A DNA stretch of 64,000 bases from a virus (Duplodnaviria; Caudoviricetes): the IMG/VR virus record IMGVR_UViG_3300020411_000980, positions 1-64,000 of that record, one strand, 5' to 3'. Every line of letters begins with the position of its first letter. Within the stretch, counting starts at the first letter, position 1. A program made the position numbers and the translations under genes. The notes under the pieces are model-generated. The model did not search any database and was not told where the DNA came from. It worked only from the letters and a program-made list of their open reading frames with translations. This document shows positions 1 to 64,000 of the stretch, in pieces.

Positions 1-3000
1 TAACCGAAACCAAACTCATTATTCTTAAGTTTCTTGATCTTACCAATAGATTTACCTTGTAAGAACACAGAAGCACCCGATCCTTCATCAGGAATCACAA
101 CATCTAATATTGCACCAGAACCTGCAAGTAGAGGTCCTAGGATACCTGGTATAGCATCTACATCAATAGAAGCAGTCTTATAACCTTTACCTGCTGAAGT
201 TAGAGTAACATCAGTGATAACACCTTCAAAGTCTCCGTCATCTTGAACAGTGATGTTACAAGTAGCACCTTCACCATCTCCATCAATAGGAACGTTATAG
301 TAAACACCATTTACGTACTCAGTACCACCATTTGTGATTCTAACCTTCTCAATTTCTCTGTTAGAAGCAATATCAGTAACAATTGGTAGTCTCTGATAGA
401 ATCCACCTGCATTTACAAGTTTGATATCAGATATTGGACCAATTGCCTTAACTGAGGTTGTTGAGTAAGAAGAACGAGCATTGCCAAATTCATTATTACC
501 AACAGGAGCATTTGTCTTTTCAGGTTCATTTAATAGTCTAAAGGCGAATTTTTTACCAGCATCGGTTACAGAAGTAACTCTGAATGTGCCATCATAAGGA
601 GATTTAATAACGTCAATGAAGGATCCTTCTCCAACTGGTGAATCTGCACCTGTTCTAGATGGGTCAAAGTAATATGAAATATTAGTAACATCCTCATTAA
701 TGACGAATTTAACCAACGGAGTTGGTGAATCATCATCAGTAAATCCAGGTGTACCCTCTCTAATAATGTTAATGAATGGATATTCCAGTTTATACTGGTT
801 ATCTCTAGAGAATGATAGGAAGTATCCAAGGTTAGATTCATCATCAAGGTCAAATATGTACTGATGACCTCTAACAAAGAGGAATTTAGGATGTTTTGCG
901 TAGATATTAACGTTAGATACTGAATTTCCACTACCAGCAAAGGTTGGATCCTGTACAGCAGTACCTCTCATACGGAATGAGAAGTCTCTTGAGTTAAAGA
1001 CCTCTTCTACGAAGAACGAACCATTATAGTCATTTGTAGCAAAGTTCTCTGTAAATATGATCTCATTTTCTACAAAATTGTGTCTACTAGAAGCAGAACA
1101 GTAAACAAGGTCAGTATTTACTAATGCACCACTAGGAATTACGTCCTTATTAAGTTGTGCAACCAAGGATATCTTCTTAACACCAGTCAAACCAGTGAAT
1201 GTTGCTATCTTACCAGTTTCATCAACAGTAAACTGAAGGTTGACAGCATCAGCGTCAATAGTATCTCCTTTAATAAATGATGAATCTTGATATATCTCTT
1301 CAATCTTAATAGTATAATCTTCTGGAGAGAATGGCTTCCAAGATGCAAAAGCACTCATTGTAGAACCATTATATGAAGTATCTGCAAGATCTATCTCATA
1401 TATGCCAGATGCAGAAAGATATGCCCAAGAAACAGCACCATCAGATACAATACCAGTTGTATGTGTAGGTGGAATAGTACCAGATGTACCAGGAGAGGTA
1501 CACTGATATAGCTTCTTATCGTTATAAACTATGTCTTCTGTAGCATATACAAAGTTAGTTGCCCAAATTGGATCGGTTTTTTGCTCTGTAAAGTTCCATT
1601 CAAGGTCATTTACATCATTAGCAGTTGATTTTAATAGTTTTGAAGTGTCAAAATTACCTGCAATCTTACCAATCTTGCAAGAATTGGTTCCAGATTCAAC
1701 AATTGTTCCATATGCAGATACAACATCGTTACCACCAATTACAGAATACTGTTGTAATATTGCTCCTTTAGTGAAAGTAGCGTCCTGATTGAAGTTAATT
1801 GTCTTAACAAGGTCAATTAGAGCATATTTTGCATCTCTAAAGTAGAATTTTGGTACAACAGTCGTTGTAAGAAGCAGTTTCTTACCACCAGGAGTCGGAA
1901 TAGTAGCAGTTCTATTACCAAAATTCTGATCTGTTGATGTTACCGTGAATATACCAGGTTGATGTGTAGAAACAACATCACCATAATCAAGAATTTGAAT
2001 ACCTGCAGGACCAAGAACCCAAGGATTCATTGCTACGTTCTGGGTATTAAACGTATAATTGCTCTCAGAGGCGATATTGAGAGTATGTCCTGTCTCAACA
2101 TCATTAAGATTAAAGGATCCTAATGCTGTCTTGTCTTTATCAACCTTATAAATGAATCCTTGTGCAATACTATTAGTACCAGTAACTAAAGCAGAAGTAA
2201 ATGTATCATCATACTTAGCAGTAGGTGAGACAACTAGGTTATCAATCCATCCAATCCAATTATTTGTTGCGTTAGGAGTTGAATTAGATCCAAGTGTTAC
2301 ATCTTTAAGGTTAATATCAACTGTTGTACTTGTAAGTACCTGTGTTTCAATACCATTAACATATACACGATACTTGTAATCACCAACACCTACACGATCT
2401 TTAACTAAAGCAACGTGAATAAACTCCTCGTTATTAAAGATTGCTAGGTAGTTTGCAGCAGTGGAGAATGTTGTAGTACCAGTTATATCAATCCAAGTCT
2501 TACCATAGTTGGGACTTGTCTGATCTGCATCAAGACCAGCTTTAACTGTATTACCTATAGCATCAGTTACAGTGAAGAATTCTGGTTTTGTGTTAGCAGC
2601 AGTATACTGAGCAGTTGAAAGTGCCCAAAATGCTTCTACAGTATAGCTTGTAGCAACATCTGATCCATAGAGCATCGTCATAGCATTAGATGCATCTAGT
2701 TTTACTGAAGAAGCACCATCATACTTCTTAGTATCATCAATTACAGCATTACCAGTTGCATACCACTGTTTGTTAGTTCCAGTAGCAAGAGTGTCATTAT
2801 ATGTGTCATCAGCAAGGTTATCAGCAGTATTCCAGTTAAATATCGCTAACTGATCTGCTTCTACCTTATTACCAACAACAATTGTGTCACCAGAACTGTC
2901 GTTAGATACAGCAATTGCTTTAAATCCAATACCATCAGTCTCACTTGCAGTTGAAGCAGTAATTACTGTACCTGTATTCCAACCAATTTTAAGAGTAGTG

Positions 3001-6000
3001 GATTCAACTTGATTAAATGCTCTTTCTACAGAACAAGATACATCAACATTACCAAAGATATCAAACTCTACACCACCATTATGAACAGCATTATAGGTTC
3101 CAGTAGGAACAAATATTCTACTTTGCTCAGCTTCTGTAAAGTCACCATCATCAAACTTGGTGTATAAAACACCATAATCCTTACCATTAGTATCTTCTGC
3201 TGTAGCAGTTACATATACAGCACCATATTCATCAATGGTGAATGTTGGGTTCTTAAACTTATAACTGGCATTAGTGATCTTTTTAGACCATACAACCTCA
3301 ATAGTTGCAGTATCATAATAAGTTTCACCAATTATGATGTCAGATGTATTATCAGGTTCAGATACACCACAGAATAGGAAGGTATCCTTAGATTTCCACT
3401 TAATTTGATGTAAATGCTCACTAACTTCTGCAGAAGCAATCTTACGCTTCTCCATCATAGATCCATCAAGATCTAATAATGCAACCCACATATCATCTGG
3501 TTGCAATGAGTTAGCATCGGTATAACCACCGATCATACATCTACCGTCTTGATCTAATGAAATGGTAGTTGCATAATCTCTTCTTGTAGCACCAGAGATA
3601 CCAGCAATATCACGTTGCCACTGAAGAATACCATCAGGGTTATTATTACCATCAAATCCTGAAGTATACTTAGCAACAATAATATCTGGGTTATGAGTAA
3701 TATTTGTGATGTTAGTAACTGTCTCACCAATTACGTAGATATTGTGAGGATTACTATTCTCAACATATAAAGACTTCCATCTTAGTGATTTTGCACCAGC
3801 AGGTACTGTAGGTACTAGAGTTCTCTGCCAAAGTAAGCGACCATCACTATTAAACTTAGCAAGAATACCACAAGTATCACCATCAGTAAGATTTCTTTCA
3901 GCTGCAACGTAGATAGTACGATCTTCAGCAACTTTAACGTCATTTATAGAAACAGTACCAGTTGCTTCTTTCAAGAATGATAAGAAGTAATTTGCCTTCT
4001 TATATCTCTGTGGATGTGATACACGAATCTTAGGTGGGTTATCTACGTCATATCCAGAACCAGAGTTGATTATATTTGCTTTTTTAACGGCACCTGCTTC
4101 GGTTCTTTCTAAAGTTAACTTGAAATCTTGTCCAATAGAAGAAATAAGTTCATATGTTGGAGGAAGTTCAGAAGAATAACCAACACCTTCCTGAGTAATG
4201 TTTAATTGCTCAACACCAGCAATAACCTTAACTTTAAGAGTTTTATTAGTGTCATCAAGAACAGGTGTACTCTTAACGATAATTTCATCATTAACACGTA
4301 ATTCGTGTTCTTCAGCAGTTGTAATCTGTCCGTAAGGTACGTCATTAGTCATATAAGACGAATAACCTGCTATATCAAGACCTTTAACTGAATTGACCTT
4401 AGCAGATGCACCAAATCCTTGTGTGTCTGTATTATCAAAATATAGTTTGTCACCAACCTTATAAGAAACACCTGGGTTCTCAACAACAAATCCATCAACC
4501 TGAGCATCCTCAAACTTGGTAGTAGTCTCAATATCAATATCCACCTCAGATCTTGTAGAGACTCTAGGGTAGTAATCAAATAATTGTAATACGGGTTCTT
4601 CAGCGATATTGATTGGTGTAGTATCTTCAAGGTTATTGATTACACCGTCTCTATTAGTATCTTCAATTTCAAAGATAAGTTCCTCACCAAGTTCAGTTAC
4701 AAGGATATCAGTGTCTTGGTTTGGTTGACGTTCAATATCAATATCAACATCTTCGTAAGGATCACGGAAACGAACAACATCATCAGGAATATTTGTCTGT
4801 ACAGCATCCTGACTGTAGTTCCACTCATCTGCCTTAGAATATAACTGAGGACCAGCAATATATGGGAATACTGGATTACCTGCATCAGATGCGTCAATTG
4901 AGATGAAGTATGCGTATACACCTTCAGGGAATTGAGGTGTCTTACAGAAACGACCATTATACTGGTCTAGATCACCATATTGGAAAGTATACTCAAAATC
5001 TTCGATAAATGAACCTGCAGGATAGTCACTTAGTAAAGGACCATCTGAACGAACTGGATTAGGGTTGGTTGCAGCGTCATATATGAGTACTGGCTTGATA
5101 CGGTAAGAAGATCTAATACGACGTATACCAGAAGACTGGTCAGTAGCATCTATGTAACCATAAGGACCATAAATGGGGTTACCATCAAATGCCCATCCGA
5201 GGATTGGTGAGTGTTGCCATCCTGTAGATAATTCTTGTAATTGTTGTGTTGCTTGGTTCTTAAAGACATTATCACCCAAAACATAACGCAACTGCTTAGG
5301 ATCTGATAAGTGTGCGTATTCACCACCATATTGAGTGTTATATCCTGCAAATACGTAACCACGTGCTGTATCGAAAGATTGACCTAACTCATCTTGTAGG
5401 TTTCTTGTCCACTCAAATACATTAGCGGTAAACTCTGCCATTTCACCAACTGCTTCTAACCTTACAGTTGTTAGACCAGTAGTGTATCCAATACCTCTGT
5501 TAATAACAGAAACACCAATAACCTTACCTCTATCCTCACCAACAGTACCAATAGTTGCTTTTGCAACAGCACCATAACCATCACCATTGATTACAATCTC
5601 AGGAGCAGTGGTATATCCCTTACCTGCAGCAATGATAGCAATAGAAACGATACGACCGTTAATAATAATTGGTTGTGCAACAGCACCTTCACCAGAATTC
5701 AGTTTAACATTAGGTGAAGAGGTATAAGCAGATCCTGAAGTATCTACACTTACAGATTGAATTGGACCTCTTACAGCAGCAGTTGCAACAGCACCACTAC
5801 CATTTCCACCTGAAATAGACACATCAGGTTGTGAGGTGTATCCTTGACCTGGGTTTTCAACCAGAACCTTAGAAACTACACCGTTAGTAATAACAGCGGT
5901 AGCAGTAGCACCGAATCCACCACCACCCACGATAGAAACAAGAGGACTAGAAGTATAACCACTACCTCCCGCAGATACATCAATTTCACTTAATTGTCCG

Positions 6001-9000
6001 TTAACAACAACACTTGCGGTAGCACCTGTACCGCCACCACCTGTAATTTCAATAAGAGGAGGGTTAGCAGCGTCATATCCTTTTCCAACATTAGTAATAT
6101 TAATTCCAGTTACACCACCATACTTAATTTTACTCTGTGACTTATAAGACCAAGCAGATACACCATTAACCCACGCACCAATAGGACCAAAGTTGGTATC
6201 TTCCCGTTTAGAGATCGTATTGATAACTCTAGGAATACGGATCAGTTTACGCTGGTTACCTGGAAGTAGTGCAGATCCTACAAAAGGACCAACTTCATAG
6301 TTTGGTATACCAGATGATGCAATGTATGAATACTGGTTATTAAAGAACGTATTCTGTACGTTTGTAGTAAAATCTCTAATTGCAATGCTAATTCCTTCTT
6401 CTGGAGACTTACCTTTGTTCAAGTCAACAGATAAGAGAATATTACCTTGAGGTGAAGCATCTGCGGGTGCAGGAATGTTATACTCAAAGATAAAATCACT
6501 AATACGTGATGTTACTAGGAACGTACCGTTGAACACAGTTGGGTTTGCACCGTAGATAGTAACAGTGTCACCAACAAGAAGACCGTGCTTATTAGAGCAA
6601 GTTACGGTTGCAGTCTGATTATTAAGACCACCAGGTACAACACCATCAACATTAATCAGTTTCTTGACGTTATATAACCAAGAAGTGATACGTTGATCCA
6701 CAGAAGTAGATCCAAGAGATGCAACGTTTAATTTGTCACCAGGTAGGTAGTATGAACCAGTATCTGTCAATACGGTGGATTTTGCGTCTGCAATACCCAA
6801 AACACGCATTTTGATCTCAGTAGGAAGACCACGATTAACATATACAAATATTTGTGAATGAATTACAGTACCTGCATCCCAATCTTCTACAACACCATTC
6901 TCAGAACGTGTACATTCGATGAACTGGTTAAGAGTCTTCTCCTTATACTGAACCTCCTCATCGTCATTAATAAGGATTGTACCGTTTCTTTCAGGCCAAC
7001 CAATAGTAGAGTCAACAGTAATAATGGATTCTGTAGTACTAAGTTCCTCAACCAATGTGGTTTTATAAGGAATTGTGAATGAACCTTGTAGAGTTTCCTC
7101 AGATATAGCAAGTTCATATACAGTTCCTACACCAGTATTGATAGCAATAACGTTCTCAATCAGTGCAGATGCGTCCTTAACGTTGATATCTACCTGATCT
7201 GCGTACTGAACTAGCTGTGCATCTAGTAAATTTGTAGGATCTCCACTTATAAGTTCCGCACGGAGAACTGTATCTACGTTCCAAGATGCAGCAGATGGCT
7301 TAATAACCTCATCTTTTGGATAAGATACGTCCACATTCTCTGAGAACAGCATCTTAAAGAGGTACTGTGTAGAGATCTTTGTACCTTTAGATGCGTAGAA
7401 ATCACTAATAGTTTTGATAATCTGCGGAGCATTTACCTTTTCATAGTCAATTTCCGCATTAGGAAGGTACTGGTTTACGTATCTTCTGTATAATTCCTTA
7501 GCAAAGAGTGTATCTAGGTTAGAAATAGTAGATCCAACCTCGTGAGAAGATTGAACTGTATCCGCTTCTTTAGAGTAAACTTGATTACCTTTCTGATCAA
7601 ATGAACTTACAGATGAAACACCACGCTTACAATTAACAAAAGCAGATGGTTGATATCCAGATCCACCATTATGGATGGTAAATCCAGTAATTTCACCAAA
7701 ACCAACGTCACAAGATGCTTCTGGAGCAGGAGGAGCAGCAATAAAGACTTTAGGAGGTTCTACATCAGAGTATCCACTTCCAAAACTTGTTATGTTGATA
7801 TCAGTGATCTCACCATTGAAAATGGTTGCAACAGCAGTAGCACCAGTTCCACCAATAGGTTGATCAGCAATATCCTTCCTATTATCAACAATATACACAG
7901 ATGGAGCATCAGTATAACCTGCACCACCAGTTAATAGTTCAATATTAGTTACTCTACCACCAGTTACACTTACATCGAGGATTTGAGCACCTACAGGATC
8001 GATAATCTTTGCCCTAGGTGTTGTTTCATATCCTTGTCCACCTGATACAACAGTAATTCCATCAACCTTACCATCAGCGTTAATAGTAGCAACAACATTA
8101 GCTGTAATAGCATTCTCACCAGTTGGAGGATCCAAATAGACTAATGGAGGTGTAGTGTAACCAGAACCAGAAGAAATAACACTTATAGACCCTTCTTGGA
8201 TAGATCCTGTGTGAAGTGTTGGTTGACTAATGGTTGCACCACCAGGATTAACAAAACTGATAGATGGAATCTTATCGTAACCACTTCCAGAACTGTCTAC
8301 AATGAGTTCTGAGACCCCTTCGATAGAATCACTAACAATTGCCCTAATTTGAGCAGTCTTGCCTTCAGGATCCACTGGAGGGTCAACTACAACGATTGGA
8401 GGGTTATTTGCAGAGTAACCTTGTCCTGAAAATAGTAATCTAGTGTCTTTAATACCATTTACTAATGCTTCAGCAGTAGCATTAGCTCCTGGACCTTTAG
8501 TAGACGCAATAGTAATCTTTGGAGCAAAACTTAAACGATATCCACTACCACCAGTCTTAACAATGACCTTATCTACAACACCTTGCTCAATATCCGCAAT
8601 AGCACTAGCACCAGCACCAAATTCAGGTGCTATCATCTCAATAGATCTAATATTGATCTGAGATCCTTGTGCAACGTCATTCTTAAAGATTAACTTATCT
8701 TCAAAGATAGTAAAATCTTCATAAGGACGCTTTTCTACTCTGTTTACAACAACTACTGATGAAACAGTTGATAATGGGGTATATGGAACGTTATTGTTAG
8801 TTAAACTAAACTCTTTAGCATCTGCAGTAACACTAATAGGGTCTATAGAACGTACTGGAATGCTTGTGTAACCAATAAGGTACCGAATAGTATTAATTGC
8901 ACCTGTAAGTTCTCCTGTAGGGGGAGCAGGGGGTGTCTGCAGACGTATCTTATCACCTTCGATAAAATAGTCGATATTTGGGAATAAAAACTCGTTATTT

Positions 9001-9503
9001 ACAACAACTAAGAGATGATCAGCAGTTTGGGGTGAAACTGGCTTACCTAAGAGTCTAAGATCAAATAAAGTCTGACTATTATCAAATTGTGAAGATATTG
9101 GTTCAAATTCTTGTATTTTACGATCAAATTCTGCCTTATTAACACCAGGAGTGAATACAATGTCAGGAGAATGAGTAACAGTCTCGTAATAGATTACCTC
9201 ATCATCAATTTGTATTGTACCGTCTTTCTCTAGGAAATAATTAACATTCTCAGCAATAATATCCTTTTGAGTAGGATCAACCTTCTCCAACACAGCAGAT
9301 TGTGAAGATAGGAAATTAGGATCAAACTCTCCAGAACCAATATCAGTATATCTTAAGATATTATTCAGTATGTCATACGGACGACCTGATTTCTCTTGAG
9401 ATCTGTAGTATTCTGAAAGAAGATTGACAAATTGTTCGTTATCTTCTCTGATGAATGCAGGTATCTGATCCTGCACCCTATTTGAGACGGTAATAGCCTT
9501 CAT
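1..9503 (-). CDS. gp7: Baseplate wedge initiator gp7, giant (>3167 aa), truncated by the left edge
   Basis: Absent from ORF track (no stop in window). ATG at 9503 reads MKAITVSNRVQDQIPAFIREDNEQFVNLLSEYYRSQE; the same frame reads IGKIKKLKNNEFGFG at position 3. Follows gp6; many SGYxxxPxV-type beta repeats. Confidence 0.85.
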   Translation of the reverse strand, partial: MKAITVSNRVQDQIPAFIREDNEQFVNLLSEYYRSQEKSGRPYDILNNILRYTDIGSGEFDPNFLSSQSAVLEKVDPTQKDIIAENVNYFLEKDGTIQIDDEVIYYETVTHSPDIVFTPGVNKAEFDRKIQEFEPISSQFDNSQTLFDLRLLGKPVSPQTADHLLVVVNNEFLFPNIDYFIEGDKIRLQTPPAPPTGELTGAINTIRYLIGYTSIPVRSIDPISVTADAKEFSLTNNNVPYTPLSTVSSVVVVNRVEKRPYEDFTIFEDKLIFKNDVAQGSQINIRSIEMIAPEFGAGASAIADIEQGVVDKVIVKTGGSGYRLSFAPKITIASTKGPGANATAEALVNGIKDTRLLFSGQGYSANNPPIVVVDPPVDPEGKTAQIRAIVSDSIEGVSELIVDSSGSGYDKIPSISFVNPGGATISQPTLHTGSIQEGSISVISSGSGYTTPPLVYLDPPTGENAITANVVATINADGKVDGITVVSGGQGYETTPRAKIIDPVGAQILDVSVTGGRVTNIELLTGGAGYTDAPSVYIVDNRKDIADQPIGGTGATAVATIFNGEITDINITSFGSGYSDVEPPKVFIAAPPAPEASCDVGFGEITGFTIHNGGSGYQPSAFVNCKRGVSSVSSFDQKGNQVYSKEADTVQSSHEVGSTISNLDTLFAKELYRRYVNQYLPNAEIDYEKVNAPQIIKTISDFYASKGTKISTQYLFKMLFSENVDVSYPKDEVIKPSAASWNVDTVLRAELISGDPTNLLDAQLVQYADQVDINVKDASALIENVIAINTGVGTVYELAISEETLQGSFTIPYKTTLVEELSTTESIITVDSTIGWPERNGTILINDDEEVQYKEKTLNQFIECTRSENGVVEDWDAGTVIHSQIFVYVNRGLPTEIKMRVLGIADAKSTVLTDTGSYYLPGDKLNVASLGSTSVDQRITSWLYNVKKLINVDGVVPGGLNNQTATVTCSNKHGLLVGDTVTIYGANPTVFNGTFLVTSRISDFIFEYNIPAPADASPQGNILLSVDLNKGKSPEEGISIAIRDFTTNVQNTFFNNQYSYIASSGIPNYEVGPFVGSALLPGNQRKLIRIPRVINTISKREDTNFGPIGAWVNGVSAWSYKSQSKIKYGGVTGINITNVGKGYDAANPPLIEITGGGGTGATASVVVNGQLSEIDVSAGGSGYTSSPLVSIVGGGGFGATATAVITNGVVSKVLVENPGQGYTSQPDVSISGGNGSGAVATAAVRGPIQSVSVDTSGSAYTSSPNVKLNSGEGAVAQPIIINGRIVSIAIIAAGKGYTTAPEIVINGDGYGAVAKATIGTVGEDRGKVIGVSVINRGIGYTTGLTTVRLEAVGEMAEFTANVFEWTRNLQDELGQSFDTARGYVFAGYNTQYGGEYAHLSDPKQLRYVLGDNVFKNQATQQLQELSTGWQHSPILGWAFDGNPIYGPYGYIDATDQSSGIRRIRSSYRIKPVLIYDAATNPNPVRSDGPLLSDYPAGSFIEDFEYTFQYGDLDQYNGRFCKTPQFPEGVYAYFISIDASDAGNPVFPYIAGPQLYSKADEWNYSQDAVQTNIPDDVVRFRDPYEDVDIDIERQPNQDTDILVTELGEELIFEIEDTNRDGVINNLEDTTPINIAEEPVLQLFDYYPRVSTRSEVDIDIETTTKFEDAQVDGFVVENPGVSYKVGDKLYFDNTDTQGFGASAKVNSVKGLDIAGYSSYMTNDVPYGQITTAEEHELRVNDEIIVKSTPVLDDTNKTLKVKVIAGVEQLNITQEGVGYSSELPPTYELISSIGQDFKLTLERTEAGAVKKANIINSGSGYDVDNPPKIRVSHPQRYKKANYFLSFLKEATGTVSINDVKVAEDRTIYVAAERNLTDGDTCGILAKFNSDGRLLWQRTLVPTVPAGAKSLRWKSLYVENSNPHNIYVIGETVTNITNITHNPDIIVAKYTSGFDGNNNPDGILQWQRDIAGISGATRRDYATTISLDQDGRCMIGGYTDANSLQPDDMWVALLDLDGSMMEKRKIASAEVSEHLHQIKWKSKDTFLFCGVSEPDNTSDIIIGETYYDTATIEVVWSKKITNASYKFKNPTFTIDEYGAVYVTATAEDTNGKDYGVLYTKFDDGDFTEAEQSRIFVPTGTYNAVHNGGVEFDIFGNVDVSCSVERAFNQVESTTLKIGWNTGTVITASTASETDGIGFKAIAVSNDSSGDTIVVGNKVEADQLAIFNWNTADNLADDTYNDTLATGTNKQWYATGNAVIDDTKKYDGASSVKLDASNAMTMLYGSDVATSYTVEAFWALSTAQYTAANTKPEFFTVTDAIGNTVKAGLDADQTSPNYGKTWIDITGTTTFSTAANYLAIFNNEEFIHVALVKDRVGVGDYKYRVYVNGIETQVLTSTTVDINLKDVTLGSNSTPNATNNWIGWIDNLVVSPTAKYDDTFTSALVTGTNSIAQGFIYKVDKDKTALGSFNLNDVETGHTLNIASESNYTFNTQNVAMNPWVLGPAGIQILDYGDVVSTHQPGIFTVTSTDQNFGNRTATIPTPGGKKLLLTTTVVPKFYFRDAKYALIDLVKTINFNQDATFTKGAILQQYSVIGGNDVVSAYGTIVESGTNSCKIGKIAGNFDTSKLLKSTANDVNDLEWNFTEQKTDPIWATNFVYATEDIVYNDKKLYQCTSPGTSGTIPPTHTTGIVSDGAVSWAYLSASGIYEIDLADTSYNGSTMSAFASWKPFSPEDYTIKIEEIYQDSSFIKGDTIDADAVNLQFTVDETGKIATFTGLTGVKKISLVAQLNKDVIPSGALVNTDLVYCSASSRHNFVENEIIFTENFATNDYNGSFFVEEVFNSRDFSFRMRGTAVQDPTFAGSGNSVSNVNIYAKHPKFLFVRGHQYIFDLDDESNLGYFLSFSRDNQYKLEYPFINIIREGTPGFTDDDSPTPLVKFVINEDVTNISYYFDPSRTGADSPVGEGSFIDVIKSPYDGTFRVTSVTDAGKKFAFRLLNEPEKTNAPVGNNEFGNARSSYSTTSVKAIGPISDIKLVNAGGFYQRLPIVTDIASNREIEKVRITNGGTEYVNGVYYNVPIDGDGEGATCNITVQDDGDFEGVITDVTLTSAGKGYKTASIDVDAIPGILGPLLAGSGAILDVVIPDEGSGASVFLQGKSIGKIKKLKNNEFGFG

Positions 9504-9530
9504 CTGCTGTTATTCTGCTATTTTATTGTC

Positions 9531-11615
9531 TTAGAAACAAGAATTAAATTCTGGAATCTCAAAGACTGTAGTTGGGTAATCAATAATATTTATTGAGGTT
9601 CCATCGAAGTTAATAGCGTTGAAATCGAACGGATCGAAGGTTGGAACGTTAGTTCCATCAATTGTGTAGTCGATGGTTTGTACAGTTGGGTTAAAGATCG
9701 TAGGATCTAGACCTGTACCAATGTTTATATTGCCAGAAGCAGGGATAACTGTAACAGGAACCCTGTTAGTACCATCAGGGGTACTTGCAATGTCAACAGG
9801 TCCAACACAGACCTGTCCACTCTTATAATCAACGGTTCCTACATTCTTTTTAAGAGTAACTTCAGTCTCATCGACTTTAGTTACCATAATTAGATTTCCG
9901 TAACCGTCATCTCTTATATTTACAGGCAATAGTGCTGAAGTATCATTCGTAAGTAAACTTGTTGATGATATTTGATTAGCATTAGCACCACCCTGTATAC
10001 TTAAAAGTCCCTCCGTATATCCTGTGGAATAGAAGGTACCTGTTTTCACTGAGGAATATTTTGGTACACAAGTCCCATCTCCAGCACCAGAGGAGTCTTT
10101 TGCTCCACCTGAAAGGTCATTGGGATTTGCGATTTCATTATTAAAGTCAATACACTGTGTAAATGTTTGACCAAAATTGAAGTTCTCAATGTTCATACCC
10201 AAAGACATATGGGTAATGTTGCCACTGATCGAAGGATCAGAGGAATCTATCATCGATTGATAAGCACTGAGGTCAATGCGACCATTGAATCTAGTAGATT
10301 CTGCTTGAGAATTGTATTGATCGACAGCTCCCAGAACTTTAGACGCAACCTCATTATTTGAGAGTGTAGTTTTATTACCGTCAAAGAACGCCCAAGTTTT
10401 TGGTCTAATGTATAAGGTAATTGGATCGACAATAACAGGTTCGATTGCTGCAATCGAGTATTTAAGCAGATTATTCTTGATTCTTTTTTTGGTTGTTGTA
10501 TTAAGTAGGGCACCTGATTTAGTTCTAATGGATATGTAGACTTTTCCGTAAATTGGTGGTGATAAACGTTCTCCACCGTAAGCAGTAACGGATTTTGCCT
10601 GTGGGTATACCTTTTTGGTAATAAATTCGTAATCAGATTCAGTTACTGCTCTGTTCTGACTGTTAAACGCCCTAGGAGCGTTGAATTTAATACTTAGGGT
10701 AGATTCTACGTCTTCACCATCTTGAGCACCGTCTATGGTCACAAGAGAGATGTTAGACGAAGATACGTGACGACCTTCTGAGTCTATCACACGACCGATG
10801 AAACTAAATTGCTTACATCCGTTAGCAGCAGTTCCTTCAGTACGTACATACTTTAATTTAATGACTTCACCTGCAATTAATTGACGACAGATAACTCCAT
10901 CACCAAAAACTACGTTATAACGTTGATCATCAGTCTCCTCAAGGAAATATCCACGAGTAGTACCATCAACATCAACAATATTCTGAACCAAATTATATGT
11001 ATCAATCTCTTCAGACTGTGCGTTGGGTGAAATAGAGACAGATAAAAGATCTGTATCCACCTGATCAGAAGGAATTAAGTAATCTCGCTTCTTAACATCA
11101 TCAACAGTGTACTGATACGTTAAAGTATTACCTTGATTGATAACTACCTTGCTAAAAGTAGCAATTCCAGTACTTTGATCAACTGTTGCTTGTAAAGCCG
11201 ATGGTAAAGTAAATGTATATCCTTGTCCACTTACAGCAGATACAAAAACATCACCAGCTTGTAAAGTTACTGTACCAGGATAGGTTGTACCAGATCCAAC
11301 AGTTTCTGTTTGTACAGCAAATCGCACACAAGCTTTTGGTGCTTTAACTGATCTAGGTGTGTAATTTAATTGCTTTGCAATCTTTACAACATTATCTCTA
11401 ATAGTTGCAGACTCAAGAAACGCCTCATTCATTGCCATATTAGCGTTGAATGCAGCGTAGTATGTGTTATATGATAAAACGTCAAGCAAATATGATGCAG
11501 CAGACCCGTCAAAATCATAATCTGTGAACTCATCTCTAGTTCTCAGGTATGATCTAATAGATTCACGTATCTCTGAAAAGTCTAAAGACGTTAAATTTGA
11601 TGGTATTGCTGCCAT
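9531..11615 (-). CDS. gp6: Baseplate wedge subunit gp6
   Basis: LDFSEIRESIRSYL..FTDYDFDGS..LLDVLSYNTYY..NEAFLESA N-terminus and QNRAVTESDY motif; follows gp25. Confidence 0.95.
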   Translation of the reverse strand: MAAIPSNLTSLDFSEIRESIRSYLRTRDEFTDYDFDGSAASYLLDVLSYNTYYAAFNANMAMNEAFLESATIRDNVVKIAKQLNYTPRSVKAPKACVRFAVQTETVGSGTTYPGTVTLQAGDVFVSAVSGQGYTFTLPSALQATVDQSTGIATFSKVVINQGNTLTYQYTVDDVKKRDYLIPSDQVDTDLLSVSISPNAQSEEIDTYNLVQNIVDVDGTTRGYFLEETDDQRYNVVFGDGVICRQLIAGEVIKLKYVRTEGTAANGCKQFSFIGRVIDSEGRHVSSSNISLVTIDGAQDGEDVESTLSIKFNAPRAFNSQNRAVTESDYEFITKKVYPQAKSVTAYGGERLSPPIYGKVYISIRTKSGALLNTTTKKRIKNNLLKYSIAAIEPVIVDPITLYIRPKTWAFFDGNKTTLSNNEVASKVLGAVDQYNSQAESTRFNGRIDLSAYQSMIDSSDPSISGNITHMSLGMNIENFNFGQTFTQCIDFNNEIANPNDLSGGAKDSSGAGDGTCVPKYSSVKTGTFYSTGYTEGLLSIQGGANANQISSTSLLTNDTSALLPVNIRDDGYGNLIMVTKVDETEVTLKKNVGTVDYKSGQVCVGPVDIASTPDGTNRVPVTVIPASGNINIGTGLDPTIFNPTVQTIDYTIDGTNVPTFDPFDFNAINFDGTSINIIDYPTTVFEIPEFNSCF

Positions 11616-12022
11616 TATGTTCTCTCCAACAAGAAGTCTACAGTTTGGGTAAGAGTTTCACCGATAATAGTGTAATCAACCTCAACTTCAAGATTATTGG
11701 TATCATCTACCTCTAACCTAACTTCATTAACAACAACACGTGGTTCAAATCGTGCTACTACGTTTAAGATCTCTTCTTTCAATTCCTCAGACATAAAGAC
11801 ATCGAAATTCTCGAAAAGCATCTGACGTAACCTTGATCCCTTAGTTGGTTGGAAAGGTCTCTCTCCAAACCCAGTCAGGACAAGGTTTTTGATGGACTGC
11901 TTAATGGCGTTCTCATTCTTAACCACAGAAAAATCCTCAGTATTGGGGTTGTTTTTCATCCCTATACTGAGGTCACGGAACTGTCTTGAAAGGTTCCTTT
12001 CTGCTTTAAACCGATACGCCAT
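11615..12022 (-). CDS. gp25: Baseplate wedge subunit gp25
   Basis: AIKQSIKNLVLTGFGERPFQPTKGS..LFE..FEPRV (GPW/gp25 signature). Confidence 0.95.
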   Translation of the reverse strand: MAYRFKAERNLSRQFRDLSIGMKNNPNTEDFSVVKNENAIKQSIKNLVLTGFGERPFQPTKGSRLRQMLFENFDVFMSEELKEEILNVVARFEPRVVVNEVRLEVDDTNNLEVEVDYTIIGETLTQTVDFLLERT

Positions 12023-12049
12023 TTGGCGGTATTATTGTCTTAATAAGTC

Positions 12050-12056
12050 TATTTAG
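12050..12056 (-). promoter_or_regulatory. T4-type late promoter variant CTAAATA upstream of gp25
   Basis: tatttag on + strand about 28 nt upstream of the gp25 ATG; same motif precedes other structural genes. Confidence 0.6.
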
Positions 12057-12209
12057 TCACTTTCCTTGTCCTCGGTACTTCTTCTTCGCTTTATTGCGTG
12101 AAGATGCACTGTATTTTGTGTTCATACTAGACCCTTGACGAGTCTTTTTGGGTCTTGCTTCGACAAGGTTCGTAGAACCCCAAGCACCTGTTTTGGTTTT
12201 AACTGCCAT
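12057..12209 (-). CDS. Small basic protein (50 aa)
   Basis: Manual translation MAVKTKTGAWGSTNLVEARPKKTRQGSSMNTKYSASSRNKAKKKYRGQGK; fills the gap between PAAR and gp25. Confidence 0.75.
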   Translation of the reverse strand: MAVKTKTGAWGSTNLVEARPKKTRQGSSMNTKYSASSRNKAKKKYRGQGK

Positions 12210-12225
12210 AATACGTTTGCTGTTT

Positions 12226-12759
12226 CTATGATGCTAACACATTTGGACTGCCAAATGCAACCACTGATGAACAAGGCCAACTTTTACCTGGTTTTCCATA
12301 ACCAAGAGGATCCATAATACGTCCTATTGGGATCTTGAATGCTAGAACTTGCTTTGTAGTAGCATAAAGGAGTCTCCAGTGTCCTTTACCCATCATATCC
12401 TCAGTTGTAATAAGACTGCAAACAGTTGGTGTAGGAACAATACAAGTTGCTTTACCACAGGGACAAAGATAATTGATAATATTGGTTGTTGGCGATAAAT
12501 GTGGTATAAATTGATCACCAAAGATCATAATTGGTAAACCATTTACTAGAACCGTTGCCCTCTGAGGGTTTAGAGCAGTAAGTGGGGTAAGTGGCATAGG
12601 AGGCCACATACAAGTCTTCTCCTTAACAACTATAGGCAGTTGAATCGGTGGAGTACCGCAAGACTGTGTACTATGTATTGTTGAAGGAATAGGCACACCG
12701 TGCCCTGAACAGGGTAACCCATTATGGTGTGCAACTGGTCGTAAGAGTCCTAATGCCAT
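12226..12759 (-). CDS. PAAR-like spike tip protein (gp5.4-like)
   Basis: CSGHG, ATVLVNGLP..FGD, PIGRIMD, VAFGSPNVLAS; Cys/His rich; located next to gp25. Confidence 0.8.
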   Translation of the reverse strand: MALGLLRPVAHHNGLPCSGHGVPIPSTIHSTQSCGTPPIQLPIVVKEKTCMWPPMPLTPLTALNPQRATVLVNGLPIMIFGDQFIPHLSPTTNIINYLCPCGKATCIVPTPTVCSLITTEDMMGKGHWRLLYATTKQVLAFKIPIGRIMDPLGYGKPGKSWPCSSVVAFGSPNVLAS

Positions 12760-15700
12760 TATTGATCTTGATTAGTTAAGTCACATTCATCAAAATAGGG
12801 GTTACCCCATCTCTTAATAGAATCTTCTAATAAGTTTGTCGCTCCAGGCAAATAGTTTGCCCAGTGCATTTTGCCATTCCACGGTCCTAATTCTATGTAT
12901 GGATTATCTTCTGAAGTTTTACCTGTATCAAATGCTACTGTAGAGTGCACAATGTTCTGTAGTGCAGCACATTGACCATATTCATTAAGGTTGCTGCTCT
13001 GTACCCACGTGGAGGGGTCAGAGAAAGGTTGTCCTGTACATATATCATCTGATGCCAATCCATTACCATTCTCATCATATCCACTATATACGTCCAAAAC
13101 ACCATCAGCAACAAAGTTATGCCAACAAAGATCTGGGAATTTGTTGTTAGTACAGCTATCTAACTGGATAGTATTGTATGTGTGAGTATATGTTTGACCG
13201 TTCATTGTGTCATATATGCTCACTGTACCACTTCCATACGCCGTATAGTTGTCAGGACCAACCCAAGTAGCGAGTTTCTCGAGCTCTGTCCCATAGAAAT
13301 CGAATGTAGTTTCATCACCAGCACTAGGAACGAACGTATAATTACCACCACCTGAACTAAAACAACGTCCTTTTACCGTAGAACCACGTGTACAAGAGTG
13401 AGATTTATCATTTGGACCAGCAGGGCGTGGTCTAGTGTAAGAAGGTTTGGGTAAAGACTCCAACCAATCTAAGAATCTCTGGTTAATTACCTCACCTTTT
13501 TGAGAAACATCACCTTCACACCACATTGATACACGTACTTGAGCGAATTCTTCCTTACTTCCGCAATATTTGTAAGGTAGATAACCATAAGTCTTCTCAT
13601 CACCGTACTGATCATACGCAACATATGGACAAGGTATGTCAAAGAAACGCCTAACTTGATAAAAATTGGTCTGAAATGTCTCTAAACACTCTCCTCCAAA
13701 CATTCCAGGCATTCCAGCAGCCATTTTACTCTCAACATACGCTGAATCTTCTATAGAATGTGATACAGCATCAGAAATAAACGCATCATTTTGTCCCCAA
13801 GTAGCATCAGCATTCAAAATTTGACTTGAATATTCTTTAGGATCCATATATGTGCTTAAATTTGTCCAATCTTTACCTACACCTGGGTTTAAACACTTCA
13901 CAGGTACTTGATCACAGAATTTTACCTTCTCATCAGCATTATAATCAGTCGCTTTAATGTATCCAGACACATAATCTGTCTGAATAGGTGTGTTAAATTG
14001 TTTAAATGACTCTTTAGCGTACCCTAATCCTTCACCCCAAGCGTCATTTGCTTCTTTATTTGGTATATTTTCACCTTCAGTATCAGATTCTAGTGATCTA
14101 GAGAGCTGATCTTCAATACCTTTAGCACCTTCACCCACATATGTGTCTGAACGAGTCTTTCTATCACGTTGTGCTACAGATATTTGTACTTCTTCGCCAG
14201 GTTGATAACCAGCACCTGGGTCAAGAATGGTTACTGTCTTGACACAACCTAATGCATCAATGGTAACTGTTGCTTCTGCTTGCTTAATAGTACCAGTATA
14301 ACCTGCTTCAGTGATGTATTTTTGGTTTTTTACGTTACCTGCAACGTTTGCAGCGTCATAACCTGCCATTTCAAAGTCATCATTAGTCTCATAACTGATT
14401 GCAATCTCTCCAGATACGTTATCTTCAAAGGTTTCTGGTATATGAGACGCAGTATCTGAGTATCCTTCTTGTCTTGCAAGGTCAGGAATAGAAATAACCA
14501 CCTGTGGATCGGTATAATCTCTACCACCATTGATAATTTCAATAGATCCTATCTGTCCTGCTTCATTAACTGTTGCTTCTAATATAGCCTCATCAAAGTC
14601 TCTTTTAGGTATCTTTGCTTCATTGTCAATTTCTACCTTATAATATGACAATTTCTTTGGAAATTCATATACTCCAAAGAATGCTGCTTTGTCTTTTATG
14701 CCATATCCAGCTAAAATTGAAGCAACTGCACCATTTGCAGAGTTAAATGTCTGTTGATATTGGAAAGTATTGCCATTTTGACCTGCTATAGGTTGTAATC
14801 TCATATAACCACATCTTAATTCATCACCAAAATACCTTACATTTTGAATCAACCACCCATTTATAGTCTCACCAATGGTATAGAACCCCTCTTCGTTCGT
14901 ATATCGGAAGAATATCATCAAATCATCGGTTCCTACAGCCCAAAATGACTCTTGAAGACCACTTCCAGCTGGTGCATCGACTGAAATATGTGTTTTTTGG
15001 GTTACCCACGCATCTTGACGCATCTCATAGTAATAAGAGTGGTAAGTTGTATGCGGGTCGTGAGGACAGTCAGCAGTAGACGGATTACAAGGTGCATCAG
15101 TAGTGATCAAATTGATGCCATATATGGGTCCAGAGAAGGGAAATACGGTATCATACAAATAATACACGAATTGACCCTCAAAAGCGTCGTGAAAACCCAA
15201 AAATCGGGGTAAAGCTGCCTTTACAGCACCATTTTTGCCATAATACCACTCAAAATTGCCTTTTTCATCGATTAATTCGGCATTATCGGGGTTTCCCCAA
15301 CCTAAAGTGCTTGCAGGGGGTGATTGTTCGTTATAATCTTGCTCTCCATAGCCTCCAGCTTCATCCCATTCGTACCAAGTTGACCTATTTACCTCTCCAG
15401 TATTGATAGGTTTGCCTGATTCAACAACCTGCTTTTTCTTACGTGGTGCATTTCTAGAGAACACATACCCTAATATGCCTTGATACTTGTAATCCTGATC
15501 TAGTGGTAACTTACAGTTAGGGACACCAGGAATGTCCATTTCTAGGTTGTACTCATTCGCTGGGTCTGTGGTATAGAAGTCATCAGGGTTATCTAACCTC
15601 TTATAATGATACAGAGGTATTAGTGACTCATTAGGATGTGTTACACCTGCAGAAACAGCAGCGGCTGATGAAGTCCAAATGTATCCTAGACTAGCAACTG

Positions 15701-16520
15701 AGTTACCTGGGTCATTAAGAATACTTGTAGTAAGAGAAGCATTACAATCACTACCACTTCCATCTTTAAAACAGATCTTAGTATTACCATCTTGTAAGGT
15801 AAACCCTGCAGCATTACCATTAGTAATAGTACAGTTGTATGTCTGACCACCTGTAATCGTAGCAGTCTGCGGAACTGCAGTACCAGTCCTTCCACTTTGG
15901 GTAAATGATATATCCAGACTAGGAATTGCATATGTTCCTAATGCAGTACCAGCAGTATTAGGATTATCGTTCCAACTAAAGTTAAATGTAATTGTAGCAG
16001 TACCTGTTCCTGTACAGACTAGATTACCACTTGCATCAAATGTTGCTGCTACTGTACTAGCACCACTAACTGTGGAGAAGTAACTATTAAAATTTACAGG
16101 GTCATATAATAAGAATAACTCCGAATTGCCACTATGACTTGACTCTGAAAGATAAAAAACCTCCCTCTTATTCCTAGGTTCTGCATTATAACGTCTAGGA
16201 TTAAAAGGAACGCTATCAGGTAGTTCTTTTAAGTAATGCCAAGTATGATCTACTCTCCTACAAGAGAACCATCTCCATATAGGTCTTCTTTCCGCATCGC
16301 AGTTAGCAACGCAAGTCTCAACCTGTGTTCCGATATAATAAACTTCATCCTTTCCAAACTCATAAGATCCAGGACCACTTCCTTCCACCTTAATCTGATA
16401 CCCACCAGGACCGAACTGGGCAAATGCTTGATGGTCTTCAGTTGTATATGAACGGGAGTATTCGTGTGAATCTACGGGATTCTGATAACTACGTCCTGTC
16501 TCTATCAGGTAAGCTGGCAT
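12759..16520 (-). CDS. Large virion structural protein (1253 aa)
   Basis: Long ORF with IEIINGGRDY/ILDPGAGY beta repeats like those in gp7; late-promoter motif at 16542-16548; abuts PAAR. Confidence 0.7.
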   Translation of the reverse strand: MPAYLIETGRSYQNPVDSHEYSRSYTTEDHQAFAQFGPGGYQIKVEGSGPGSYEFGKDEVYYIGTQVETCVANCDAERRPIWRWFSCRRVDHTWHYLKELPDSVPFNPRRYNAEPRNKREVFYLSESSHSGNSELFLLYDPVNFNSYFSTVSGASTVAATFDASGNLVCTGTGTATITFNFSWNDNPNTAGTALGTYAIPSLDISFTQSGRTGTAVPQTATITGGQTYNCTITNGNAAGFTLQDGNTKICFKDGSGSDCNASLTTSILNDPGNSVASLGYIWTSSAAAVSAGVTHPNESLIPLYHYKRLDNPDDFYTTDPANEYNLEMDIPGVPNCKLPLDQDYKYQGILGYVFSRNAPRKKKQVVESGKPINTGEVNRSTWYEWDEAGGYGEQDYNEQSPPASTLGWGNPDNAELIDEKGNFEWYYGKNGAVKAALPRFLGFHDAFEGQFVYYLYDTVFPFSGPIYGINLITTDAPCNPSTADCPHDPHTTYHSYYYEMRQDAWVTQKTHISVDAPAGSGLQESFWAVGTDDLMIFFRYTNEEGFYTIGETINGWLIQNVRYFGDELRCGYMRLQPIAGQNGNTFQYQQTFNSANGAVASILAGYGIKDKAAFFGVYEFPKKLSYYKVEIDNEAKIPKRDFDEAILEATVNEAGQIGSIEIINGGRDYTDPQVVISIPDLARQEGYSDTASHIPETFEDNVSGEIAISYETNDDFEMAGYDAANVAGNVKNQKYITEAGYTGTIKQAEATVTIDALGCVKTVTILDPGAGYQPGEEVQISVAQRDRKTRSDTYVGEGAKGIEDQLSRSLESDTEGENIPNKEANDAWGEGLGYAKESFKQFNTPIQTDYVSGYIKATDYNADEKVKFCDQVPVKCLNPGVGKDWTNLSTYMDPKEYSSQILNADATWGQNDAFISDAVSHSIEDSAYVESKMAAGMPGMFGGECLETFQTNFYQVRRFFDIPCPYVAYDQYGDEKTYGYLPYKYCGSKEEFAQVRVSMWCEGDVSQKGEVINQRFLDWLESLPKPSYTRPRPAGPNDKSHSCTRGSTVKGRCFSSGGGNYTFVPSAGDETTFDFYGTELEKLATWVGPDNYTAYGSGTVSIYDTMNGQTYTHTYNTIQLDSCTNNKFPDLCWHNFVADGVLDVYSGYDENGNGLASDDICTGQPFSDPSTWVQSSNLNEYGQCAALQNIVHSTVAFDTGKTSEDNPYIELGPWNGKMHWANYLPGATNLLEDSIKRWGNPYFDECDLTNQDQ

Positions 16521-16752
16521 TTAGGTAATGTACCTCCAACTTATTTAGTCGGTCATATAGATCGTCAAATACCTCTTTTAGGTTAGAATACTTGTCCTGA
16601 CCAGGTATCTTATACTGTATCATCTCTGCTCCACGCTTTAAAAACGCTTCGTGAGATTGAGTCTTACTGGCAAGAGTCTTGATGGATTCGGCAATCCTCT
16701 CAAACCTCCATTCCAACTCGGCTTCATACGATTCAAATTCAGGGATTTCCAT
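16489..16752 (-). CDS. Hypothetical protein
   Basis: 87-aa ORF tightly packed between neighbours. Confidence 0.7.
   Translation of the reverse strand: MEIPEFESYEAELEWRFERIAESIKTLASKTQSHEAFLKRGAEMIQYKIPGQDKYSNLKEVFDDLYDRLNKLEVHYLNASLPDRDRT
16542..16548 (-). promoter_or_regulatory. Late promoter variant CTAAATA
   Basis: 22 nt upstream of the 1253-aa structural gene. Confidence 0.5.
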
Positions 16753-16754
16753 AA

Positions 16755-17312
16755 TTAACTTAATAGTGCTAAATCTGAGAAATCACGCTTGATACGTGGT
16801 TTCTTCAGTCTTTCTTGTTCTTCCTTAAACCATAGGTCTGCTTTACCGTCCCAATACGTATCATTGAATTTACGGTTAATGCGGTTAAGCTTCGTTCCTC
16901 TAGCTCGTAAGCATTTGGATATACTGTTAAAACCTACTCCAACCTCTTCTCTAATCTCTATCCATTTCTTTCCTTCATCGTACAACTTATAGATCATATC
17001 ACGTTTTTCATCAGCAAGTCTAGGTGCACCAGGTAATCTACCTTCTGCTCTTGCCTTTGCTTGACCTCTTTTAACACTTTCAGACCAAGCTTTGTCTCTT
17101 AATGAATATCTCAAACCGTGTACCCACTTATGATGTGGGACGCATACTGTAATCTGGTTATGAGGGTGGTTATCAATCCAGTCCCTGTCTATAGTAGAAC
17201 CTTCATACTCTTTACCGATCATATCATCGGCTAGTTTCGAATTTCTTTGTATAATATGGTGGTGATGTAGGTTCTCGGTGGTGCCACAGATGACACAGCG
17301 ATCCATTTGCAT
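16755..17312 (-). CDS. HNH endonuclease with C-terminal resolvase-like HTH
   Basis: CVICG..HHHHI..CVPHHKWVH; then SVKRGQAKARAEGRLPGAP and an HTH-like segment. Confidence 0.7.
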   Translation of the reverse strand: MQMDRCVICGTTENLHHHHIIQRNSKLADDMIGKEYEGSTIDRDWIDNHPHNQITVCVPHHKWVHGLRYSLRDKAWSESVKRGQAKARAEGRLPGAPRLADEKRDMIYKLYDEGKKWIEIREEVGVGFNSISKCLRARGTKLNRINRKFNDTYWDGKADLWFKEEQERLKKPRIKRDFSDLALLS

Positions 17313-17314
17313 TT

Positions 17315-17830
17315 TTAAAAATAGTTTAAGTTTATTACCAATCGTCTTTCGTCAGTCGAAGTCGTTCCGCAATGCATCGTAGACTCAGGAAAAATGACTA
17401 ACCTGTTCGCTACAGATTCTACTTTCGTACCATCTTCGAATAAGGAAAAACCATTGTTACTGTTTATATAGTAGATTGCAGTCTTTGATTCCCCTTTTTT
17501 GTCATCGTTTATATCATTATGCATTTCAAATTCACGGATCTCTTCCGCAACTGGTGTCATATTCGCCTTTACTCGTATAATTGCCCTCGGTTGAAGTTTA
17601 TTAACTATACCCAATATATGATCGTACTCAGGGGTCTGAGGAACCCCATTAGAGTACATTAAGTTAAACATATGCCAGTTGTACTTCTCCTTGGCTATTA
17701 AGTCAGGATCTATCATCTGAGCAATATGAGTTGTCTTTCGCCCATAGTACCACGGGAACGTATCAGATAAGAAAGCAGTCCTTAGATGATCATATTCATA
17801 CGGGTCTAAGAATCTATCAATAATTTCCAT
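17315..17830 (-). CDS. 2OG-Fe(II) oxygenase
   Basis: HND..NRLVIF..HCG..RLVINLNY triad plus 2OG-binding Arg. Confidence 0.85.
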   Translation of the reverse strand: MEIIDRFLDPYEYDHLRTAFLSDTFPWYYGRKTTHIAQMIDPDLIAKEKYNWHMFNLMYSNGVPQTPEYDHILGIVNKLQPRAIIRVKANMTPVAEEIREFEMHNDINDDKKGESKTAIYYINSNNGFSLFEDGTKVESVANRLVIFPESTMHCGTTSTDERRLVINLNYF

Positions 17831-17872
17831 AATGTTGCGTCGCTCGGCGGGGGAGGGGTTTTTAAGGGTTTA

Positions 17873-18148
17873 CTACTCTAAGAAATCGTCACCTGCTTCC
17901 AATTTCTCTCTTATACTTCTCCAAGTATTCTGTACTCTTTCAAGGGGTTTGCCACCACAGACCTCAGCCTTGTATAACAAACACCACTTGCCAGAGTTGC
18001 ATATTAACTGACGTTCTTCCTTAGTAAATGTAGCGGTCCACTCAGTCTGCTGTTCCGACTGGTTCGTGTCCATAATGAGGTTGGGTGTGGTCGAGTTTTT
18101 TGAGAATGCTGTTGCAAGTCTCGTATTTCGAATGTTTGAAAGGACCAA
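17873..18148 (-). CDS. Hypothetical protein (likely true start at internal MDTNQ)
   Basis: ORF track; overlap with upstream gene suggests internal start. Confidence 0.55.
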   Translation of the reverse strand: MVLSNIRNTRLATAFSKNSTTPNLIMDTNQSEQQTEWTATFTKEERQLICNSGKWCLLYKAEVCGGKPLERVQNTWRSIREKLEAGDDFLE

Positions 18149-18218
18149 TGTGATTCATTTGATAATACCTAACAGCATCATAACACAATTTTTCCTCTTG
18201 TAAAGTAAAATCATTCAT
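18042..18218 (-). CDS. Hypothetical protein (MNDFTLQEEK...)
   Basis: ATG at 18218 overlaps the end of the upstream small gene. Confidence 0.6.
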   Translation of the reverse strand: MNDFTLQEEKLCYDAVRYYQMNHIGPFKHSKYETCNSILKKLDHTQPHYGHEPVGTAD

Positions 18219-18375
18219 TGTTAGTCTTCTCCAAAAGAATTGTTTCATTATCTACACTATATTCTACCTCATCGCCTGCCATTAAGTCAGCTTCTGCGAA
18301 TATTTCATCAGGTAGAATAACATACAGTTCCCCTGTATGGTCATCCTCAAGGATTTTAGTTGTGAACCTATGCAT
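18211..18375 (-). CDS. AbrB/MazE (swapped-hairpin)-like small protein, 54 aa
   Basis: Manual translation MHRFTTKILEDDHTGELYVILPDEIFAEADLMAGDEVEYSVDNETILLEKTNNE fits the G-x-l-x-LP..l..GD-v..v..i-l pattern. Confidence 0.65.
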   Translation of the reverse strand: MHRFTTKILEDDHTGELYVILPDEIFAEADLMAGDEVEYSVDNETILLEKTNNE

Positions 18376-18784
18376 CTTTTCTTATTACATACAGTGTCTT
18401 CGGTATATAGGACTGAACTGACTCTATCTTTGAGACATCAAATGCTAGATGGTGTAACAGATATCCTTCTCCGAGATATACTGCACAGTGATTGAGACGT
18501 TTATCTAATTTCATCACCAATATATCAAACTTCTTCAGATCGTCTGTGTCGAATACTTCTCCCATTTCTGAAGTCTTCAGTACAGACCATCCCTCTGCCT
18601 CCCACAGGTCTCTGAGGAACTCTTTGGCGGTGAAACTGTAGTCTTCTTTGCAGGTGTGGTAACCTATGTCCTTCCCCATATCATAAAGAAGGGTGAAGCA
18701 ACCTCCACCCCTCGTACGGGACCACTCTCTACCGATATAATGGTAGTACTGGTCTTCTAATTTCTTTTTAACCTTTTTGGTCAT
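18368..18784 (-). CDS. NlpC/P60 family cysteine hydrolase
   Basis: YIGREW..GGGCFTL..DILV..NHCAVYLGEGYLLHH. Confidence 0.8.
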   Translation of the reverse strand: MTKKVKKKLEDQYYHYIGREWSRTRGGGCFTLLYDMGKDIGYHTCKEDYSFTAKEFLRDLWEAEGWSVLKTSEMGEVFDTDDLKKFDILVMKLDKRLNHCAVYLGEGYLLHHLAFDVSKIESVQSYIPKTLYVIRKDA

Positions 18785-19007
18785 TTTTTTCCTGCGGAAT
18801 TTTTTACATATCTAGGTACCATTTTAACGAATTTCAATAATATGCCTGTCCCTATACTTTTGTAGGTTACACTTTATCAAAAAATTAATATAGAGTTCTT
18901 ATCACATAGTGGTGCTAATTGCAAGCGAATTGTTAACAATTAGTAACGCTACGGGTTTGTGTTAATTAAGTGTTGACATTTGTCTCACTATGTGTTAGAT
19001 AGTGACG

Positions 19008-19250
19008 CTACGAGTTGTTAATACTTTCCTCCTCATATTGCACGTCATAACATAAACCTTCCGCAATGAAATAATCGCATAATTGTTGATACTGAAGCAA
19101 CTCGTTATTTAGTCCACAATCTATTAAGAACTGTGCGAGGTCTATTTGTTCATCAGGTGGCAAATTACCCTCGTCTAATAGATCCAAATAGATCGCATAT
19201 TTACTGGGAATGTGTATAGTCAATATCCAAATCTCCGTGGGAACTATCAC
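19008..19250 (-). CDS. Hypothetical protein
   Basis: ORF track; start uncertain. Confidence 0.55.
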   Translation of the reverse strand: MIVPTEIWILTIHIPSKYAIYLDLLDEGNLPPDEQIDLAQFLIDCGLNNELLQYQQLCDYFIAEGLCYDVQYEEESINNS

Positions 19251-19392
19251 TAACCTCGACCAGATTAGCGTCTAAAGTATCATTTTTATCGACCATTTTG
19301 TCGATCCATTCTTTACTATTAAACGGTTTAATTTCTTTGTCCATTTGTGTTAGTTTCCTGGAATGATTGTGAATTGGATTGTTTATAATCAA
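19201..19392 (-). CDS. Hypothetical protein (likely start MDKEIK)
   Basis: ORF track; start uncertain. Confidence 0.45.
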   Translation of the reverse strand: MIINNPIHNHSRKLTQMDKEIKPFNSKEWIDKMVDKNDTLDANLVEVSDSSHGDLDIDYTHSQ

Positions 19393-19486
19393 GTGCTTTA
19401 TTTTGCCTTGATTTGTTTCTCTTTTCTCTCAAACTTTTGGGTCTATTTGATACATACGTGTCGTTACGTTTGTAAGTCCTTCCCAT
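19328..19486 (-). CDS. Small basic protein (52 aa, MGRTYKRND...)
   Basis: Manual translation; directly downstream of a consensus sigma70 promoter. Confidence 0.6.
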   Translation of the reverse strand: MGRTYKRNDTYVSNRPKSLREKRNKSRQNKALDYKQSNSQSFQETNTNGQRN

Positions 19487-19529
19487 TGGAAATTAAAGCG
19501 AGTTTGTGTTAATTAGTGTTCATACGGTT

Positions 19530-19558
19530 AGTATAAACGAATTGTGGAAAATTGTCAA
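19530..19558 (-). promoter_or_regulatory. sigma70-type early promoter TTGACA-N17-TATACT
   Basis: tgtcaa at 19553-19558 and agtata at 19530-19535 on + strand. Confidence 0.8.
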
Positions 19559-19564
19559 TGGTTT

Positions 19565-19586
19565 GTGTCACAAATATGTGTGTCCC
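19565..19586 (-). promoter_or_regulatory. 22-bp palindromic early box (copy 1)
   Basis: GGGACACACATATTTGTGACAC, 30 bp upstream of the -10. Confidence 0.55.
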
Positions 19587-19593
19587 CTATGTG

Positions 19594-19622
19594 TTGACAA
19601 CTGTTCCGTTCTTATATATACT
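19594..19622 (+). promoter_or_regulatory. Divergent sigma70-type promoter TTGACA-N17-TATACT with no downstream ORF
   Basis: ttgaca at 19594-19599, tatact at 19617-19622. Confidence 0.7.
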
Positions 19623-19760
19623 CCTAACTCTGCTATTCCTCGTGGGGTTTATAACATTTAAGAGCATCAATATAAAACACTAAAGTATGTTTTTTTAACC
19701 ATTTATTTAATCCACAAAATATTACTTAGTTGTGGAAATCCTGTGGAAAAGTAATACAAA

Positions 19761-20090
19761 CTATACCCATTTTAAGTTATTACTATTGTCGTTTAATTTG
19801 TCTTTGTCAATGTGAATAACGTTCTGCAAATTAGTTCCGCCTGGATGATAAGCAAGAGCACATAATCGTGCACAACGTCTAACAACTGTCTTACCATTTT
19901 GTCTTAAAGTAACACGTCTATATCCATTTTCGTTTAAATGTATCTTTAATTTCTTCCATTTTCCCCACTTAGTTGAATATATCTGTCCTTCGTTAGATAC
20001 AAAATAGTCCTCGTAATTAGGGATAGGTTTGTATAAAATACCAGCATCATCTTGATAGGTATTGTCATCAATTTTTTTAAAGGGATTCAT
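19761..20090 (-). CDS. NUMOD4-domain protein with degenerate HNH
   Basis: YKPIPNYEDYFVSNEGQIYS..NGYRRVTL..VIHIDKDKLND..NLKWV. Confidence 0.75.
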   Translation of the reverse strand: MNPFKKIDDNTYQDDAGILYKPIPNYEDYFVSNEGQIYSTKWGKWKKLKIHLNENGYRRVTLRQNGKTVVRRCARLCALAYHPGGTNLQNVIHIDKDKLNDNSNNLKWV

Positions 20091-20113
20091 AGCATTAAAT
20101 GATAATTAAGGGG

Positions 20114-20770
20114 TCAAAGTCCTACGTTAAATGTTAAACTAATACGGTTACCTTCGTTGTTTTGTTGATACCCTCGCACCATATTTGACGGATATAAACA
20201 TAAACAACCCTCTGTAATTGGTACTGTTCCATCTAACATATTAAAAGGGGTAATTTGTGTTTGATTGTATTGAATAACTGGGTAATGAGTTGATGTTACA
20301 TTGCGTTTAAATTGCAAAGGCGAATGTAAATTAACATCCCAATTTACAAAATAAGTTGCACTATAAAGGCAATTACTTTGTTCGTGTGGTGCATACATTC
20401 CTCCCTTATTTGTCAATTCTAAAGTATCATCAATTATATTAGGATTGTCTCCTAGATCATAACATAGTGCTTTAGAGTTAATATCAACAACTGCTTCAAT
20501 TATATCCTCCTTAAGTGTTACAAACTGTTCTAGGTTAAGTAAACCTAATTGACCTAATTGTAGCACTCCTGAGTTAATATCTTTCCTGGAACTGTTTGTG
20601 ACATCTTCAGGGGATAATTTACTGATATAATCTAAAATAGTTGCTTTATGTTGTTGATGATTAGTAAGGGATTTTACCCCTACTGGTGTCATAAACATAC
20701 CATAAACTGTAGTGGCATTCTTATCACTTATGGTTGAAAGATCGTCCGATAAAATGTTAGGATCAGTCAT
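20114..20770 (-). CDS. 2OG-Fe(II) oxygenase-like protein, degenerate metal triad
   Basis: APHEQSN..SATYFV..LYPSNMVRGY..RISLTFN; start placed at MTDPN because the upstream extension overlaps a hairpin and promoter. Confidence 0.7.
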   Translation of the reverse strand: MTDPNILSDDLSTISDKNATTVYGMFMTPVGVKSLTNHQQHKATILDYISKLSPEDVTNSSRKDINSGVLQLGQLGLLNLEQFVTLKEDIIEAVVDINSKALCYDLGDNPNIIDDTLELTNKGGMYAPHEQSNCLYSATYFVNWDVNLHSPLQFKRNVTSTHYPVIQYNQTQITPFNMLDGTVPITEGCLCLYPSNMVRGYQQNNEGNRISLTFNVGL

Positions 20771-20792
20771 AAATTGAGTATGCGTTAATAAT

Positions 20793-20819
20793 AAAAAAGA
20801 GGGGTGTTTTATACCCCTC
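20793..20819 (-). terminator. Stem-loop with T tract
   Basis: GAGGGGT-6nt-ACCCCTC followed by TTTTTT on the minus strand. Confidence 0.6.
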
Positions 20820-20849
20820 ATTATATATCATAGTTTACAACCCTGTCAA
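20820..20849 (-). promoter_or_regulatory. sigma70-type promoter TTGACA-N18-TATAAT
   Basis: tgtcaa at 20844-20849; attata at 20820-20825. Confidence 0.6.
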
Positions 20850-20974
20850 CGTTTGTTAGACTTAACCCGATCATTTATTAAGAAGTAATACTTAATAATT
20901 GGGGTAGGATTGCAAAGTTGCTTGTAAGTCTCTTCAGTCATTTTGTAATTAGTTTGTGACATTTTGGTTAGTGA

Positions 20975-21118
20975 TTAGTCAATGATAATGTTAGTGACAA
21001 TTTCAAATACTTCAGGTTGAGTATTATTTTGTCTTGCATATGCTTCGAGGAAAATGTCAGTAACTGTTTCAAGTTCCTCATCCGTGAAAGCATCATATAG
21101 ATCAAAAGTCTGTGACAT
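20975..21118 (-). CDS. Small acidic hypothetical protein (47 aa)
   Basis: Manual translation MSQTFDLYDAFTDEELET...; start overlaps the upstream stop. Confidence 0.55.
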   Translation of the reverse strand: MSQTFDLYDAFTDEELETVTDIFLEAYARQNNTQPEVFEIVTNIIID

Positions 21119-21435
21119 TAGATTGCCACCTCGTAACCTGAAATGAAATCCTCAGATCCATTGCGTGTAGATACGAACCACTCCCAATTCTTTTGAAATA
21201 CGGATGTGCCATAAGCAAATTCGTAGCAAAGAGCGTTTAGACGTGATTTCGTGGTGTTTGACTGCCAACCGCCATCAAATAGTGTAACAACTGACTGAGA
21301 GATTTTACCGATTAGATTAGAATGAAGATAAACAAGAGCATCATTTTCAGGTGTGATTTCAACCCTAGTGTTACCTGATTGCCAGTTAACTCTGTTTCTT
21401 GCTGCTCTGTTCATTGCTGCTTCAATCTTTCTCAT
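21118..21435 (-). CDS. Hypothetical early protein
   Basis: 105 aa, MRKIEAAMNRA..FDGGWQSNTTKSRLNAL; has its own promoter cassette. Confidence 0.75.
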   Translation of the reverse strand: MRKIEAAMNRAARNRVNWQSGNTRVEITPENDALVYLHSNLIGKISQSVVTLFDGGWQSNTTKSRLNALCYEFAYGTSVFQKNWEWFVSTRNGSEDFISGYEVAI

Positions 21436-21464
21436 AATGTTGAATCCTTGTTTGTTACTCTCTT

Positions 21465-21522
21465 ATTATAAAGGAAAAACCCCTCGTTGAGAGGGGTTAG
21501 TGTGCACTAATTCAACTGTCAC
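21465..21522 (-). promoter_or_regulatory. Early promoter cassette: 22-bp box + terminator hairpin + TATAAT
   Basis: Box GTGACAGTTGAATTAGTGCACA at 21501-21522; hairpin AACCCCTC/GAGGGGTT; -10 at 21465-21470. Confidence 0.7.
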
Positions 21523-21629
21523 CCTACTGGGTAGAGTTCATCAAGTAACGCTAGAATGTCGTTACCTGTATCACATTCATTAAACAATTCAAGTAAATAA
21601 GGGTTGTTTTCAAGAATTGATTCAGTCAT
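21519..21629 (-). CDS. Small acidic hypothetical protein (36 aa)
   Basis: Manual translation MTESILENNPYLLELFNECDTGNDILALLDELYPVG. Confidence 0.5.
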   Translation of the reverse strand: MTESILENNPYLLELFNECDTGNDILALLDELYPVG

Positions 21630-21646
21630 TTTAAAGATGCAAGTTT

Positions 21647-21712
21647 ACATTTAGTGGACTTACATATAGAGATCGGTATATTGACCTCACCTAATGCCAC
21701 TCTGTTAAATGT
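21647..21712 (-). ncRNA. Candidate structured RNA (nested stems), unassigned
   Basis: ACAUUUA/UAAAUGU, GUGG/CCAC and GAGGUC/GAUCUC nested pairings in an intergenic gap. Confidence 0.4.
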
Positions 21713-21715
21713 TAA

Positions 21716-21928
21716 TTAGTCCTCAAACATACTCTCTAAATGTTCTAAAAACATCCAACTATAGTTACCGTCCTCTGGGTCAATTCCGTCCACTAAGTAT
21801 TCTAAACATAGTGCTTCTGCATTGCGTGGGTTATTATTATCAACGTGTACTTTCATACGATTGTAATAAGTTTCAGCAATGAGATCAATGGATTGTTCTC
21901 TCTCTGGGTTTAACTTTTGAGTGCTCAT
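21716..21928 (-). CDS. Hypothetical protein
   Basis: 70-aa ORF overlapping the upstream stop (ATGA). Confidence 0.65.
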   Translation of the reverse strand: MSTQKLNPEREQSIDLIAETYYNRMKVHVDNNNPRNAEALCLEYLVDGIDPEDGNYSWMFLEHLESMFED

Positions 21929-22443
21929 AATACTTTAGTACCAAATTGTTGGATGAGTTTGTTAGAAATAGTGTACCCAAGTCTGGGGTCTTTCTTATTA
22001 CCAACTGTCTTAAATTGTCTCTCTAGGTTATCAATTAAGATGCGTAATACGTCATCAGCATTCATAACCCAAATCTCAACTACCTTGCCTAAATGATAAC
22101 GTGCAAAGTAATGTTTGTGATACTTTCCTATCTTATCTTCCTGGAGATACTTAACCTGATCCTCCCAAGTGTTTTGTACACTTATGCCGTTATATGTTGC
22201 TGTGAGTTTCTTACCAATAGTTGACTTATATTCAACTGGTAAGTTATTCTCATCATAGGCATCTGCACCTGATAAAGTATCACTAACTCGGTGCCCAAGT
22301 ATGCTCGCTAAATGTATCTCTCTGCTGCGTGCATAACTGAAAGGATCTCCCCAGTTATTTTCCTCGCAAAGTTGATACATTGCTTCGAACAGTTGTTGAT
22401 ACTTTGCTTCGGGTGATTGCATCTTCTCAATAATAACATTCAT
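21925..22443 (-). CDS. Putative PD-(D/E)xK restriction-endonuclease-like protein
   Basis: REIHLASILG..GADAYD..VEYKST catalytic-motif spacing. Confidence 0.55.
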   Translation of the reverse strand: MNVIIEKMQSPEAKYQQLFEAMYQLCEENNWGDPFSYARSREIHLASILGHRVSDTLSGADAYDENNLPVEYKSTIGKKLTATYNGISVQNTWEDQVKYLQEDKIGKYHKHYFARYHLGKVVEIWVMNADDVLRILIDNLERQFKTVGNKKDPRLGYTISNKLIQQFGTKVL

Positions 22444-22682
22444 TAGAACATCACCTCATTGAATTGGATAGGGTCATCAAGTAGCATATCAACTGCATTT
22501 GAGACCATAAGACGGATTTGTCTAAATGTGTCAATCTTGATGCTATCTCTGTCAAAGTTGTCACATAGGTCAATTACTTGGTTGACTGTGTTGGATATTT
22601 CTTTGACTGAGATAGAATCACCTCTGTCATATCCTGAGAAATTGTTTCTTACAACTGTTGGGACTGCATCAAATAAATTCAT
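22443..22682 (-). CDS. Hypothetical protein
   Basis: 79 aa; AGGAG RBS upstream. Confidence 0.7.
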   Translation of the reverse strand: MNLFDAVPTVVRNNFSGYDRGDSISVKEISNTVNQVIDLCDNFDRDSIKIDTFRQIRLMVSNAVDMLLDDPIQFNEVMF

Positions 22683-22704
22683 TTAAACTCCTGTGAAATT
22701 AAAG

Positions 22705-22815
22705 TGTGGGAATGACCTAGTAATTCCGTGCTTTCTCTTCTTAGAAGCAGTTCACGGATCTTTAGACCTAGATCTTCGTATCCACGTTAGTGGTGGAATC
22801 GAACCACCCCCCACA
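22705..22815 (-). ncRNA. Candidate 111-nt structured RNA containing a tRNA-like T-arm
   Basis: Closing stem UGUGGG/CCCACA; GGUGG-UUCGAUU-CCACC; GAUCU/AGAUC; CCGUG/CACGG; begins at the predicted TSS. Confidence 0.5.
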
Positions 22816-22821
22816 TTTATT

Positions 22822-22879
22822 AATATACTCGATTTTAGGGTTGAATGGGGTTTTGGTGTGTCAGTTCTTCAAGTGTCCT
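22822..22879 (-). promoter_or_regulatory. Early promoter with 22-bp box
   Basis: Box AGGACACTTGAAGAACTGACAC at 22858-22879; -10 TATATT at 22822-22827. Confidence 0.6.
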
Positions 22880-22987
22880 GTTCCTATCTTCCCAAGTGTC
22901 AACCATTGTGCTATTAAGTACATTGATGAGTATGTTAGCACCCATCAGGATACAAAAGCAACCAAATACAAATCTAATCACGTTCAT
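22835..22987 (-). CDS. Small membrane protein (50 aa)
   Basis: Manual translation MNVIRFVFGCFCILMGANILINVLNS...; hydrophobic N-terminus. Confidence 0.5.
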   Translation of the reverse strand: MNVIRFVFGCFCILMGANILINVLNSTMVDTWEDRNRTLEELTHQNPIQP

Positions 22988-23159
22988 TAATCCTCCAATA
23001 GTCTAAGTTTGTTGCAATGGCAACACCACACACATAAAGAGCGTATGCACCTCCAACAATAACAAATATTTCAACCATTGTCAATTTCCTCCTTAATGTT
23101 GATTTGAAATGAAAATTTGTCGTGGTCATCAAATAGACCACAATTTGCAATAGTATCAA
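22974..23159 (-). CDS. Small membrane protein (likely start MVEIFV)
   Basis: Hydrophobic stretch; GGAGG RBS before the internal ATG. Confidence 0.5.
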   Translation of the reverse strand: MILLQIVVYLMTTTNFHFKSTLRRKLTMVEIFVIVGGAYALYVCGVAIATNLDYWRINERD

Positions 23160-23280
23160 ATATAATTTCTGATACTACTCTTAAATCCTCTGGTAGTAGG
23201 TTACCATTGAGATTAATGGTTCCGTCATCATTGTAATTAATCTCACCATTAAATCCATCTGGCATTAAATCGTCTCTCAT
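23071..23280 (-). CDS. Hypothetical protein
   Basis: ORF track; packed gene array. Confidence 0.6.
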   Translation of the reverse strand: MRDDLMPDGFNGEINYNDDGTINLNGNLLPEDLRVVSEIIFDTIANCGLFDDHDKFSFQINIKEEIDNG

Positions 23281-23284
23281 AAGT

Positions 23285-23416
23285 TTAGTCCATTAATTTT
23301 TCAAAGAATGTTTCGATCTCTTTTGGTAGATCATCAATCATACCAGTATCTCTTAAGAGATCATATAATTTAATGAGTTGATATTGCTCATCAAATGTTA
23401 TTTCAAATTTGTTCAT
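23285..23416 (-). CDS. Small hypothetical protein (43 aa)
   Basis: Manual translation MNKFEITFDEQYQLIKLYDLLRDTG...; AGGAGG RBS. Confidence 0.6.
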   Translation of the reverse strand: MNKFEITFDEQYQLIKLYDLLRDTGMIDDLPKEIETFFEKLMD

Positions 23417-23616
23417 TAATATTCCTCCTTAGCATAAAATGGGGTTAACTTCTCAACTTCTAGGTTATAACCTAGCACCTTAGCATTAACTTCATTTTCA
23501 TCAAGTAAATGATTATTAGAGTTTAAATATGCTTGAATTTCTTCACATAAATGAAGAGGATTTACTCCCTCTGAATCACATTCAATGCGAACTGAAAAGT
23601 TTAAAATCATTGGCAT
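23416..23616 (-). CDS. Hypothetical protein
   Basis: ORF track; packed gene array. Confidence 0.6.
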   Translation of the reverse strand: MPMILNFSVRIECDSEGVNPLHLCEEIQAYLNSNNHLLDENEVNAKVLGYNLEVEKLTPFYAKEEY

Positions 23617-23789
23617 AACTCCTCAAAACGTCTTTGTGCTTCATTAGCAATTTCAGGTAAATAACCTAGATCAGAATTCTGATCGAGTGCATCTAACTGA
23701 TCGAATGTTAGATTATGCTCCTTAGCGTAGTCAATCCACGCTTCATCATAGCAAGTTTCTAGTAGTGTCTCGTGATGTAAAACTGACAT
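23607..23789 (-). CDS. Hypothetical protein
   Basis: MSVLHHETLLETCYDEAW..RRFEELCQ; GGAGG RBS. Confidence 0.7.
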   Translation of the reverse strand: MSVLHHETLLETCYDEAWIDYAKEHNLTFDQLDALDQNSDLGYLPEIANEAQRRFEELCQ

Positions 23790-23947
23790 TAGTTGTTGAC
23801 CTCCTTAGCGTCAAGTACTGCATCCCATAGGGAATCGAATTCAGTTGAGTCCTCGCAATGCTCTTGCAAGTCTAGATCAGCGATTGAAGAGAATAGATCC
23901 ACAAGTAGTGAATGCTGCTGATCGGAAAGTGTGATTGTTTTGTTCAT
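23789..23947 (-). CDS. Small acidic hypothetical protein (52 aa)
   Basis: Manual translation MNKTITLSDQQHSLLVDLFSSIADLDLQEHCED... Confidence 0.6.
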   Translation of the reverse strand: MNKTITLSDQQHSLLVDLFSSIADLDLQEHCEDSTEFDSLWDAVLDAKEVNN

Positions 23948-23955
23948 ATTCTTAT

Positions 23956-24010
23956 ATTACACGAAATTTGGTAGGTTTGGTGATTTAGTAGACACTTTAC
24001 GAACTGGTTC
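23956..24010 (-). promoter_or_regulatory. Early promoter with 22-bp box
   Basis: Box GAACCAGTTCGTAAAGTGTCTA at 23989-24010; -10-like TGTAAT at 23956-23961. Confidence 0.55.
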
Positions 24011-24247
24011 TTCTGTGATCCATCCACCTTGCTTTATTGCTCTTGACTCTATTACAATGTTACGCACACGCTCTCTGTCAAGTGAATCACCATCACCCCA
24101 CTCAATATCGGATGATGCACATAGGTCAAGATACTTGAGAGTTGCAAGTGCTAACTCTTCCTCTGTTAGTTTATCGATAGGATAGAGTCCATCAACGTCA
24201 TTGTAGAATGACATACAGTAATCAATAAATTCAGCGAAGTTGTTCAT
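23957..24247 (-). CDS. Hypothetical early protein
   Basis: FIDYCMSFY..GLYP..WGDGDSLDRERVR; has its own promoter cassette. Confidence 0.7.
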   Translation of the reverse strand: MNNFAEFIDYCMSFYNDVDGLYPIDKLTEEELALATLKYLDLCASSDIEWGDGDSLDRERVRNIVIESRAIKQGGWITEEPVRKVSTKSPNLPNFV

Positions 24248-24269
24248 AAAATTCCTTAACTATTATCAT

Positions 24270-24326
24270 ATTACATTAAAAAACCCCTACTGAGTAGGGG
24301 TTGTGTGTCAGTAATTCAAGTGGTCT
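24270..24326 (-). promoter_or_regulatory. Early promoter cassette: 22-bp box + terminator hairpin + -10
   Basis: Box AGACCACTTGAATTACTGACAC at 24305-24326; AACCCCTAC/GTAGGGGTT hairpin with T tract; TGTAAT at 24270-24275. Confidence 0.65.
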
Positions 24327-24657
24327 AGTTGAATGCTCTGTTGTATGAATTCTTGCAATAATCAATAACTTGTAGAGATTGCTTTGCAAGATACTCATAA
24401 CCAACTTTGAGATCCTTGCCTAACTCGTTGATCTCATACTGATGAATTGACCAACGTGCTTTGATGTCCTGAATGTACTGATCTCTGGAAATCAACTCAA
24501 CTTGTGGACGTGACACTTGTGGAATTGCAACTACCTTATTTAGTTTAGGTGTTGCTGCCTTAGTCCTCTTTGTGACAGTCTTTGAAGCGGTTGTTGCTTT
24601 GCGTCTTGCTCTCTTGCGTGGTGTTGTGGTCGCTTGAGTAGCAGTTGCAGTTGGCAT
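24325..24657 (-). CDS. Hypothetical protein with Lys/Arg/Thr-rich N-terminus
   Basis: TTPRKRARRKATTASKTVTKRTKAATPK. Confidence 0.7.
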   Translation of the reverse strand: MPTATATQATTTPRKRARRKATTASKTVTKRTKAATPKLNKVVAIPQVSRPQVELISRDQYIQDIKARWSIHQYEINELGKDLKVGYEYLAKQSLQVIDYCKNSYNRAFN

Positions 24658-24685
24658 AGAGATCTAAAATCGTGTGAACTCCCTA

Positions 24686-24742
24686 ATTATAATGACTTAT
24701 GAGTCAAATGGGTGTAAATGTGTTCAGTTTATCAACTGGTAC
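24686..24742 (-). promoter_or_regulatory. Early promoter with 22-bp box
   Basis: Box GTACCAGTTGATAAACTGAACA at 24721-24742; TATAAT at 24686-24691. Confidence 0.65.
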
Positions 24743-25638
24743 AGTCCTAATCGCTTCTGAACTAGGTTAGAATAGTCATTGTGTAACTCACATCCGATAT
24801 AGTAACGTCCGAGATCCTTTGCCACCATTGCAGTTGTGCCTGATCCCATAAATGGATCAAGAATTATGTCATTTTGTGAAGATCCTGCTTTAATACAAGG
24901 TTCTATCAAATCAGGTGGGAAAGTAGCGAAGTGAGCACCTTTATAAGGTTTGGACGTGACTGACCACACACTTCTCTTATTCTTTTTAGGATATGATTTA
25001 GTCAATCCTGAATGTGGTTGTAGTCCAGTTCCTTTATTGTGATACTTGCCATTGCTGCGGTCTCTGGTTCCCCAGTCCTTAGCAGGTTCTTTGATTGCTT
25101 CATTATCATAGTAATATCTCTTATTCTTTGATAATAAAAAGATATACTCGTGAGATTTGGTGCATCTATCCTTAACTGATTCGGGCATAGGGTTAGGTTT
25201 ATGCCAAATAATATCTTGACGTAGGAACCATCCATCATCCCTTAAAGCGAATGCTAACATCCAAGGGATGCCAATTAAATCTTTGGATTTTAAATTGTCA
25301 AACTTATTACCTCTGACTGGTGTGAACTGTGGTAGATCCTGATTAGTCTTAGATACTGATTGCTTAGGATAATTACCATCTGACCTATAATTATAATATG
25401 TGTCACCTATGTTCACCCATAGTGTACCATCATCCGTGAGCACATCACGAACTAACCTGAATACTTCAACTAATTGTTTAATGTACTCTTCAGGTGATTG
25501 CTCTAGACCAATTTGATTGTCCTCATCACCATAGTTCCTTAAACCATAATAAGGCGGTGATGTTACACACATCCTCGCCTTACTATCAATTTGTTTGAGA
25601 GTCTCACGACAATCTCCATATAATATGGTATCTTTCAT
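24724..25638 (-). CDS. DNA methyltransferase, N4-cytosine/N6-adenine beta class
   Basis: TSPPY motif IV before DPFMGSGTT motif I; HFATFP; IIWHKPNPMP. Confidence 0.95.
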   Translation of the reverse strand: MKDTILYGDCRETLKQIDSKARMCVTSPPYYGLRNYGDEDNQIGLEQSPEEYIKQLVEVFRLVRDVLTDDGTLWVNIGDTYYNYRSDGNYPKQSVSKTNQDLPQFTPVRGNKFDNLKSKDLIGIPWMLAFALRDDGWFLRQDIIWHKPNPMPESVKDRCTKSHEYIFLLSKNKRYYYDNEAIKEPAKDWGTRDRSNGKYHNKGTGLQPHSGLTKSYPKKNKRSVWSVTSKPYKGAHFATFPPDLIEPCIKAGSSQNDIILDPFMGSGTTAMVAKDLGRYYIGCELHNDYSNLVQKRLGLYQLIN

Positions 25639-25639
25639 A

Positions 25640-25759
25640 TTATTCTTTTAGGTTGCCTTCTTCATCATACCACTCATCAGTCACATTTTCAAGTTCAACA
25701 CCTGTGCCGATCTTTAATGTGTCTCGTGCTATGAGTTCTTTGTATTCTTCAATGGTCAT
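25640..25759 (-). CDS. Small hypothetical protein (39 aa)
   Basis: Manual translation MTIEEYKELIARDTLKIG...; coupled to both neighbours. Confidence 0.5.
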   Translation of the reverse strand: MTIEEYKELIARDTLKIGTGVELENVTDEWYDEEGNLKE

Positions 25760-25935
25760 TACTCTCCGTGCTCCGCTACGAGATCCCACACCTTACCATA
25801 TTGCTCTAACCAATTCTCTTGATACTTTGTTAGAGTAATTTGATAGTTGTGACGTAGGTCATCTGCTGACTGGAATGGTAAACCATTGTTTGAACAGAAG
25901 TTGTTCAAGACTGTTGTCAAAAACTGTAAAGTCAT
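25759..25935 (-). CDS. Small hypothetical protein (58 aa)
   Basis: Manual translation MTLQFLTTVLNNFCSNNGLPFQSADDL...; GGAG RBS. Confidence 0.6.
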   Translation of the reverse strand: MTLQFLTTVLNNFCSNNGLPFQSADDLRHNYQITLTKYQENWLEQYGKVWDLVAEHGE

Positions 25936-25957
25936 CAAATCTCCAATAAATGTTTGG

Positions 25958-26019
25958 TATGGAAGAGGTTCGAATTAAAGAGCATTTTCCTCTGGGGTCG
26001 CTCACCCTTGCCTTCCATA
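25958..26019 (-). ncRNA. Candidate 62-nt three-way-junction RNA / structured 5' leader
   Basis: UAUGGAAG/CUUCCAUA closing stem, GGGU/ACCC and AGAG/CUCU hairpins; starts at the predicted TSS. Confidence 0.45.
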
Positions 26020-26024
26020 TATTC

Positions 26025-26081
26025 ATTATACACAAAAAAACTGCCTAACAACCTAATGTTAGACAGTTTAATGACTGGCAC
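26025..26081 (-). promoter_or_regulatory. Early promoter cassette: 22-bp box + terminator hairpin + TATAAT
   Basis: Box GTGCCAGTCATTAAACTGTCTA at 26060-26081; hairpin with T tract; TATAAT at 26025-26030. Confidence 0.7.
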
Positions 26082-26092
26082 ATATTATGTTA

Positions 26093-26512
26093 TTATCCCC
26101 ATCCAAATTGGTTAACTTTATCAAAGAATGCTGCACGATATGTGTCACCTAATGAATTGGCATCCACATAGGGGTCACTTGTTGACTTTCTTACATATCC
26201 TTCATTGTCACCACTCGTGCCTTCTATTATTCCCCATACTTTAGTATGTCCACCTCTATCAACTGGTGCTGTTGCTTTGATGACTACATCATCACCACTT
26301 GATGCATCTTCTTTAGTAAATGTCCAAGTGACACTAGCGTCATCCGCTTCGATCTTTGCTTTCTTATTTGTAAAGCGATATTCTGCTGCTCCCTGTTGAG
26401 CACTAACTCTTGCAATGCTATCATTTACTGCTTTGAGTCTATATGCCTTAGCATTCGCTGATAGTTGTGCAAGTAATAAATCTGCCCAATTATTTACTTG
26501 AGTAGTTGCCAT
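26093..26512 (-). CDS. Hypothetical protein preceded by a late promoter
   Basis: 139 aa; TATAAATA at 26544-26551. Confidence 0.7.
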   Translation of the reverse strand: MATTQVNNWADLLLAQLSANAKAYRLKAVNDSIARVSAQQGAAEYRFTNKKAKIEADDASVTWTFTKEDASSGDDVVIKATAPVDRGGHTKVWGIIEGTSGDNEGYVRKSTSDPYVDANSLGDTYRAAFFDKVNQFGWG

Positions 26513-26542
26513 TGTTAAATCCTAATTAATACTGTGCCTGAT

Positions 26543-27775
26543 TTATTTATACGATAGAGGAAGTGGTGGTATCCCTTTAACAAATATGTCATCTACTACT
26601 CTTTGCAATCTTGCTAGTGTTGCTTTGCTGCTCATAGGTACACAAACATAACCAGTTGACTTGCGATAGAACTGTACTTGACCAGATTGTATTTTATTTG
26701 AGTTAATATTTGCCTTATCTTGTGGATCCATCCTTATAACTCTACCTATTGTCTGTGCCATTTCTATGAGATTCAACTGTCTCAACATAATACTGTGAGT
26801 CAATCCACTAACTGAGATGCCTTCAGATAGTATAGAGTAATGAAATACGATAAACTTCTTATCATCATCAGTTCCCCACTCATTTAATGTGTCCATAAAC
26901 TGTGTCCTTGATACTTTCTTATCGTTAACGTATGCACCAAACTTACTAGTGACGTGTAACACATCATAACCACGATCTTTCAACTCTTGTAATAGTGGTG
27001 TTCTACCTAGCATTGCCTGAAGAACCTTAGAAGATCCAATACTGACAACCACTTTAGGGGTCAATTCACTATCATCAATCTCATCAAGTAGGTCTAGTGT
27101 TGCATCAACATCAAACTCGTGAGCATTCTGTCTAGTCCTTGTTCCATTAACATCAAATGGTACTATAGTTGGTGGAATAATTGAACCATTGTCAATCAAT
27201 TCACTAGCAGTAACGTTTTCAATTACCTCACCATAAATGCTAGGTATGTTCATACCTATGAAATTAGATCTAGTTCCATACTTAGGTGTTGCTGTGAAAT
27301 AATAGTCCTTAGTTAATTCTCTCTGACTAAACTCCTGAACAGCAGGAAAAAATGATTTAGTTGTGCTATTATGTGCTTCATCATAATATACTACATCAAC
27401 ATCATCCAATACACATACCTTATGAAGAGAATGGTATGTTGTAAAGATTAGTATATTATTTGTATTGTTATCTACCCACTCTTGAATAACTTTAGGGTCA
27501 GTAGTATTCTTATACTCATTCTTACCACTATGGACGTGTAACACATCAGCATCAATCAATGATGTGAACTCAGTACATAGTTGTTGTGCCAATAGAATAC
27601 GAGGTGCAACTACAACTATAGTCTGTGGTACTGGACTCTCTTCAAAATGCTTGATAGCGTGCTGTATCATTATCATTGTCTTACCACCACCAGTAGGCAC
27701 AATGATCTGTCCTTTATCATTGTCACCCATTGCTGCGAGTGCTCTTTCTTGGTGTGGTCTTAGTGTGATACTCAA
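26543..27775 (-). CDS. SF2 DExH helicase (ResIII-like)
   Basis: LRPHQ Q-motif, PTGGGKT, DEAH, TATP, QTIGRVIR. Confidence 0.9.
   Translation of the reverse strand: MSITLRPHQERALAAMGDNDKGQIIVPTGGGKTMIMIQHAIKHFEESPVPQTIVVVAPRILLAQQLCTEFTSLIDADVLHVHSGKNEYKNTTDPKVIQEWVDNNTNNILIFTTYHSLHKVCVLDDVDVVYYDEAHNSTTKSFFPAVQEFSQRELTKDYYFTATPKYGTRSNFIGMNIPSIYGEVIENVTASELIDNGSIIPPTIVPFDVNGTRTRQNAHEFDVDATLDLLDEIDDSELTPKVVVSIGSSKVLQAMLGRTPLLQELKDRGYDVLHVTSKFGAYVNDKKVSRTQFMDTLNEWGTDDDKKFIVFHYSILSEGISVSGLTHSIMLRQLNLIEMAQTIGRVIRMDPQDKANINSNKIQSGQVQFYRKSTGYVCVPMSSKATLARLQRVVDDIFVKGIPPLPLSYK
26544..26551 (-). promoter_or_regulatory. T4 late promoter TATAAATA
   Basis: Exact T4 gp55 consensus. Confidence 0.55.
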
Positions 27776-27796
27776 ATGCCTTGCTTAACTGTATTA

Positions 27797-27854
27797 ATCA
27801 TACAGGCAAACAAGGCAAAATGCTAGTGGTGTGTGGCAGTTAGACGTGTGTCAC
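27797..27854 (-). promoter_or_regulatory. Early promoter with 22-bp box
   Basis: Box GTGACACACGTCTAACTGCCAC at 27833-27854; TATGAT at 27797-27802. Confidence 0.6.
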
Positions 27855-28064
27855 ACGCTCTTGGTAGAATATGCTCCCACCATATCCGATCATCTTGTGT
27901 AACCACTCATCACAATTACTGTCTTTCATAAACATTTCGGTAATGGACTCCTTACCATTGTTTGTAGTCCATACACGTTCATAAGTATGGTGGTGTTGAT
28001 TGTACTCATAACCATCAGTCAATAATTGTTCAATGAAATTGAGATCATCATCTGTTACGGTCAT
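27840..28064 (-). CDS. Hypothetical protein
   Basis: ORF track. Confidence 0.6.
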   Translation of the reverse strand: MTVTDDDLNFIEQLLTDGYEYNQHHHTYERVWTTNNGKESITEMFMKDSNCDEWLHKMIGYGGSIFYQERVTHV

Positions 28065-28374
28065 AATCGTAGTAATGCTTAGAGTGTTTGTAGGGTTGTG
28101 GTCTCTTCCATAACCCTGACTTGCTATCCATTATAGCATCTCTTTGTACCTCTGTTCCTCTAGTCTGATTATCATAACAATCAAAGTCGAGTGCATCAAG
28201 ATCTTTACCAACTCGTGTTTCAGATCTGAGATATACTTCTCTGAGTTCATCTGATTTAAGCATTGTATTAATTCTTTTGAGTTGTTCTAACTCATTTTCA
28301 AGGTTGCGAATAACCTTATCGAGATTTGTCATAATCTTCTCTGGCAAGTTGAATGAATGTTTCGATTTGTTCAT
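28048..28374 (-). CDS. Hypothetical protein (likely start MTNLDK)
   Basis: ORF track; coiled-coil-like N-terminal part. Confidence 0.6.
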   Translation of the reverse strand: MNKSKHSFNLPEKIMTNLDKVIRNLENELEQLKRINTMLKSDELREVYLRSETRVGKDLDALDFDCYDNQTRGTEVQRDAIMDSKSGLWKRPQPYKHSKHYYDYDRNR

Positions 28375-28489
28375 CTGTTGCTTGACCTAACCAACTCCAA
28401 TGTGGGTCGTTAGGATCATATTCAAGTGATACTTTACCATTGTCATCAACGACAACCTTGAGTGAATCACCTGCTTTCATATCAGTCAT
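28316..28489 (-). CDS. Small hypothetical protein (57 aa)
   Basis: Manual translation MTDMKAGDSLKVVVDDNGKVSLEYDPNDPHWSWL... Confidence 0.6.
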   Translation of the reverse strand: MTDMKAGDSLKVVVDDNGKVSLEYDPNDPHWSWLGQATDEQIETFIQLAREDYDKSR

Positions 28490-28779
28490 ACTACCTCATC
28501 AAACCTCCAATGTGGGTCATCCTTACCATCTGACCAAAACCAAAAGTCGTGATTGTGATTAGATGATAAGAATGTCCTACCATCTGATCTACGTTCTTCA
28601 ATGGTTGCCATATTATTACTGTTCATTGCTTCAACAAACTGTAACTTAGCACGATCACTAATTGGTCTTACCTTCGCCAATTTCCTCAATGGTGACATCA
28701 TCAACCTCCTGTCTAATAGTGTTATAAATGTCAGAGTATTTAACTCCGTGAAGATTCTCACTTGCATATTGTAATTCAA
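28486..28779 (-). CDS. Hypothetical protein (likely internal start MMSPLRK)
   Basis: VRPISDRAKLQF..FWFW..DDPHW; GGAGG before the internal ATG. Confidence 0.6.
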   Translation of the reverse strand: MNYNMQVRIFTELNTLTFITLLDRRLMMSPLRKLAKVRPISDRAKLQFVEAMNSNNMATIEERRSDGRTFLSSNHNHDFWFWSDGKDDPHWRFDEVV

Positions 28780-28909
28780 GTGGGAAGTGTTGTAAAGCAG
28801 TTAATAATGCTTCTGCTTCATTCTTCGGTAGGTTAAGGTTAACCCAAGGTATAATAACCTTACCATCAAACTCACTTTGTGTTGCGTTTGGATTCGCTTT
28901 AATCATCAT
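28658..28909 (-). CDS. Hypothetical protein
   Basis: ORF track. Confidence 0.55.
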   Translation of the reverse strand: MMIKANPNATQSEFDGKVIIPWVNLNLPKNEAEALLTALQHFPLELQYASENLHGVKYSDIYNTIRQEVDDVTIEEIGEGKTN

Positions 28910-29235
28910 CTTTCTTCAATAGGTGGTAGTAGGTCATTTCCTGGATGTTCAACTATCTTTCCGTGATAGTTTCTGACATTGCGAGGGAATAGACTTTCAT
29001 CTATCTCAATGTCCAACCAGTCGCTATTGTATATTAGCACATTACAGAACTTTTTACCGTGCATTGCATCAGGATCGTCCGTCTCGTGAGTACACATTGT
29101 AATATAATCATCACATACAAATGATATGTAACCAGATTCACCTTTAAATTTGATGTAGTTACCTAGTTCAAGTGACTTAAGAATGTTTCTCATTTCGAGT
29201 TGGATAGCGTTGGCGAGGAAAAGATTAATAGACAT
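28906..29235 (-). CDS. Hypothetical protein
   Basis: GYISFVCDDYITMC..CNVLIY..W. Confidence 0.65.
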   Translation of the reverse strand: MSINLFLANAIQLEMRNILKSLELGNYIKFKGESGYISFVCDDYITMCTHETDDPDAMHGKKFCNVLIYNSDWLDIEIDESLFPRNVRNYHGKIVEHPGNDLLPPIEER

Positions 29236-29241
29236 ATTATT

Positions 29242-29436
29242 TTATGTCTCAACGTACTTAAGATATAATAAGTCAGTTATTTCCTCTACAGTATGCAGTA
29301 ACTCGTGTAGTTGTTTATCATTTATTCTATGTTCACTATGTGATTGATATGTCTTAGATATAAACATACCAAGTGACTTACGCAAGATGTCTTTGCTCTC
29401 GCTATTTAATATTTGAGATCTGATTCCTAACATCAC
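29242..29436 (-). CDS. Hypothetical protein
   Basis: ORF track. Confidence 0.55.
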   Translation of the reverse strand: MMLGIRSQILNSESKDILRKSLGMFISKTYQSHSEHRINDKQLHELLHTVEEITDLLYLKYVET

Positions 29437-30101
29437 AGTAAAGGGATAAGAGAGAATTGGTCGTCTGGTAAATCACCTCTTGTTTCAATGTCAAATCCTA
29501 GGGTAATTCTGTTACCTTCGTACTCTTCATTAACACATACTTTATGCATTCGTTCCCAACCTGGTCCGAAATAAATGTTACCAACTTCATTATTTATTTC
29601 ATATAAAGGTCCCCGCTGATCTCTAAATTTTGTTATGCTATTCTTTGGATCAATACTTACATATCCGTGGTAATCAAACTTATGATCGTGCCAGTTTAAT
29701 ACTTCATTTGGTTTGTGCATATTAACCCAACATTGCATCCATAATGGTTCATCAGTTCCTAACGTTGTTCTAACTACTGTCCTTATATCTTGTAGCAATA
29801 ACCAAAATAATGGTGATGGTGCAGTTAATGAGAATAGATTATAGAACCGATAACCAGAATAGTTAGTGTCCATATTATCCAACTGCTCCCTATCTAACTT
29901 TAAATCCTCTCTGTCAAATAGTTCTGGCAATGCACCTAGAGTCAACCCCTCTTGTCTTAATGAACTATCAAGACCAGTGAATGTCTCTTTAAATAATCTA
30001 TAACCACGTCCTAATTGACGTAGCATTTCCTCTTGCTCGTGTTCTACAACTGGTGATCTATACAGTACCCAGTCCTCACCCTCCTTAATTTTGTACGTCA
30101 T
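29433..30101 (-). CDS. 2OG-Fe(II) oxygenase-like
   Basis: QCWVN..LNWHDH..HGYVSIDP..HKV..RITLGFD. Confidence 0.8.
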   Translation of the reverse strand: MTYKIKEGEDWVLYRSPVVEHEQEEMLRQLGRGYRLFKETFTGLDSSLRQEGLTLGALPELFDREDLKLDREQLDNMDTNYSGYRFYNLFSLTAPSPLFWLLLQDIRTVVRTTLGTDEPLWMQCWVNMHKPNEVLNWHDHKFDYHGYVSIDPKNSITKFRDQRGPLYEINNEVGNIYFGPGWERMHKVCVNEEYEGNRITLGFDIETRGDLPDDQFSLIPLL

Positions 30102-30756
30102 TTGGATTGTATGCTAAACGTGGATCTTTCGGCATTGCATCTGCCAAATTGATGTTAACAACAGGTCGCCAAGTACCTACTGGTGTTGTTGATGAGTGAA
30201 ATAGATCACCCTTGAATGCCACTGCTCTACCCTTCTTAGGTGATACTCGTGTCATTTCTGTGAATTTGTCCTGTTTGACTAACTCAACATATTGTTGGGG
30301 ATCTTGTGTCCTCTCGTTATAGATGATAGTGTCACCATTTGAATTATCAATATAATATACCACGTTCCAAGAGTTTTGTACATAACTGTCAACGTGTGGT
30401 AACTGAATGATGTTAGAGCACCAAGCAGGTACGTGGTTAACTCTCATCCTAAGCAATGCTTCTGCCTTTAACTTATCTCTGAACTGTAATGCTAGAGGCA
30501 TAAATGCGTTGCATAATGTTGATAACTCACCTTGCTCACACTCAAATAGATAATGGAATGCACAATATCCATTGCGAGGATCACCTAAAAATAGATCACT
30601 AATTGCATTGTCCTTAATCATCCATTTGAGATCAGGGTTCTTAATACAATCTATTAACCAATTCTGATATACTGGTGGGATTATATCATCAAAGACAATA
30701 ACGTCTTTCATATTATTGAATTGTGTCTTAAATGGTGACTGTACTGTAAACTTCAT
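30085..30756 (-). CDS. 2OG-Fe(II) oxygenase
   Basis: PHVD..YYIDNSNGDT..PKKGRAVAF..HSS..RPVVNIN. Confidence 0.85.
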   Translation of the reverse strand: MKFTVQSPFKTQFNNMKDVIVFDDIIPPVYQNWLIDCIKNPDLKWMIKDNAISDLFLGDPRNGYCAFHYLFECEQGELSTLCNAFMPLALQFRDKLKAEALLRMRVNHVPAWCSNIIQLPHVDSYVQNSWNVVYYIDNSNGDTIIYNERTQDPQQYVELVKQDKFTEMTRVSPKKGRAVAFKGDLFHSSTTPVGTWRPVVNINLADAMPKDPRLAYNPNDVQN

Positions 30757-30757
30757 A

Positions 30758-31435
30758 TTATGTGTAGTAAGGTGATGAGTTAATCATTGCTTGTTCTTCT
30801 TTAATGAAGTCTGCTGCTGACTCCCAAGGCATTGATAACATTGGTCGTCCATCATATTTGTTCTTAGCATATTTTCCATTTGCATCAACATAAGATACAA
30901 ATGCTTGTATCTGTAACTCACCTGTGTACTTGGGTCTCCAGTGGAAATCTTTATGTCCTCTGAATATACATATATCTCCTTGATTCATATAAACTTGATG
31001 TGATTTGCCATCCATTTCTAAGTACAAGGGCCAATCAACTTCATCCCTTGTTATACACACATTAGCAACCCATTCACCACTTGTTCTATCTCTATGTCTT
31101 ACTAAATTAGTTCCCTTAACATATACTCTAGCATAACTAAATGTTTGATGTAATTGTATATCTAACACCTGTTCAATCTGTGGTTGTATGTGTTGTCCCA
31201 TTGCTTCAAAACATACTGGTGAATACATTGCAAATGCACCTGGCATTATAGGATCAGATGTGGGTCCAGAATACTGTGTTTCAACCACATTCTTAATCAT
31301 CATATATTCTATCTTTAATTGTTCACAAGTCTCTATTGATAGACCATCACGAATGACATATAATTTGCCATCAGCAATAGTATCAACCTTCAAATCTTGC
31401 TTCATATGACTGGTAGTCATTAATTCCTCTCCCAA
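30758..31435 (-). CDS. 2OG-Fe(II) oxygenase
   Basis: TFSYARVY..LVRHRDR..GDICIFRG..HWR..QAFVSYV. Confidence 0.85.
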   Translation of the reverse strand: MGEELMTTSHMKQDLKVDTIADGKLYVIRDGLSIETCEQLKIEYMMIKNVVETQYSGPTSDPIMPGAFAMYSPVCFEAMGQHIQPQIEQVLDIQLHQTFSYARVYVKGTNLVRHRDRTSGEWVANVCITRDEVDWPLYLEMDGKSHQVYMNQGDICIFRGHKDFHWRPKYTGELQIQAFVSYVDANGKYAKNKYDGRPMLSMPWESAADFIKEEQAMINSSPYYT

Positions 31436-32045
31436 AGAATACTAGAGTTAGTCTTGCATCATCAGATGTAGAACCATAGAAATTCTGTCCTCCGTGATAC
31501 TTTCTTCCATCAAATATTATAGCACGATTGTAACGTGCTTGTACCTTGATAGATTCAATAAAATATGAATTACACTCCTCCTTATACTTATCAAAGTTAG
31601 CAATCTCTTCAGTACCTTGTGCTTCCATTGCCTTATGAAACTCCTCTTCATATCCTTGCATTTCAGCACCAGCAGGTACATCATATATTGTTGTTCCACT
31701 ATCCTCAGTCATATCTGGATTAAGATAGATAACACCACCAATTCCTAAATGGTCGTCATCTGTGTGTATCCATCCACTACCACATTCACCTGTACTAATA
31801 TGAAATGCTGCGTCTGCTATCTCAAATGCACGATAACTTGGTAAGTATTTAATTATCTTTCTACATATAATCTCGTGAAAAACAGGATCTAAATCTTGTA
31901 TGAGTTTAGTTCTCTTACCTGGCCAATACCCTCTGTTTGGATGTTCAGTACAAGGATAATATTCAAGTGATTGTGCATACTTTCGCACTAAACTTGGTGT
32001 CTCAAAGAATCTATCAATAATAGTTGTTGGTACTATTTCTGCCAT
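31383..32045 (-). CDS. 2OG-Fe(II) oxygenase
   Basis: WPGKRT..GWIHTD..GVIYLNP..SGT..YNRAIIFD..HG..RLTLVFF. Confidence 0.85.
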   Translation of the reverse strand: MAEIVPTTIIDRFFETPSLVRKYAQSLEYYPCTEHPNRGYWPGKRTKLIQDLDPVFHEIICRKIIKYLPSYRAFEIADAAFHISTGECGSGWIHTDDDHLGIGGVIYLNPDMTEDSGTTIYDVPAGAEMQGYEEEFHKAMEAQGTEEIANFDKYKEECNSYFIESIKVQARYNRAIIFDGRKYHGGQNFYGSTSDDARLTLVFFGRGINDYQSYEARFEG

Positions 32046-32728
32046 AATCTAAAAGGACATTTAGTCGTGTTAAAAATAAGATTGTGTGTGATACGAGGGA
32101 ATAGATTCTTAGTATCTACTCTCTTTTGTGCATCACGTAATTGCTTACTTGTTGGTGTAGATTTAACCATATCATATTTTTGATTATGGTTATGTTCTTG
32201 ATAAAATGCTATACGATATATAGGATCTCCTCTTCTAATTATAATAGGTTTAGACTCATCTATAAAGTTAATAGCAAATCCAATAGGACGTGACCAATCA
32301 GATAAATTCCACCATCCTTCTACTATCTTAAAATTATTACTAGCACATTGTTTCTGTTCTACCCATACATTCTTAGCACTTGTCCACATTAAGAAGATAG
32401 GTATATGTATTTGAAACGTTTGATCTACTTCCCAATTTGGTGGTGGTTGTATTATTTGATGAAACAGATCACCTAAGTTAGACTCAAGATACTGCTCCTT
32501 TCTATTCATTCTTAATTCAATATGTTTAGGTGCCCGTATCACAAACTCCCGTTTGGTTTTATGCTGCCAAGCAGGACAAGAATGATATATTGTTTTGCTA
32601 GGATCAAATGTATCATAATATCTCTCAGGTTCAAACCCAACACCATCTAAGGTCAATGATGAGTCTAGTGCTCTATCAAGTGACCAGTCTGGTGATTCAT
32701 ATTGTAGATAGTTTATTTGAATGGGCAT
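32033..32728 (-). CDS. Conserved hypothetical beta-rich protein (paralogue of 32713-33402)
   Basis: CPAW..FVIRAP..VEGWWNLSDWSRP..IRRGDPIY..KCPF. Confidence 0.75.
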   Translation of the reverse strand: MPIQINYLQYESPDWSLDRALDSSLTLDGVGFEPERYYDTFDPSKTIYHSCPAWQHKTKREFVIRAPKHIELRMNRKEQYLESNLGDLFHQIIQPPPNWEVDQTFQIHIPIFLMWTSAKNVWVEQKQCASNNFKIVEGWWNLSDWSRPIGFAINFIDESKPIIIRRGDPIYRIAFYQEHNHNQKYDMVKSTPTSKQLRDAQKRVDTKNLFPRITHNLIFNTTKCPFRLWQK

Positions 32729-33402
32729 TGTTTAAACATAAGAGTCTTTGCTAAATTGCTGATGAATCCTTTCACCCTCACTCTCTTATTCATTTGAATC
32801 AATAGATCTTTAGGTGGCATTGCCTTCACAAATTTAAACTCTTGATTGAGATTACTCTCTTCAATGAAATTTATTTTATATAATGGATCACCACGCTTAA
32901 TGATAACAGGTTTAGTATTGTCAACAATATTCAATCCAAATGATATAGGACGTGTCCAAGATGATAGATTGAACCATCCTTGAACTACTGTGAAATTATT
33001 ATTAAGTGAAGTGAGTGGATGATCTTTAACCTCTACCCATATATTTTTATTCTTTGTCCAACATATCAACATAGGCATACACACCTGTAATGTTGTTATT
33101 GGTGCTCTCTTATTTTGTACCTGTACTGTTCTGTTTAACTCTTGAGCATTTAACTGCTTACATATTATTTGAGAATTATCATTGTCAATCTCTAGTGTGA
33201 TATCTTTAGGTGCATATACTATCCACTCTCGTGATGTCTTATGAGTAAATGCAGGACAATCTAAGTATGGTGTCGTCTTAGGCATTGTATCCAAAGTTTT
33301 CCTTGGTTCAATACCAACACCATCTATTGATAGAGGTGAATCTAGTATGTCTGTGACATTCTCAGCACCTTCATATTGATAGTAGTTAATCAGAACAGAC
33401 AT
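32713..33402 (-). CDS. Conserved hypothetical beta-rich protein (paralogue of 32033-32728)
   Basis: CPAF..WIVYAP..VQGWFNLSSWTRP..IKRGDPLY..QCPF. Confidence 0.75.
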   Translation of the reverse strand: MSVLINYYQYEGAENVTDILDSPLSIDGVGIEPRKTLDTMPKTTPYLDCPAFTHKTSREWIVYAPKDITLEIDNDNSQIICKQLNAQELNRTVQVQNKRAPITTLQVCMPMLICWTKNKNIWVEVKDHPLTSLNNNFTVVQGWFNLSSWTRPISFGLNIVDNTKPVIIKRGDPLYKINFIEESNLNQEFKFVKAMPPKDLLIQMNKRVRVKGFISNLAKTLMFKQCPFK

Positions 33403-33904
33403 AGTTAAAATTAATCACAATTCTATTTGTAGCATAGGTGGGTGAACTCGATGCGTGCATCCTTAAACCATCAAAAATAATGAGTTTATTCTTCTCAGGT
33501 TTAACCTTATCTGTGATAGTACCATTTTCATCAAAGAATATGGTCTCACCATCAGAATCATTCACATAATATAGTGCTGTAGTGTGTGGTATATCAAAAT
33601 CCACGTGTGGTCTATTATAACCTGTCTTAGTACTTAAAAGCAACCCTCCCTTAATCCTGAGTAGTTTGTGATCCTTTGGTACAAAGTGTAAGAGCATAGG
33701 ATATACAAAATCTAAACACTCTGATTCTACTCCTTCCATCTCATCAAAGAATAGATGTGCAAATCCTGGTGTACCTCGTTTGTGTGGACCTTCATTAGCA
33801 TATGTTATATCATCTAAAAAATGCCAGTTGAATTTATATGAACTCATCATCTTATGAATTCTGTTTGCATATAATTCTGGAAGCAAATTGTTAATGACCT
33901 TCAT
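33386..33904 (-). CDS. 2OG-Fe(II) oxygenase
   Basis: PHVD..YYVNDSDGET..IIFDG..HAS..RIVINFN. Confidence 0.85.
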   Translation of the reverse strand: MKVINNLLPELYANRIHKMMSSYKFNWHFLDDITYANEGPHKRGTPGFAHLFFDEMEGVESECLDFVYPMLLHFVPKDHKLLRIKGGLLLSTKTGYNRPHVDFDIPHTTALYYVNDSDGETIFFDENGTITDKVKPEKNKLIIFDGLRMHASSSPTYATNRIVINFNYVCSD

Positions 33905-34505
33905 AATTGATTGATAATACTACACGATCTTCATCAGTATTATTTGGTTGTGTTGCGTGCTTCAACCAACCAGGAAATACTAATATGTCATTTGTGTGAA
34001 CTGGTATCTCTCTCCAGAGATTTTGTTCTGGTACCTGTGGAGAACCAAAGCGATGATACTCTAATGGATCTCTAATTAAAAAGTTCCCTGATCCTCGTGG
34101 TGCCTTGAGATAACAAGACAATACCATAGGACAGGGACTGTGTAAATGTTCTGTTGTTATTCCACCACGCTTGTGGATATTGATCCAAGACTCACGTGGT
34201 GTGATGTGACAATTAAAATAACCCCAGTGATCCCAAATTGGAATTAACTGTTTGTGAATAATATAGAAGAACTTTTGTAAACACTCCCAATTATGGGGTG
34301 CATAAGATTCTAGTGATGCTGACGCTGTACTAAATGCGTTGTTGCTCTCTAGTTCTGAATTAGTTCTAACTGTATCTAATAATGATCCTACATCATATTG
34401 TAGTGAACCACCGTGTTCATACTCAAAATCATAGTTGAGTCTCCAAACATAATTTGGAATATACTCAACTGGTTTAGGATCTTCTGGGGTTATTATTAAA
34501 CTCAT
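33891..34505 (-). CDS. 2OG-Fe(II) oxygenase-like (HxH type)
   Basis: SWINIH..EHLH..SCYLKAP..DP..VFPGWLKH..RVVLSIN. Confidence 0.85.
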   Translation of the reverse strand: MSLIITPEDPKPVEYIPNYVWRLNYDFEYEHGGSLQYDVGSLLDTVRTNSELESNNAFSTASASLESYAPHNWECLQKFFYIIHKQLIPIWDHWGYFNCHITPRESWINIHKRGGITTEHLHSPCPMVLSCYLKAPRGSGNFLIRDPLEYHRFGSPQVPEQNLWREIPVHTNDILVFPGWLKHATQPNNTDEDRVVLSINYEGH

Positions 34506-34695
34506 CCACTTTCTCCTTTAACTGCTTGATTCTTTTAGCAGATTCTTCTCTAACCTTTCTGGATAGACGTTTAAGGGTTGGTGGATGAGTTTCATAATTT
34601 ATCCAATTAGACCAGAAATTTGTGTCATTACTCTTCTTTGACATTAGCGTAAGGTAGCATCTCCTTGAATGTACTTGTAGCAAACTTGTAAGCAA
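34474..34695 (-). CDS. Hypothetical protein (likely start MSKKS)
   Basis: ORF track; fills the gap between ho1 and the oxygenase. Confidence 0.45.
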   Translation of the reverse strand: MLTSLLQVHSRRCYLTLMSKKSNDTNFWSNWINYETHPPTLKRLSRKVREESAKRIKQLKEKVDEFNNNPRRS

Positions 34696-35206
34696 CTCTT
34701 ACTTCGTCTGCCATTGAATCGTCTAGTTTAGCACGAATGAGACCCTTTAGTTTCTCTGGGTTAGCGAACTCATACATTGCTGAAGAACCTGGTACTTTCT
34801 TAGCAAGCATTTGTCCACCCATCAGATCACCCATATGTCTGGTATAGACGTGTGCCATCAATCTTTTTTGTCTACTCTCTGAACTAGGATCTTTCTCGAT
34901 CTGTTCAATGTACTTAGTAAACTCTTTAGTTGTTTCTAAAGTTGGTGGGATCTCACCTTCATTACCATAGTCACCCCATAGTTCTTGAAAGTCTTTAACT
35001 AAACCAGGATATCTATTGATATCTTCTAGTCCATTTAATACTTCATTCCTTGATGCTGCATCTTCTAACACATCATACTGTTGGATCTGATTGTATAAGA
35101 ATATAGCATATGATTTTGGATGTAATTTACCTCCAAACATCATACCAACAAAGGGTTGTTCCTCTGCTCTTTTGTGGTGTTCCCACGTTGCTTCTTTAAG
35201 TGACAT
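34628..35206 (-). CDS. ho1: Heme oxygenase
   Basis: LKEATWEHHKRAE proximal His; AHVYTRHMGDLMGGQML distal helix. Confidence 0.92.
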   Translation of the reverse strand: MSLKEATWEHHKRAEEQPFVGMMFGGKLHPKSYAIFLYNQIQQYDVLEDAASRNEVLNGLEDINRYPGLVKDFQELWGDYGNEGEIPPTLETTKEFTKYIEQIEKDPSSESRQKRLMAHVYTRHMGDLMGGQMLAKKVPGSSAMYEFANPEKLKGLIRAKLDDSMADEVRVAYKFATSTFKEMLPYANVKEE

Positions 35207-35208
35207 AA

Positions 35209-35472
35209 TTAATCTTTAAGGTCAGGTAATTTCTTTTCTACCCAGTGCTCCGTGTTATCTATACCAGCAGCAGTGACATATCTCATAATATGCTCATCAA
35301 TCTGATGATAGACTGGGTGTAGATCTAAATCCATATTAATATCGTGTGCTATCTGTGATATCTGATCTGCTGAGAAGCAATGATCAGGATGTAATAGATC
35401 ACAACAAGGGATACGCTTCTCAATTAATTCATTGAGGTTGATACGTATCTCATAATCTCTGTAGACTGGCAT
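35209..35472 (-). CDS. Hypothetical protein
   Basis: 87 aa, CCDLLHPDHC motif. Confidence 0.7.
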   Translation of the reverse strand: MPVYRDYEIRINLNELIEKRIPCCDLLHPDHCFSADQISQIAHDINMDLDLHPVYHQIDEHIMRYVTAAGIDNTEHWVEKKLPDLKD

Positions 35473-35474
35473 AA

Positions 35475-35639
35475 TTAATAACTTGGTTCTAAGTCTGAGT
35501 GTTCAGGTTCATTGACCTCGGAAAATGTTATGTCATCCCAATAGGAATGATATAACCTACCCCATATAACTTTAAATTCGTCATCATCAAGGTCTTTGAA
35601 TAGACAGCGATCTTTAAGATATATGTGGTATGTTGACAT
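35475..35639 (-). CDS. Small hypothetical protein (54 aa)
   Basis: Manual translation MSTYHIYLKDRCLFKDLDDDEFKVIW...; GGAGG RBS. Confidence 0.65.
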   Translation of the reverse strand: MSTYHIYLKDRCLFKDLDDDEFKVIWGRLYHSYWDDITFSEVNEPEHSDLEPSY

Positions 35640-35944
35640 TAGTCCTCCGTGCGTTGTCCTATGGTTTCTATATTATCATCCTCCTCGGTAGCGAGTTCGA
35701 ATGATGGCATATTAACTTCTCCGTCGTCTCCCATTATATCACGCTTTACCATAAACAGTGCATCGATAGCACCTTCAAGTCTTGATCTCTGACTATATGC
35801 TTCAGATCTCTTCTGAAAATCAACAGTAGTCACACCATAAGGATTTAGTTTCTTGTTACTAAATTCCTCATCTAGTTCTTCTATCAATTTAGTTTGTTCT
35901 TCCTTTTGTAAGTGGAAGTTTTGTATCAGTTCATCAATAGTCAT
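35639..35944 (-). CDS. Hypothetical coiled-coil protein
   Basis: ORF track; RLEGAIDAL. Confidence 0.7.
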   Translation of the reverse strand: MTIDELIQNFHLQKEEQTKLIEELDEEFSNKKLNPYGVTTVDFQKRSEAYSQRSRLEGAIDALFMVKRDIMGDDGEVNMPSFELATEEDDNIETIGQRTED

Positions 35945-36828
35945 CTTTTAATTCCGTCAGAGTGATAGTTAATTGCTCTCATTGCTCTTGCTATTTTTCT
36001 AGTAACAGTATCTTCAGTTGAATACTCTGCTGCTAGTGAATAGTTGAATGAGTTTTCTAAGTCCCAGTCCTTTTGTTCAGCAGGTTCTTGAACAAAATCA
36101 TACCAATCCTTTTCTATATGCTCACGTAGAACAGGTACAAACTGTGCTAGTGGTGTCCCTGCTTTAACAAGGACTCCTTCTTCTCCTGTGTCAAGGACTT
36201 TCCAGAAGAGTTGGACGTTGACTTGCATAGCGAATCTTGGATCATACATTCCAGCAACTGCTTCGAATCTAGTTTCATTGTTGTAATACACTGGGAGTTG
36301 CAAAAATACAATGTCATCACTAGCTCGTACCCTCCAAGGTGTTTCAAGTTTTATTACGTGAGCAAGAGTGTCCTTTGGGAACCCTGACTCTTTATCTTCC
36401 AATAAAGGAACTGTTTGATCAGGTGGATGATCTCCAATAAAATTGGAGTGTCTCATAAAATTGGTTACCTGTTCATATCTATAAGAGATACCATCACCTT
36501 GAGTGAATATCCTGAAATCCATAGGTGAGGTTACCACCCAACCCATACGTGTGATCTGTTTCAGACCAGGACAGTTGGCAACATTTTGTGTGCCCATAAA
36601 TGGGCATCTTCTACCCTTATGATCTTTATCCTTCCATTGTCTTTTAATGGATGATGCAGGTATCAGTGGATAGTTCTCTGCTAGACCAGGTTCAAGTGAG
36701 AAGAATCTAATCCAAGGTTTCTTCTTACGGAAGATATTCCACATTGTCTTCCCCATAAATGTTTTCAAGTAAGTAATCATAATGAGTAGGACAATCATCC
36801 GACTCAACGAACTTCTTAACGTTAGCAA
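35941..36828 (-). CDS. Conserved hypothetical beta-rich protein (likely start MWNIFRK), related in pattern to 32033/32713
   Basis: NCPGL..GWVVTSP..KLETPW..VKAGTPLAQFVP. Confidence 0.75.
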   Translation of the reverse strand: MLTLRSSLSRMIVLLIMITYLKTFMGKTMWNIFRKKKPWIRFFSLEPGLAENYPLIPASSIKRQWKDKDHKGRRCPFMGTQNVANCPGLKQITRMGWVVTSPMDFRIFTQGDGISYRYEQVTNFMRHSNFIGDHPPDQTVPLLEDKESGFPKDTLAHVIKLETPWRVRASDDIVFLQLPVYYNNETRFEAVAGMYDPRFAMQVNVQLFWKVLDTGEEGVLVKAGTPLAQFVPVLREHIEKDWYDFVQEPAEQKDWDLENSFNYSLAAEYSTEDTVTRKIARAMRAINYHSDGIKR

Positions 36829-38407
36829 TATATTCTTCTCTTGTCACCTTACTGACTCCTATTGCGTGCTCGTTCTCTTCACTACCCATTAGATATCTTG
36901 TACCTAATTGTAATCCGTGACCTGCAGCAATATAGTTCATACCGTGCATATTAGCATTCAATGGTTCAGCGTGATCTAATATAGATCCCATCCTTTCAAA
37001 GTTATCATTAACCTTGATATTACCACTGTGCATAGTTTCAATATCCATATAATCATTACGTTGTGTACACCACTTCCAGTATGGATTGTCAGTTCTCATT
37101 GATAATGCATAGTGCATAGCAACAAACTTAGCAAATCCAATTACTTCACGTTGTGCACAATAATTATACCATTGTCTCTCTATATTTGTGACGTATCCCT
37201 TTCTTCTATTGAGTATGTCAACCAGTCTAAGGATACTCTCGTGTGTAGTTAATAGTCCTGTTGATTCTAATGGTTCTACAAATCCATATGATAGACCAAT
37301 AGCAAGACAATTAAGTTCCCACGCTTTCTGCCTATAACCGTGCTTTATATCAATAGAGGATACCTCATACTCATCAGGTTGTAGACCAAACTTAAGTTCA
37401 ATCCAGTTTCGGAACTCTTGCTCTGTCTCGTGTTCCATTGCAAAACGTGATGACCAAGCATAACCAACACCAATACGATCCCATAATGGAATAGTCCACA
37501 TCCAACCATTCTCTGCTGCTGTGCAGTCAGTCACATTATGCATCATTTCCTTACGTTGTTCTATATCAAGATAAGGTAAACGTGCAAAGAATGCTTTATC
37601 ATTTGCAAGTATATCTTTGAATGATTCGAATGATACATTCATCAATCCTTCAATGAGTGCACCTTTAAATCCAGTACAGTCAATGAATAGATCTCCTGTT
37701 ACTCCTACTTGCTTTTTATCTGCGTCTAGTCTTACACCCAACTGATTAATCTGTCTGTTAGATGCAGCAGGAGATCCACCACGTTTAACATCCTTAATCA
37801 TTCCACGTACTTCACCAAGTACGTGTGTAAACCTGTTCTTCTCTGCCCAAGGATAACATACTCTATCTCTTAGGAACTCACCAAACTTCTCAGCATCTAA
37901 ATGATATGCTGTATCTGTCTTGAAGTTATAGTTATCCCAGTCCATATATCCTTCTGGAGTCTGAGCACTATTCCACTGTTTATTATTTGCTACAAGTGTA
38001 TCATTCTCAGGATTATAATACTGAGAGAATGACTTGTTGTCTGGATTATATTCTTCTGGATGTCTCTTCTGTAAGTCAAACCAATCTTCAATACCATTAG
38101 CAGTGTTATCTAACTTATACTTACCAAATGGATATTGAAAGGTCGTCCCTTTCTCTCTAAAATCTGTGAACTGAATACTATTCTTATAGGTTGCATTACA
38201 ATACTCCATCCAGTCTTTATCTTCAAGACCAAGAGCATCAAGATACTTATTGAAATGACCTAAAGTAGATTCACCAACCCCAATAGGTTTATGCTTTGTA
38301 CTCTCCACGAGTACAACATTAACCCAAGGGCATAGTTTCAACAAGGCAGCACAGGTCATCCAACCAGATGATCCACCACCCACAATTACAACGTTATTGA
38401 CCTGCAT
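36725..38407 (-). CDS. prnA: Flavin-dependent (tryptophan-halogenase family) halogenase
   Basis: GGGSSGW, GVGEST, ATYKNSI (catalytic Lys), DCTGF, GWMWTIP, FVEPLEST. Confidence 0.92.
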   Translation of the reverse strand: MQVNNVVIVGGGSSGWMTCAALLKLCPWVNVVLVESTKHKPIGVGESTLGHFNKYLDALGLEDKDWMEYCNATYKNSIQFTDFREKGTTFQYPFGKYKLDNTANGIEDWFDLQKRHPEEYNPDNKSFSQYYNPENDTLVANNKQWNSAQTPEGYMDWDNYNFKTDTAYHLDAEKFGEFLRDRVCYPWAEKNRFTHVLGEVRGMIKDVKRGGSPAASNRQINQLGVRLDADKKQVGVTGDLFIDCTGFKGALIEGLMNVSFESFKDILANDKAFFARLPYLDIEQRKEMMHNVTDCTAAENGWMWTIPLWDRIGVGYAWSSRFAMEHETEQEFRNWIELKFGLQPDEYEVSSIDIKHGYRQKAWELNCLAIGLSYGFVEPLESTGLLTTHESILRLVDILNRRKGYVTNIERQWYNYCAQREVIGFAKFVAMHYALSMRTDNPYWKWCTQRNDYMDIETMHSGNIKVNDNFERMGSILDHAEPLNANMHGMNYIAAGHGLQLGTRYLMGSEENEHAIGVSKVTREEYIANVKKFVESDDCPTHYDYLLENIYGEDNVEYLP

Positions 38408-38410
38408 AAT

Positions 38411-39910
38411 CTAATTGATACCGTCAGTATTATATAGGACATCATTATAATAGTCAATCGGTCTTGGCATAAAAGCAGCGATCTCCTTTCCTTCAGTGAT
38501 TCTCTTCTCTACAGCAGCATCTAAGATAGGTAGGAAGTCACCACCAAACTCTCGATCATAATGTGCTTCCATATCCATAACTTCCTTCCTACCAATAATA
38601 GTATAACCTAGACCTGCCATCACAAACTGCATACCAATAAACAAATCATTTAATGTTGTTGGTACATCACGACAGTCAATATTATTTAATGTGTGGAATG
38701 GTACTGAAGTTGCAGCATCCCAATATGGTGTGTCGTCTTTGTATGCTGCTGTGAAATGATGTACGACAAAATCTCTGAATGTCATAAACTTGACGTGACA
38801 CGCTGCATTGAACCAGTCACGTTGTAATCCTGATATAGTATTTCTCTTAGGATCAGCAAACTGTATGAAATTAAATAAGAACTCGTGTACTGAGAACAGA
38901 CCACCTGATTCTAATGGTTCAATGAAACCAGCAGATAGTCCGATTGCTATTGTATTACCCACCCATATCTTTTCTCTCATACCTGTTGGCCAACGTAGGT
39001 ATCTAAAATCTTCATCAGGTGCATCAGGGCAACCTAAATGTGCCTTAAACTCCTTTAGTGCAAAGGCTTTATCCTGAAACTTTGAACTGAAATTATAACC
39101 TGTCCCAATACGAGACCAAGTTGGTACAGTCCAGACCCAACCACTTGACAGTGCAGTGACACGTGTGTAGCTCGTAAGTTCCCGTTCTTTATCAACATAC
39201 TCCCGTCTTGTGCACCACGTACTGTCATTGAGTAACACGTCTCTCCAGTCGTCCCAGGGCACTCCCAGGCGGTTCATCAAAATTGCTCTGAATCCTGTGC
39301 AGTCTATGAATAGGTCAGCAGTTACCTCTCTACCATCATCAAGAGTTAGTTTTGTTATATTATCTCCCTCCGTGTCAATCGTATCTACTGTCTCTCTAAT
39401 ATAATTTAAACCACGTGGGATACAAAATCTATCCTTTAGATACTTAGCAAACTTAGTAGCATCAATATGATAACCAACTAACGTGTCTATGTGTGGTGTA
39501 TATAATTTTCCCTGTTCAGATACTACAGCAGCATTAGAGAATACATTCTGAAATGTTGTATTAGATGGTTGTCTATGGTACTTCCAAATATAATAGTCTA
39601 AGGGTGGAATATTAGTATCATAAGAACCAAAAGGGTACTGCCACGGTTGGTCAGTACCCCAATTTTCAAATCGAATGCTGTTCTTATATGTTGCGTCACA
39701 CGCTGGCATCCACTCTTTATCTTCGAGTTCCAGATACCTAATGAATGTATTAAAATGCTGTGTTGTAGATTCCCCTACCCCTATAGTTCCGACTAGAGGA
39801 GACTCTATCAACGTAATATTTTTAGTGCCCTCAAAATGTTTAAGTAGCACTGATGCTGTCATCCACCCTGCACTGCCACCTCCGACAATACAGATGTTAT
39901 TAAATTTCAT
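38411..39910 (-). CDS. prnA: Flavin-dependent (tryptophan-halogenase family) halogenase
   Basis: GGGSAGW, GVGEST, ATYKNSI, DCTGF, GWVWTVP, FIEPLES. Confidence 0.92.
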   Translation of the reverse strand: MKFNNICIVGGGSAGWMTASVLLKHFEGTKNITLIESPLVGTIGVGESTTQHFNTFIRYLELEDKEWMPACDATYKNSIRFENWGTDQPWQYPFGSYDTNIPPLDYYIWKYHRQPSNTTFQNVFSNAAVVSEQGKLYTPHIDTLVGYHIDATKFAKYLKDRFCIPRGLNYIRETVDTIDTEGDNITKLTLDDGREVTADLFIDCTGFRAILMNRLGVPWDDWRDVLLNDSTWCTRREYVDKERELTSYTRVTALSSGWVWTVPTWSRIGTGYNFSSKFQDKAFALKEFKAHLGCPDAPDEDFRYLRWPTGMREKIWVGNTIAIGLSAGFIEPLESGGLFSVHEFLFNFIQFADPKRNTISGLQRDWFNAACHVKFMTFRDFVVHHFTAAYKDDTPYWDAATSVPFHTLNNIDCRDVPTTLNDLFIGMQFVMAGLGYTIIGRKEVMDMEAHYDREFGGDFLPILDAAVEKRITEGKEIAAFMPRPIDYYNDVLYNTDGIN

Positions 39911-39916
39911 AATGAG

Positions 39917-40441
39917 TTAGGTAGGTGGTTCTACGTATGCTCCACCCCAATTTGAATAGCGTTCCCAACAAGGATTCTCTTGTGTTGAGATCTTACAAGG
40001 TCTATCAACAGACGGTTCAACAGCATCTGACATAAACTCAGAGATTTCCTCTTCTGTCATAGCTGGATCCATTGGTTCCTCTACGTCAGATGGTCTTTGA
40101 GTATTCTCTTTAACTGTCTTAACGTGATTATACCACAAAGCATCAGCCGCTGCTAGATCTTTACCTGCTGCGATGTCTTTGTATAGCATATCTAATTGCT
40201 GACCAATTTCACCATATGCAACTCTACGAGTTGTAGCAGGATCAGCGTATGTATCTACACGCTTAACCCATATCATATCATTGGCAGATGGTGACCATTC
40301 TAGTGTCCAAGTGTTTGTTATGTCATCAGGTGCATTGACCCACATCTGAGAACAACCACGACCTAAGAATAGTGTGTATTCTTCACCAGGATCTACTACG
40401 TCTGCCACGTATCCATTGAAATCCATTAATGCTTTCTTCAT
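39917..40441 (-). CDS. Tail-fibre-associated / assembly chaperone-like protein
   Basis: RRVAYGEIGQQLDMLYKDI..WYNHVKTVK motif typical of fibre-adjacent genes; directly follows a Gly-rich fibre gene. Confidence 0.55.
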   Translation of the reverse strand: MKKALMDFNGYVADVVDPGEEYTLFLGRGCSQMWVNAPDDITNTWTLEWSPSANDMIWVKRVDTYADPATTRRVAYGEIGQQLDMLYKDIAAGKDLAAADALWYNHVKTVKENTQRPSDVEEPMDPAMTEEEISEFMSDAVEPSVDRPCKISTQENPCWERYSNWGGAYVEPPT

Positions 40442-40450
40442 TGGTGACCC

Positions 40451-41251
40451 CTATTTGTAGTTAATAACAGTAATAACACCATACTTACCGTTTGAACCAC
40501 GGAAAGAACCAAAGTGTCCACCAGATCCACCACTACCATAAGCAGAGTGATCTTGGTGATTATGTGAGAAGTTACCTCCATTTGGCCAACCAGCAGCAAC
40601 TGATCCTCCAAAGTGAGATGGTCCTCCAGTTCCACCACCGTGAGCAGCGTGGGACTGTCCACCACCACCCCAGATGTTCAAGTCTCCACCAGAACCATTA
40701 CGTCCTAGTCCACCTGAGTGAGAGTTGTTACGTGCAGCACCGTGTCCACCACCAGCAGATAGATATGGTCCAAAGGATGATGATCCTCCGTCTCCACCAC
40801 GGTTGAAGTACCAAGTACCTCCACCTCCTCCACCAACTGAAATACCAACTGAGGAAATGTTGGCAACAGACATTACTCGTTCTGAATATCCACCAGCACC
40901 ACCAGACTCACCGTGTCCAGCACCTCCTCCTCCACCGCCATTACAGCGTACGTGGATGTATTTAACACCTGATGGACGGTTCCAAGTTCCCCCTCCTGTC
41001 CATACTTGCATATTATAAATGTTTTCGGAACTTACTGATGTCCAAGACATAGAAGAACCATTGTTAGTTAGAAACTTTCCAGACTGTCCAGAGACACTAG
41101 GTACGATCTGACCAGACGAACCTGACATAGTTCCGTTCACGGTCAAATTACTGCAGGTTAAAGTTCCGTTCGCAGTAATATTACCAGACGCTAGGGTAAA
41201 TCCACCGATGCCTGACAGGTCTCTAATAGATGCAACTTTAAGTGTACTCAT
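40451..41251 (-). CDS. Glycine-rich tail fibre / adhesin-like protein
   Basis: SGKFLTNNGSSMSW; WNRPSGVKYIHVRCNGGGGGG..GGAGGY..VGGGG..SSFG pattern; late promoter upstream. Confidence 0.75.
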   Translation of the reverse strand: MSTLKVASIRDLSGIGGFTLASGNITANGTLTCSNLTVNGTMSGSSGQIVPSVSGQSGKFLTNNGSSMSWTSVSSENIYNMQVWTGGGTWNRPSGVKYIHVRCNGGGGGGAGHGESGGAGGYSERVMSVANISSVGISVGGGGGGTWYFNRGGDGGSSSFGPYLSAGGGHGAARNNSHSGGLGRNGSGGDLNIWGGGGQSHAAHGGGTGGPSHFGGSVAAGWPNGGNFSHNHQDHSAYGSGGSGGHFGSFRGSNGKYGVITVINYK

Positions 41252-41277
41252 TTTACCTGTTTAGTTTTCCTCAAATC

Positions 41278-41285
41278 TATTTATA
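41278..41285 (-). promoter_or_regulatory. T4 late promoter TATAAATA
   Basis: Exact consensus 27 nt upstream of the Gly-rich gene. Confidence 0.7.
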
Positions 41286-41288
41286 TGT

Positions 41289-41852
41289 TTATGGAGTTGG
41301 TGGAGTTGGTCTAACCTCACCTGGTTCCAGGTATGGTTGATCTCTCTCCCACTGCTCATCATCAGGGTAATAACCTGGATGATAGTGTACTTTATTGGCA
41401 GGATAATCTCTTCTAGAAGACTCATCCTCCCAAGATTTTACTTGAAATGTCTCTTTAAACTTTAAAGTGACACCATCTTCCTTAACATAAGCCTGTACTA
41501 TGTAGTCAGTATCAGGATCAAGTCTAGGGAATGATAAATTCTCGAACCAAGGACAATCTGTACAGATGATTTGATCATACTTCATCTCATACAATGGTGT
41601 TTCATTTCCTTTGCTGATACACACATACATCTCTAGGTCTTTGAAGTGAAGTTTATATTCTCCATTCTTTCTGACACTCAACTTAACGTTAGGGTCATAA
41701 GATTTTAGTGTCTGAAATCCTGAAGATTCTACAGTCTTCTTAGCAACATCAAATACTACTGTTGCTTCATTATACTCAACTGCCTGAACTTCTTCATCAG
41801 CTGGTCTTGGATCATTAGGATCCACTATTCTTGGGTTAGTTACTCTGTCCAT
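41289..41852 (-). CDS. Hypothetical protein in the fibre module
   Basis: 187 aa between two Gly-rich genes. Confidence 0.7.
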   Translation of the reverse strand: MDRVTNPRIVDPNDPRPADEEVQAVEYNEATVVFDVAKKTVESSGFQTLKSYDPNVKLSVRKNGEYKLHFKDLEMYVCISKGNETPLYEMKYDQIICTDCPWFENLSFPRLDPDTDYIVQAYVKEDGVTLKFKETFQVKSWEDESSRRDYPANKVHYHPGYYPDDEQWERDQPYLEPGEVRPTPPTP

Positions 41853-41854
41853 AA

Positions 41855-42829
41855 TTACAATTCATAACATACGGTAATGTTTCCTGTTCCACCATTATAT
41901 TGTCCTGCACCGTTTCTTGCCCAATGTCCCCAGTTTCCACCGTTTCCATAGTTACCAGACCAGGTTTGGGTTTCGTCAGCATAGTTAGAACCTGACCAAT
42001 TGTTTCCTCCACCTCCTCCTGCTGCTCCATTACAGTCACAGCCTGGGTTTCCTCCACAATTACCTGCGTTCCAACCGCCTCCACCACCGCCTCCTCCAGA
42101 GGCATCGTTACCTGGTCTTCCACACTCATCTCCATTAGTATCTCCATTAGCACCGTGATTTCCACCCTGTGCACCACACTGTCCGTTTTCTCCTCTCTGG
42201 TTACCTGCTCCTCCTCGACCAGCACCACTACATCCTTCACGTCCACCGCCCCCGCCACCACCTGCTGCAACCAACAGGATATTGCCCTGAGACAAGTTAA
42301 CACCCCAAGGTGAGAAGAACATACTTGCTGCTCCACCACCTCCACCTCCAGCAGAGCATCCTCTACAAGAAGCGTGAGTACCACGACCACCAGATCCATA
42401 ACCAGATCCGTTATTACCATTACCACCGCCACCCCAACATCCGAAGCAACCTCCTCCGTTAGAGCCACCACCTCCGACATATGCTCGGAAACGAGCTGCA
42501 TCTACCCATCCATCTTGTAAGATGAGTCGTGCATAGGCAGCACCACCTGATCCACCGTGTGCACCACCTTGTCCACCATTTCCACCAGCAGCACCCCAAG
42601 CCCAAACCCAAATATAGTTACCTTTACCTGTTCTTATATAAAGACTATTATCTCCACTACCCTGAAACCTGTGACATCTTAGTTGTCTACCATCCTGTGA
42701 TGTATTAAATACTGATCCATTATCGTCAGCAGTCACCTTCTCCAATCCACCACCACCTCCAGGTCCTCTGGATGATAGTGAATGACTAAAGTTATTTAAT
42801 AACCCTGAATAACCAATTTGTGTTGACAT
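41855..42829 (-). CDS. Glycine-rich, Cys/Trp-rich adhesin-like protein
   Basis: AWGAAGG..GGSGG..LLVAAGGGGGG; many polyglycine runs; CxxC pairs. Confidence 0.75.
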   Translation of the reverse strand: MSTQIGYSGLLNNFSHSLSSRGPGGGGGLEKVTADDNGSVFNTSQDGRQLRCHRFQGSGDNSLYIRTGKGNYIWVWAWGAAGGNGGQGGAHGGSGGAAYARLILQDGWVDAARFRAYVGGGGSNGGGCFGCWGGGGNGNNGSGYGSGGRGTHASCRGCSAGGGGGGAASMFFSPWGVNLSQGNILLVAAGGGGGGGREGCSGAGRGGAGNQRGENGQCGAQGGNHGANGDTNGDECGRPGNDASGGGGGGGGWNAGNCGGNPGCDCNGAAGGGGGNNWSGSNYADETQTWSGNYGNGGNWGHWARNGAGQYNGGTGNITVCYEL

Positions 42830-42831
42830 AA

Positions 42832-43686
42832 TTATGCGTAATTAGATCCAGACCCAAATACAGTGAATGCGTGTTGAGAAGTATTAGGTGTATGTACCAG
42901 AGCAAATGATACAACTATCCACTTCTCATCGTGTGATGGTGCGTTACCACCTATCCATTGTATGTTAGTACTCTGTCCATTGATGTTTATGGATGAGGGA
43001 ATTCCTGACCCTCCTGTTTCATATATAGCAACCGTAATACCATATCCGTGTGCACCATCAGTAGGAACATTGTTTAAAGATAATGTCCAGTTACCTCCAC
43101 CGTTCTTATTTACCCAAATAGAGTTACCATTATTATAGTCGTGAGTTATACTTCCACTTGTTGTATAGAAGTAGATACGCTCTGAAGTTTCTTCAAAGTG
43201 TAACCTACCAGTTGAAGTAATATGTTGTGATTCAATATCAACAAAGTGAGCATATGACAGGTCGTCGTCTCCAAGTAATGTCCAAGATGCGTTGTTTTCA
43301 ATAGTAACTGTCCATCCTGAAGCAATTTCTACAGGACCAGCAGTAAAACCGTTTGTAAATTCTACACCACCGTTCGCTATAGGACCAATGGTTATATTTT
43401 CTTGTATTGTTGTACCGTTCGTTCTAATTATACTTCCTTCACCAAGAGCAGGACCACCTCCACCAACGTCTGTCCAACCTGGGTTACCTTGGTTAGCATC
43501 TTGTTTGTATATCTGTGCCATATCTTCGGTGCTGTTATACACCAAAGTACCAAAAGCAGGAGTACCTAAAGCAGTAACTTGTGCTTGGTTCAGATTTGGT
43601 AAATTAAGTTGTTCGGTAATGCTCCACGCTTCAACTAAACCTCTAGTTGTTGCTTGAATATTATTACCATTAATCTGGGTAGACAT
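42832..43686 (-). CDS. Tail fibre-like structural protein
   Basis: PAFGTLVYNST; NGFTAGPVEIASGWTVTIENNASWT motif. Confidence 0.65.
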   Translation of the reverse strand: MSTQINGNNIQATTRGLVEAWSITEQLNLPNLNQAQVTALGTPAFGTLVYNSTEDMAQIYKQDANQGNPGWTDVGGGGPALGEGSIIRTNGTTIQENITIGPIANGGVEFTNGFTAGPVEIASGWTVTIENNASWTLLGDDDLSYAHFVDIESQHITSTGRLHFEETSERIYFYTTSGSITHDYNNGNSIWVNKNGGGNWTLSLNNVPTDGAHGYGITVAIYETGGSGIPSSININGQSTNIQWIGGNAPSHDEKWIVVSFALVHTPNTSQHAFTVFGSGSNYA

Positions 43687-43715
43687 ACTAGACTAACCTC
43701 CCCCTCTTTGTTAAC

Positions 43716-43722
43716 TATTTAG
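43716..43722 (-). promoter_or_regulatory. Late promoter variant CTAAATA
   Basis: 30 nt upstream of the 42832-43686 start. Confidence 0.5.
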
Positions 43723-46700
43723 ATAACCATCTCTCTTATATGGATCACCGACCCTGTAGCAGGTGGGGTCGAAATACTAAAGTCAACTGCGTTACCTGAT
43801 ACCTGATAATCAACACCAGGAATCTGACAAACACCATTATTGAACACCATCACTGAATATGATGTGTGTCCAGGAGAAATAGCGAATCCAGTAGTGGATC
43901 CGTTTCCATTATATACAACCCCGTTGTTATTGTTAGCAATACCCGTTGCAAGAGTATATTTATCTTGACAACCATATGTACCAGTAACATCTAGGTTACC
44001 ATTAATATAAGTGTTACCTGCAATCTTCATCCTATTGGATGCGTCAGGTGCCATACCAATACCATAATTTGTTACACCAGAGAATCTACGTGCAGTAATA
44101 GGTGTAGTATCGGTTAGACCGAACTTATACCATATACCTGTCTCGTAAATCCAACCTAATGAATCACCAGCTTGCCAGTCAATGTTATAGATAATATCGC
44201 CATCATTAAATGCTAATGTCGAATCAATATCTGGTAGACCTGTTCCATCATCTTCTGCTAGGAAGCTCTGCTTTAGTACAGTTCCATCATCGTTGGCATA
44301 CGTCAATTTTATTGTCTGAATATTTTCCTGAGCAGTGATTCTCTTCTGGAAAGTCACTGGACCTGAGAATACAGATTCAAGTTGGTTAGATGCACCACCA
44401 ATTACAGTTAGTTTATCAGTAAGAACAACCTCAGAGAATGTCTGAATGGTAGTTCCTTCCTCACCAACAACATTTAACTGTGCAATATCTTCGTTGGTGA
44501 TCTGACCAGTAATCGGGTTAATAACCTGGTTACCAACATATAGTTCACCATCACTGTTAACACCAGAGTAGTAAGCAACACCTGCTGCTTCCTTCAATGA
44601 CTGTGACAGTCTAACCTGTGTTGGTGATAGAACCTCAACCTGTGTAGATGGGAATGCAGTACTGTAGTTACCTGGACCAAAACCAAGGTATTCAAACGTA
44701 TGACCTGATGCTCTAAGGATAGAGTATCTTCGTAACTCAATCAGCAATGGAGCAACAGAGTTGTCAGCGTTTAGTTTGAGTGGAATCTTTCTTTCTTCCT
44801 CATCACCTAAACGTGCAGTAACAACAACAGCATTCAATGTATTAGAAGTAGTGTTATATCCTAAGTTGTTCTCCTGTTCTAATAGGAAGAACTGTGCAGT
44901 CTCCTTACTAATTGATAGTTTAGTATCTTCATTAGGTTGTGGTTGTGCACCGTCAGTTGTGGTAACCTTACCAAGAATATCATTATCAGCAACAGAAACG
45001 GCAGGTGCTGGGTCAGCAACTGGGTTATCTCTGTCAAATGTAGGATAAATGTCTACAGCATACTGTGAGAATGCAAAGTCATCAAAGTTTGATGTTGCAG
45101 GAGATACTGAAGCATTAAGAATTGAGAGGTAATAGATACCGTCAGCAACACCACGTTCAAATGTCTGGAATGTTTCTACTTCATAGATGTAGTATGTCTT
45201 ATCATATGAAGGTGAGTTAGTCTCTGAAGATCTAGGTTGTAATACGAAACCAGTAATGGGTTCTCTAGGAATCGGGAACGCATCCTTGTCCAGTACGTAT
45301 CTAAATCTGTAGATTCTATCTTTAAGGTCTCTTGCATCAGGTATTCTTCTAATGAATGAAGTAGGAGTAAATCCTAGGTTCTGATATTGTGAGTTAGCAA
45401 TAAGAGTTGTATAGATGTCATTATTAGTAGAATCAACTTGTAGATACCAGTTTGACTGGTTAGTATCATACTTGATAGGTGACTCATCTGAACCAGGTAA
45501 TGAACCTGTAACGTCAGGTCCTGATGGATCAATCTTTGCAGTATGAGTTGTTGGTTGCTGTGCACCTGAAGCAATCAACAGTACATTGATTTGGTCAGGA
45601 GTTGTTGGACCATCCTTACGGGCACCAACTGTATAACCCTGAATCTTACTTGGTGGTCTAGCATCCTCATTGGTATAACCATAGAGATATAACTTAGTTG
45701 GGTCTGCTGCTGCTCTTATCTTAGCAATATCAAATGTTACCCAGTTAATAGAGATTTCAGGAATATCACTAATTGCTTTAGGTGGAATTATATGTGTTAA
45801 TTGACCTGCTTTATCTTTCGTGAATGACGCTGCTTTAAAGCCTTTAGATCTGAGAGAAGTGTTACCAAAGTTTGAGTTCGAGTTGGTAATCGAGAGGTCT
45901 CCTCCTGAGTCAGAGAAGAAATGATCTCCGAATCCGACAGCGAACACCGAGACGACCTGGATGAATGCGTCGTTACTTGCGTAGATGTGTCTATGTCTCC
46001 AACCTTTACGGTATTTACATAGCCCGTTAATGTGTGCACCAGATCCTGAAGCTTGTGCTTCATAGTTTCCAGTTGACGGGTTGTATAGTACGAATGCTCT
46101 GTCATCTTTCTGTAGCGATATGCCAGTGAACTGAGCAACAACCATTGATTTGAAACCAGTTGCTTCAGCACCATCTGCGTGCATACCATTGATACCCCAA
46201 ACTGATCTTAGAGAACAGTTAAAGACATATGGTGAAGCTGAGTCAACTGTATCAATCTCAACTTTAACCAGTACGTTAGATCCTATAGCATTACCACTTG
46301 GTTCTGCTGACATCTGATACGTAAACTGGTTACCTTGTGCTGACGTGACAAGGAACGAACCATTATACAAATTGGAGTCGGTCTCAGTTGGTCCTGTTAC
46401 ACCACTCAAGTTAACAGCAACACCAACAGAGAATCCGTGGTTAATTGGGTTATCTTGAATGTCAACAGTAAATGCAGTTGCAGTCTGACCATTTCTGATG
46501 ATTTGAGATACTCGGAATTCATCAGAGATCGGACCAACAATCCTGTTTTCTTCGACTCTTGCCTGTAATTGGTCTTGAGCGATAGTACCAGAAGTATCAG
46601 GAATAGTTGCGTATGCCTTAGATATCTTCTGATAGTATAATTCTAGATCGTCATTATTAGCGTACTCAAAGCAAGTAATTTTGTGATGAGAGAAGTTAGG

Positions 46701-47294
46701 AGCAATAGTATCTACAACGTCAGGACGGTAGTAAACTCCATTGTTGTCACCATCAAAAAATGACTGTTGCCAGAAATAGCAACCACCAGTTAACCTAAAG
46801 ATGGCAGTAGGATCAGGTTCATTACTTGAGGTAATACCTAGTGATGCTTGTAAAGTTGGATATGGTACGTACTTCGGAATGATCTTAGTTCTTCTAAGGT
46901 CAGATCCTACAACAGAACAACCTCTGGGAACAATAATTCCACCACGAGTTGAATTGAATTTGTATAGGATATTGTTAGGAGAAGTAAGATCAAAGTTAGT
47001 ATTTTCATCAAACGGTGTGATCTCAGAATATAAGTTTGTGCCTGGTCTGTTATCTAGAACATATTCAGAGGGATATAGGTAAATACTAAATGCGTCAAAT
47101 TCGTCATTACTTAGACCAACACGATAAGAGAATCTAGCCACTTCAAGAAATGCCCTTTGCAACGTCTTGAATGGTCTTAATGCCGAGTTACCTCGGTTAT
47201 CATATGCATCTGATGCGTCAAAGTCGTCGGGGTTGACGTATATAATACGTCCAGTCCTCGACGTGATAATATTCTTTAGACGGGTTAGTGCCAT
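43719..47294 (-). CDS. Large tail fibre / virion structural protein (1191 aa)
   Basis: IYVNPDDFDASD..GNSALRPFKTLQRA..PRGCSVVGSDLRRT..SPYVFNCS..GFKSMVVAQFTG, beta-helix-like cyanophage fibre family. Confidence 0.8.
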   Translation of the reverse strand: MALTRLKNIITSRTGRIIYVNPDDFDASDAYDNRGNSALRPFKTLQRAFLEVARFSYRVGLSNDEFDAFSIYLYPSEYVLDNRPGTNLYSEITPFDENTNFDLTSPNNILYKFNSTRGGIIVPRGCSVVGSDLRRTKIIPKYVPYPTLQASLGITSSNEPDPTAIFRLTGGCYFWQQSFFDGDNNGVYYRPDVVDTIAPNFSHHKITCFEYANNDDLELYYQKISKAYATIPDTSGTIAQDQLQARVEENRIVGPISDEFRVSQIIRNGQTATAFTVDIQDNPINHGFSVGVAVNLSGVTGPTETDSNLYNGSFLVTSAQGNQFTYQMSAEPSGNAIGSNVLVKVEIDTVDSASPYVFNCSLRSVWGINGMHADGAEATGFKSMVVAQFTGISLQKDDRAFVLYNPSTGNYEAQASGSGAHINGLCKYRKGWRHRHIYASNDAFIQVVSVFAVGFGDHFFSDSGGDLSITNSNSNFGNTSLRSKGFKAASFTKDKAGQLTHIIPPKAISDIPEISINWVTFDIAKIRAAADPTKLYLYGYTNEDARPPSKIQGYTVGARKDGPTTPDQINVLLIASGAQQPTTHTAKIDPSGPDVTGSLPGSDESPIKYDTNQSNWYLQVDSTNNDIYTTLIANSQYQNLGFTPTSFIRRIPDARDLKDRIYRFRYVLDKDAFPIPREPITGFVLQPRSSETNSPSYDKTYYIYEVETFQTFERGVADGIYYLSILNASVSPATSNFDDFAFSQYAVDIYPTFDRDNPVADPAPAVSVADNDILGKVTTTDGAQPQPNEDTKLSISKETAQFFLLEQENNLGYNTTSNTLNAVVVTARLGDEEERKIPLKLNADNSVAPLLIELRRYSILRASGHTFEYLGFGPGNYSTAFPSTQVEVLSPTQVRLSQSLKEAAGVAYYSGVNSDGELYVGNQVINPITGQITNEDIAQLNVVGEEGTTIQTFSEVVLTDKLTVIGGASNQLESVFSGPVTFQKRITAQENIQTIKLTYANDDGTVLKQSFLAEDDGTGLPDIDSTLAFNDGDIIYNIDWQAGDSLGWIYETGIWYKFGLTDTTPITARRFSGVTNYGIGMAPDASNRMKIAGNTYINGNLDVTGTYGCQDKYTLATGIANNNNGVVYNGNGSTTGFAISPGHTSYSVMVFNNGVCQIPGVDYQVSGNAVDFSISTPPATGSVIHIREMVI

Positions 47295-47315
47295 TTACTC
47301 TGATCCTCTTATGTT

Positions 47316-47322
47316 TATTTAG
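47316..47322 (-). promoter_or_regulatory. Late promoter variant CTAAATA
   Basis: 22 nt upstream of the 1191-aa gene. Confidence 0.55.
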
Positions 47323-47335
47323 TTGTCATCAGGGA

Positions 47336-49231
47336 TTAAGCTCCACCGCCAGCTGATCCTGTTGTTTGATTGTACTGTTGTGCTTCCCAATCAGATACAT
47401 TGTTCTCGAATCCATTGACTTGGAACGATAAATTAGCTGAAGAAGCATAAACAATAAGGTGTGAATTAGGTCCAACTACTAGACCTTTATGCTCATTAGT
47501 ACTATTTGCACTAATAGCAACATCATAATAAATATAATCTTTTGTTTCAAGATCAGTTGCAGCAGTTACGCTAGAGACAGTTGCATTTGCTCTATCAGCA
47601 CCCTGCCCACGTGGTGTATCCACAAAGACATCAGATCCTGCAAATGCTGCAGATCCAGTTCCAAGTGTCACATATAGATCAGATCCTGACCAAGCAGAGA
47701 CCCAACCATACTTACCACCAGTTACAGTACCAACTGTTTGTGTAGCAGTACCAATAGTGAATGTATCACCAGTCACCCAAGTACCATCTACATCATAAAG
47801 ATAAAGTTCAGTAAACTGAGGATCAGTAACGATGTCAATACCACTTGAATACTGTGTATCAGGTGCTGCTGATGCTGTACCTTCAGCATAGTAATACAGA
47901 GGATCGGGTGTGTTAACTGTTGGAATAATTTCAATCGTTCCGTCAGTACCTGCAGTACCTGCTTTAGTTACACCAGTTGTATATTCAGTACCAGCAGTAG
48001 GTGTAGCACCTGTACCCTCCTGAGTATCAGAGAATCTTAATGGTAAACCTGTATTAGATGAGTCGGACTGATCAAAGAGATAGGTACGATCAACATCCAT
48101 AGTAAATTGAGATGGAACTGTCTCACGTCCAGCAACAGTACCCCAAGTAAACTGAGTTGTATATACTGCACTTGAAGTAGCAGTAAACTGAGTAGTAGCA
48201 GTTGCGTTTGTAGTACCACCAGTTAATGTTTCAGCAGTATCGAACCACTCAACCAATGCCTGTTGACCCTGTACCATAGGAGTAACAGTAGATCCATCAT
48301 TATGTGCTGCATCAGTTGTACCCCATACACCACGTGTGACTGTTACGTCATTACCAGTAACACCAGTAGCAAGCATAACTTCGTTACCAACTCTGATGTG
48401 AGTACCAGTAACTATAGTAGTACCATCAGTAACAGTTAGAGTTGTGTCTCCAGCAGCAAACTGACCACCTTCGTTAATAGTAGTTGTTGTACCAGAATCT
48501 GTGTAAAGTGAAACCAGTTGCCCTGATTGATGTGCTGCTGCAGTAGTTCCAAATTGTGCACGTGTGACAGCCACGTTAGCACCACCTGTAGTACCTGAAT
48601 AGAAAGTAGCAGCACCTGCTAGTATGATCTCAGCATTATATCCAGTAATACCATCTGATAATACAAAGTATGCAGGATTACCTTGTAGAGCCCCCGCATC
48701 TACAAATTTCAGCGATGTAGCACCTGAAGCAATATCAGCAACTTCTATGTTTAATGACGTTCCTAATCCCCTAAAGGTAGCAGTTAAACCAGAAGTTCCA
48801 CCAGTAAGTGTCTCTCCACCTTGGAAAGTACCAGTAACTGAGTTTGTATCAATCTGTAGACTTGTACACTTCTTAACTTTTACATAGTTCGTGATAGTTG
48901 CAGTCTCAACAACAGTATCAAGCACATAAGCACTCTTTGCTAAATCGGCTGAACCTATTAAAAGACCTGGTGTAGCGTCTTGTCTACTAATACCAGGATT
49001 TATTTCCATCTTATAAGTTGAAATTGGATTACCACGTCTAAATGCATACGTATTGGCATCCATCGTTAATTTCTGTGTGTAGTCTTTATGACCGACACGA
49101 TATGTTGCAGCACTATTTCCTCTTTCTGCGACAGTCAATACTGAAGATGCAGTATGTGACGATGAAGTAGAATAAAGGACTGATGCTGTGGTTGCTGCGG
49201 GGGATAGTGCAGCTAAGATTCCTGCTGTCAT
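47336..49231 (-). CDS. Virion structural protein (Thr/Gly-rich)
   Basis: VTRGVWGTTDAAH repeats; YLFDQSDSSNTGLPLRFS..PDPLYYY domain. Confidence 0.75.
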   Translation of the reverse strand: MTAGILAALSPAATTASVLYSTSSSHTASSVLTVAERGNSAATYRVGHKDYTQKLTMDANTYAFRRGNPISTYKMEINPGISRQDATPGLLIGSADLAKSAYVLDTVVETATITNYVKVKKCTSLQIDTNSVTGTFQGGETLTGGTSGLTATFRGLGTSLNIEVADIASGATSLKFVDAGALQGNPAYFVLSDGITGYNAEIILAGAATFYSGTTGGANVAVTRAQFGTTAAAHQSGQLVSLYTDSGTTTTINEGGQFAAGDTTLTVTDGTTIVTGTHIRVGNEVMLATGVTGNDVTVTRGVWGTTDAAHNDGSTVTPMVQGQQALVEWFDTAETLTGGTTNATATTQFTATSSAVYTTQFTWGTVAGRETVPSQFTMDVDRTYLFDQSDSSNTGLPLRFSDTQEGTGATPTAGTEYTTGVTKAGTAGTDGTIEIIPTVNTPDPLYYYAEGTASAAPDTQYSSGIDIVTDPQFTELYLYDVDGTWVTGDTFTIGTATQTVGTVTGGKYGWVSAWSGSDLYVTLGTGSAAFAGSDVFVDTPRGQGADRANATVSSVTAATDLETKDYIYYDVAISANSTNEHKGLVVGPNSHLIVYASSANLSFQVNGFENNVSDWEAQQYNQTTGSAGGGA

Positions 49232-49235
49232 TGTT

Positions 49236-50561
49236 TTACCAGAGTCCTACGAAGTGATTTTGAAGTCTTAGTCTGCCACCAAAGTCAGGAGCAGAAATTG
49301 GTCCACCAAAGCTAACACCTAGTGTTCCAACGTTTTCAGTAGATAACAGAGTAGCGTCTGCATCTGGGAACTTAATTGATCTCGTTCCTGTTATATTATC
49401 TATGACCAATCTAACTTGGTTTTGGTCATTAGTAGCATCAATAAGGACAAAATCTTTTGCAGATTTTGCTTCAAGTACCTGAGTTGCTTTTGTAGTTACA
49501 ACTATATTATTATCCGCAATAGGAACATTAAGGTTCGCACTTGGGAATTCATAACGAAGTATTGTAGCACCAGACTGATTACTTAAATCAAACTGAATAC
49601 GCTTACTAATATCAGTACCATCAGCGAACCGAGGATCAGCGTAATCTTTGTTAGTAAATGTCTGTGTAGCTCCAGTACCTGCAACTGTTAATGATTGATC
49701 AGGCCAAGTAACTATACGATCAGACGTTACGTCAGGTGAAACAAATGTAACCTGTGGTGTTGGGTTATTAGGATCACCAGACTCAATATTAGATATCGAA
49801 GGATTGATAAGGTTTTTATTACTAATATTTTGTTCAGTAATAGTATCAATCAGTGTTGACTGTGATGCTGAAGTACCATAATCAGGAAGTCTGTAAATGT
49901 GGGTTACAGGTGCTTCCCACGAGTCAGTTTCAAACAATGCTATCTTACCAGCATTAGATGAACCAACAATCTGTAGGTTACCATCCTGAATGATGATAGT
50001 CTTATTACTAATAGTCTGTGCGGTATCGTTACCTAACAGAGTTGTAGATGTAAAACTACCTGTACTTGGTAAAGCGAACGATCTAATTCCAGCTCCAGTT
50101 GATACACCAGAGATTTCAAACTTTGCTTTCTTATCAGGGTTCTGATCGTCAGCAAGGAAGAAGTTTGTATCCTGGAATTCTGCAGGACCATTTACAAGGA
50201 ACTTACCAGAACCCTGTGGTCTCATATCAATGTTTACATTGGATGACGTTGTGTCACCTGCAATGAATCTAATCGTAGCAGAACCATCAGCATTATCTTG
50301 CTTCTTATAGTACATACTTGATGTACCGAAAGCAAGACCTAGCTCGTTATATGCGTCTTGATAGAGTCCTGTGTCCCTATCCAAGTCAAAGCATAATCCT
50401 GGCTGTGATTGACTTCCTGCACCAACTCCTTTAAAGATCTGATTAATCTTTGCCTTACGGTTAGGAATCAGTGGATCGGAAATAACAACAGGAAGAACTG
50501 CTTCTCCTGTTAACACACCATCTGCTAGAGTGTCTAATTGTGAAATTCTTTTGGTTCCCAC
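49236..50561 (-). CDS. Virion structural / fibre protein
   Basis: KRISQL N-terminus; repeated QTISNK/QNISNK/QTFTNK fibre motifs; late promoter upstream. Confidence 0.7.
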   Translation of the reverse strand: MGTKRISQLDTLADGVLTGEAVLPVVISDPLIPNRKAKINQIFKGVGAGSQSQPGLCFDLDRDTGLYQDAYNELGLAFGTSSMYYKKQDNADGSATIRFIAGDTTSSNVNIDMRPQGSGKFLVNGPAEFQDTNFFLADDQNPDKKAKFEISGVSTGAGIRSFALPSTGSFTSTTLLGNDTAQTISNKTIIIQDGNLQIVGSSNAGKIALFETDSWEAPVTHIYRLPDYGTSASQSTLIDTITEQNISNKNLINPSISNIESGDPNNPTPQVTFVSPDVTSDRIVTWPDQSLTVAGTGATQTFTNKDYADPRFADGTDISKRIQFDLSNQSGATILRYEFPSANLNVPIADNNIVVTTKATQVLEAKSAKDFVLIDATNDQNQVRLVIDNITGTRSIKFPDADATLLSTENVGTLGVSFGGPISAPDFGGRLRLQNHFVGLW

Positions 50562-50589
50562 TAACTCTATTCGCTATTACGTACAGTTT

Positions 50590-50597
50590 TATTTATA
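50590..50597 (-). promoter_or_regulatory. T4 late promoter TATAAATA
   Basis: Exact consensus upstream of the fibre operon. Confidence 0.7.
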
Positions 50598-50615
50598 ACT
50601 CTATCAAAGGCGGGT

Positions 50616-50870
50616 TTAATAAGGAACCTCACCTTCACACTGAGCTGACATCTCAAACAATATTGGATGACATTCTTCCATAATTAAATATTGTGATATG
50701 TGATAGAGATCCTCCATTGTATATTTGGTTTTCTCTTCACATTCTTCAATTAATTCAAACGAGGGATTGTCAATTTCATCAAAAGTAAATGGCATACCCA
50801 TAATAAAGTACATCAATACAATACCGTGGTTATGCAGCATTCTTTCGTCTGAGGTTATCTTGTATCGCAT
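50616..50870 (-). CDS. Hypothetical protein
   Basis: MYFIMGMPFTFD..YLIMEECHPILFE. Confidence 0.7.
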   Translation of the reverse strand: MRYKITSDERMLHNHGIVLMYFIMGMPFTFDEIDNPSFELIEECEEKTKYTMEDLYHISQYLIMEECHPILFEMSAQCEGEVPY

Positions 50871-51295
50871 TGTTCAAATACAAACGGTCCTTTGTTAGAT
50901 CCCCAAAGTAAATTTCCATCCTTATCCCAACCTCTATCATCAGTAGCAAAAACTCCTGACTTATCAAGAGTTGCTTTAGTCTTAACAGTATAACCTTTAG
51001 GATGCTTCCAATCTGGATCAGTCTTTCCTACCCATCCATTATTATTTGCAGTCCATATAGTATCTGCTGCATCATTCGTCTCTAATATAATAGTATTATC
51101 ACGTTCGTAGACTTTGTGTTCTCTCTGTCTATAAGGTTCGTGGGGATTGTAATCATACCACTGTTTAGTTTTTAGAACACCGTCATCGTAATACCATTCA
51201 TAATGCACATATGCAAATGATGTTGGACTAGATTGAGCTTGTCTAAGATTGTGCCAGTGTCTAACTAGCACGTCAAGAAATTCATCGATCTGCAT
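50855..51295 (-). CDS. cpeT: CpeT/CpcT-type phycobiliprotein lyase
   Basis: WHNLRQAQSSPTSFAYVH..QWY..PYRQR..DRGWD..LWGS..PFVF. Confidence 0.8.
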   Translation of the reverse strand: MQIDEFLDVLVRHWHNLRQAQSSPTSFAYVHYEWYYDDGVLKTKQWYDYNPHEPYRQREHKVYERDNTIILETNDAADTIWTANNNGWVGKTDPDWKHPKGYTVKTKATLDKSGVFATDDRGWDKDGNLLWGSNKGPFVFEQCDTR

Positions 51296-51735
51296 TATGT
51301 ATGTTTAAAAACGAAAGGACCAGGAATTTTACCCCATAATACATTACCATCTTTATCTGTACCTTTATCAAATGATGTGTAGGTAGCAGAATCTAATGTG
51401 ATAATAGTTTCTATAAGTATACCATTTTCATTGTATGTGTTAGGTGGCACCTTCCCAATAAAACCGTGACCTGTCTCATCTAATTTAAAGATGAGGTGCA
51501 GGCCACTTTCGTTGATATTTAATTTTATATGATCATCCTGGATATCCAGTCGATGAGTTCTCTCACGATATACATAACCATTCCAATCATACCATTGTCT
51601 ACTATGTAAATGAGCACCTTCTACCCACCAATCATAATGCACGTGTGCAAATTGATTAGGCCACTGCTGTGCTTGTTGTAGGTTATCCCACTTATGACAC
51701 AGGTATTCTAGGAATCTAGCACTAGAGATTGCCAC
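51295..51735 (-). CDS. cpeT: CpeT/CpcT-type phycobiliprotein lyase (second copy)
   Basis: WDNLQQAQQWPNQFAHVH..QWY..VYRER..DKGTD..LWG..PFVF. Confidence 0.75.
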   Translation of the reverse strand: MAISSARFLEYLCHKWDNLQQAQQWPNQFAHVHYDWWVEGAHLHSRQWYDWNGYVYRERTHRLDIQDDHIKLNINESGLHLIFKLDETGHGFIGKVPPNTYNENGILIETIITLDSATYTSFDKGTDKDGNVLWGKIPGPFVFKHT

Positions 51736-52012
51736 GAGATCTAATTTCCTTAACTGCTTCCATAGTCTCTTGTTGAGCGAAACTCGCTACATCTGATTGA
51801 CTTGGAAGTCCACCAACTCCTGGCATTGGTGGTGGTCCTTGATGATATCCTTCTAGTTCTTTATCTGCAAAATTTTGTGTAACAGAATTAGCAACAGGTG
51901 AAATAATCACGTTACCTTCAGGACACTCTACTACAAATGGTGTCCCTCTTGATGCTAATTTCAAAGTGAAACCAATGTTTTCAATGGCTTCTTCATAAGT
52001 TAATCGATTCAT
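51722..52012 (-). CDS. Hypothetical protein, N-terminus Phd/YefM-like
   Basis: LTYEEAIENIGFTLKLASRGTPFVVECPEGNVIISPV. Confidence 0.55.
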   Translation of the reverse strand: MNRLTYEEAIENIGFTLKLASRGTPFVVECPEGNVIISPVANSVTQNFADKELEGYHQGPPPMPGVGGLPSQSDVASFAQQETMEAVKEIRSRGNL

Positions 52013-52257
52013 TTGTTAACAAAACAACGTTGGTCTTCAGGTACAGTCTCGCAAATAGTTGCAATGACTTCTTGAAATCCTTCAGCACCTTCCTCATTCC
52101 ACTTGAACCTTATCTTTTCAATATTTCCATCAGATGACTGAAGGGAAACAGAGCGTTGTGGAACATTAATCCACACATAATCTAACCAAAGTTCTTGCGT
52201 GTCCATAAGAAGATCGAAGTACTCAAAGAGTATATAGTTGATTTCTTCGGAGTCCAT
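52009..52257 (-). CDS. Hypothetical protein (start MDSEEI)
   Basis: Internal ATG overlapping the upstream stop; WINVPQRSVSL..KWNEEGAEGF. Confidence 0.65.
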   Translation of the reverse strand: MDSEEINYILFEYFDLLMDTQELWLDYVWINVPQRSVSLQSSDGNIEKIRFKWNEEGAEGFQEVIATICETVPEDQRCFVNK

Positions 52258-52409
52258 TAGGAGGGGAATGCAGTAAAGTGCTTTAAACCAGTACGTGCTT
52301 CTGCACGTATAATAGCTTCTTGCATAGTTAAGCAATCTGTAACAATTTCAACAAGTGGAACTGAAGACTGGGGTCTTCTAAGTTTGACTGTGTACTGTCT
52401 TCTGCTCAT
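52257..52409 (-). CDS. Small hypothetical protein (start MSRRQY)
   Basis: GAGG RBS; the longer ORF-track start lies inside the ncRNA. Confidence 0.55.
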   Translation of the reverse strand: MSRRQYTVKLRRPQSSVPLVEIVTDCLTMQEAIIRAEARTGLKHFTAFPS

Positions 52410-52430
52410 AATAGCCTCGTGAAAAAAGAA

Positions 52431-52617
52431 GGAGGGAGGTTGGATTCCTGTATACCAACAAGAGATGGGCATTTCTACAGTTTAGAAATCATCTCTGCCT
52501 ACGACCCGACTGGTAAGTCGATTCTCCTCTCGGAGCAGCACCACCTGTGTCGTATCACCTTAACCAGCTATATGCCAGTAAGTTTATTCAGTCACTCCCA
52601 ATGTGCTGATCAGGCAC
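52431..52617 (-). ncRNA. manA: Probable manA RNA motif
   Basis: GGGAGUGACUGAAUAAACUUACUGGCA..CUGGUUAAGGUGA..CAGGUGGUGCUGCU..UACCAGUCGGGUC recognised from memory of the cyanophage manA motif; GGGAG/CUCCC closing stem, AGAGAUG/CAUCUCU and GUUGG/CCAAC stems, own TATAAT at 52624-52629, T tract downstream. Confidence 0.7.
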
Positions 52618-52631
52618 AAATATATTATATA

Positions 52632-55052
52632 CTAATTCAGCAAAACTGGCAAGCCATAGAATTGAGCAGGTCCACCACCACATCCTGCAGCGAATACACC
52701 TGTGTTTACGTTATATACTGCGACACCGTTTTCAACCTGATTCATTATCGCACCACCCTTGGCAGTATTGAATTCTCCGATACCACCTGCCTTTGTGTTT
52801 ACAAGAGTTAAGCGACCACCCATCTTACCGTTAACCACATCAATGATTCCACCAGGAACGTCACATTCACAAATGTTAATCTGTGCTGCTGGCATCATAA
52901 TCGGAGCAGCACCAGTACCATTGATTGAAATGGTTGGTCCTTTAACAAGGTTAACCACACCTGTGATAGCAGGGATGGGGTTCATCATACCAACATTCTT
53001 AAAGTGAACGTTGTTAATAAATTCTGTCTTCCAAGCACACTCATTAATGATCTCACCAGATATGGAGTTCATTAGTGAAGATGCTTTGTTAGAAATTGTA
53101 GAAGCGTTACAAGAGAACTCATTAAGGGCATTAAACGTGATATTAGGAGCCTGTATTTTGTAATCTCCTTCATAACTCACATCGTAGTCAGATGCATAAG
53201 TTGTTGCTGCTTTAGATTGCTTTGTACCATCCTTACCAACACCCTGTGACACGTTTAGGTTGTGTGTTCCACCAACTTCTATGTTGAAATCACCCATAAC
53301 CTTAAGAGTATAGTCACCCTCAATAGTTAAAGTCTTATTTCCTTTAACATTGGTACATTCATCACGTCCAACAATCTTTGTATCATTACCTGGTTGGTTC
53401 CTGTGTTGATTACCATCAGCAGTAGCAATAGTAGTCTGACCACCACTATGCTTAACAATGGTCTTTTCTTTACCAGGTGTATTGTCCTGAATAATAGAAG
53501 AACCGTTAAGGAATGTTTGGGCTTGAACCTTGTAAGGGTTAATGCCTTCCATTAATTGTGAGAAATAATCTCCTTTAGTGGTGTAATTACCTTCACCAGC
53601 TAAATCACTTGCTCCTCCTATCTCAATTTCTTGCTGCAAGAATTCTGGTACGGTTTCACACGTACTCGTACCTAACAGTGGCAGCCAGAACTTTTGTTTA
53701 GGTGCTTTATGACCCCTTCCACAGTCCTTGTTACCGAACAACATTTTCAATAGTCCGATGATGATGCTGATCAAGGAAGACCAGTTCATCTTTGAGAAGT
53801 CGAAAGAGAATAATGACTTAAGTTTGGATACCATACTCAAACCACCTTTTGCAACGTTAATTGCAGCCATTACCTTCTGACCCATAGCAGCAACCTTACC
53901 TACTGCTCCTTGTACCTTTGAAAGTACACCGTTAACTGTGTCATTTACCTTAGTGGCAAGACCACCGACAACTTTGTCAACTACATTACCTGCGATATCA
54001 TTAGCAAAACTGGTGATATCTCCTAGAGCACCACTAATCGCTCCTAAAATATAATTTGCTTCGAAGTTGCAAAATAAACTTGTAATGAATGTAGCGAGTT
54101 TCATTAACTGAGTTATTATGCCAAGTGGTATCACATTTGTTAACGCACCGAGTAGGCTACTAACCATACTCTCTATTCCTTGTGCTAGTACGTTCTTCAA
54201 TGAGCTCATAATACCACTAATTGCATTAGACACTGATGTCTTAATGCCATCAAGAGAAGTTTGGATCTGTTTGTTACTAATCTTTCCTCCACTAATGATA
54301 GAGATTAAATCTCCACCACTTCCTCTTGCTATGGAACCTGACAACTGACCGAATTCGTTAAGCATTCTCTTAAGATCTTGCTCGAATCCTATACCTGCTG
54401 GTCCGCTGAGTCCATCCCCGACTGCAAACGCATCTGCAGGGATTTTTATTGGGTTCGTATAAACGTTACCTGGTGCTCGAACTTCTGCTATTGAAATGAC
54501 ACCACGGGACTTTTCTTCTCCTCCGTGCTCATCTCCTGCTTGTTCTCCACCAACAACATTAAAGGGTGATCCTCCGTGAACTACCTCACCTTGTAAAGAC
54601 TTAGCCTGAGGTGGCATCTCTTCTTCTGGTAAAGCCTTCTTAGGATCAGCAACAACTGTAGCTCCTGTCTCTGCTTCTGTACTTGCTGCTCCATCTTTAC
54701 TGTTGTTCTTGAAACCACGAAGTGATCCCATAACAACTGGTAGTTGTGCTTCCTCTCCATCAAGGAAGAACCCTAATACCTGAGCACCGACCTGAAGTTC
54801 ACACTTCGTCCCAGAGTTTTTTATACCTGCCTGATCAGTAGGCAGCATAGTAACCGCCCAAGGTAAATCCTCAGTCGGCATATCTTTAGTATAGGCAACA
54901 TTACCAGCACCAGTATACCAACCTATAATACGTACCTTAGTACGTCCTAGATTCTGAGGATCCTCGATGTCTTCGACTTCACCGACCCACCAAGTGAATC
55001 CGTCACGTCCCATTACATCTGATTTTCCTATAGCGTCAAGTGTTGCTGGCAT
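52632..55052 (-). CDS. gp5: Baseplate hub/spike gp5 (OB-fold + beta-helix)
   Basis: FTWWVGEVEDIEDPQNLGRTKVRIIG..DLPWA..VLGFFLDGEEAQLPVVMG; VxGN/VxGD beta-helix repeats. Confidence 0.9.
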   Translation of the reverse strand: MPATLDAIGKSDVMGRDGFTWWVGEVEDIEDPQNLGRTKVRIIGWYTGAGNVAYTKDMPTEDLPWAVTMLPTDQAGIKNSGTKCELQVGAQVLGFFLDGEEAQLPVVMGSLRGFKNNSKDGAASTEAETGATVVADPKKALPEEEMPPQAKSLQGEVVHGGSPFNVVGGEQAGDEHGGEEKSRGVISIAEVRAPGNVYTNPIKIPADAFAVGDGLSGPAGIGFEQDLKRMLNEFGQLSGSIARGSGGDLISIISGGKISNKQIQTSLDGIKTSVSNAISGIMSSLKNVLAQGIESMVSSLLGALTNVIPLGIITQLMKLATFITSLFCNFEANYILGAISGALGDITSFANDIAGNVVDKVVGGLATKVNDTVNGVLSKVQGAVGKVAAMGQKVMAAINVAKGGLSMVSKLKSLFSFDFSKMNWSSLISIIIGLLKMLFGNKDCGRGHKAPKQKFWLPLLGTSTCETVPEFLQQEIEIGGASDLAGEGNYTTKGDYFSQLMEGINPYKVQAQTFLNGSSIIQDNTPGKEKTIVKHSGGQTTIATADGNQHRNQPGNDTKIVGRDECTNVKGNKTLTIEGDYTLKVMGDFNIEVGGTHNLNVSQGVGKDGTKQSKAATTYASDYDVSYEGDYKIQAPNITFNALNEFSCNASTISNKASSLMNSISGEIINECAWKTEFINNVHFKNVGMMNPIPAITGVVNLVKGPTISINGTGAAPIMMPAAQINICECDVPGGIIDVVNGKMGGRLTLVNTKAGGIGEFNTAKGGAIMNQVENGVAVYNVNTGVFAAGCGGGPAQFYGLPVLLN

Positions 55053-55055
55053 TGT

Positions 55056-55619
55056 TTAAGCGTATGATACCCATCCTGTTACTATATATTTATCTTCTTT
55101 AGGTGCAGGTATTCCGTGGTGTACGTGAGTCCAGTCTGCTGGCCAGATCATAGTCAGTCCTTTCTTAGGTTCTAACTCTAGATCTTGGTGTACAAAGTTA
55201 GTACCACCACCCTCTTCAATGTCATTAAGATAGGTCATCCAGACTAGATGTCTGAAGGAACTTGTCTTATTAGACCCTACACGTTCAGTATGAGGTTGAG
55301 AGAAACAAGCACCAGGAATATAATGCTGTATATTAAATGGTTCGATTACCTCTAAGTCTGCCATCGAAGCCCAAGGATACTGTTCGATGTATAGAGATAT
55401 TCCACCTTGAACTGCATCAAGATATTTGACAATACGTGGATCCTTTAACCACGATGGTACTGCCATATCTGTAGATTGTTTGATTATCTTATCAACTCCT
55501 TGACTTGTCTCACCTGGTACCTTTTCAAGATAGTCACAAGTGTTATAAAAATCTAAAACCCCATCGCATATCTCAGGTTCAATAGTTCCACCTGCGATGA
55601 ATGATTGTACAGCAGTCAT
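55056..55619 (-). CDS. Prolyl 4-hydroxylase-like 2OG-Fe(II) oxygenase
   Basis: FNIQHY..HTE..WMTYLNDIEEGGGT..IWPADWTHVHHG..KYIVTGW. Confidence 0.88.
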   Translation of the reverse strand: MTAVQSFIAGGTIEPEICDGVLDFYNTCDYLEKVPGETSQGVDKIIKQSTDMAVPSWLKDPRIVKYLDAVQGGISLYIEQYPWASMADLEVIEPFNIQHYIPGACFSQPHTERVGSNKTSSFRHLVWMTYLNDIEEGGGTNFVHQDLELEPKKGLTMIWPADWTHVHHGIPAPKEDKYIVTGWVSYA

Positions 55620-55622
55620 AAT

Positions 55623-55796
55623 TTAATTGTTCCAGTGACGAATTACCCCTGCTGTAATAAAGCAGTTAGTTATAAAATATGTAGCAAAGATGAGAGTCCT
55701 CATAATTGCTACAGTATTGTCGTATCGTTTAGTTGTCTCATCACTAAAAGAACCCAGAGTATACTTCCAGATTCTCCATAATCTTTTAATCGTCAT
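55623..55796 (-). CDS. Small membrane protein (57 aa)
   Basis: Manual translation MTIKRLWRIWKYTLGSFSDETTKRYDNTVAIMRTLIFATYFITNCFITAGVIRHWNN. Confidence 0.7.
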   Translation of the reverse strand: MTIKRLWRIWKYTLGSFSDETTKRYDNTVAIMRTLIFATYFITNCFITAGVIRHWNN

Positions 55797-56013
55797 ACAC
55801 TAGGCATTCTGGCTCATCTGGATGTTGGTCGCAAAATAATTCGATAGCGTTAGGATCGTGATGATCTCCTGCTTCAATCTCTTTCTTATGATGCTCATAA
55901 TAGTCTTCGAGATCGTGTAGCTCTTCTTTGTAGTGTCTGCGAGCTGCAGGATTTGTTTGTGGATCATCAAGAATGTCCTTATCCTTTTGGATGTGTTGTT
56001 CTATGCTTTCCAT
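55786..56013 (-). CDS. cp12: CP12 Calvin-cycle inhibitor
   Basis: C-terminal ELFCDQHPDEPECLVYDD; lacks the N-terminal Cys pair, as phage CP12s do. Confidence 0.9.
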   Translation of the reverse strand: MESIEQHIQKDKDILDDPQTNPAARRHYKEELHDLEDYYEHHKKEIEAGDHHDPNAIELFCDQHPDEPECLVYDD

Positions 56014-56019
56014 AATAGT

Positions 56020-57729
56020 TTAAGTAGGAGTAGTAATACTGTCCTTAGATAGGTTCAATAAAGTTGTAACCCCTTCTGGATTATACTTGTGTGTTAACCC
56101 AGTAATCAGGTATCTACCTGAATAAACGGGATCTAAAACTGTGCGTTCTTCCTCCTTAGTTGAAGCAGGTATAACGCACTCTAGTTGTTGACCTACTGCT
56201 AATGCTACATTACCTGGTATAGTAATGTCAAGAGTAATTGCTTTAAGTAACTGCCAACGACTGAAACTGTATGCAGATGCCCATATTGTATCGAAGTCCA
56301 TATTGCCAGCACCACCAGTAGAATCCTGTTGGTTCTGAGCGTTCTTCATACCAGGAAGAGCACGTATTTTAGTACGTGTTGGTCTCTTTTCATCAAAGTA
56401 TATAGGTTTAACCTTTGGAAATGGGAACTGATCGTTCAATATACCACCTGCTTTGTTTGCCATTCCAAACACATTGTTCAGTCCCATATGTAGTGGTGGT
56501 TGTATAGAACCAGACGCTCCGTGTGCTTTTACTGTAGTGTTTGTTTTCAGTCCTTTTGTATCTGAAGAAGATACTAAACCTGCGTTTAGTTTACCCTGAA
56601 CATACGTGGAAGAGGACGTAGTAGTTGTTGTGGTGTTCCCACTAGTAGTGGTAGTTGTTGTGGTTGCAGCTGCAGCTTCACTTCTTGCGTCTATTTCTTT
56701 TACTTCTGCTTCATATTCAGCATATCTTTTTTTATCATCATCATCCCAGTTATCTTGATATTGCAGCATTGTTTCCATATAACCATCAAGTTCAACCAAT
56801 CTCGAAGCATCTTTGACTGAAGCAGTATCTACAAGAGAAGAGTCACCATCACCTGATGCAGGTAAATTGCCACTGGTTATTGCAGGTAACTTAAGTCCTA
56901 ATACTGTATTACTATAGGTACCTGACCTCATCTTCTCCAAATGATTTGCTCTATCTGGGAAGTTCATACTTTCAATCTTATAAGCATTAAAATCTGACTC
57001 ACCGACGTTTGCCTGTTCATAGGTATACTTGGCTGGATTAGCAGCAGTAGGATTTCTATCCGAACACAACCAATCTATAGTATGAAAATAATATCCATCT
57101 CTATTCTCAAAGAACAAGTAACCAGCAGTATTAGTTACTGAACTGACAATTTTATCTGAGATATATCCAATACAATCATATGGTCTCCAAGTCGGTGCTA
57201 AGAATCTGAAGTTCCCCTTCGAGGGTTCGTAGGAATAGTTCTTACCAGAGGACTTCAATTTTTCTTTAACACACCAGTCAACGTGTGCTGATCCGATGTC
57301 ATCCTTAAACGACTTGAAGACTTTATTGGTTTCATTATTGATAGTCTCAGGTGACACAGTATAAATGACGTAGAGTTGTGCACGTTCAGACTTAGTAATC
57401 TCACCAATTTTAAATATTCTCTGCATTATCTCTAGTTCTACACCAGGAGCAGAGTCAGTTTCTATTGTTATTTGAATAAATTCATTACCAGTCATACTAC
57501 TGATAAGGTCAATAGTATCAAACATAGCAATCTCCATCCTAACCGATGGTGAATCTATGGACTCAATATAATTAAATCCAGAACAAAGTTTCCTGAAATC
57601 AACAAGAGAATGTTCTCCAAGAGGTTCAATCTGGTCAACTTTTTGATCAGGATTAGAGTCGTCCTTAGTTATAAGATTAAATTTTGTTATCTTATAACCT
57701 TTGGGTTGAATCGGTAGATTATCGGTCAT
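56020..57729 (-). CDS. Putative baseplate hub protein (gp27/gpD-like)
   Basis: YIESIDSP..YLFFENRDGYYF..ITIPGN..YSGRYLITGLTH..LSKDS; lies between the TMP-like genes and gp5. Confidence 0.65.
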   Translation of the reverse strand: MTDNLPIQPKGYKITKFNLITKDDSNPDQKVDQIEPLGEHSLVDFRKLCSGFNYIESIDSPSVRMEIAMFDTIDLISSMTGNEFIQITIETDSAPGVELEIMQRIFKIGEITKSERAQLYVIYTVSPETINNETNKVFKSFKDDIGSAHVDWCVKEKLKSSGKNYSYEPSKGNFRFLAPTWRPYDCIGYISDKIVSSVTNTAGYLFFENRDGYYFHTIDWLCSDRNPTAANPAKYTYEQANVGESDFNAYKIESMNFPDRANHLEKMRSGTYSNTVLGLKLPAITSGNLPASGDGDSSLVDTASVKDASRLVELDGYMETMLQYQDNWDDDDKKRYAEYEAEVKEIDARSEAAAATTTTTTTSGNTTTTTTSSSTYVQGKLNAGLVSSSDTKGLKTNTTVKAHGASGSIQPPLHMGLNNVFGMANKAGGILNDQFPFPKVKPIYFDEKRPTRTKIRALPGMKNAQNQQDSTGGAGNMDFDTIWASAYSFSRWQLLKAITLDITIPGNVALAVGQQLECVIPASTKEEERTVLDPVYSGRYLITGLTHKYNPEGVTTLLNLSKDSITTPT

Positions 57730-59804
57730 AAGAAGTTACTTACTGGATTATTAGACTCAGCGTTTCTACCGAATCTACTTACTAAGAACTGTGCTGCAGG
57801 ATTACGTTTAGCTTCTGTAACGATAGGTATCTCATCAACATCAGAAGGAACTTCAGTTGAAGGTAATGCAATTGCTTCTGCAATCATTGACTGCATTTGT
57901 TGTCCTAGATTACCCTGCTGTGTCTCAGCTGCAATAGACTTAACTTTACCAAGCATATCATTTAGATTCTGTCCAACATTATTCTTTTGAGCTTCAATCG
58001 CCTTTAACATTATTTTAGAATCAGACTCTGTTCCATCTAAGTCAAAGTGAATATTATTTGTTACTGGAGATTGTATCATTCCAGATTGTATCAACCTCCT
58101 CATAAATGCAGAATCAGACTCCTGTGCAATACCACCCATACTGAATTCAGGTAGCTCAAGTACTGGAGATGTAACAAGTTTATTAATATTAACCTTACCA
58201 CCTTCAGAGAATCCAGGAGGAACCTTGTATCCAAATGCCTTTGCTTGAACTGCTTGTCTCTTAGTTAAACTAGGATCCTTACGAGTGTGTGGTGTATCAA
58301 AAGGTATAACAAATCCACCTGCTGATCTCTGTGCAACGTACTCTAGTCCGTGACCAATGAAATCAACACCTTTACCAGTCAAACTAACAGGGTAACCAGA
58401 CATCGGACCATCTATCCAACCACCTTTACTTTTCTTAGGTAGGAATCCACCCTTAGAGAAGTTCTCAAGTTGATTAATTTTCTCCAGTTGATCTTTCTGA
58501 GTAAAACCAGCACCTACCCCTTCTTTAGGACCATAGTGAACATAGGATTCATCTCTTGGTGCATTGCCAATAGTTGTATATGTTTCATCAGTTGATCCCT
58601 CTTGTTCGATGTCTTTAGGTACCAGTTTAAGTAAACCTGTCAGACCTTTAAGTAATAGAATCAGAGGACCAAAGACAACTGTACCTAAGACCTTCATTAT
58701 CTTTTCAATCATAGGCATATGTTCCTTAAGTTTATCAACTATCTTCTGCATTACAGGACCAAGTGCTTCAAATACCTCTGATACTGCTTGTTTTAATGGT
58801 TCCATAAGTTTCTCGAACCATTCCATAATTACATCAAAGACCTCTTTAATTCCTTTAAAGAAGTCCTCAGCAATAGGACCAAGGAACTTACCAACGTTCT
58901 CACCTATAAATCCACCGAGAGCAGCACCAATAATACCACCAATAGGTCCTAAGAATTTCTCACCAATAGTACTACCAACCATTGATCCAGTAGTACTACC
59001 TACACCACCACCAATAGCAGCAGCATTTCTATCCTCTTCTGGGATTGTTTCATCATTCTTAATTCTATTATAAGCTTCTAATCCTTGTCCAGTCGCCAAT
59101 GCCATTCGACCAACGACAGTTCCACCTAGGAATTTACCTAGGTTCATAATACCGCCACCGACCATCGAGAAGATGCCAGTAATACTGCTAATAAAACCTG
59201 CAGGATTTGCTAAGAATGCGAGTCCAGCTAAAGCACCACTTAAACCAGCGATACCTTGCAATCGCTCCATAATAGTCTTATCTTCACCAAACGTCTTGTC
59301 CCAATTCTCTGTAATCCAATTCTTTAGCTTAGTAAATGTAGATACAAGCATATCCCAGAATTCTTTAATTTTTGTAAAAGTATCCTCTAATCGTTTTCTA
59401 TTAGCAGGATCACTAATCCAATCAAGAGCCTTGTACATTATAAGACCCTTGAAGAACTTCATAAAATTCCCTAAGAATCCTAATCCTCCTCCAACCATCT
59501 TTGCTACTATATTATCATCACCACTACCTTTTTCATCTCCTTCTAACTTCTTCTCTCTAGCACTATCAGATGCTAATGCAGCAGCTCTCTTTGCTCTTGC
59601 TGCTTGTGCCTTATTCTGATTCTTAACTTCTTTTATTGCTACAGCAATACTATTAACTGTAGCACCTAGGGAATTGATAGCAGTTATAGTTGTAGAAAAA
59701 CTGGTACCTGCTATCGTTTTATTTCCAATAGAAACTTTGGAACTCTTCCCTGTCTTATCGGGTGGAGTTACGTACTTAAAAAATCGTATCTTTGCTTCTG
59801 CCAT
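57726..59804 (-). CDS. Tape-measure-like protein (paralogue B)
   Basis: Amphipathic helices, glycine zipper GPIGGIIGAALGG; N-terminus similar to 59805-62045. Confidence 0.6.
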   Translation of the reverse strand: MAEAKIRFFKYVTPPDKTGKSSKVSIGNKTIAGTSFSTTITAINSLGATVNSIAVAIKEVKNQNKAQAARAKRAAALASDSAREKKLEGDEKGSGDDNIVAKMVGGGLGFLGNFMKFFKGLIMYKALDWISDPANRKRLEDTFTKIKEFWDMLVSTFTKLKNWITENWDKTFGEDKTIMERLQGIAGLSGALAGLAFLANPAGFISSITGIFSMVGGGIMNLGKFLGGTVVGRMALATGQGLEAYNRIKNDETIPEEDRNAAAIGGGVGSTTGSMVGSTIGEKFLGPIGGIIGAALGGFIGENVGKFLGPIAEDFFKGIKEVFDVIMEWFEKLMEPLKQAVSEVFEALGPVMQKIVDKLKEHMPMIEKIMKVLGTVVFGPLILLLKGLTGLLKLVPKDIEQEGSTDETYTTIGNAPRDESYVHYGPKEGVGAGFTQKDQLEKINQLENFSKGGFLPKKSKGGWIDGPMSGYPVSLTGKGVDFIGHGLEYVAQRSAGGFVIPFDTPHTRKDPSLTKRQAVQAKAFGYKVPPGFSEGGKVNINKLVTSPVLELPEFSMGGIAQESDSAFMRRLIQSGMIQSPVTNNIHFDLDGTESDSKIMLKAIEAQKNNVGQNLNDMLGKVKSIAAETQQGNLGQQMQSMIAEAIALPSTEVPSDVDEIPIVTEAKRNPAAQFLVSRFGRNAESNNPVSNFL

Positions 59805-62045
59805 TTAGTTTATGCTCGGAGATGCGTGTTTAGTAACATTAACAACATTAGTTTGCTTAGTCTTAACGACCTCCTTAACCATTGGTTGAACAATGAATTG
59901 AGTATTGGTCACAGAACCTCTCCATTGTTGGGATGCTTCTGTTAGAGACCTCTCTATCAATTCATTATTTATCCCACCTCCTTGTCCTCCGTCAGATGGT
60001 GTAATCTCAGCAACAGGTTCTACTACACCTGTAAATGGTGACTCCTTACCATACTTACTTAAAGGATTGATCCTACTTAGAGGATTATCTTTTGGTCTAC
60101 CAACATCATCAGGATTAGTTGATGTTTCCCAATGTAAATGAGGACCAGTAGAGGTACCAGTATTACCTGTATAACCTAGTATTGCTCCTGCTTGGAATTT
60201 ATCACCTGCTTTAAATGGTGACATCTCTTTCATATGAGCATATAACTGACCTAGACCATCACTAGATGTCCAAGCAATATAGTTACCAAATCCCTTATCA
60301 AATCCTACCTGTTGTACTGTACCTGCTAAGAACGCTTTAAGTTCTTCACCAATTTCTGTAGCAATATCTACACCCATATGCATACCAGGTGAGAGTGCCA
60401 TTTGGCGGTCTTTCATTGCTTCCGAAGTTACAATGTGACCGCCTGTGACTCCCCCATTGGTACTGTCCATAGCACTATTAGCAAGAGCAAGTTGCTCAGC
60501 TTTCTTCTCTGCAGCCAACTCTTTTTCACGTTCCCATCTCTCCTTTGCTTTAATGACCTTTTTCTTCCTTTCAGAGAGTTCCTTCTCCAAATCAGCATAG
60601 TGTTCCTTTTCAAATTTGATACGTTCTCCTATAGTATACCTCCAATTCCAAGGTTTGTAACTATCTTTTCCTTCACCTTCTTCATCTCTTTTTTGTATCA
60701 ATTCTCCAAGTTTCTTCTTGGAGTCTTCCATAGCTCTCTCAGTCTTTTTAACATCCCTCTCTCTATCTCTAAATTCTTGACCTGCTTTATCAACATCAGA
60801 TGTATATAAACCAGTAAAATCAATCCTAGCACTCAGATCTTGGCTACCTTCAACGAAATCAGCTATAGCTCTAGCACCATTCTTAATAATCCATACCAAT
60901 CCTTCAAATGCTATTTTTGCACCTGCACCCAAGAACTTAGCAATCCCTGCTATAGCTGACCCAGCTATTGGTGCCAAGAACTCTCCAATTTGCTTCATTA
61001 CTGGTAGAAATTCATTGAAGAAATCCATCACAGGTCCAGTAATTGGTTCTATGAATGCCTTCATAGCTGGGAACCATACATCAACAAAGTAATCTTTAAT
61101 GGGACCAAAGACAGGTCTCATTGCTTCACCAAGGAATGCACCAATCTTATCTCCTATAAAACCACCAAGCATACTGCCCACTATAGGAGCAAATGGTCCT
61201 AATATGGGTGTTAACAGTGCAGTCAATCCCATAGATGTGACAGTAGCACCAATACCTGCACCAATAGCAACGTCCGCATCATCACCTGCTGCTAATCTAG
61301 TGGTTGTTGATACAACACCAGCAGTTAGTGACATTGCCATTGGGTTGGTGACAAAGTTCTTTGCCATCTGACCAGGTTTTACATTTGCACCAACCTTTTT
61401 AAGTGCATCTCCTACCTTAGTAAGACCTGGTCCAAGAAACTTACTTAACTTCTGAAAGTCTCCAAGTAATTTCCAAGGTTTAAGTATCCTATCTGCTACA
61501 AATAATGCTGCTAAACCACCAAGTATCTTAAGAGCACCCATTACTGGACTCTTCTCACTAAATGCTTCTAAGATCCAAGTAACACCTTTAGAGAATACCT
61601 TCCAGAATGTACCTAACCATTTACCTATAACAGTAAGTGTATTACCTATAAACTCCTTATTATCTGGATTAGACAGCCAGTCTAGAGCAAAATATCCTAT
61701 AAGCTTTTCTGCTAACCATTTGAATGGTTCTAATAACTTGGTTATCCAAGTACCTACTTTCTTATCTGAATTACCAGACTCTTTCTGAGCTTTAGTTTGT
61801 ACCTTCTTTTGTACTCTTTTCTCTAGTTTATCTTCCCTTGATTTATCCCGTGATAGCGTCTTCTTCCTTTTATTATCTTGAATAGTATCAAGCTTATCTT
61901 CATACATTCCCACGATCATATTGCCAATATCCTCCACCACAAATCCTAAACGATTCATTTGTGTGGTCATCGAAGCTACAGGATCTGTTCTAATATCTCC
62001 CTTAATCTTCGATGGTAGGAATTTTCTGATCTTTATCTTTGCCAT
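59805..62045 (-). CDS. Tape-measure-like protein (paralogue A) with M23 peptidase domain
   Basis: Helical/glycine-zipper body; HMGVD..GNY..YAHM..GYTGNTGTSTGPHLHWE. Confidence 0.75.
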   Translation of the reverse strand: MAKIKIRKFLPSKIKGDIRTDPVASMTTQMNRLGFVVEDIGNMIVGMYEDKLDTIQDNKRKKTLSRDKSREDKLEKRVQKKVQTKAQKESGNSDKKVGTWITKLLEPFKWLAEKLIGYFALDWLSNPDNKEFIGNTLTVIGKWLGTFWKVFSKGVTWILEAFSEKSPVMGALKILGGLAALFVADRILKPWKLLGDFQKLSKFLGPGLTKVGDALKKVGANVKPGQMAKNFVTNPMAMSLTAGVVSTTTRLAAGDDADVAIGAGIGATVTSMGLTALLTPILGPFAPIVGSMLGGFIGDKIGAFLGEAMRPVFGPIKDYFVDVWFPAMKAFIEPITGPVMDFFNEFLPVMKQIGEFLAPIAGSAIAGIAKFLGAGAKIAFEGLVWIIKNGARAIADFVEGSQDLSARIDFTGLYTSDVDKAGQEFRDRERDVKKTERAMEDSKKKLGELIQKRDEEGEGKDSYKPWNWRYTIGERIKFEKEHYADLEKELSERKKKVIKAKERWEREKELAAEKKAEQLALANSAMDSTNGGVTGGHIVTSEAMKDRQMALSPGMHMGVDIATEIGEELKAFLAGTVQQVGFDKGFGNYIAWTSSDGLGQLYAHMKEMSPFKAGDKFQAGAILGYTGNTGTSTGPHLHWETSTNPDDVGRPKDNPLSRINPLSKYGKESPFTGVVEPVAEITPSDGGQGGGINNELIERSLTEASQQWRGSVTNTQFIVQPMVKEVVKTKQTNVVNVTKHASPSIN

Positions 62046-62215
62046 TAAAGCGATGGGCTCATTTGACCTTGCCTTTGTCTAGCTTCCTCTTCTCTCAGGT
62101 ACCGAAGTAGCATATTAACGTATACATCCCTTTCCCACGGCATCATATTCTCAATTTCAGTTAAACTCCACTTATGATGCTGGACCATAGCGAAGTTTAC
62201 TTCATACATATTCAT
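62045..62215 (-). CDS. gp51: Baseplate hub assembly catalyst gp51 (56 aa from the first ATG)
   Basis: Manual translation MNMYEVNFAMVQHHKWSLTEIENMMPWERDVYVNML... Confidence 0.8.
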   Translation of the reverse strand: MNMYEVNFAMVQHHKWSLTEIENMMPWERDVYVNMLLRYLREEEARQRQGQMSPSL

Positions 62216-62235
62216 CAACGAGTCGTGGGCTAGGG

Positions 62236-62940
62236 CTACGCGAAAAAACTTGCTAGACCCTCCAGTTTAACTGTACTAGTTACTTCAGTTTTAGGATTGA
62301 AGACTTCAATGTCTTTCGACAATTTAGGCATAGTTTCGAAGAACTGCTGCACGTTAGCAAATTGTTGTGAGTTCATATCCTCAAAGAACGCAACTAATTC
62401 TGCCTTCTTGTAGTCTTTTGCTTCGTGTAGTTCTTCACCATCAGCGATTGATTCAGTACAATCTGCTGCTAGTTTAAATACATCATCAATACCAGGATTA
62501 TCAACCAAATTATTCTTAACGAATACATCCAATGAAGGATATTTCATCGTTAAAGTGATTTCATCAGTAAGTTTGATAATATTGGTGTGTTCTTTTGGAA
62601 TTTGTACTTCTACTTCATCCAAATTAACTTCAACATCGACCTGTGTTTCATTGTCATCAGGACAAGTGAGTTTAAATTCACTTACTTCTCCAACAGATTT
62701 ACCTCTGATCTTCAAGAACAAATATTCAATCTCAAAAGTAGCTAAATTAGCAGCATTTTTGACATTAGTACAAGATTTGATAATCTCCTTAACGGCTTTT
62801 ATCATTTCTTTCTGATTTTGAGTCTCCATCGCAAGATAAAGAAGTTTCTCCTCTTTAACTAAAAATGGACGATAGGTCACTTTAAGACCACGAGGCAACA
62901 CGCATTCATAATCTGGAATGCTCAGCTTGGGTAAAGGCAT
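62236..62940 (-). CDS. gp26: Baseplate hub assembly protein gp26
   Basis: MPLPK..YRPFLVKEEKLL..FEIEYLFLKIRGKSVGE..MKYP..LEGLASFF. Confidence 0.9.
   Translation of the reverse strand: MPLPKLSIPDYECVLPRGLKVTYRPFLVKEEKLLYLAMETQNQKEMIKAVKEIIKSCTNVKNAANLATFEIEYLFLKIRGKSVGEVSEFKLTCPDDNETQVDVEVNLDEVEVQIPKEHTNIIKLTDEITLTMKYPSLDVFVKNNLVDNPGIDDVFKLAADCTESIADGEELHEAKDYKKAELVAFFEDMNSQQFANVQQFFETMPKLSKDIEVFNPKTEVTSTVKLEGLASFFA
62242..62248 (-). other. Candidate -1 ribosomal frameshift heptamer U UUU UUC
   Basis: One codon before the gp26 stop; the -1 frame is open and in frame with gp51. Confidence 0.6.
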
Positions 62941-62969
62941 TTTGTAAGGGTATTACACTTCAGTATATC

Positions 62970-62976
62970 TATTTAG
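62970..62976 (-). promoter_or_regulatory. Late promoter variant CTAAATA
   Basis: 30 nt upstream of the gp26 ATG. Confidence 0.55.
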
Positions 62977-62977
62977 C

Positions 62978-63715
62978 CTATATTCCGTACTGTGTTTGCT
63001 CAGCTGCAGGAGCATTCCATTCTAATCCCAACTTCTTAGCAATAGATGCTGACTCACTAACAACGTGATCTGTAGTCCAATCCTTATTACGTTGTACCTT
63101 CGTTGTAAATCTATATCTCTCAAACTTAAATGCAACAGGCAGTGTCAATATACCACTATTCTCGTTACCAAAATCTAATGTACCCATATTATATGGATAT
63201 ACGCCACTAAAACACCATACACCAACTGCTTTATTCAACCTACCATAGTAATCAATACCTTCCTTTCTAGTTCTGGATAGTAAGTTAGAACCACGTTCCC
63301 ACTTCCTTACCCATACTTCAGTAACATAATCATCATAGAAACCAACTCTATTCTCAGAATCAGGTGCCATAGCATTCATCCACTTCTCATAGAAGTTTCT
63401 ATGCCACTGATCTTTGGTTACCATAAAAGATATATTTAATTCATTCGCTGTTTGTCCCGTAGCATAAGTCCTAGTAATACCAAAATTACGTACCTCACCC
63501 GTTGTAACGTTACGTGATGGGACTGTCACGTTACTCGCAAAGTAATTCAATGCATCACAATAATCTGCTGGGTTAAATTCCCAGCCTGGAATACGCCCGA
63601 ATATTGGTGGAACTCCAAAATCAATGGAGTACAGATTACCTAAAGCAGGTTCCTTAGCTCCAGTTCCTACTAAATCCTTGAAGCGAGTAAATGAATTTTG
63701 GTGACGATGTGGCAT
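62978..63715 (-). CDS. Tail tube-like protein (gp19/gp54 family)
   Basis: ASNVTVPSR..ISFMV..FYEKWMN..GVYP..LPVAFKFE tube-fold pattern. Confidence 0.65.
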   Translation of the reverse strand: MPHRHQNSFTRFKDLVGTGAKEPALGNLYSIDFGVPPIFGRIPGWEFNPADYCDALNYFASNVTVPSRNVTTGEVRNFGITRTYATGQTANELNISFMVTKDQWHRNFYEKWMNAMAPDSENRVGFYDDYVTEVWVRKWERGSNLLSRTRKEGIDYYGRLNKAVGVWCFSGVYPYNMGTLDFGNENSGILTLPVAFKFERYRFTTKVQRNKDWTTDHVVSESASIAKKLGLEWNAPAAEQTQYGI

Positions 63716-64000
63716 TAGAATATAATTCTAGTCGGGATGTCGATATTTCTTCCGTTGACTGTAACAACGAATTGTTCAGAGGGAATCAATCCTATATCAT
63801 CCCATTCCGATTCTGGAACTCTGTAAAAAGGACTTTGTACATTACTCCTCAAGTATTTATGGAATGTCTGAGGTGGGTGATTTACATCAAAACCTGCTCT
63901 TCTAGCAGCTGGTTGTAAATAATGGACATTTGAACCCCAAAAGTGATTCGCACTTTCTCCAGTAACATATACTAATGGGTATTTATCCCACTTTGGCATC
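63715..64000 (-). CDS. gp2: DNA end protector gp2-like, C-terminal part (truncated by the right edge)
   Basis: WDKYPLVYV..FWGSNVHYL..HKYL..VPESEW..IPSEQF. Confidence 0.7.
   Translation of the reverse strand, partial: MPKWDKYPLVYVTGESANHFWGSNVHYLQPAARRAGFDVNHPPQTFHKYLRSNVQSPFYRVPESEWDDIGLIPSEQFVVTVNGRNIDIPTRIIF

What the first reader, a model, noticed from the sequence alone, without database searches (positions are those of the whole stretch)
29433..43686. Halogenase/oxygenase tailoring array transcribed directly behind Gly-rich fibre genes
Seen: downstream of a late promoter (41278), a nearly gap-free run comprises a Gly-rich fibre, a chaperone-like gene, two intact flavin-dependent halogenases, three related beta-rich proteins, heme oxygenase and six divergent 2OG-Fe(II) oxygenases. 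Many genes overlap, and no flavin reductase or small-molecule scaffold synthase is visible. The neighbouring fibres are rich in Trp, His, Asn and Cys. Known: the cyanophage halogenase VirX1 is active in vitro but, to my knowledge, its natural substrate is unknown, and 2OG oxygenases can hydroxylate proteins. Inference: a RiPP-like post-translational system that halogenates and hydroxylates receptor-binding fibres to tune host range or stability.
Basis: partly seen in the sequence, partly recalled or inferred. Interest (0 to 1): 0.8.

Follow-up and report, generated by a model that had tools for sequence, protein, structure and literature searches.

The report
Fibre-linked halogenase and oxygenase gene module
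A marine cyanophage fragment carries, directly behind its glycine-rich tail-fibre gene and a small helper gene, two VirX1-type halogenases and a row of iron oxygenases already known from phage Syn9; the steady pairing and the late promoters make the fibre-assembly proteins a testable but unproven candidate for what these enzymes act on.

Summary
On the minus strand of 29433-43686 lie 20 tightly packed genes. They include two Gly-rich proteins, a small gp40-like protein, two intact flavin halogenases (one a VirX1 orthologue, E 2.9e-138), three dUTPase-fold-like proteins, a heme oxygenase and six 2OG-oxygenase-like proteins. A T4-type late promoter motif sits at 41278.

The enzyme array is not new. 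It is the Syn9 gp41-gp54 neighbourhood described by Iyer et al. 2010 (PMC2938197), who proposed organohalogen metabolite synthesis.

Two things go beyond that paper:
- Linkage: in 56 of 56 dereplicated viral lineages, the gp40-like gene has a halogenase just downstream. In 54 of 54 evaluable lineages it has the Gly-rich gene just upstream.
- Late-promoter motifs lie about 30 nt before the Gly-rich gene, the gp40-like gene (23 of 56) and the first halogenase (11 of 56). None lies before the oxygenases.

Against an obligatory fibre substrate:
- 7 of 73 evaluable halogenase-selected loci lack both partner genes.
- Related halogenases sit in replication or AMG regions.
- Heme oxygenase is a known metabolic gene.

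No modification has been shown. This scan has reached the same idea on other DNA at least eight times.

The parts
43719..47294 (-). Large tail fibre protein (1191 aa), upstream neighbour of the module
   Evidence: phrog_529 tail fiber, E 0; conserved upstream in related loci
42832..43686 (-). Syn9 gp35-like protein (284 aa), function unknown
   Evidence: phrog_29506 3e-76; conserved position in loci
41855..42829 (-). Gly-rich protein (324 aa, 32.6% Gly, 3.7% Cys), no family
   Evidence: present in only part of the related loci
41289..41852 (-). 187-aa protein, no family
41278..41285 (-). T4-type late promoter motif TATAAATA, ending 26 nt before the ATG of the Gly-rich gene
   Evidence: Conserved at the same place in 12 of 12 lineages of the window's subgroup. 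Strand bias is 80 to 3 over 1.2 Mb of related loci
40451..41251 (-). Gly/His-rich fibre-tip-like protein (266 aa; Syn9 gp38-like)
   Evidence: Pfam Gly_rich_2 5.6e-5 (under the cut-off) and phrog_863 6.7e-51. Invariant W90, H113, E115, Y122, Y148, H178, H201 and H230-x-H232 in 28 sequences
39917..40441 (-). gp40-like small protein (174 aa): N-terminal beta domain, helices and a low-confidence C-terminal tail with invariant W159, R161 and W165. Probable fibre-assembly helper
   Evidence: phrog_1787; alignment A1; model with pLDDT 79.8; Syn9 Gp40 in BFVD at 2.5e-18. Remote homologues sit right after tail-fibre genes in S-T4 and HTVC109P
38411..39910 (-). Flavin-dependent halogenase A (499 aa; Syn9 gp41-like)
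   Evidence: PF04820 8e-101; VirX1 1.5e-87, catalytic motifs present
36725..38407 (-). Flavin-dependent halogenase B (560 aa), VirX1 orthologue
   Evidence: PF04820 5.1e-86; 6qgm 2.9e-138 over the full length, motifs present
35941..36744 (-). gp43-like protein (267 aa from the ATG at 36744), dUTPase-like fold with an invariant Cys
   Evidence: phrog_7084 3e-43; C58 invariant; model with pLDDT 86.2; Foldseek hits to dUTPases at E 2.3e-4, TMt 0.65; described for Syn9 by Iyer et al. 2010
35209..35944 (-). Three small ORFs (101, 54 and 87 aa). The 101-aa one follows the gp43-like gene in most related loci
34628..35206 (-). Heme oxygenase (192 aa), a variable insert in the row
   Evidence: PF01126 2.2e-19. 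Found by tblastn in only part of the 80 loci: 12 starts were examined
33891..34505 (-). 2OG-Fe(II) oxygenase, Oxy_5 type (204 aa)
   Evidence: PF13759 1.6e-13; conserved after the 101-aa ORF in most loci
33386..33904 (-). 2OG-Fe(II) oxygenase, Oxy_3 type (172 aa)
   Evidence: PF13640 8.7e-7; HVD...H motif
32033..33402 (-). Two paralogous proteins (229 and 231 aa) sharing the Cys-Pro...AP-x-D motif of the gp43-like protein
   Evidence: phrog_17480; 41% identical to each other; hhalign probability 60%, E 8.6e-5 against the gp43-like profile
29433..32045 (-). Four further oxygenase-like genes: DUF6445 (31383-32045), 'ferrochelatase'-labelled phrog_2954 (30758-31435), 30085-30756 and 29433-30101
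   Evidence: Pfam DUF6445 1.4e-12 and weak Oxy_3/Oxy_5 hits; phrog_274, phrog_81 and phrog_2696; HxD...H or HxH...H motifs read by eye

Best explanation
This is a new member of the Syn9-type halogenase/dioxygenase gene neighbourhood. It is physically and transcriptionally joined to the end of the late tail-fibre operon of a T4-like cyanophage.

Shown:
- A conserved gene order: Gly/His-rich fibre-tip-like protein (1-3 copies), gp40-like small protein, one to three VirX1-type halogenases, dUTPase-fold protein, 101-aa protein, then 2OG oxygenases.
- T4-type late promoter motifs stand before the first three kinds of gene.

Inferred:
- The halogenases, and at least the oxygenases that always follow them, are made late, together with fibre assembly.
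- They act on a protein made in the same operon. The candidates are the Gly/His-rich fibre protein (invariant Trp, Tyr and His) or the flexible Trp-bearing tail of the gp40-like helper.
- They use host-supplied reduced flavin, O2, halide, Fe and 2-oxoglutarate.
- Heme oxygenase and some oxygenases are probably unrelated inserts in a gene-swap-prone region.
For: Linkage in cultured phages: tblastn finds the Gly-rich protein in 20 of 50,697 phage records and the gp40-like protein in 20 records. By my comparison of the two listings these are the same 20 records. The gp43-like protein is in 14 records, each directly after the halogenase (gene orders).

Linkage in uncultured viral contigs:
- 80 of 80 IMG/VR loci picked by the gp40-like gene have the Gly-rich gene just upstream. 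79 of 80 have a halogenase as the next matched gene downstream; in L081 an oxygenase-like match lies between.
- With remote homologues added there are 150 loci in 56 lineages at 90% identity. A halogenase lies within 1.5 kb downstream in 56 of 56. The Gly-rich gene lies within 400 nt upstream in 54 of 54 evaluable.
- Selecting by halogenase instead, 65 of 73 evaluable loci have the gp40-like gene within 1.5 kb upstream.

Block behaviour: an S-RIM44 isolate without the halogenases lacks the whole block.

Late expression:
- TATAAATA occurs 80 times on the coding strand against 3 on the other strand in 1.2 Mb.
- NATAAATA lies within 70 nt upstream of 41 of 102 Gly-rich genes, 36 of 80 gp40-like genes and 26 of 75 HalB-type genes. 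It lies before 0 of 38 HalA-type genes, 0 of 64 gp43-like genes and 0 of all oxygenase genes examined.
- Per lineage the figures are 23 of 56 for the gp40-like gene and 11 of 56 for the first halogenase.
- The motif also stands before Syn9 gp38 and gp40.

Other points:
- The 20 genes include no scaffold synthase.
- A review states that VirX1 has a large, open active site that takes bulky substrates, and it lists no natural product for it (PMC8407142, passages).
- The gp40-like family is essentially phage-only: 1 locus in 185,579 genomes, and that locus is a phage-like contig with the same gene order.
- Remote homologues of the gp40-like protein follow tail-fibre genes in 2 of 2 halogenase-free phages examined.
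Against: - No modified residue has been observed anywhere.
- Every member of this halogenase family whose substrate I could read about acts on small molecules in vitro.
- 7 of 73 evaluable halogenase-selected loci lack both partner genes, and in one more the helper gene lies 1598 nt away. I looked at 2 of these 7. One sits among replication genes. The other lies between a 2OG oxygenase and a luciferase-like monooxygenase.
- Cultured phages S-B64, S-MbCM6 and Syn1 carry related halogenases (29-38% identity) next to sbcCD or psbA/hli/talC.
- Iyer et al. 2010 report bacterial halogenase plus dioxygenase neighbourhoods with TonB-type receptors and no fibre genes.
- Heme oxygenase sits in the row.
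- S-T4, which has no halogenase gene at all, keeps a Pro-x-Trp motif near the C-terminus of its gp40-like homologue. That Trp therefore need not be a halogenation site.
- T4-like cyanophage genomes are broadly collinear, the loci are related, and several contigs were sampled more than once. Part of the linkage is shared descent.
- The oxygenases have no late motif of their own, and a helicase gene follows on the same strand without a terminator.
Confidence: 0.4

Rival explanations
1. Secondary-metabolite or free-substrate chemistry (the published reading of Iyer et al. 2010). The halogenases and oxygenases successively halogenate and hydroxylate a free amino acid, indole-like compound or short peptide of the infected cell. 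This would yield an organohalogen compound. The position behind the fibre genes would be incidental.
For: - Iyer et al. propose this for the Syn9 cluster and show related halogenase/dioxygenase neighbourhoods in bacteria (passages read).
- VirX1 halogenates many small aromatic compounds in vitro (review passages).
- The closest solved relatives after VirX1 are free-tryptophan halogenases.
- Related halogenases in other phages lie in AMG or replication regions.
- The row contains heme oxygenase, a small-molecule enzyme.
Against: - No synthase, ligase, carrier or exporter is among the 20 genes.
- The VirX1-type clade keeps the Gly-rich and gp40-like genes in front of it in 56 of 56 lineages.
- Late promoter motifs stand directly before the halogenase or its upstream helper gene in many lineages. 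I recall that cyanophage metabolic genes are mostly early or middle genes; the Syn9 transcriptome paper was not held.
Confidence: 0.3
2. No common task. The stretch between the fibre operon and the replication genes is a gene-swap-prone region where unrelated accessory genes pile up. These would include halogenases, assorted oxygenases and heme oxygenase. The constant gene order reflects descent and block transfer together with the fibre module, not a shared substrate.
For: - The content downstream of the gp43-like gene varies between lineages: heme oxygenase, the small ORFs and the number and order of oxygenases all change.
- The whole block is present or absent together with a different fibre gene in S-RIM44 isolates.
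- The row ends at a DNA helicase and a methyltransferase.
- Sullivan et al. 2010 list many scattered 2OG oxygenases per cyanophage genome (table passages).
Against: - The core order is kept down to about 31-46% protein identity, while the surroundings change. That core is Gly-rich gene, gp40-like gene, halogenase, gp43-like gene, 101-aa ORF and Oxy_5 oxygenase.
- Genes overlap or are 1-9 nt apart.
- Iyer et al. argue that distinct dioxygenase families were assembled by selection for joint function.
Confidence: 0.2
3. Nucleotide or DNA modification. The dUTPase-fold proteins would bind a nucleotide, which the halogenases and oxygenases would then modify, for example to protect phage DNA.
For: - Three dUTPase-fold-like proteins lie in the row.
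- 2OG oxygenases include base-modifying enzymes (Iyer et al. introduction).
- VirX1 accepts aza-heterocycles.
- A DNA methyltransferase lies nearby at 24724-25638.
Against: - The fold match is modest: E 2.3e-4, 10-14% identity, and it covers only the core.
- None of the oxygenases hit AlkB- or TET-type Pfam families.
- Late timing fits DNA synthesis poorly.
Confidence: 0.05

Closest known systems
Syn9 gp38-gp54 region, the 'tandem dioxygenase plus tryptophan halogenase' neighbourhood of cyanophages (Iyer, Abhiman, de Souza, Aravind 2010, PMC2938197)
   Same: Same gene order and families: fibre, gp35-like, Gly-rich, gp40, two halogenases, dUTPase-fold protein with a conserved Cys, then a row of distinct 2OG oxygenases. 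Protein identities to the window are 41-60%.
   Different: - The window has one copy of the 266-aa Gly-rich gene; Syn9 has two genes labelled tail fiber assembly.
- The window adds a 324-aa Gly/Cys-rich protein, a heme oxygenase and two extra dUTPase-fold-like paralogues.
- No JmjC/MINA-like member was detected by Pfam.
- The passages I read from the paper do not link the enzymes to fibre genes or to late promoters.
VirX1, flavin-dependent halogenase of cyanophage Syn10 (PDB 6qgm)
   Same: The 560-aa protein aligns over its full length at E 2.9e-138. The flavin-binding motif, the catalytic Lys, WxWxIP and EPLES are all kept.
   Different: About 43.5% identity by tblastn to the Syn10 and Syn9 genes. 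Activity and halide preference are untested here. A second halogenase stands in front of it, as in Syn9.
Peptide-acting flavin halogenases of RiPP pathways (for example MibH; I recall that 5uao is its structure)
   Same: Same enzyme superfamily: 5uao is hit at 5.2e-34 and 1.4e-40. A possible protein-borne Trp substrate is encoded next door.
   Different: No leader/core precursor, protease or exporter is present. The candidate substrates are a 174-aa folded protein with a tail and a 266-aa fibre-like protein. The relation to 5uao is far weaker than to VirX1.
Bacterial operons in which 2OG hydroxylases are co-encoded with collagen-like Gly-rich or phage tail-collar proteins (proposed substrates in Iyer et al. 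2010)
   Same: Gly-rich or fibre-type proteins are encoded beside 2OG oxygenases and proposed as their substrates.
   Different: Those operons carry sulfotransferases and are bacterial. The proposal was not made for the cyanophage cluster.
Tail-fibre assembly helpers encoded directly after fibre genes (Tfa-type; T4 gp38 type, recalled)
   Same: The gp40-like gene is small and follows the fibre-tip gene by 9 nt. Remote homologues follow fibre genes in S-T4 and HTVC109P.
   Different: Fold searches give no clear match to solved helpers. The best is the cyanophage Pam3 fiber N-terminus at Z 3.9; the Mu chaperone scores probability 0.11.

Membership tests
Flavin-dependent (tryptophan-type) halogenase, PF04820 | Profile match above the curated cut-off over the catalytic domain | tested here: met
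   338.6 and 289.8 bits against a cut-off of 21
Flavin-dependent (tryptophan-type) halogenase, PF04820 | GxGxxG flavin-binding motif, WxWxIP motif and catalytic Lys (motif names taken from review PMC8407142) | tested here: met
   HalB has GGGSSGW, ATYKNSI and GWMWTIP. HalA has GGGSAGW, ATYKNSI and GWVWTVP (Ile replaced by Val). Read in the alignments
Flavin-dependent (tryptophan-type) halogenase, PF04820 | Halogenating activity with reduced flavin | not testable with these tools
   No PF01613 flavin reductase in the 102-kb record, which is 55% complete
Syn9-type dioxygenase/halogenase neighbourhood (Iyer et al. 2010) | Tandem array of several distinct, not recently duplicated 2OG dioxygenases | tested here: met
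   Six oxygenase-like genes. Pairwise BLASTP finds only one clear pair, 25% identity at E 2e-12
Syn9-type dioxygenase/halogenase neighbourhood (Iyer et al. 2010) | One or two tryptophan-type halogenases within the array | tested here: met
Syn9-type dioxygenase/halogenase neighbourhood (Iyer et al. 2010) | dUTPase-fold protein with a conserved cysteine | tested here: met
   Foldseek hits to dUTPases at E 2.3e-4; C58 invariant in 33 sequences
Syn9-type dioxygenase/halogenase neighbourhood (Iyer et al. 2010) | JmjC/MINA-like dioxygenase (Syn9 gp49 type) | tested here: inconclusive
   No JmjC or cupin_4 Pfam hit among the genes scanned. Remote members could be missed
T4-type late transcription unit | TATAAATA at the -10 position a short distance before the gene (consensus recalled) | tested here: met
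   41278-41285, conserved and strand-specific
T4-type late transcription unit | Late timing of the RNA, with its start at the motif | not testable with these tools
   Only contigs of RNA libraries were available, and they cannot show starts or levels. The Syn9 transcriptome paper was not held
   None among the 20 genes by Pfam or PHROG. The candidate substrates are full-size proteins
   Needs mass spectrometry
Tail-fibre assembly helper (for the gp40-like protein) | Small gene directly downstream of a fibre or adhesin gene, across unrelated phages | tested here: met
   54 of 54 lineages; S-T4 and HTVC109P homologues
Tail-fibre assembly helper (for the gp40-like protein) | Fold or sequence relation to a characterised helper | tested here: inconclusive
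   Best Z is 3.9, and Foldseek E is 0.55 or worse against PDB. BFVD lists 'tail fiber assembly protein' only at E 0.03 or worse
Heme oxygenase, PF01126 | Profile match above the cut-off | tested here: met
   70.5 bits against a cut-off of 23, profile positions 6-176 of 204

The most novel reading that the evidence does not exclude
VirX1-type viral halogenases may be protein halogenases. Late in infection they would brominate or iodinate a tryptophan (or Tyr/His) of the co-encoded Gly/His-rich fibre-tip protein or of the gp40-like helper's tail. The neighbouring oxygenases would hydroxylate the same protein. This would give the first halogenated virion component and would name the natural substrate of VirX1.
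Probability: 0.25. Interest if true: 0.85.

Novelty: new member of a known kind. Interest (0 to 1): 0.55.

Why it matters
The only review I could read (2021, PMC8407142) lists no natural product for VirX1. The cyanophage papers I read only guess at antibiotic protection or altered host metabolites. This locus and its relatives narrow the question to two concrete proteins, which can be tested in cultured phages (Syn9, Syn10, P-TIM40) by mass spectrometry and in vitro assays.

If the enzymes do decorate fibre parts, it would be a new kind of virion chemistry in very abundant ocean viruses, with possible effects on host range or particle stability. If they do not, the late timing still constrains what the small-molecule product could be for.

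Tried and rejected
- Complex prediction of halogenase B (alignment A3) with the gp40-like protein (A1) gave no answer: score 0.00 against a mark of 0.32, and the controls were not run. It says nothing either way.
- Fold searches for the gp40-like model found no clear fold: Foldseek PDB best E 0.55, VIA-align best Z 3.9.
- The Gly-rich protein has no sequence relative among solved structures; the best E is 0.037, to an unrelated glycoprotein. Its likeness to the Gly-rich gp38 adhesins of T2/S16-type phages is therefore only recalled.
- Sigma-70-like promoters occur at chance level (71 against 70.2). Only one strong terminator-like hairpin was found, at 26069-26038.
- The Syn9/P-TIM40 transcriptome paper (Doron et al. 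2016) and the VirX1 paper (Gkotsi et al. 2019) are not held. Published expression classes for gp38-gp54 could not be checked, and their supplements may bear on the late-gene claim.
- Contigs from RNA libraries (4 runs, 4 studies) lie on parts of both halogenases, the gp43-like gene, heme oxygenase, the Gly-rich gene and the fibres. One 154-nt contig bridges the junction between the Gly-rich and gp40-like genes. Contigs cannot show transcription, strand, starts or levels, and DNA carry-over is not excluded.
- I looked for gp40-like homologues without a halogenase, to see whether the Trp tail goes with the enzyme. All 69 evaluable loci of the second scan had a halogenase. Of the two remote homologues in halogenase-free phages, one (S-T4) keeps Pro-x-Trp and one (HTVC109P) does not. 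The test is indecisive and leans against a halogenase-specific tail.
A1 was used instead.
- Literature searches for a published link between halogenases and tail fibres found none in the held library.

Full report
**What is there.** The window is part of a 102-kb uncultivated viral record, about 55% complete. Its genes match T4-like cyanomyoviruses.

Between 51 kb and 26 kb every gene is on the minus strand. In reading order:
- A virion protein and two tail-fibre proteins: 49236-50561, 47336-49231 and 43719-47294 (phrog_692, 693 and 529).
- A gp35-like protein.
- A 324-aa Gly/Cys-rich protein.
- A 187-aa protein.
- A 266-aa Gly/His-rich protein (phrog_863; Pfam Gly_rich_2 just under its cut-off).
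- A 174-aa gp40-like protein.
- Two halogenases.
- A gp43-like protein.
- Three small ORFs.
- Heme oxygenase.
- Eight further genes: six oxygenase-like and two paralogues of unknown function.

The row then passes through small ORFs into a DNA helicase (26543-27775) and a DNA methyltransferase (24724-25638).

- Both halogenases are full length and keep the flavin-binding motif, the catalytic Lys, WxWx(I/V)P and EPLES. The second is the orthologue of VirX1 (6qgm, E 2.9e-138).
- Of the six oxygenases, two pass Pfam cut-offs and one is DUF6445. Three rest on PHROG hits plus metal-binding motifs that I read by eye.
- Some PHROG labels in this row ('DNA endonuclease V', 'minor coat protein', 'ferrochelatase') sit on proteins that look like 2OG oxygenases. 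Iyer et al. likewise count Syn9 gp52 and gp54 as 2OG dioxygenases.
- The gp43-like protein folds with confidence (pLDDT 86.2) into a dUTPase-like core (Foldseek E 2.3e-4, TMt 0.65). It has an invariant Cys.
- The two paralogues at 32033-33402 are 41% identical to each other. They share only a short Cys-Pro...AP-x-D motif with the gp43-like protein.
- Nine of 19 junctions overlap and eight are 1-9 nt apart.

**The promoter.** TATAAATA at 41278-41285 ends 26 nt before the ATG of the 266-aa gene.
- The window has three copies against 6.27 expected. All are on the coding strand and in gaps 26-31 nt before a start codon.
- In 1.2 Mb of related loci the motif occurs 80 times on the coding strand and 3 times on the other.
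- It is kept at this place in all 12 lineages of the window's subgroup.
- That this 8-mer is the T4-type late promoter is recalled knowledge, not something shown here.

**It is a known array.** A note from an earlier agent led me to Iyer, Abhiman, de Souza and Aravind 2010 (PMC2938197). I read passages of that paper.
- They describe, for Syn9, ten tandem dioxygenases, two tryptophan halogenases and a novel dUTPase-fold protein with a conserved cysteine.
- They call this unprecedented and suggest it makes organohalogen metabolites.
- Annotated records of Syn9, P-RSM6, P-TIM40, S-RIM44 and S-WAM1 show the same order as the window.

The locus is therefore a new member of a known kind.

**What goes beyond the paper: linkage.**
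- In 50,697 phage records the 266-aa protein and the gp40-like protein each hit 20 records. By my comparison of the listings these are the same 20. All carry a VirX1-type halogenase right behind them.
- The gp43-like protein hits 14 records, each directly after the halogenase.
- Of 80 IMG/VR loci selected by the gp40-like gene, all 80 have the Gly-rich gene (1-3 copies) just upstream. In 79 a halogenase (1-3 copies) is the next matched gene downstream; in L081 an oxygenase-like match intervenes.
- A profile search found 225 representatives of the gp40-like family, many only 110-155 aa long.
- A second scan with those remote members gave 70 loci under new ids, several on contigs already sampled. 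69 of the 70 have a halogenase close by; the remaining one has only 205 nt of sequence downstream.
- Together there are 150 loci in 56 lineages at 90% identity. A halogenase lies within 1.5 kb downstream in 56 of 56. The Gly-rich gene lies within 400 nt upstream in 54 of 54 evaluable.
- The family is nearly absent from 185,579 cellular genomes. The single hit is a phage-like contig with the same order.
- An S-RIM44 isolate without these halogenases lacks the whole block and has a different fibre gene.

**What goes beyond the paper: timing signals.**
- NATAAATA lies within 70 nt upstream of 41 of 102 Gly-rich genes, 36 of 80 gp40-like genes and 26 of 75 HalB-type genes.
- It lies before 0 of 38 HalA-type genes, 0 of 64 gp43-like genes and none of the oxygenase genes (loci not dereplicated).
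- Per lineage the figures are 23 of 56 for the gp40-like gene and 11 of 56 for the first halogenase.
- Chance for a 70-nt stretch is roughly 1%, judged from 10 coding-strand copies of the 7-mer in 64 kb.
- In Syn9 the motif stands 29-33 nt before gp38 and 34 nt before gp40.

The halogenase and its helper therefore carry late-type signals of their own in many lineages. This argues that late expression is selected for, not merely read-through.

**Results against a fibre substrate.**
- Selecting loci by the halogenase, 65 of 73 evaluable have the gp40-like gene within 1.5 kb upstream, and one more has it at 1598 nt. Seven have neither it nor the Gly-rich gene.
- I examined two of those seven. One lies among replication genes. 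The other lies between a 2OG oxygenase and a luciferase-like monooxygenase.
- Cultured S-B64 has its halogenase next to sbcCD. S-MbCM6 and Syn1 have theirs near psbA, hli and talC.
- Heme oxygenase is in the row only in some lineages.
- The oxygenases have no late motif, and no terminator separates them from the helicase gene.
- The related loci share ancestry, so the counts are not independent events.

**The gp40-like protein.**
- Its model (pLDDT 79.8) has a five-stranded N-terminal domain, helices, and a low-confidence tail holding invariant W159, R161 and W165.
- All 56 lineages have a Trp in the last 35 residues.
- Remote homologues of its helical part are encoded right after tail-fibre genes in Synechococcus phage S-T4 and, two genes after the fibre, in Pelagibacter phage HTVC109P. 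Neither phage has any PF04820 gene.
- This supports a fibre-helper role. S-T4's homologue still has Pro-x-Trp near its end and HTVC109P's does not. The Trp is therefore not tied to a halogenase.
- This weakens an earlier agent's note that the tail occurs only where a halogenase follows.

**The Gly-rich protein.** It is well conserved (59% identity to Syn9 gp38). Invariant W90, Y122, Y148 and several His residues, including an H-x-H, are kept in 28 sequences.

**Weighing.**
- Favouring a protein made in the same operon: the context, the late signals, the lack of any scaffold gene, and VirX1's open active site.
- Favouring a free substrate or no common task: the enzyme family's known chemistry, the exceptions, the bacterial neighbourhoods of Iyer et al. 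and the variable tail of the array.
- I put fibre-linked protein tailoring at 0.4, small-molecule chemistry at 0.3, no common task at 0.2 and nucleotide modification at 0.05.
- Nothing here shows a modification. The RiPP label does not fit.

**Earlier work of this scan.** A word search of the scan's notes returned eight earlier findings on other genomes with the same fibre/halogenase idea. None was on this genome. In the held literature I found no paper that links halogenases to tail fibres.

Noticed in passing
window 41116-41272: A 160-nt contig from an RNA library (run X3) matches without differences. It stops at 41272, six bases downstream of the TATAAATA motif, which is where a T4-type late transcript would be expected to start (spacing recalled). 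Contigs cannot show RNA ends, so this is only a hint.
   Followed up: no
window 26093-26551: A 139-aa ORF with no PHROG family (not scanned against Pfam) has its own TATAAATA at 26544-26551. It is followed by the only strong terminator-like hairpin of the region (26069-26038, 13 pairs plus a T run). It looks like a separate late gene set between the helicase and methyltransferase genes.
   Followed up: partly
window 50855-51295: A CpeT-like antenna protein gene (phrog_488, 3.1e-29) lies just upstream of the late promoter at 50590 and the virion and fibre genes.
   Followed up: no
window 40451-41251: The Gly-rich protein family keeps an invariant H-x-H (H230, H232) and five further invariant His or Glu residues. 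This is reminiscent (recalled) of metal-binding His-x-His sites in T4 fibre proteins.
   Followed up: partly
window 29433-34505 and Syn9, P-RSM6, P-TIM40 records: The PHROG and RefSeq labels 'DNA endonuclease V', 'minor coat protein' and 'ferrochelatase' sit on proteins that carry 2OG-oxygenase motifs or Pfam hits. These look like propagated mis-annotations.
   Followed up: partly
window 3-9503 and 12759-16520: There are very large ORFs on the same strand: 3167 aa, open at the window's start, and 1253 aa. They were not examined.
   Followed up: no
L214 (IMG/VR contig of 280 kb), 4409-7602: A VirX1-like halogenase (42% identity) lies between a 2OG Oxy_5 oxygenase and a luciferase-like flavin monooxygenase. 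There is no Gly-rich or gp40-like gene nearby, so this is a different enzyme context.
   Followed up: partly
L046 and L083: Some lineages carry more than two tandem halogenase matches behind the gp40-like gene: three in L046 and two HalB-type in L083. Others carry up to three tandem Gly-rich genes in front of it.
   Followed up: no
PMC12801897, section 'Virion-associated proteins': In cyanomyovirus S-SCSM2R a 2OG-Fe(II) oxygenase (ORF269) was detected by mass spectrometry in purified virions. The authors think it may be carried along or simply abundant. I did not check whether it is related to the oxygenases here.
   Followed up: no
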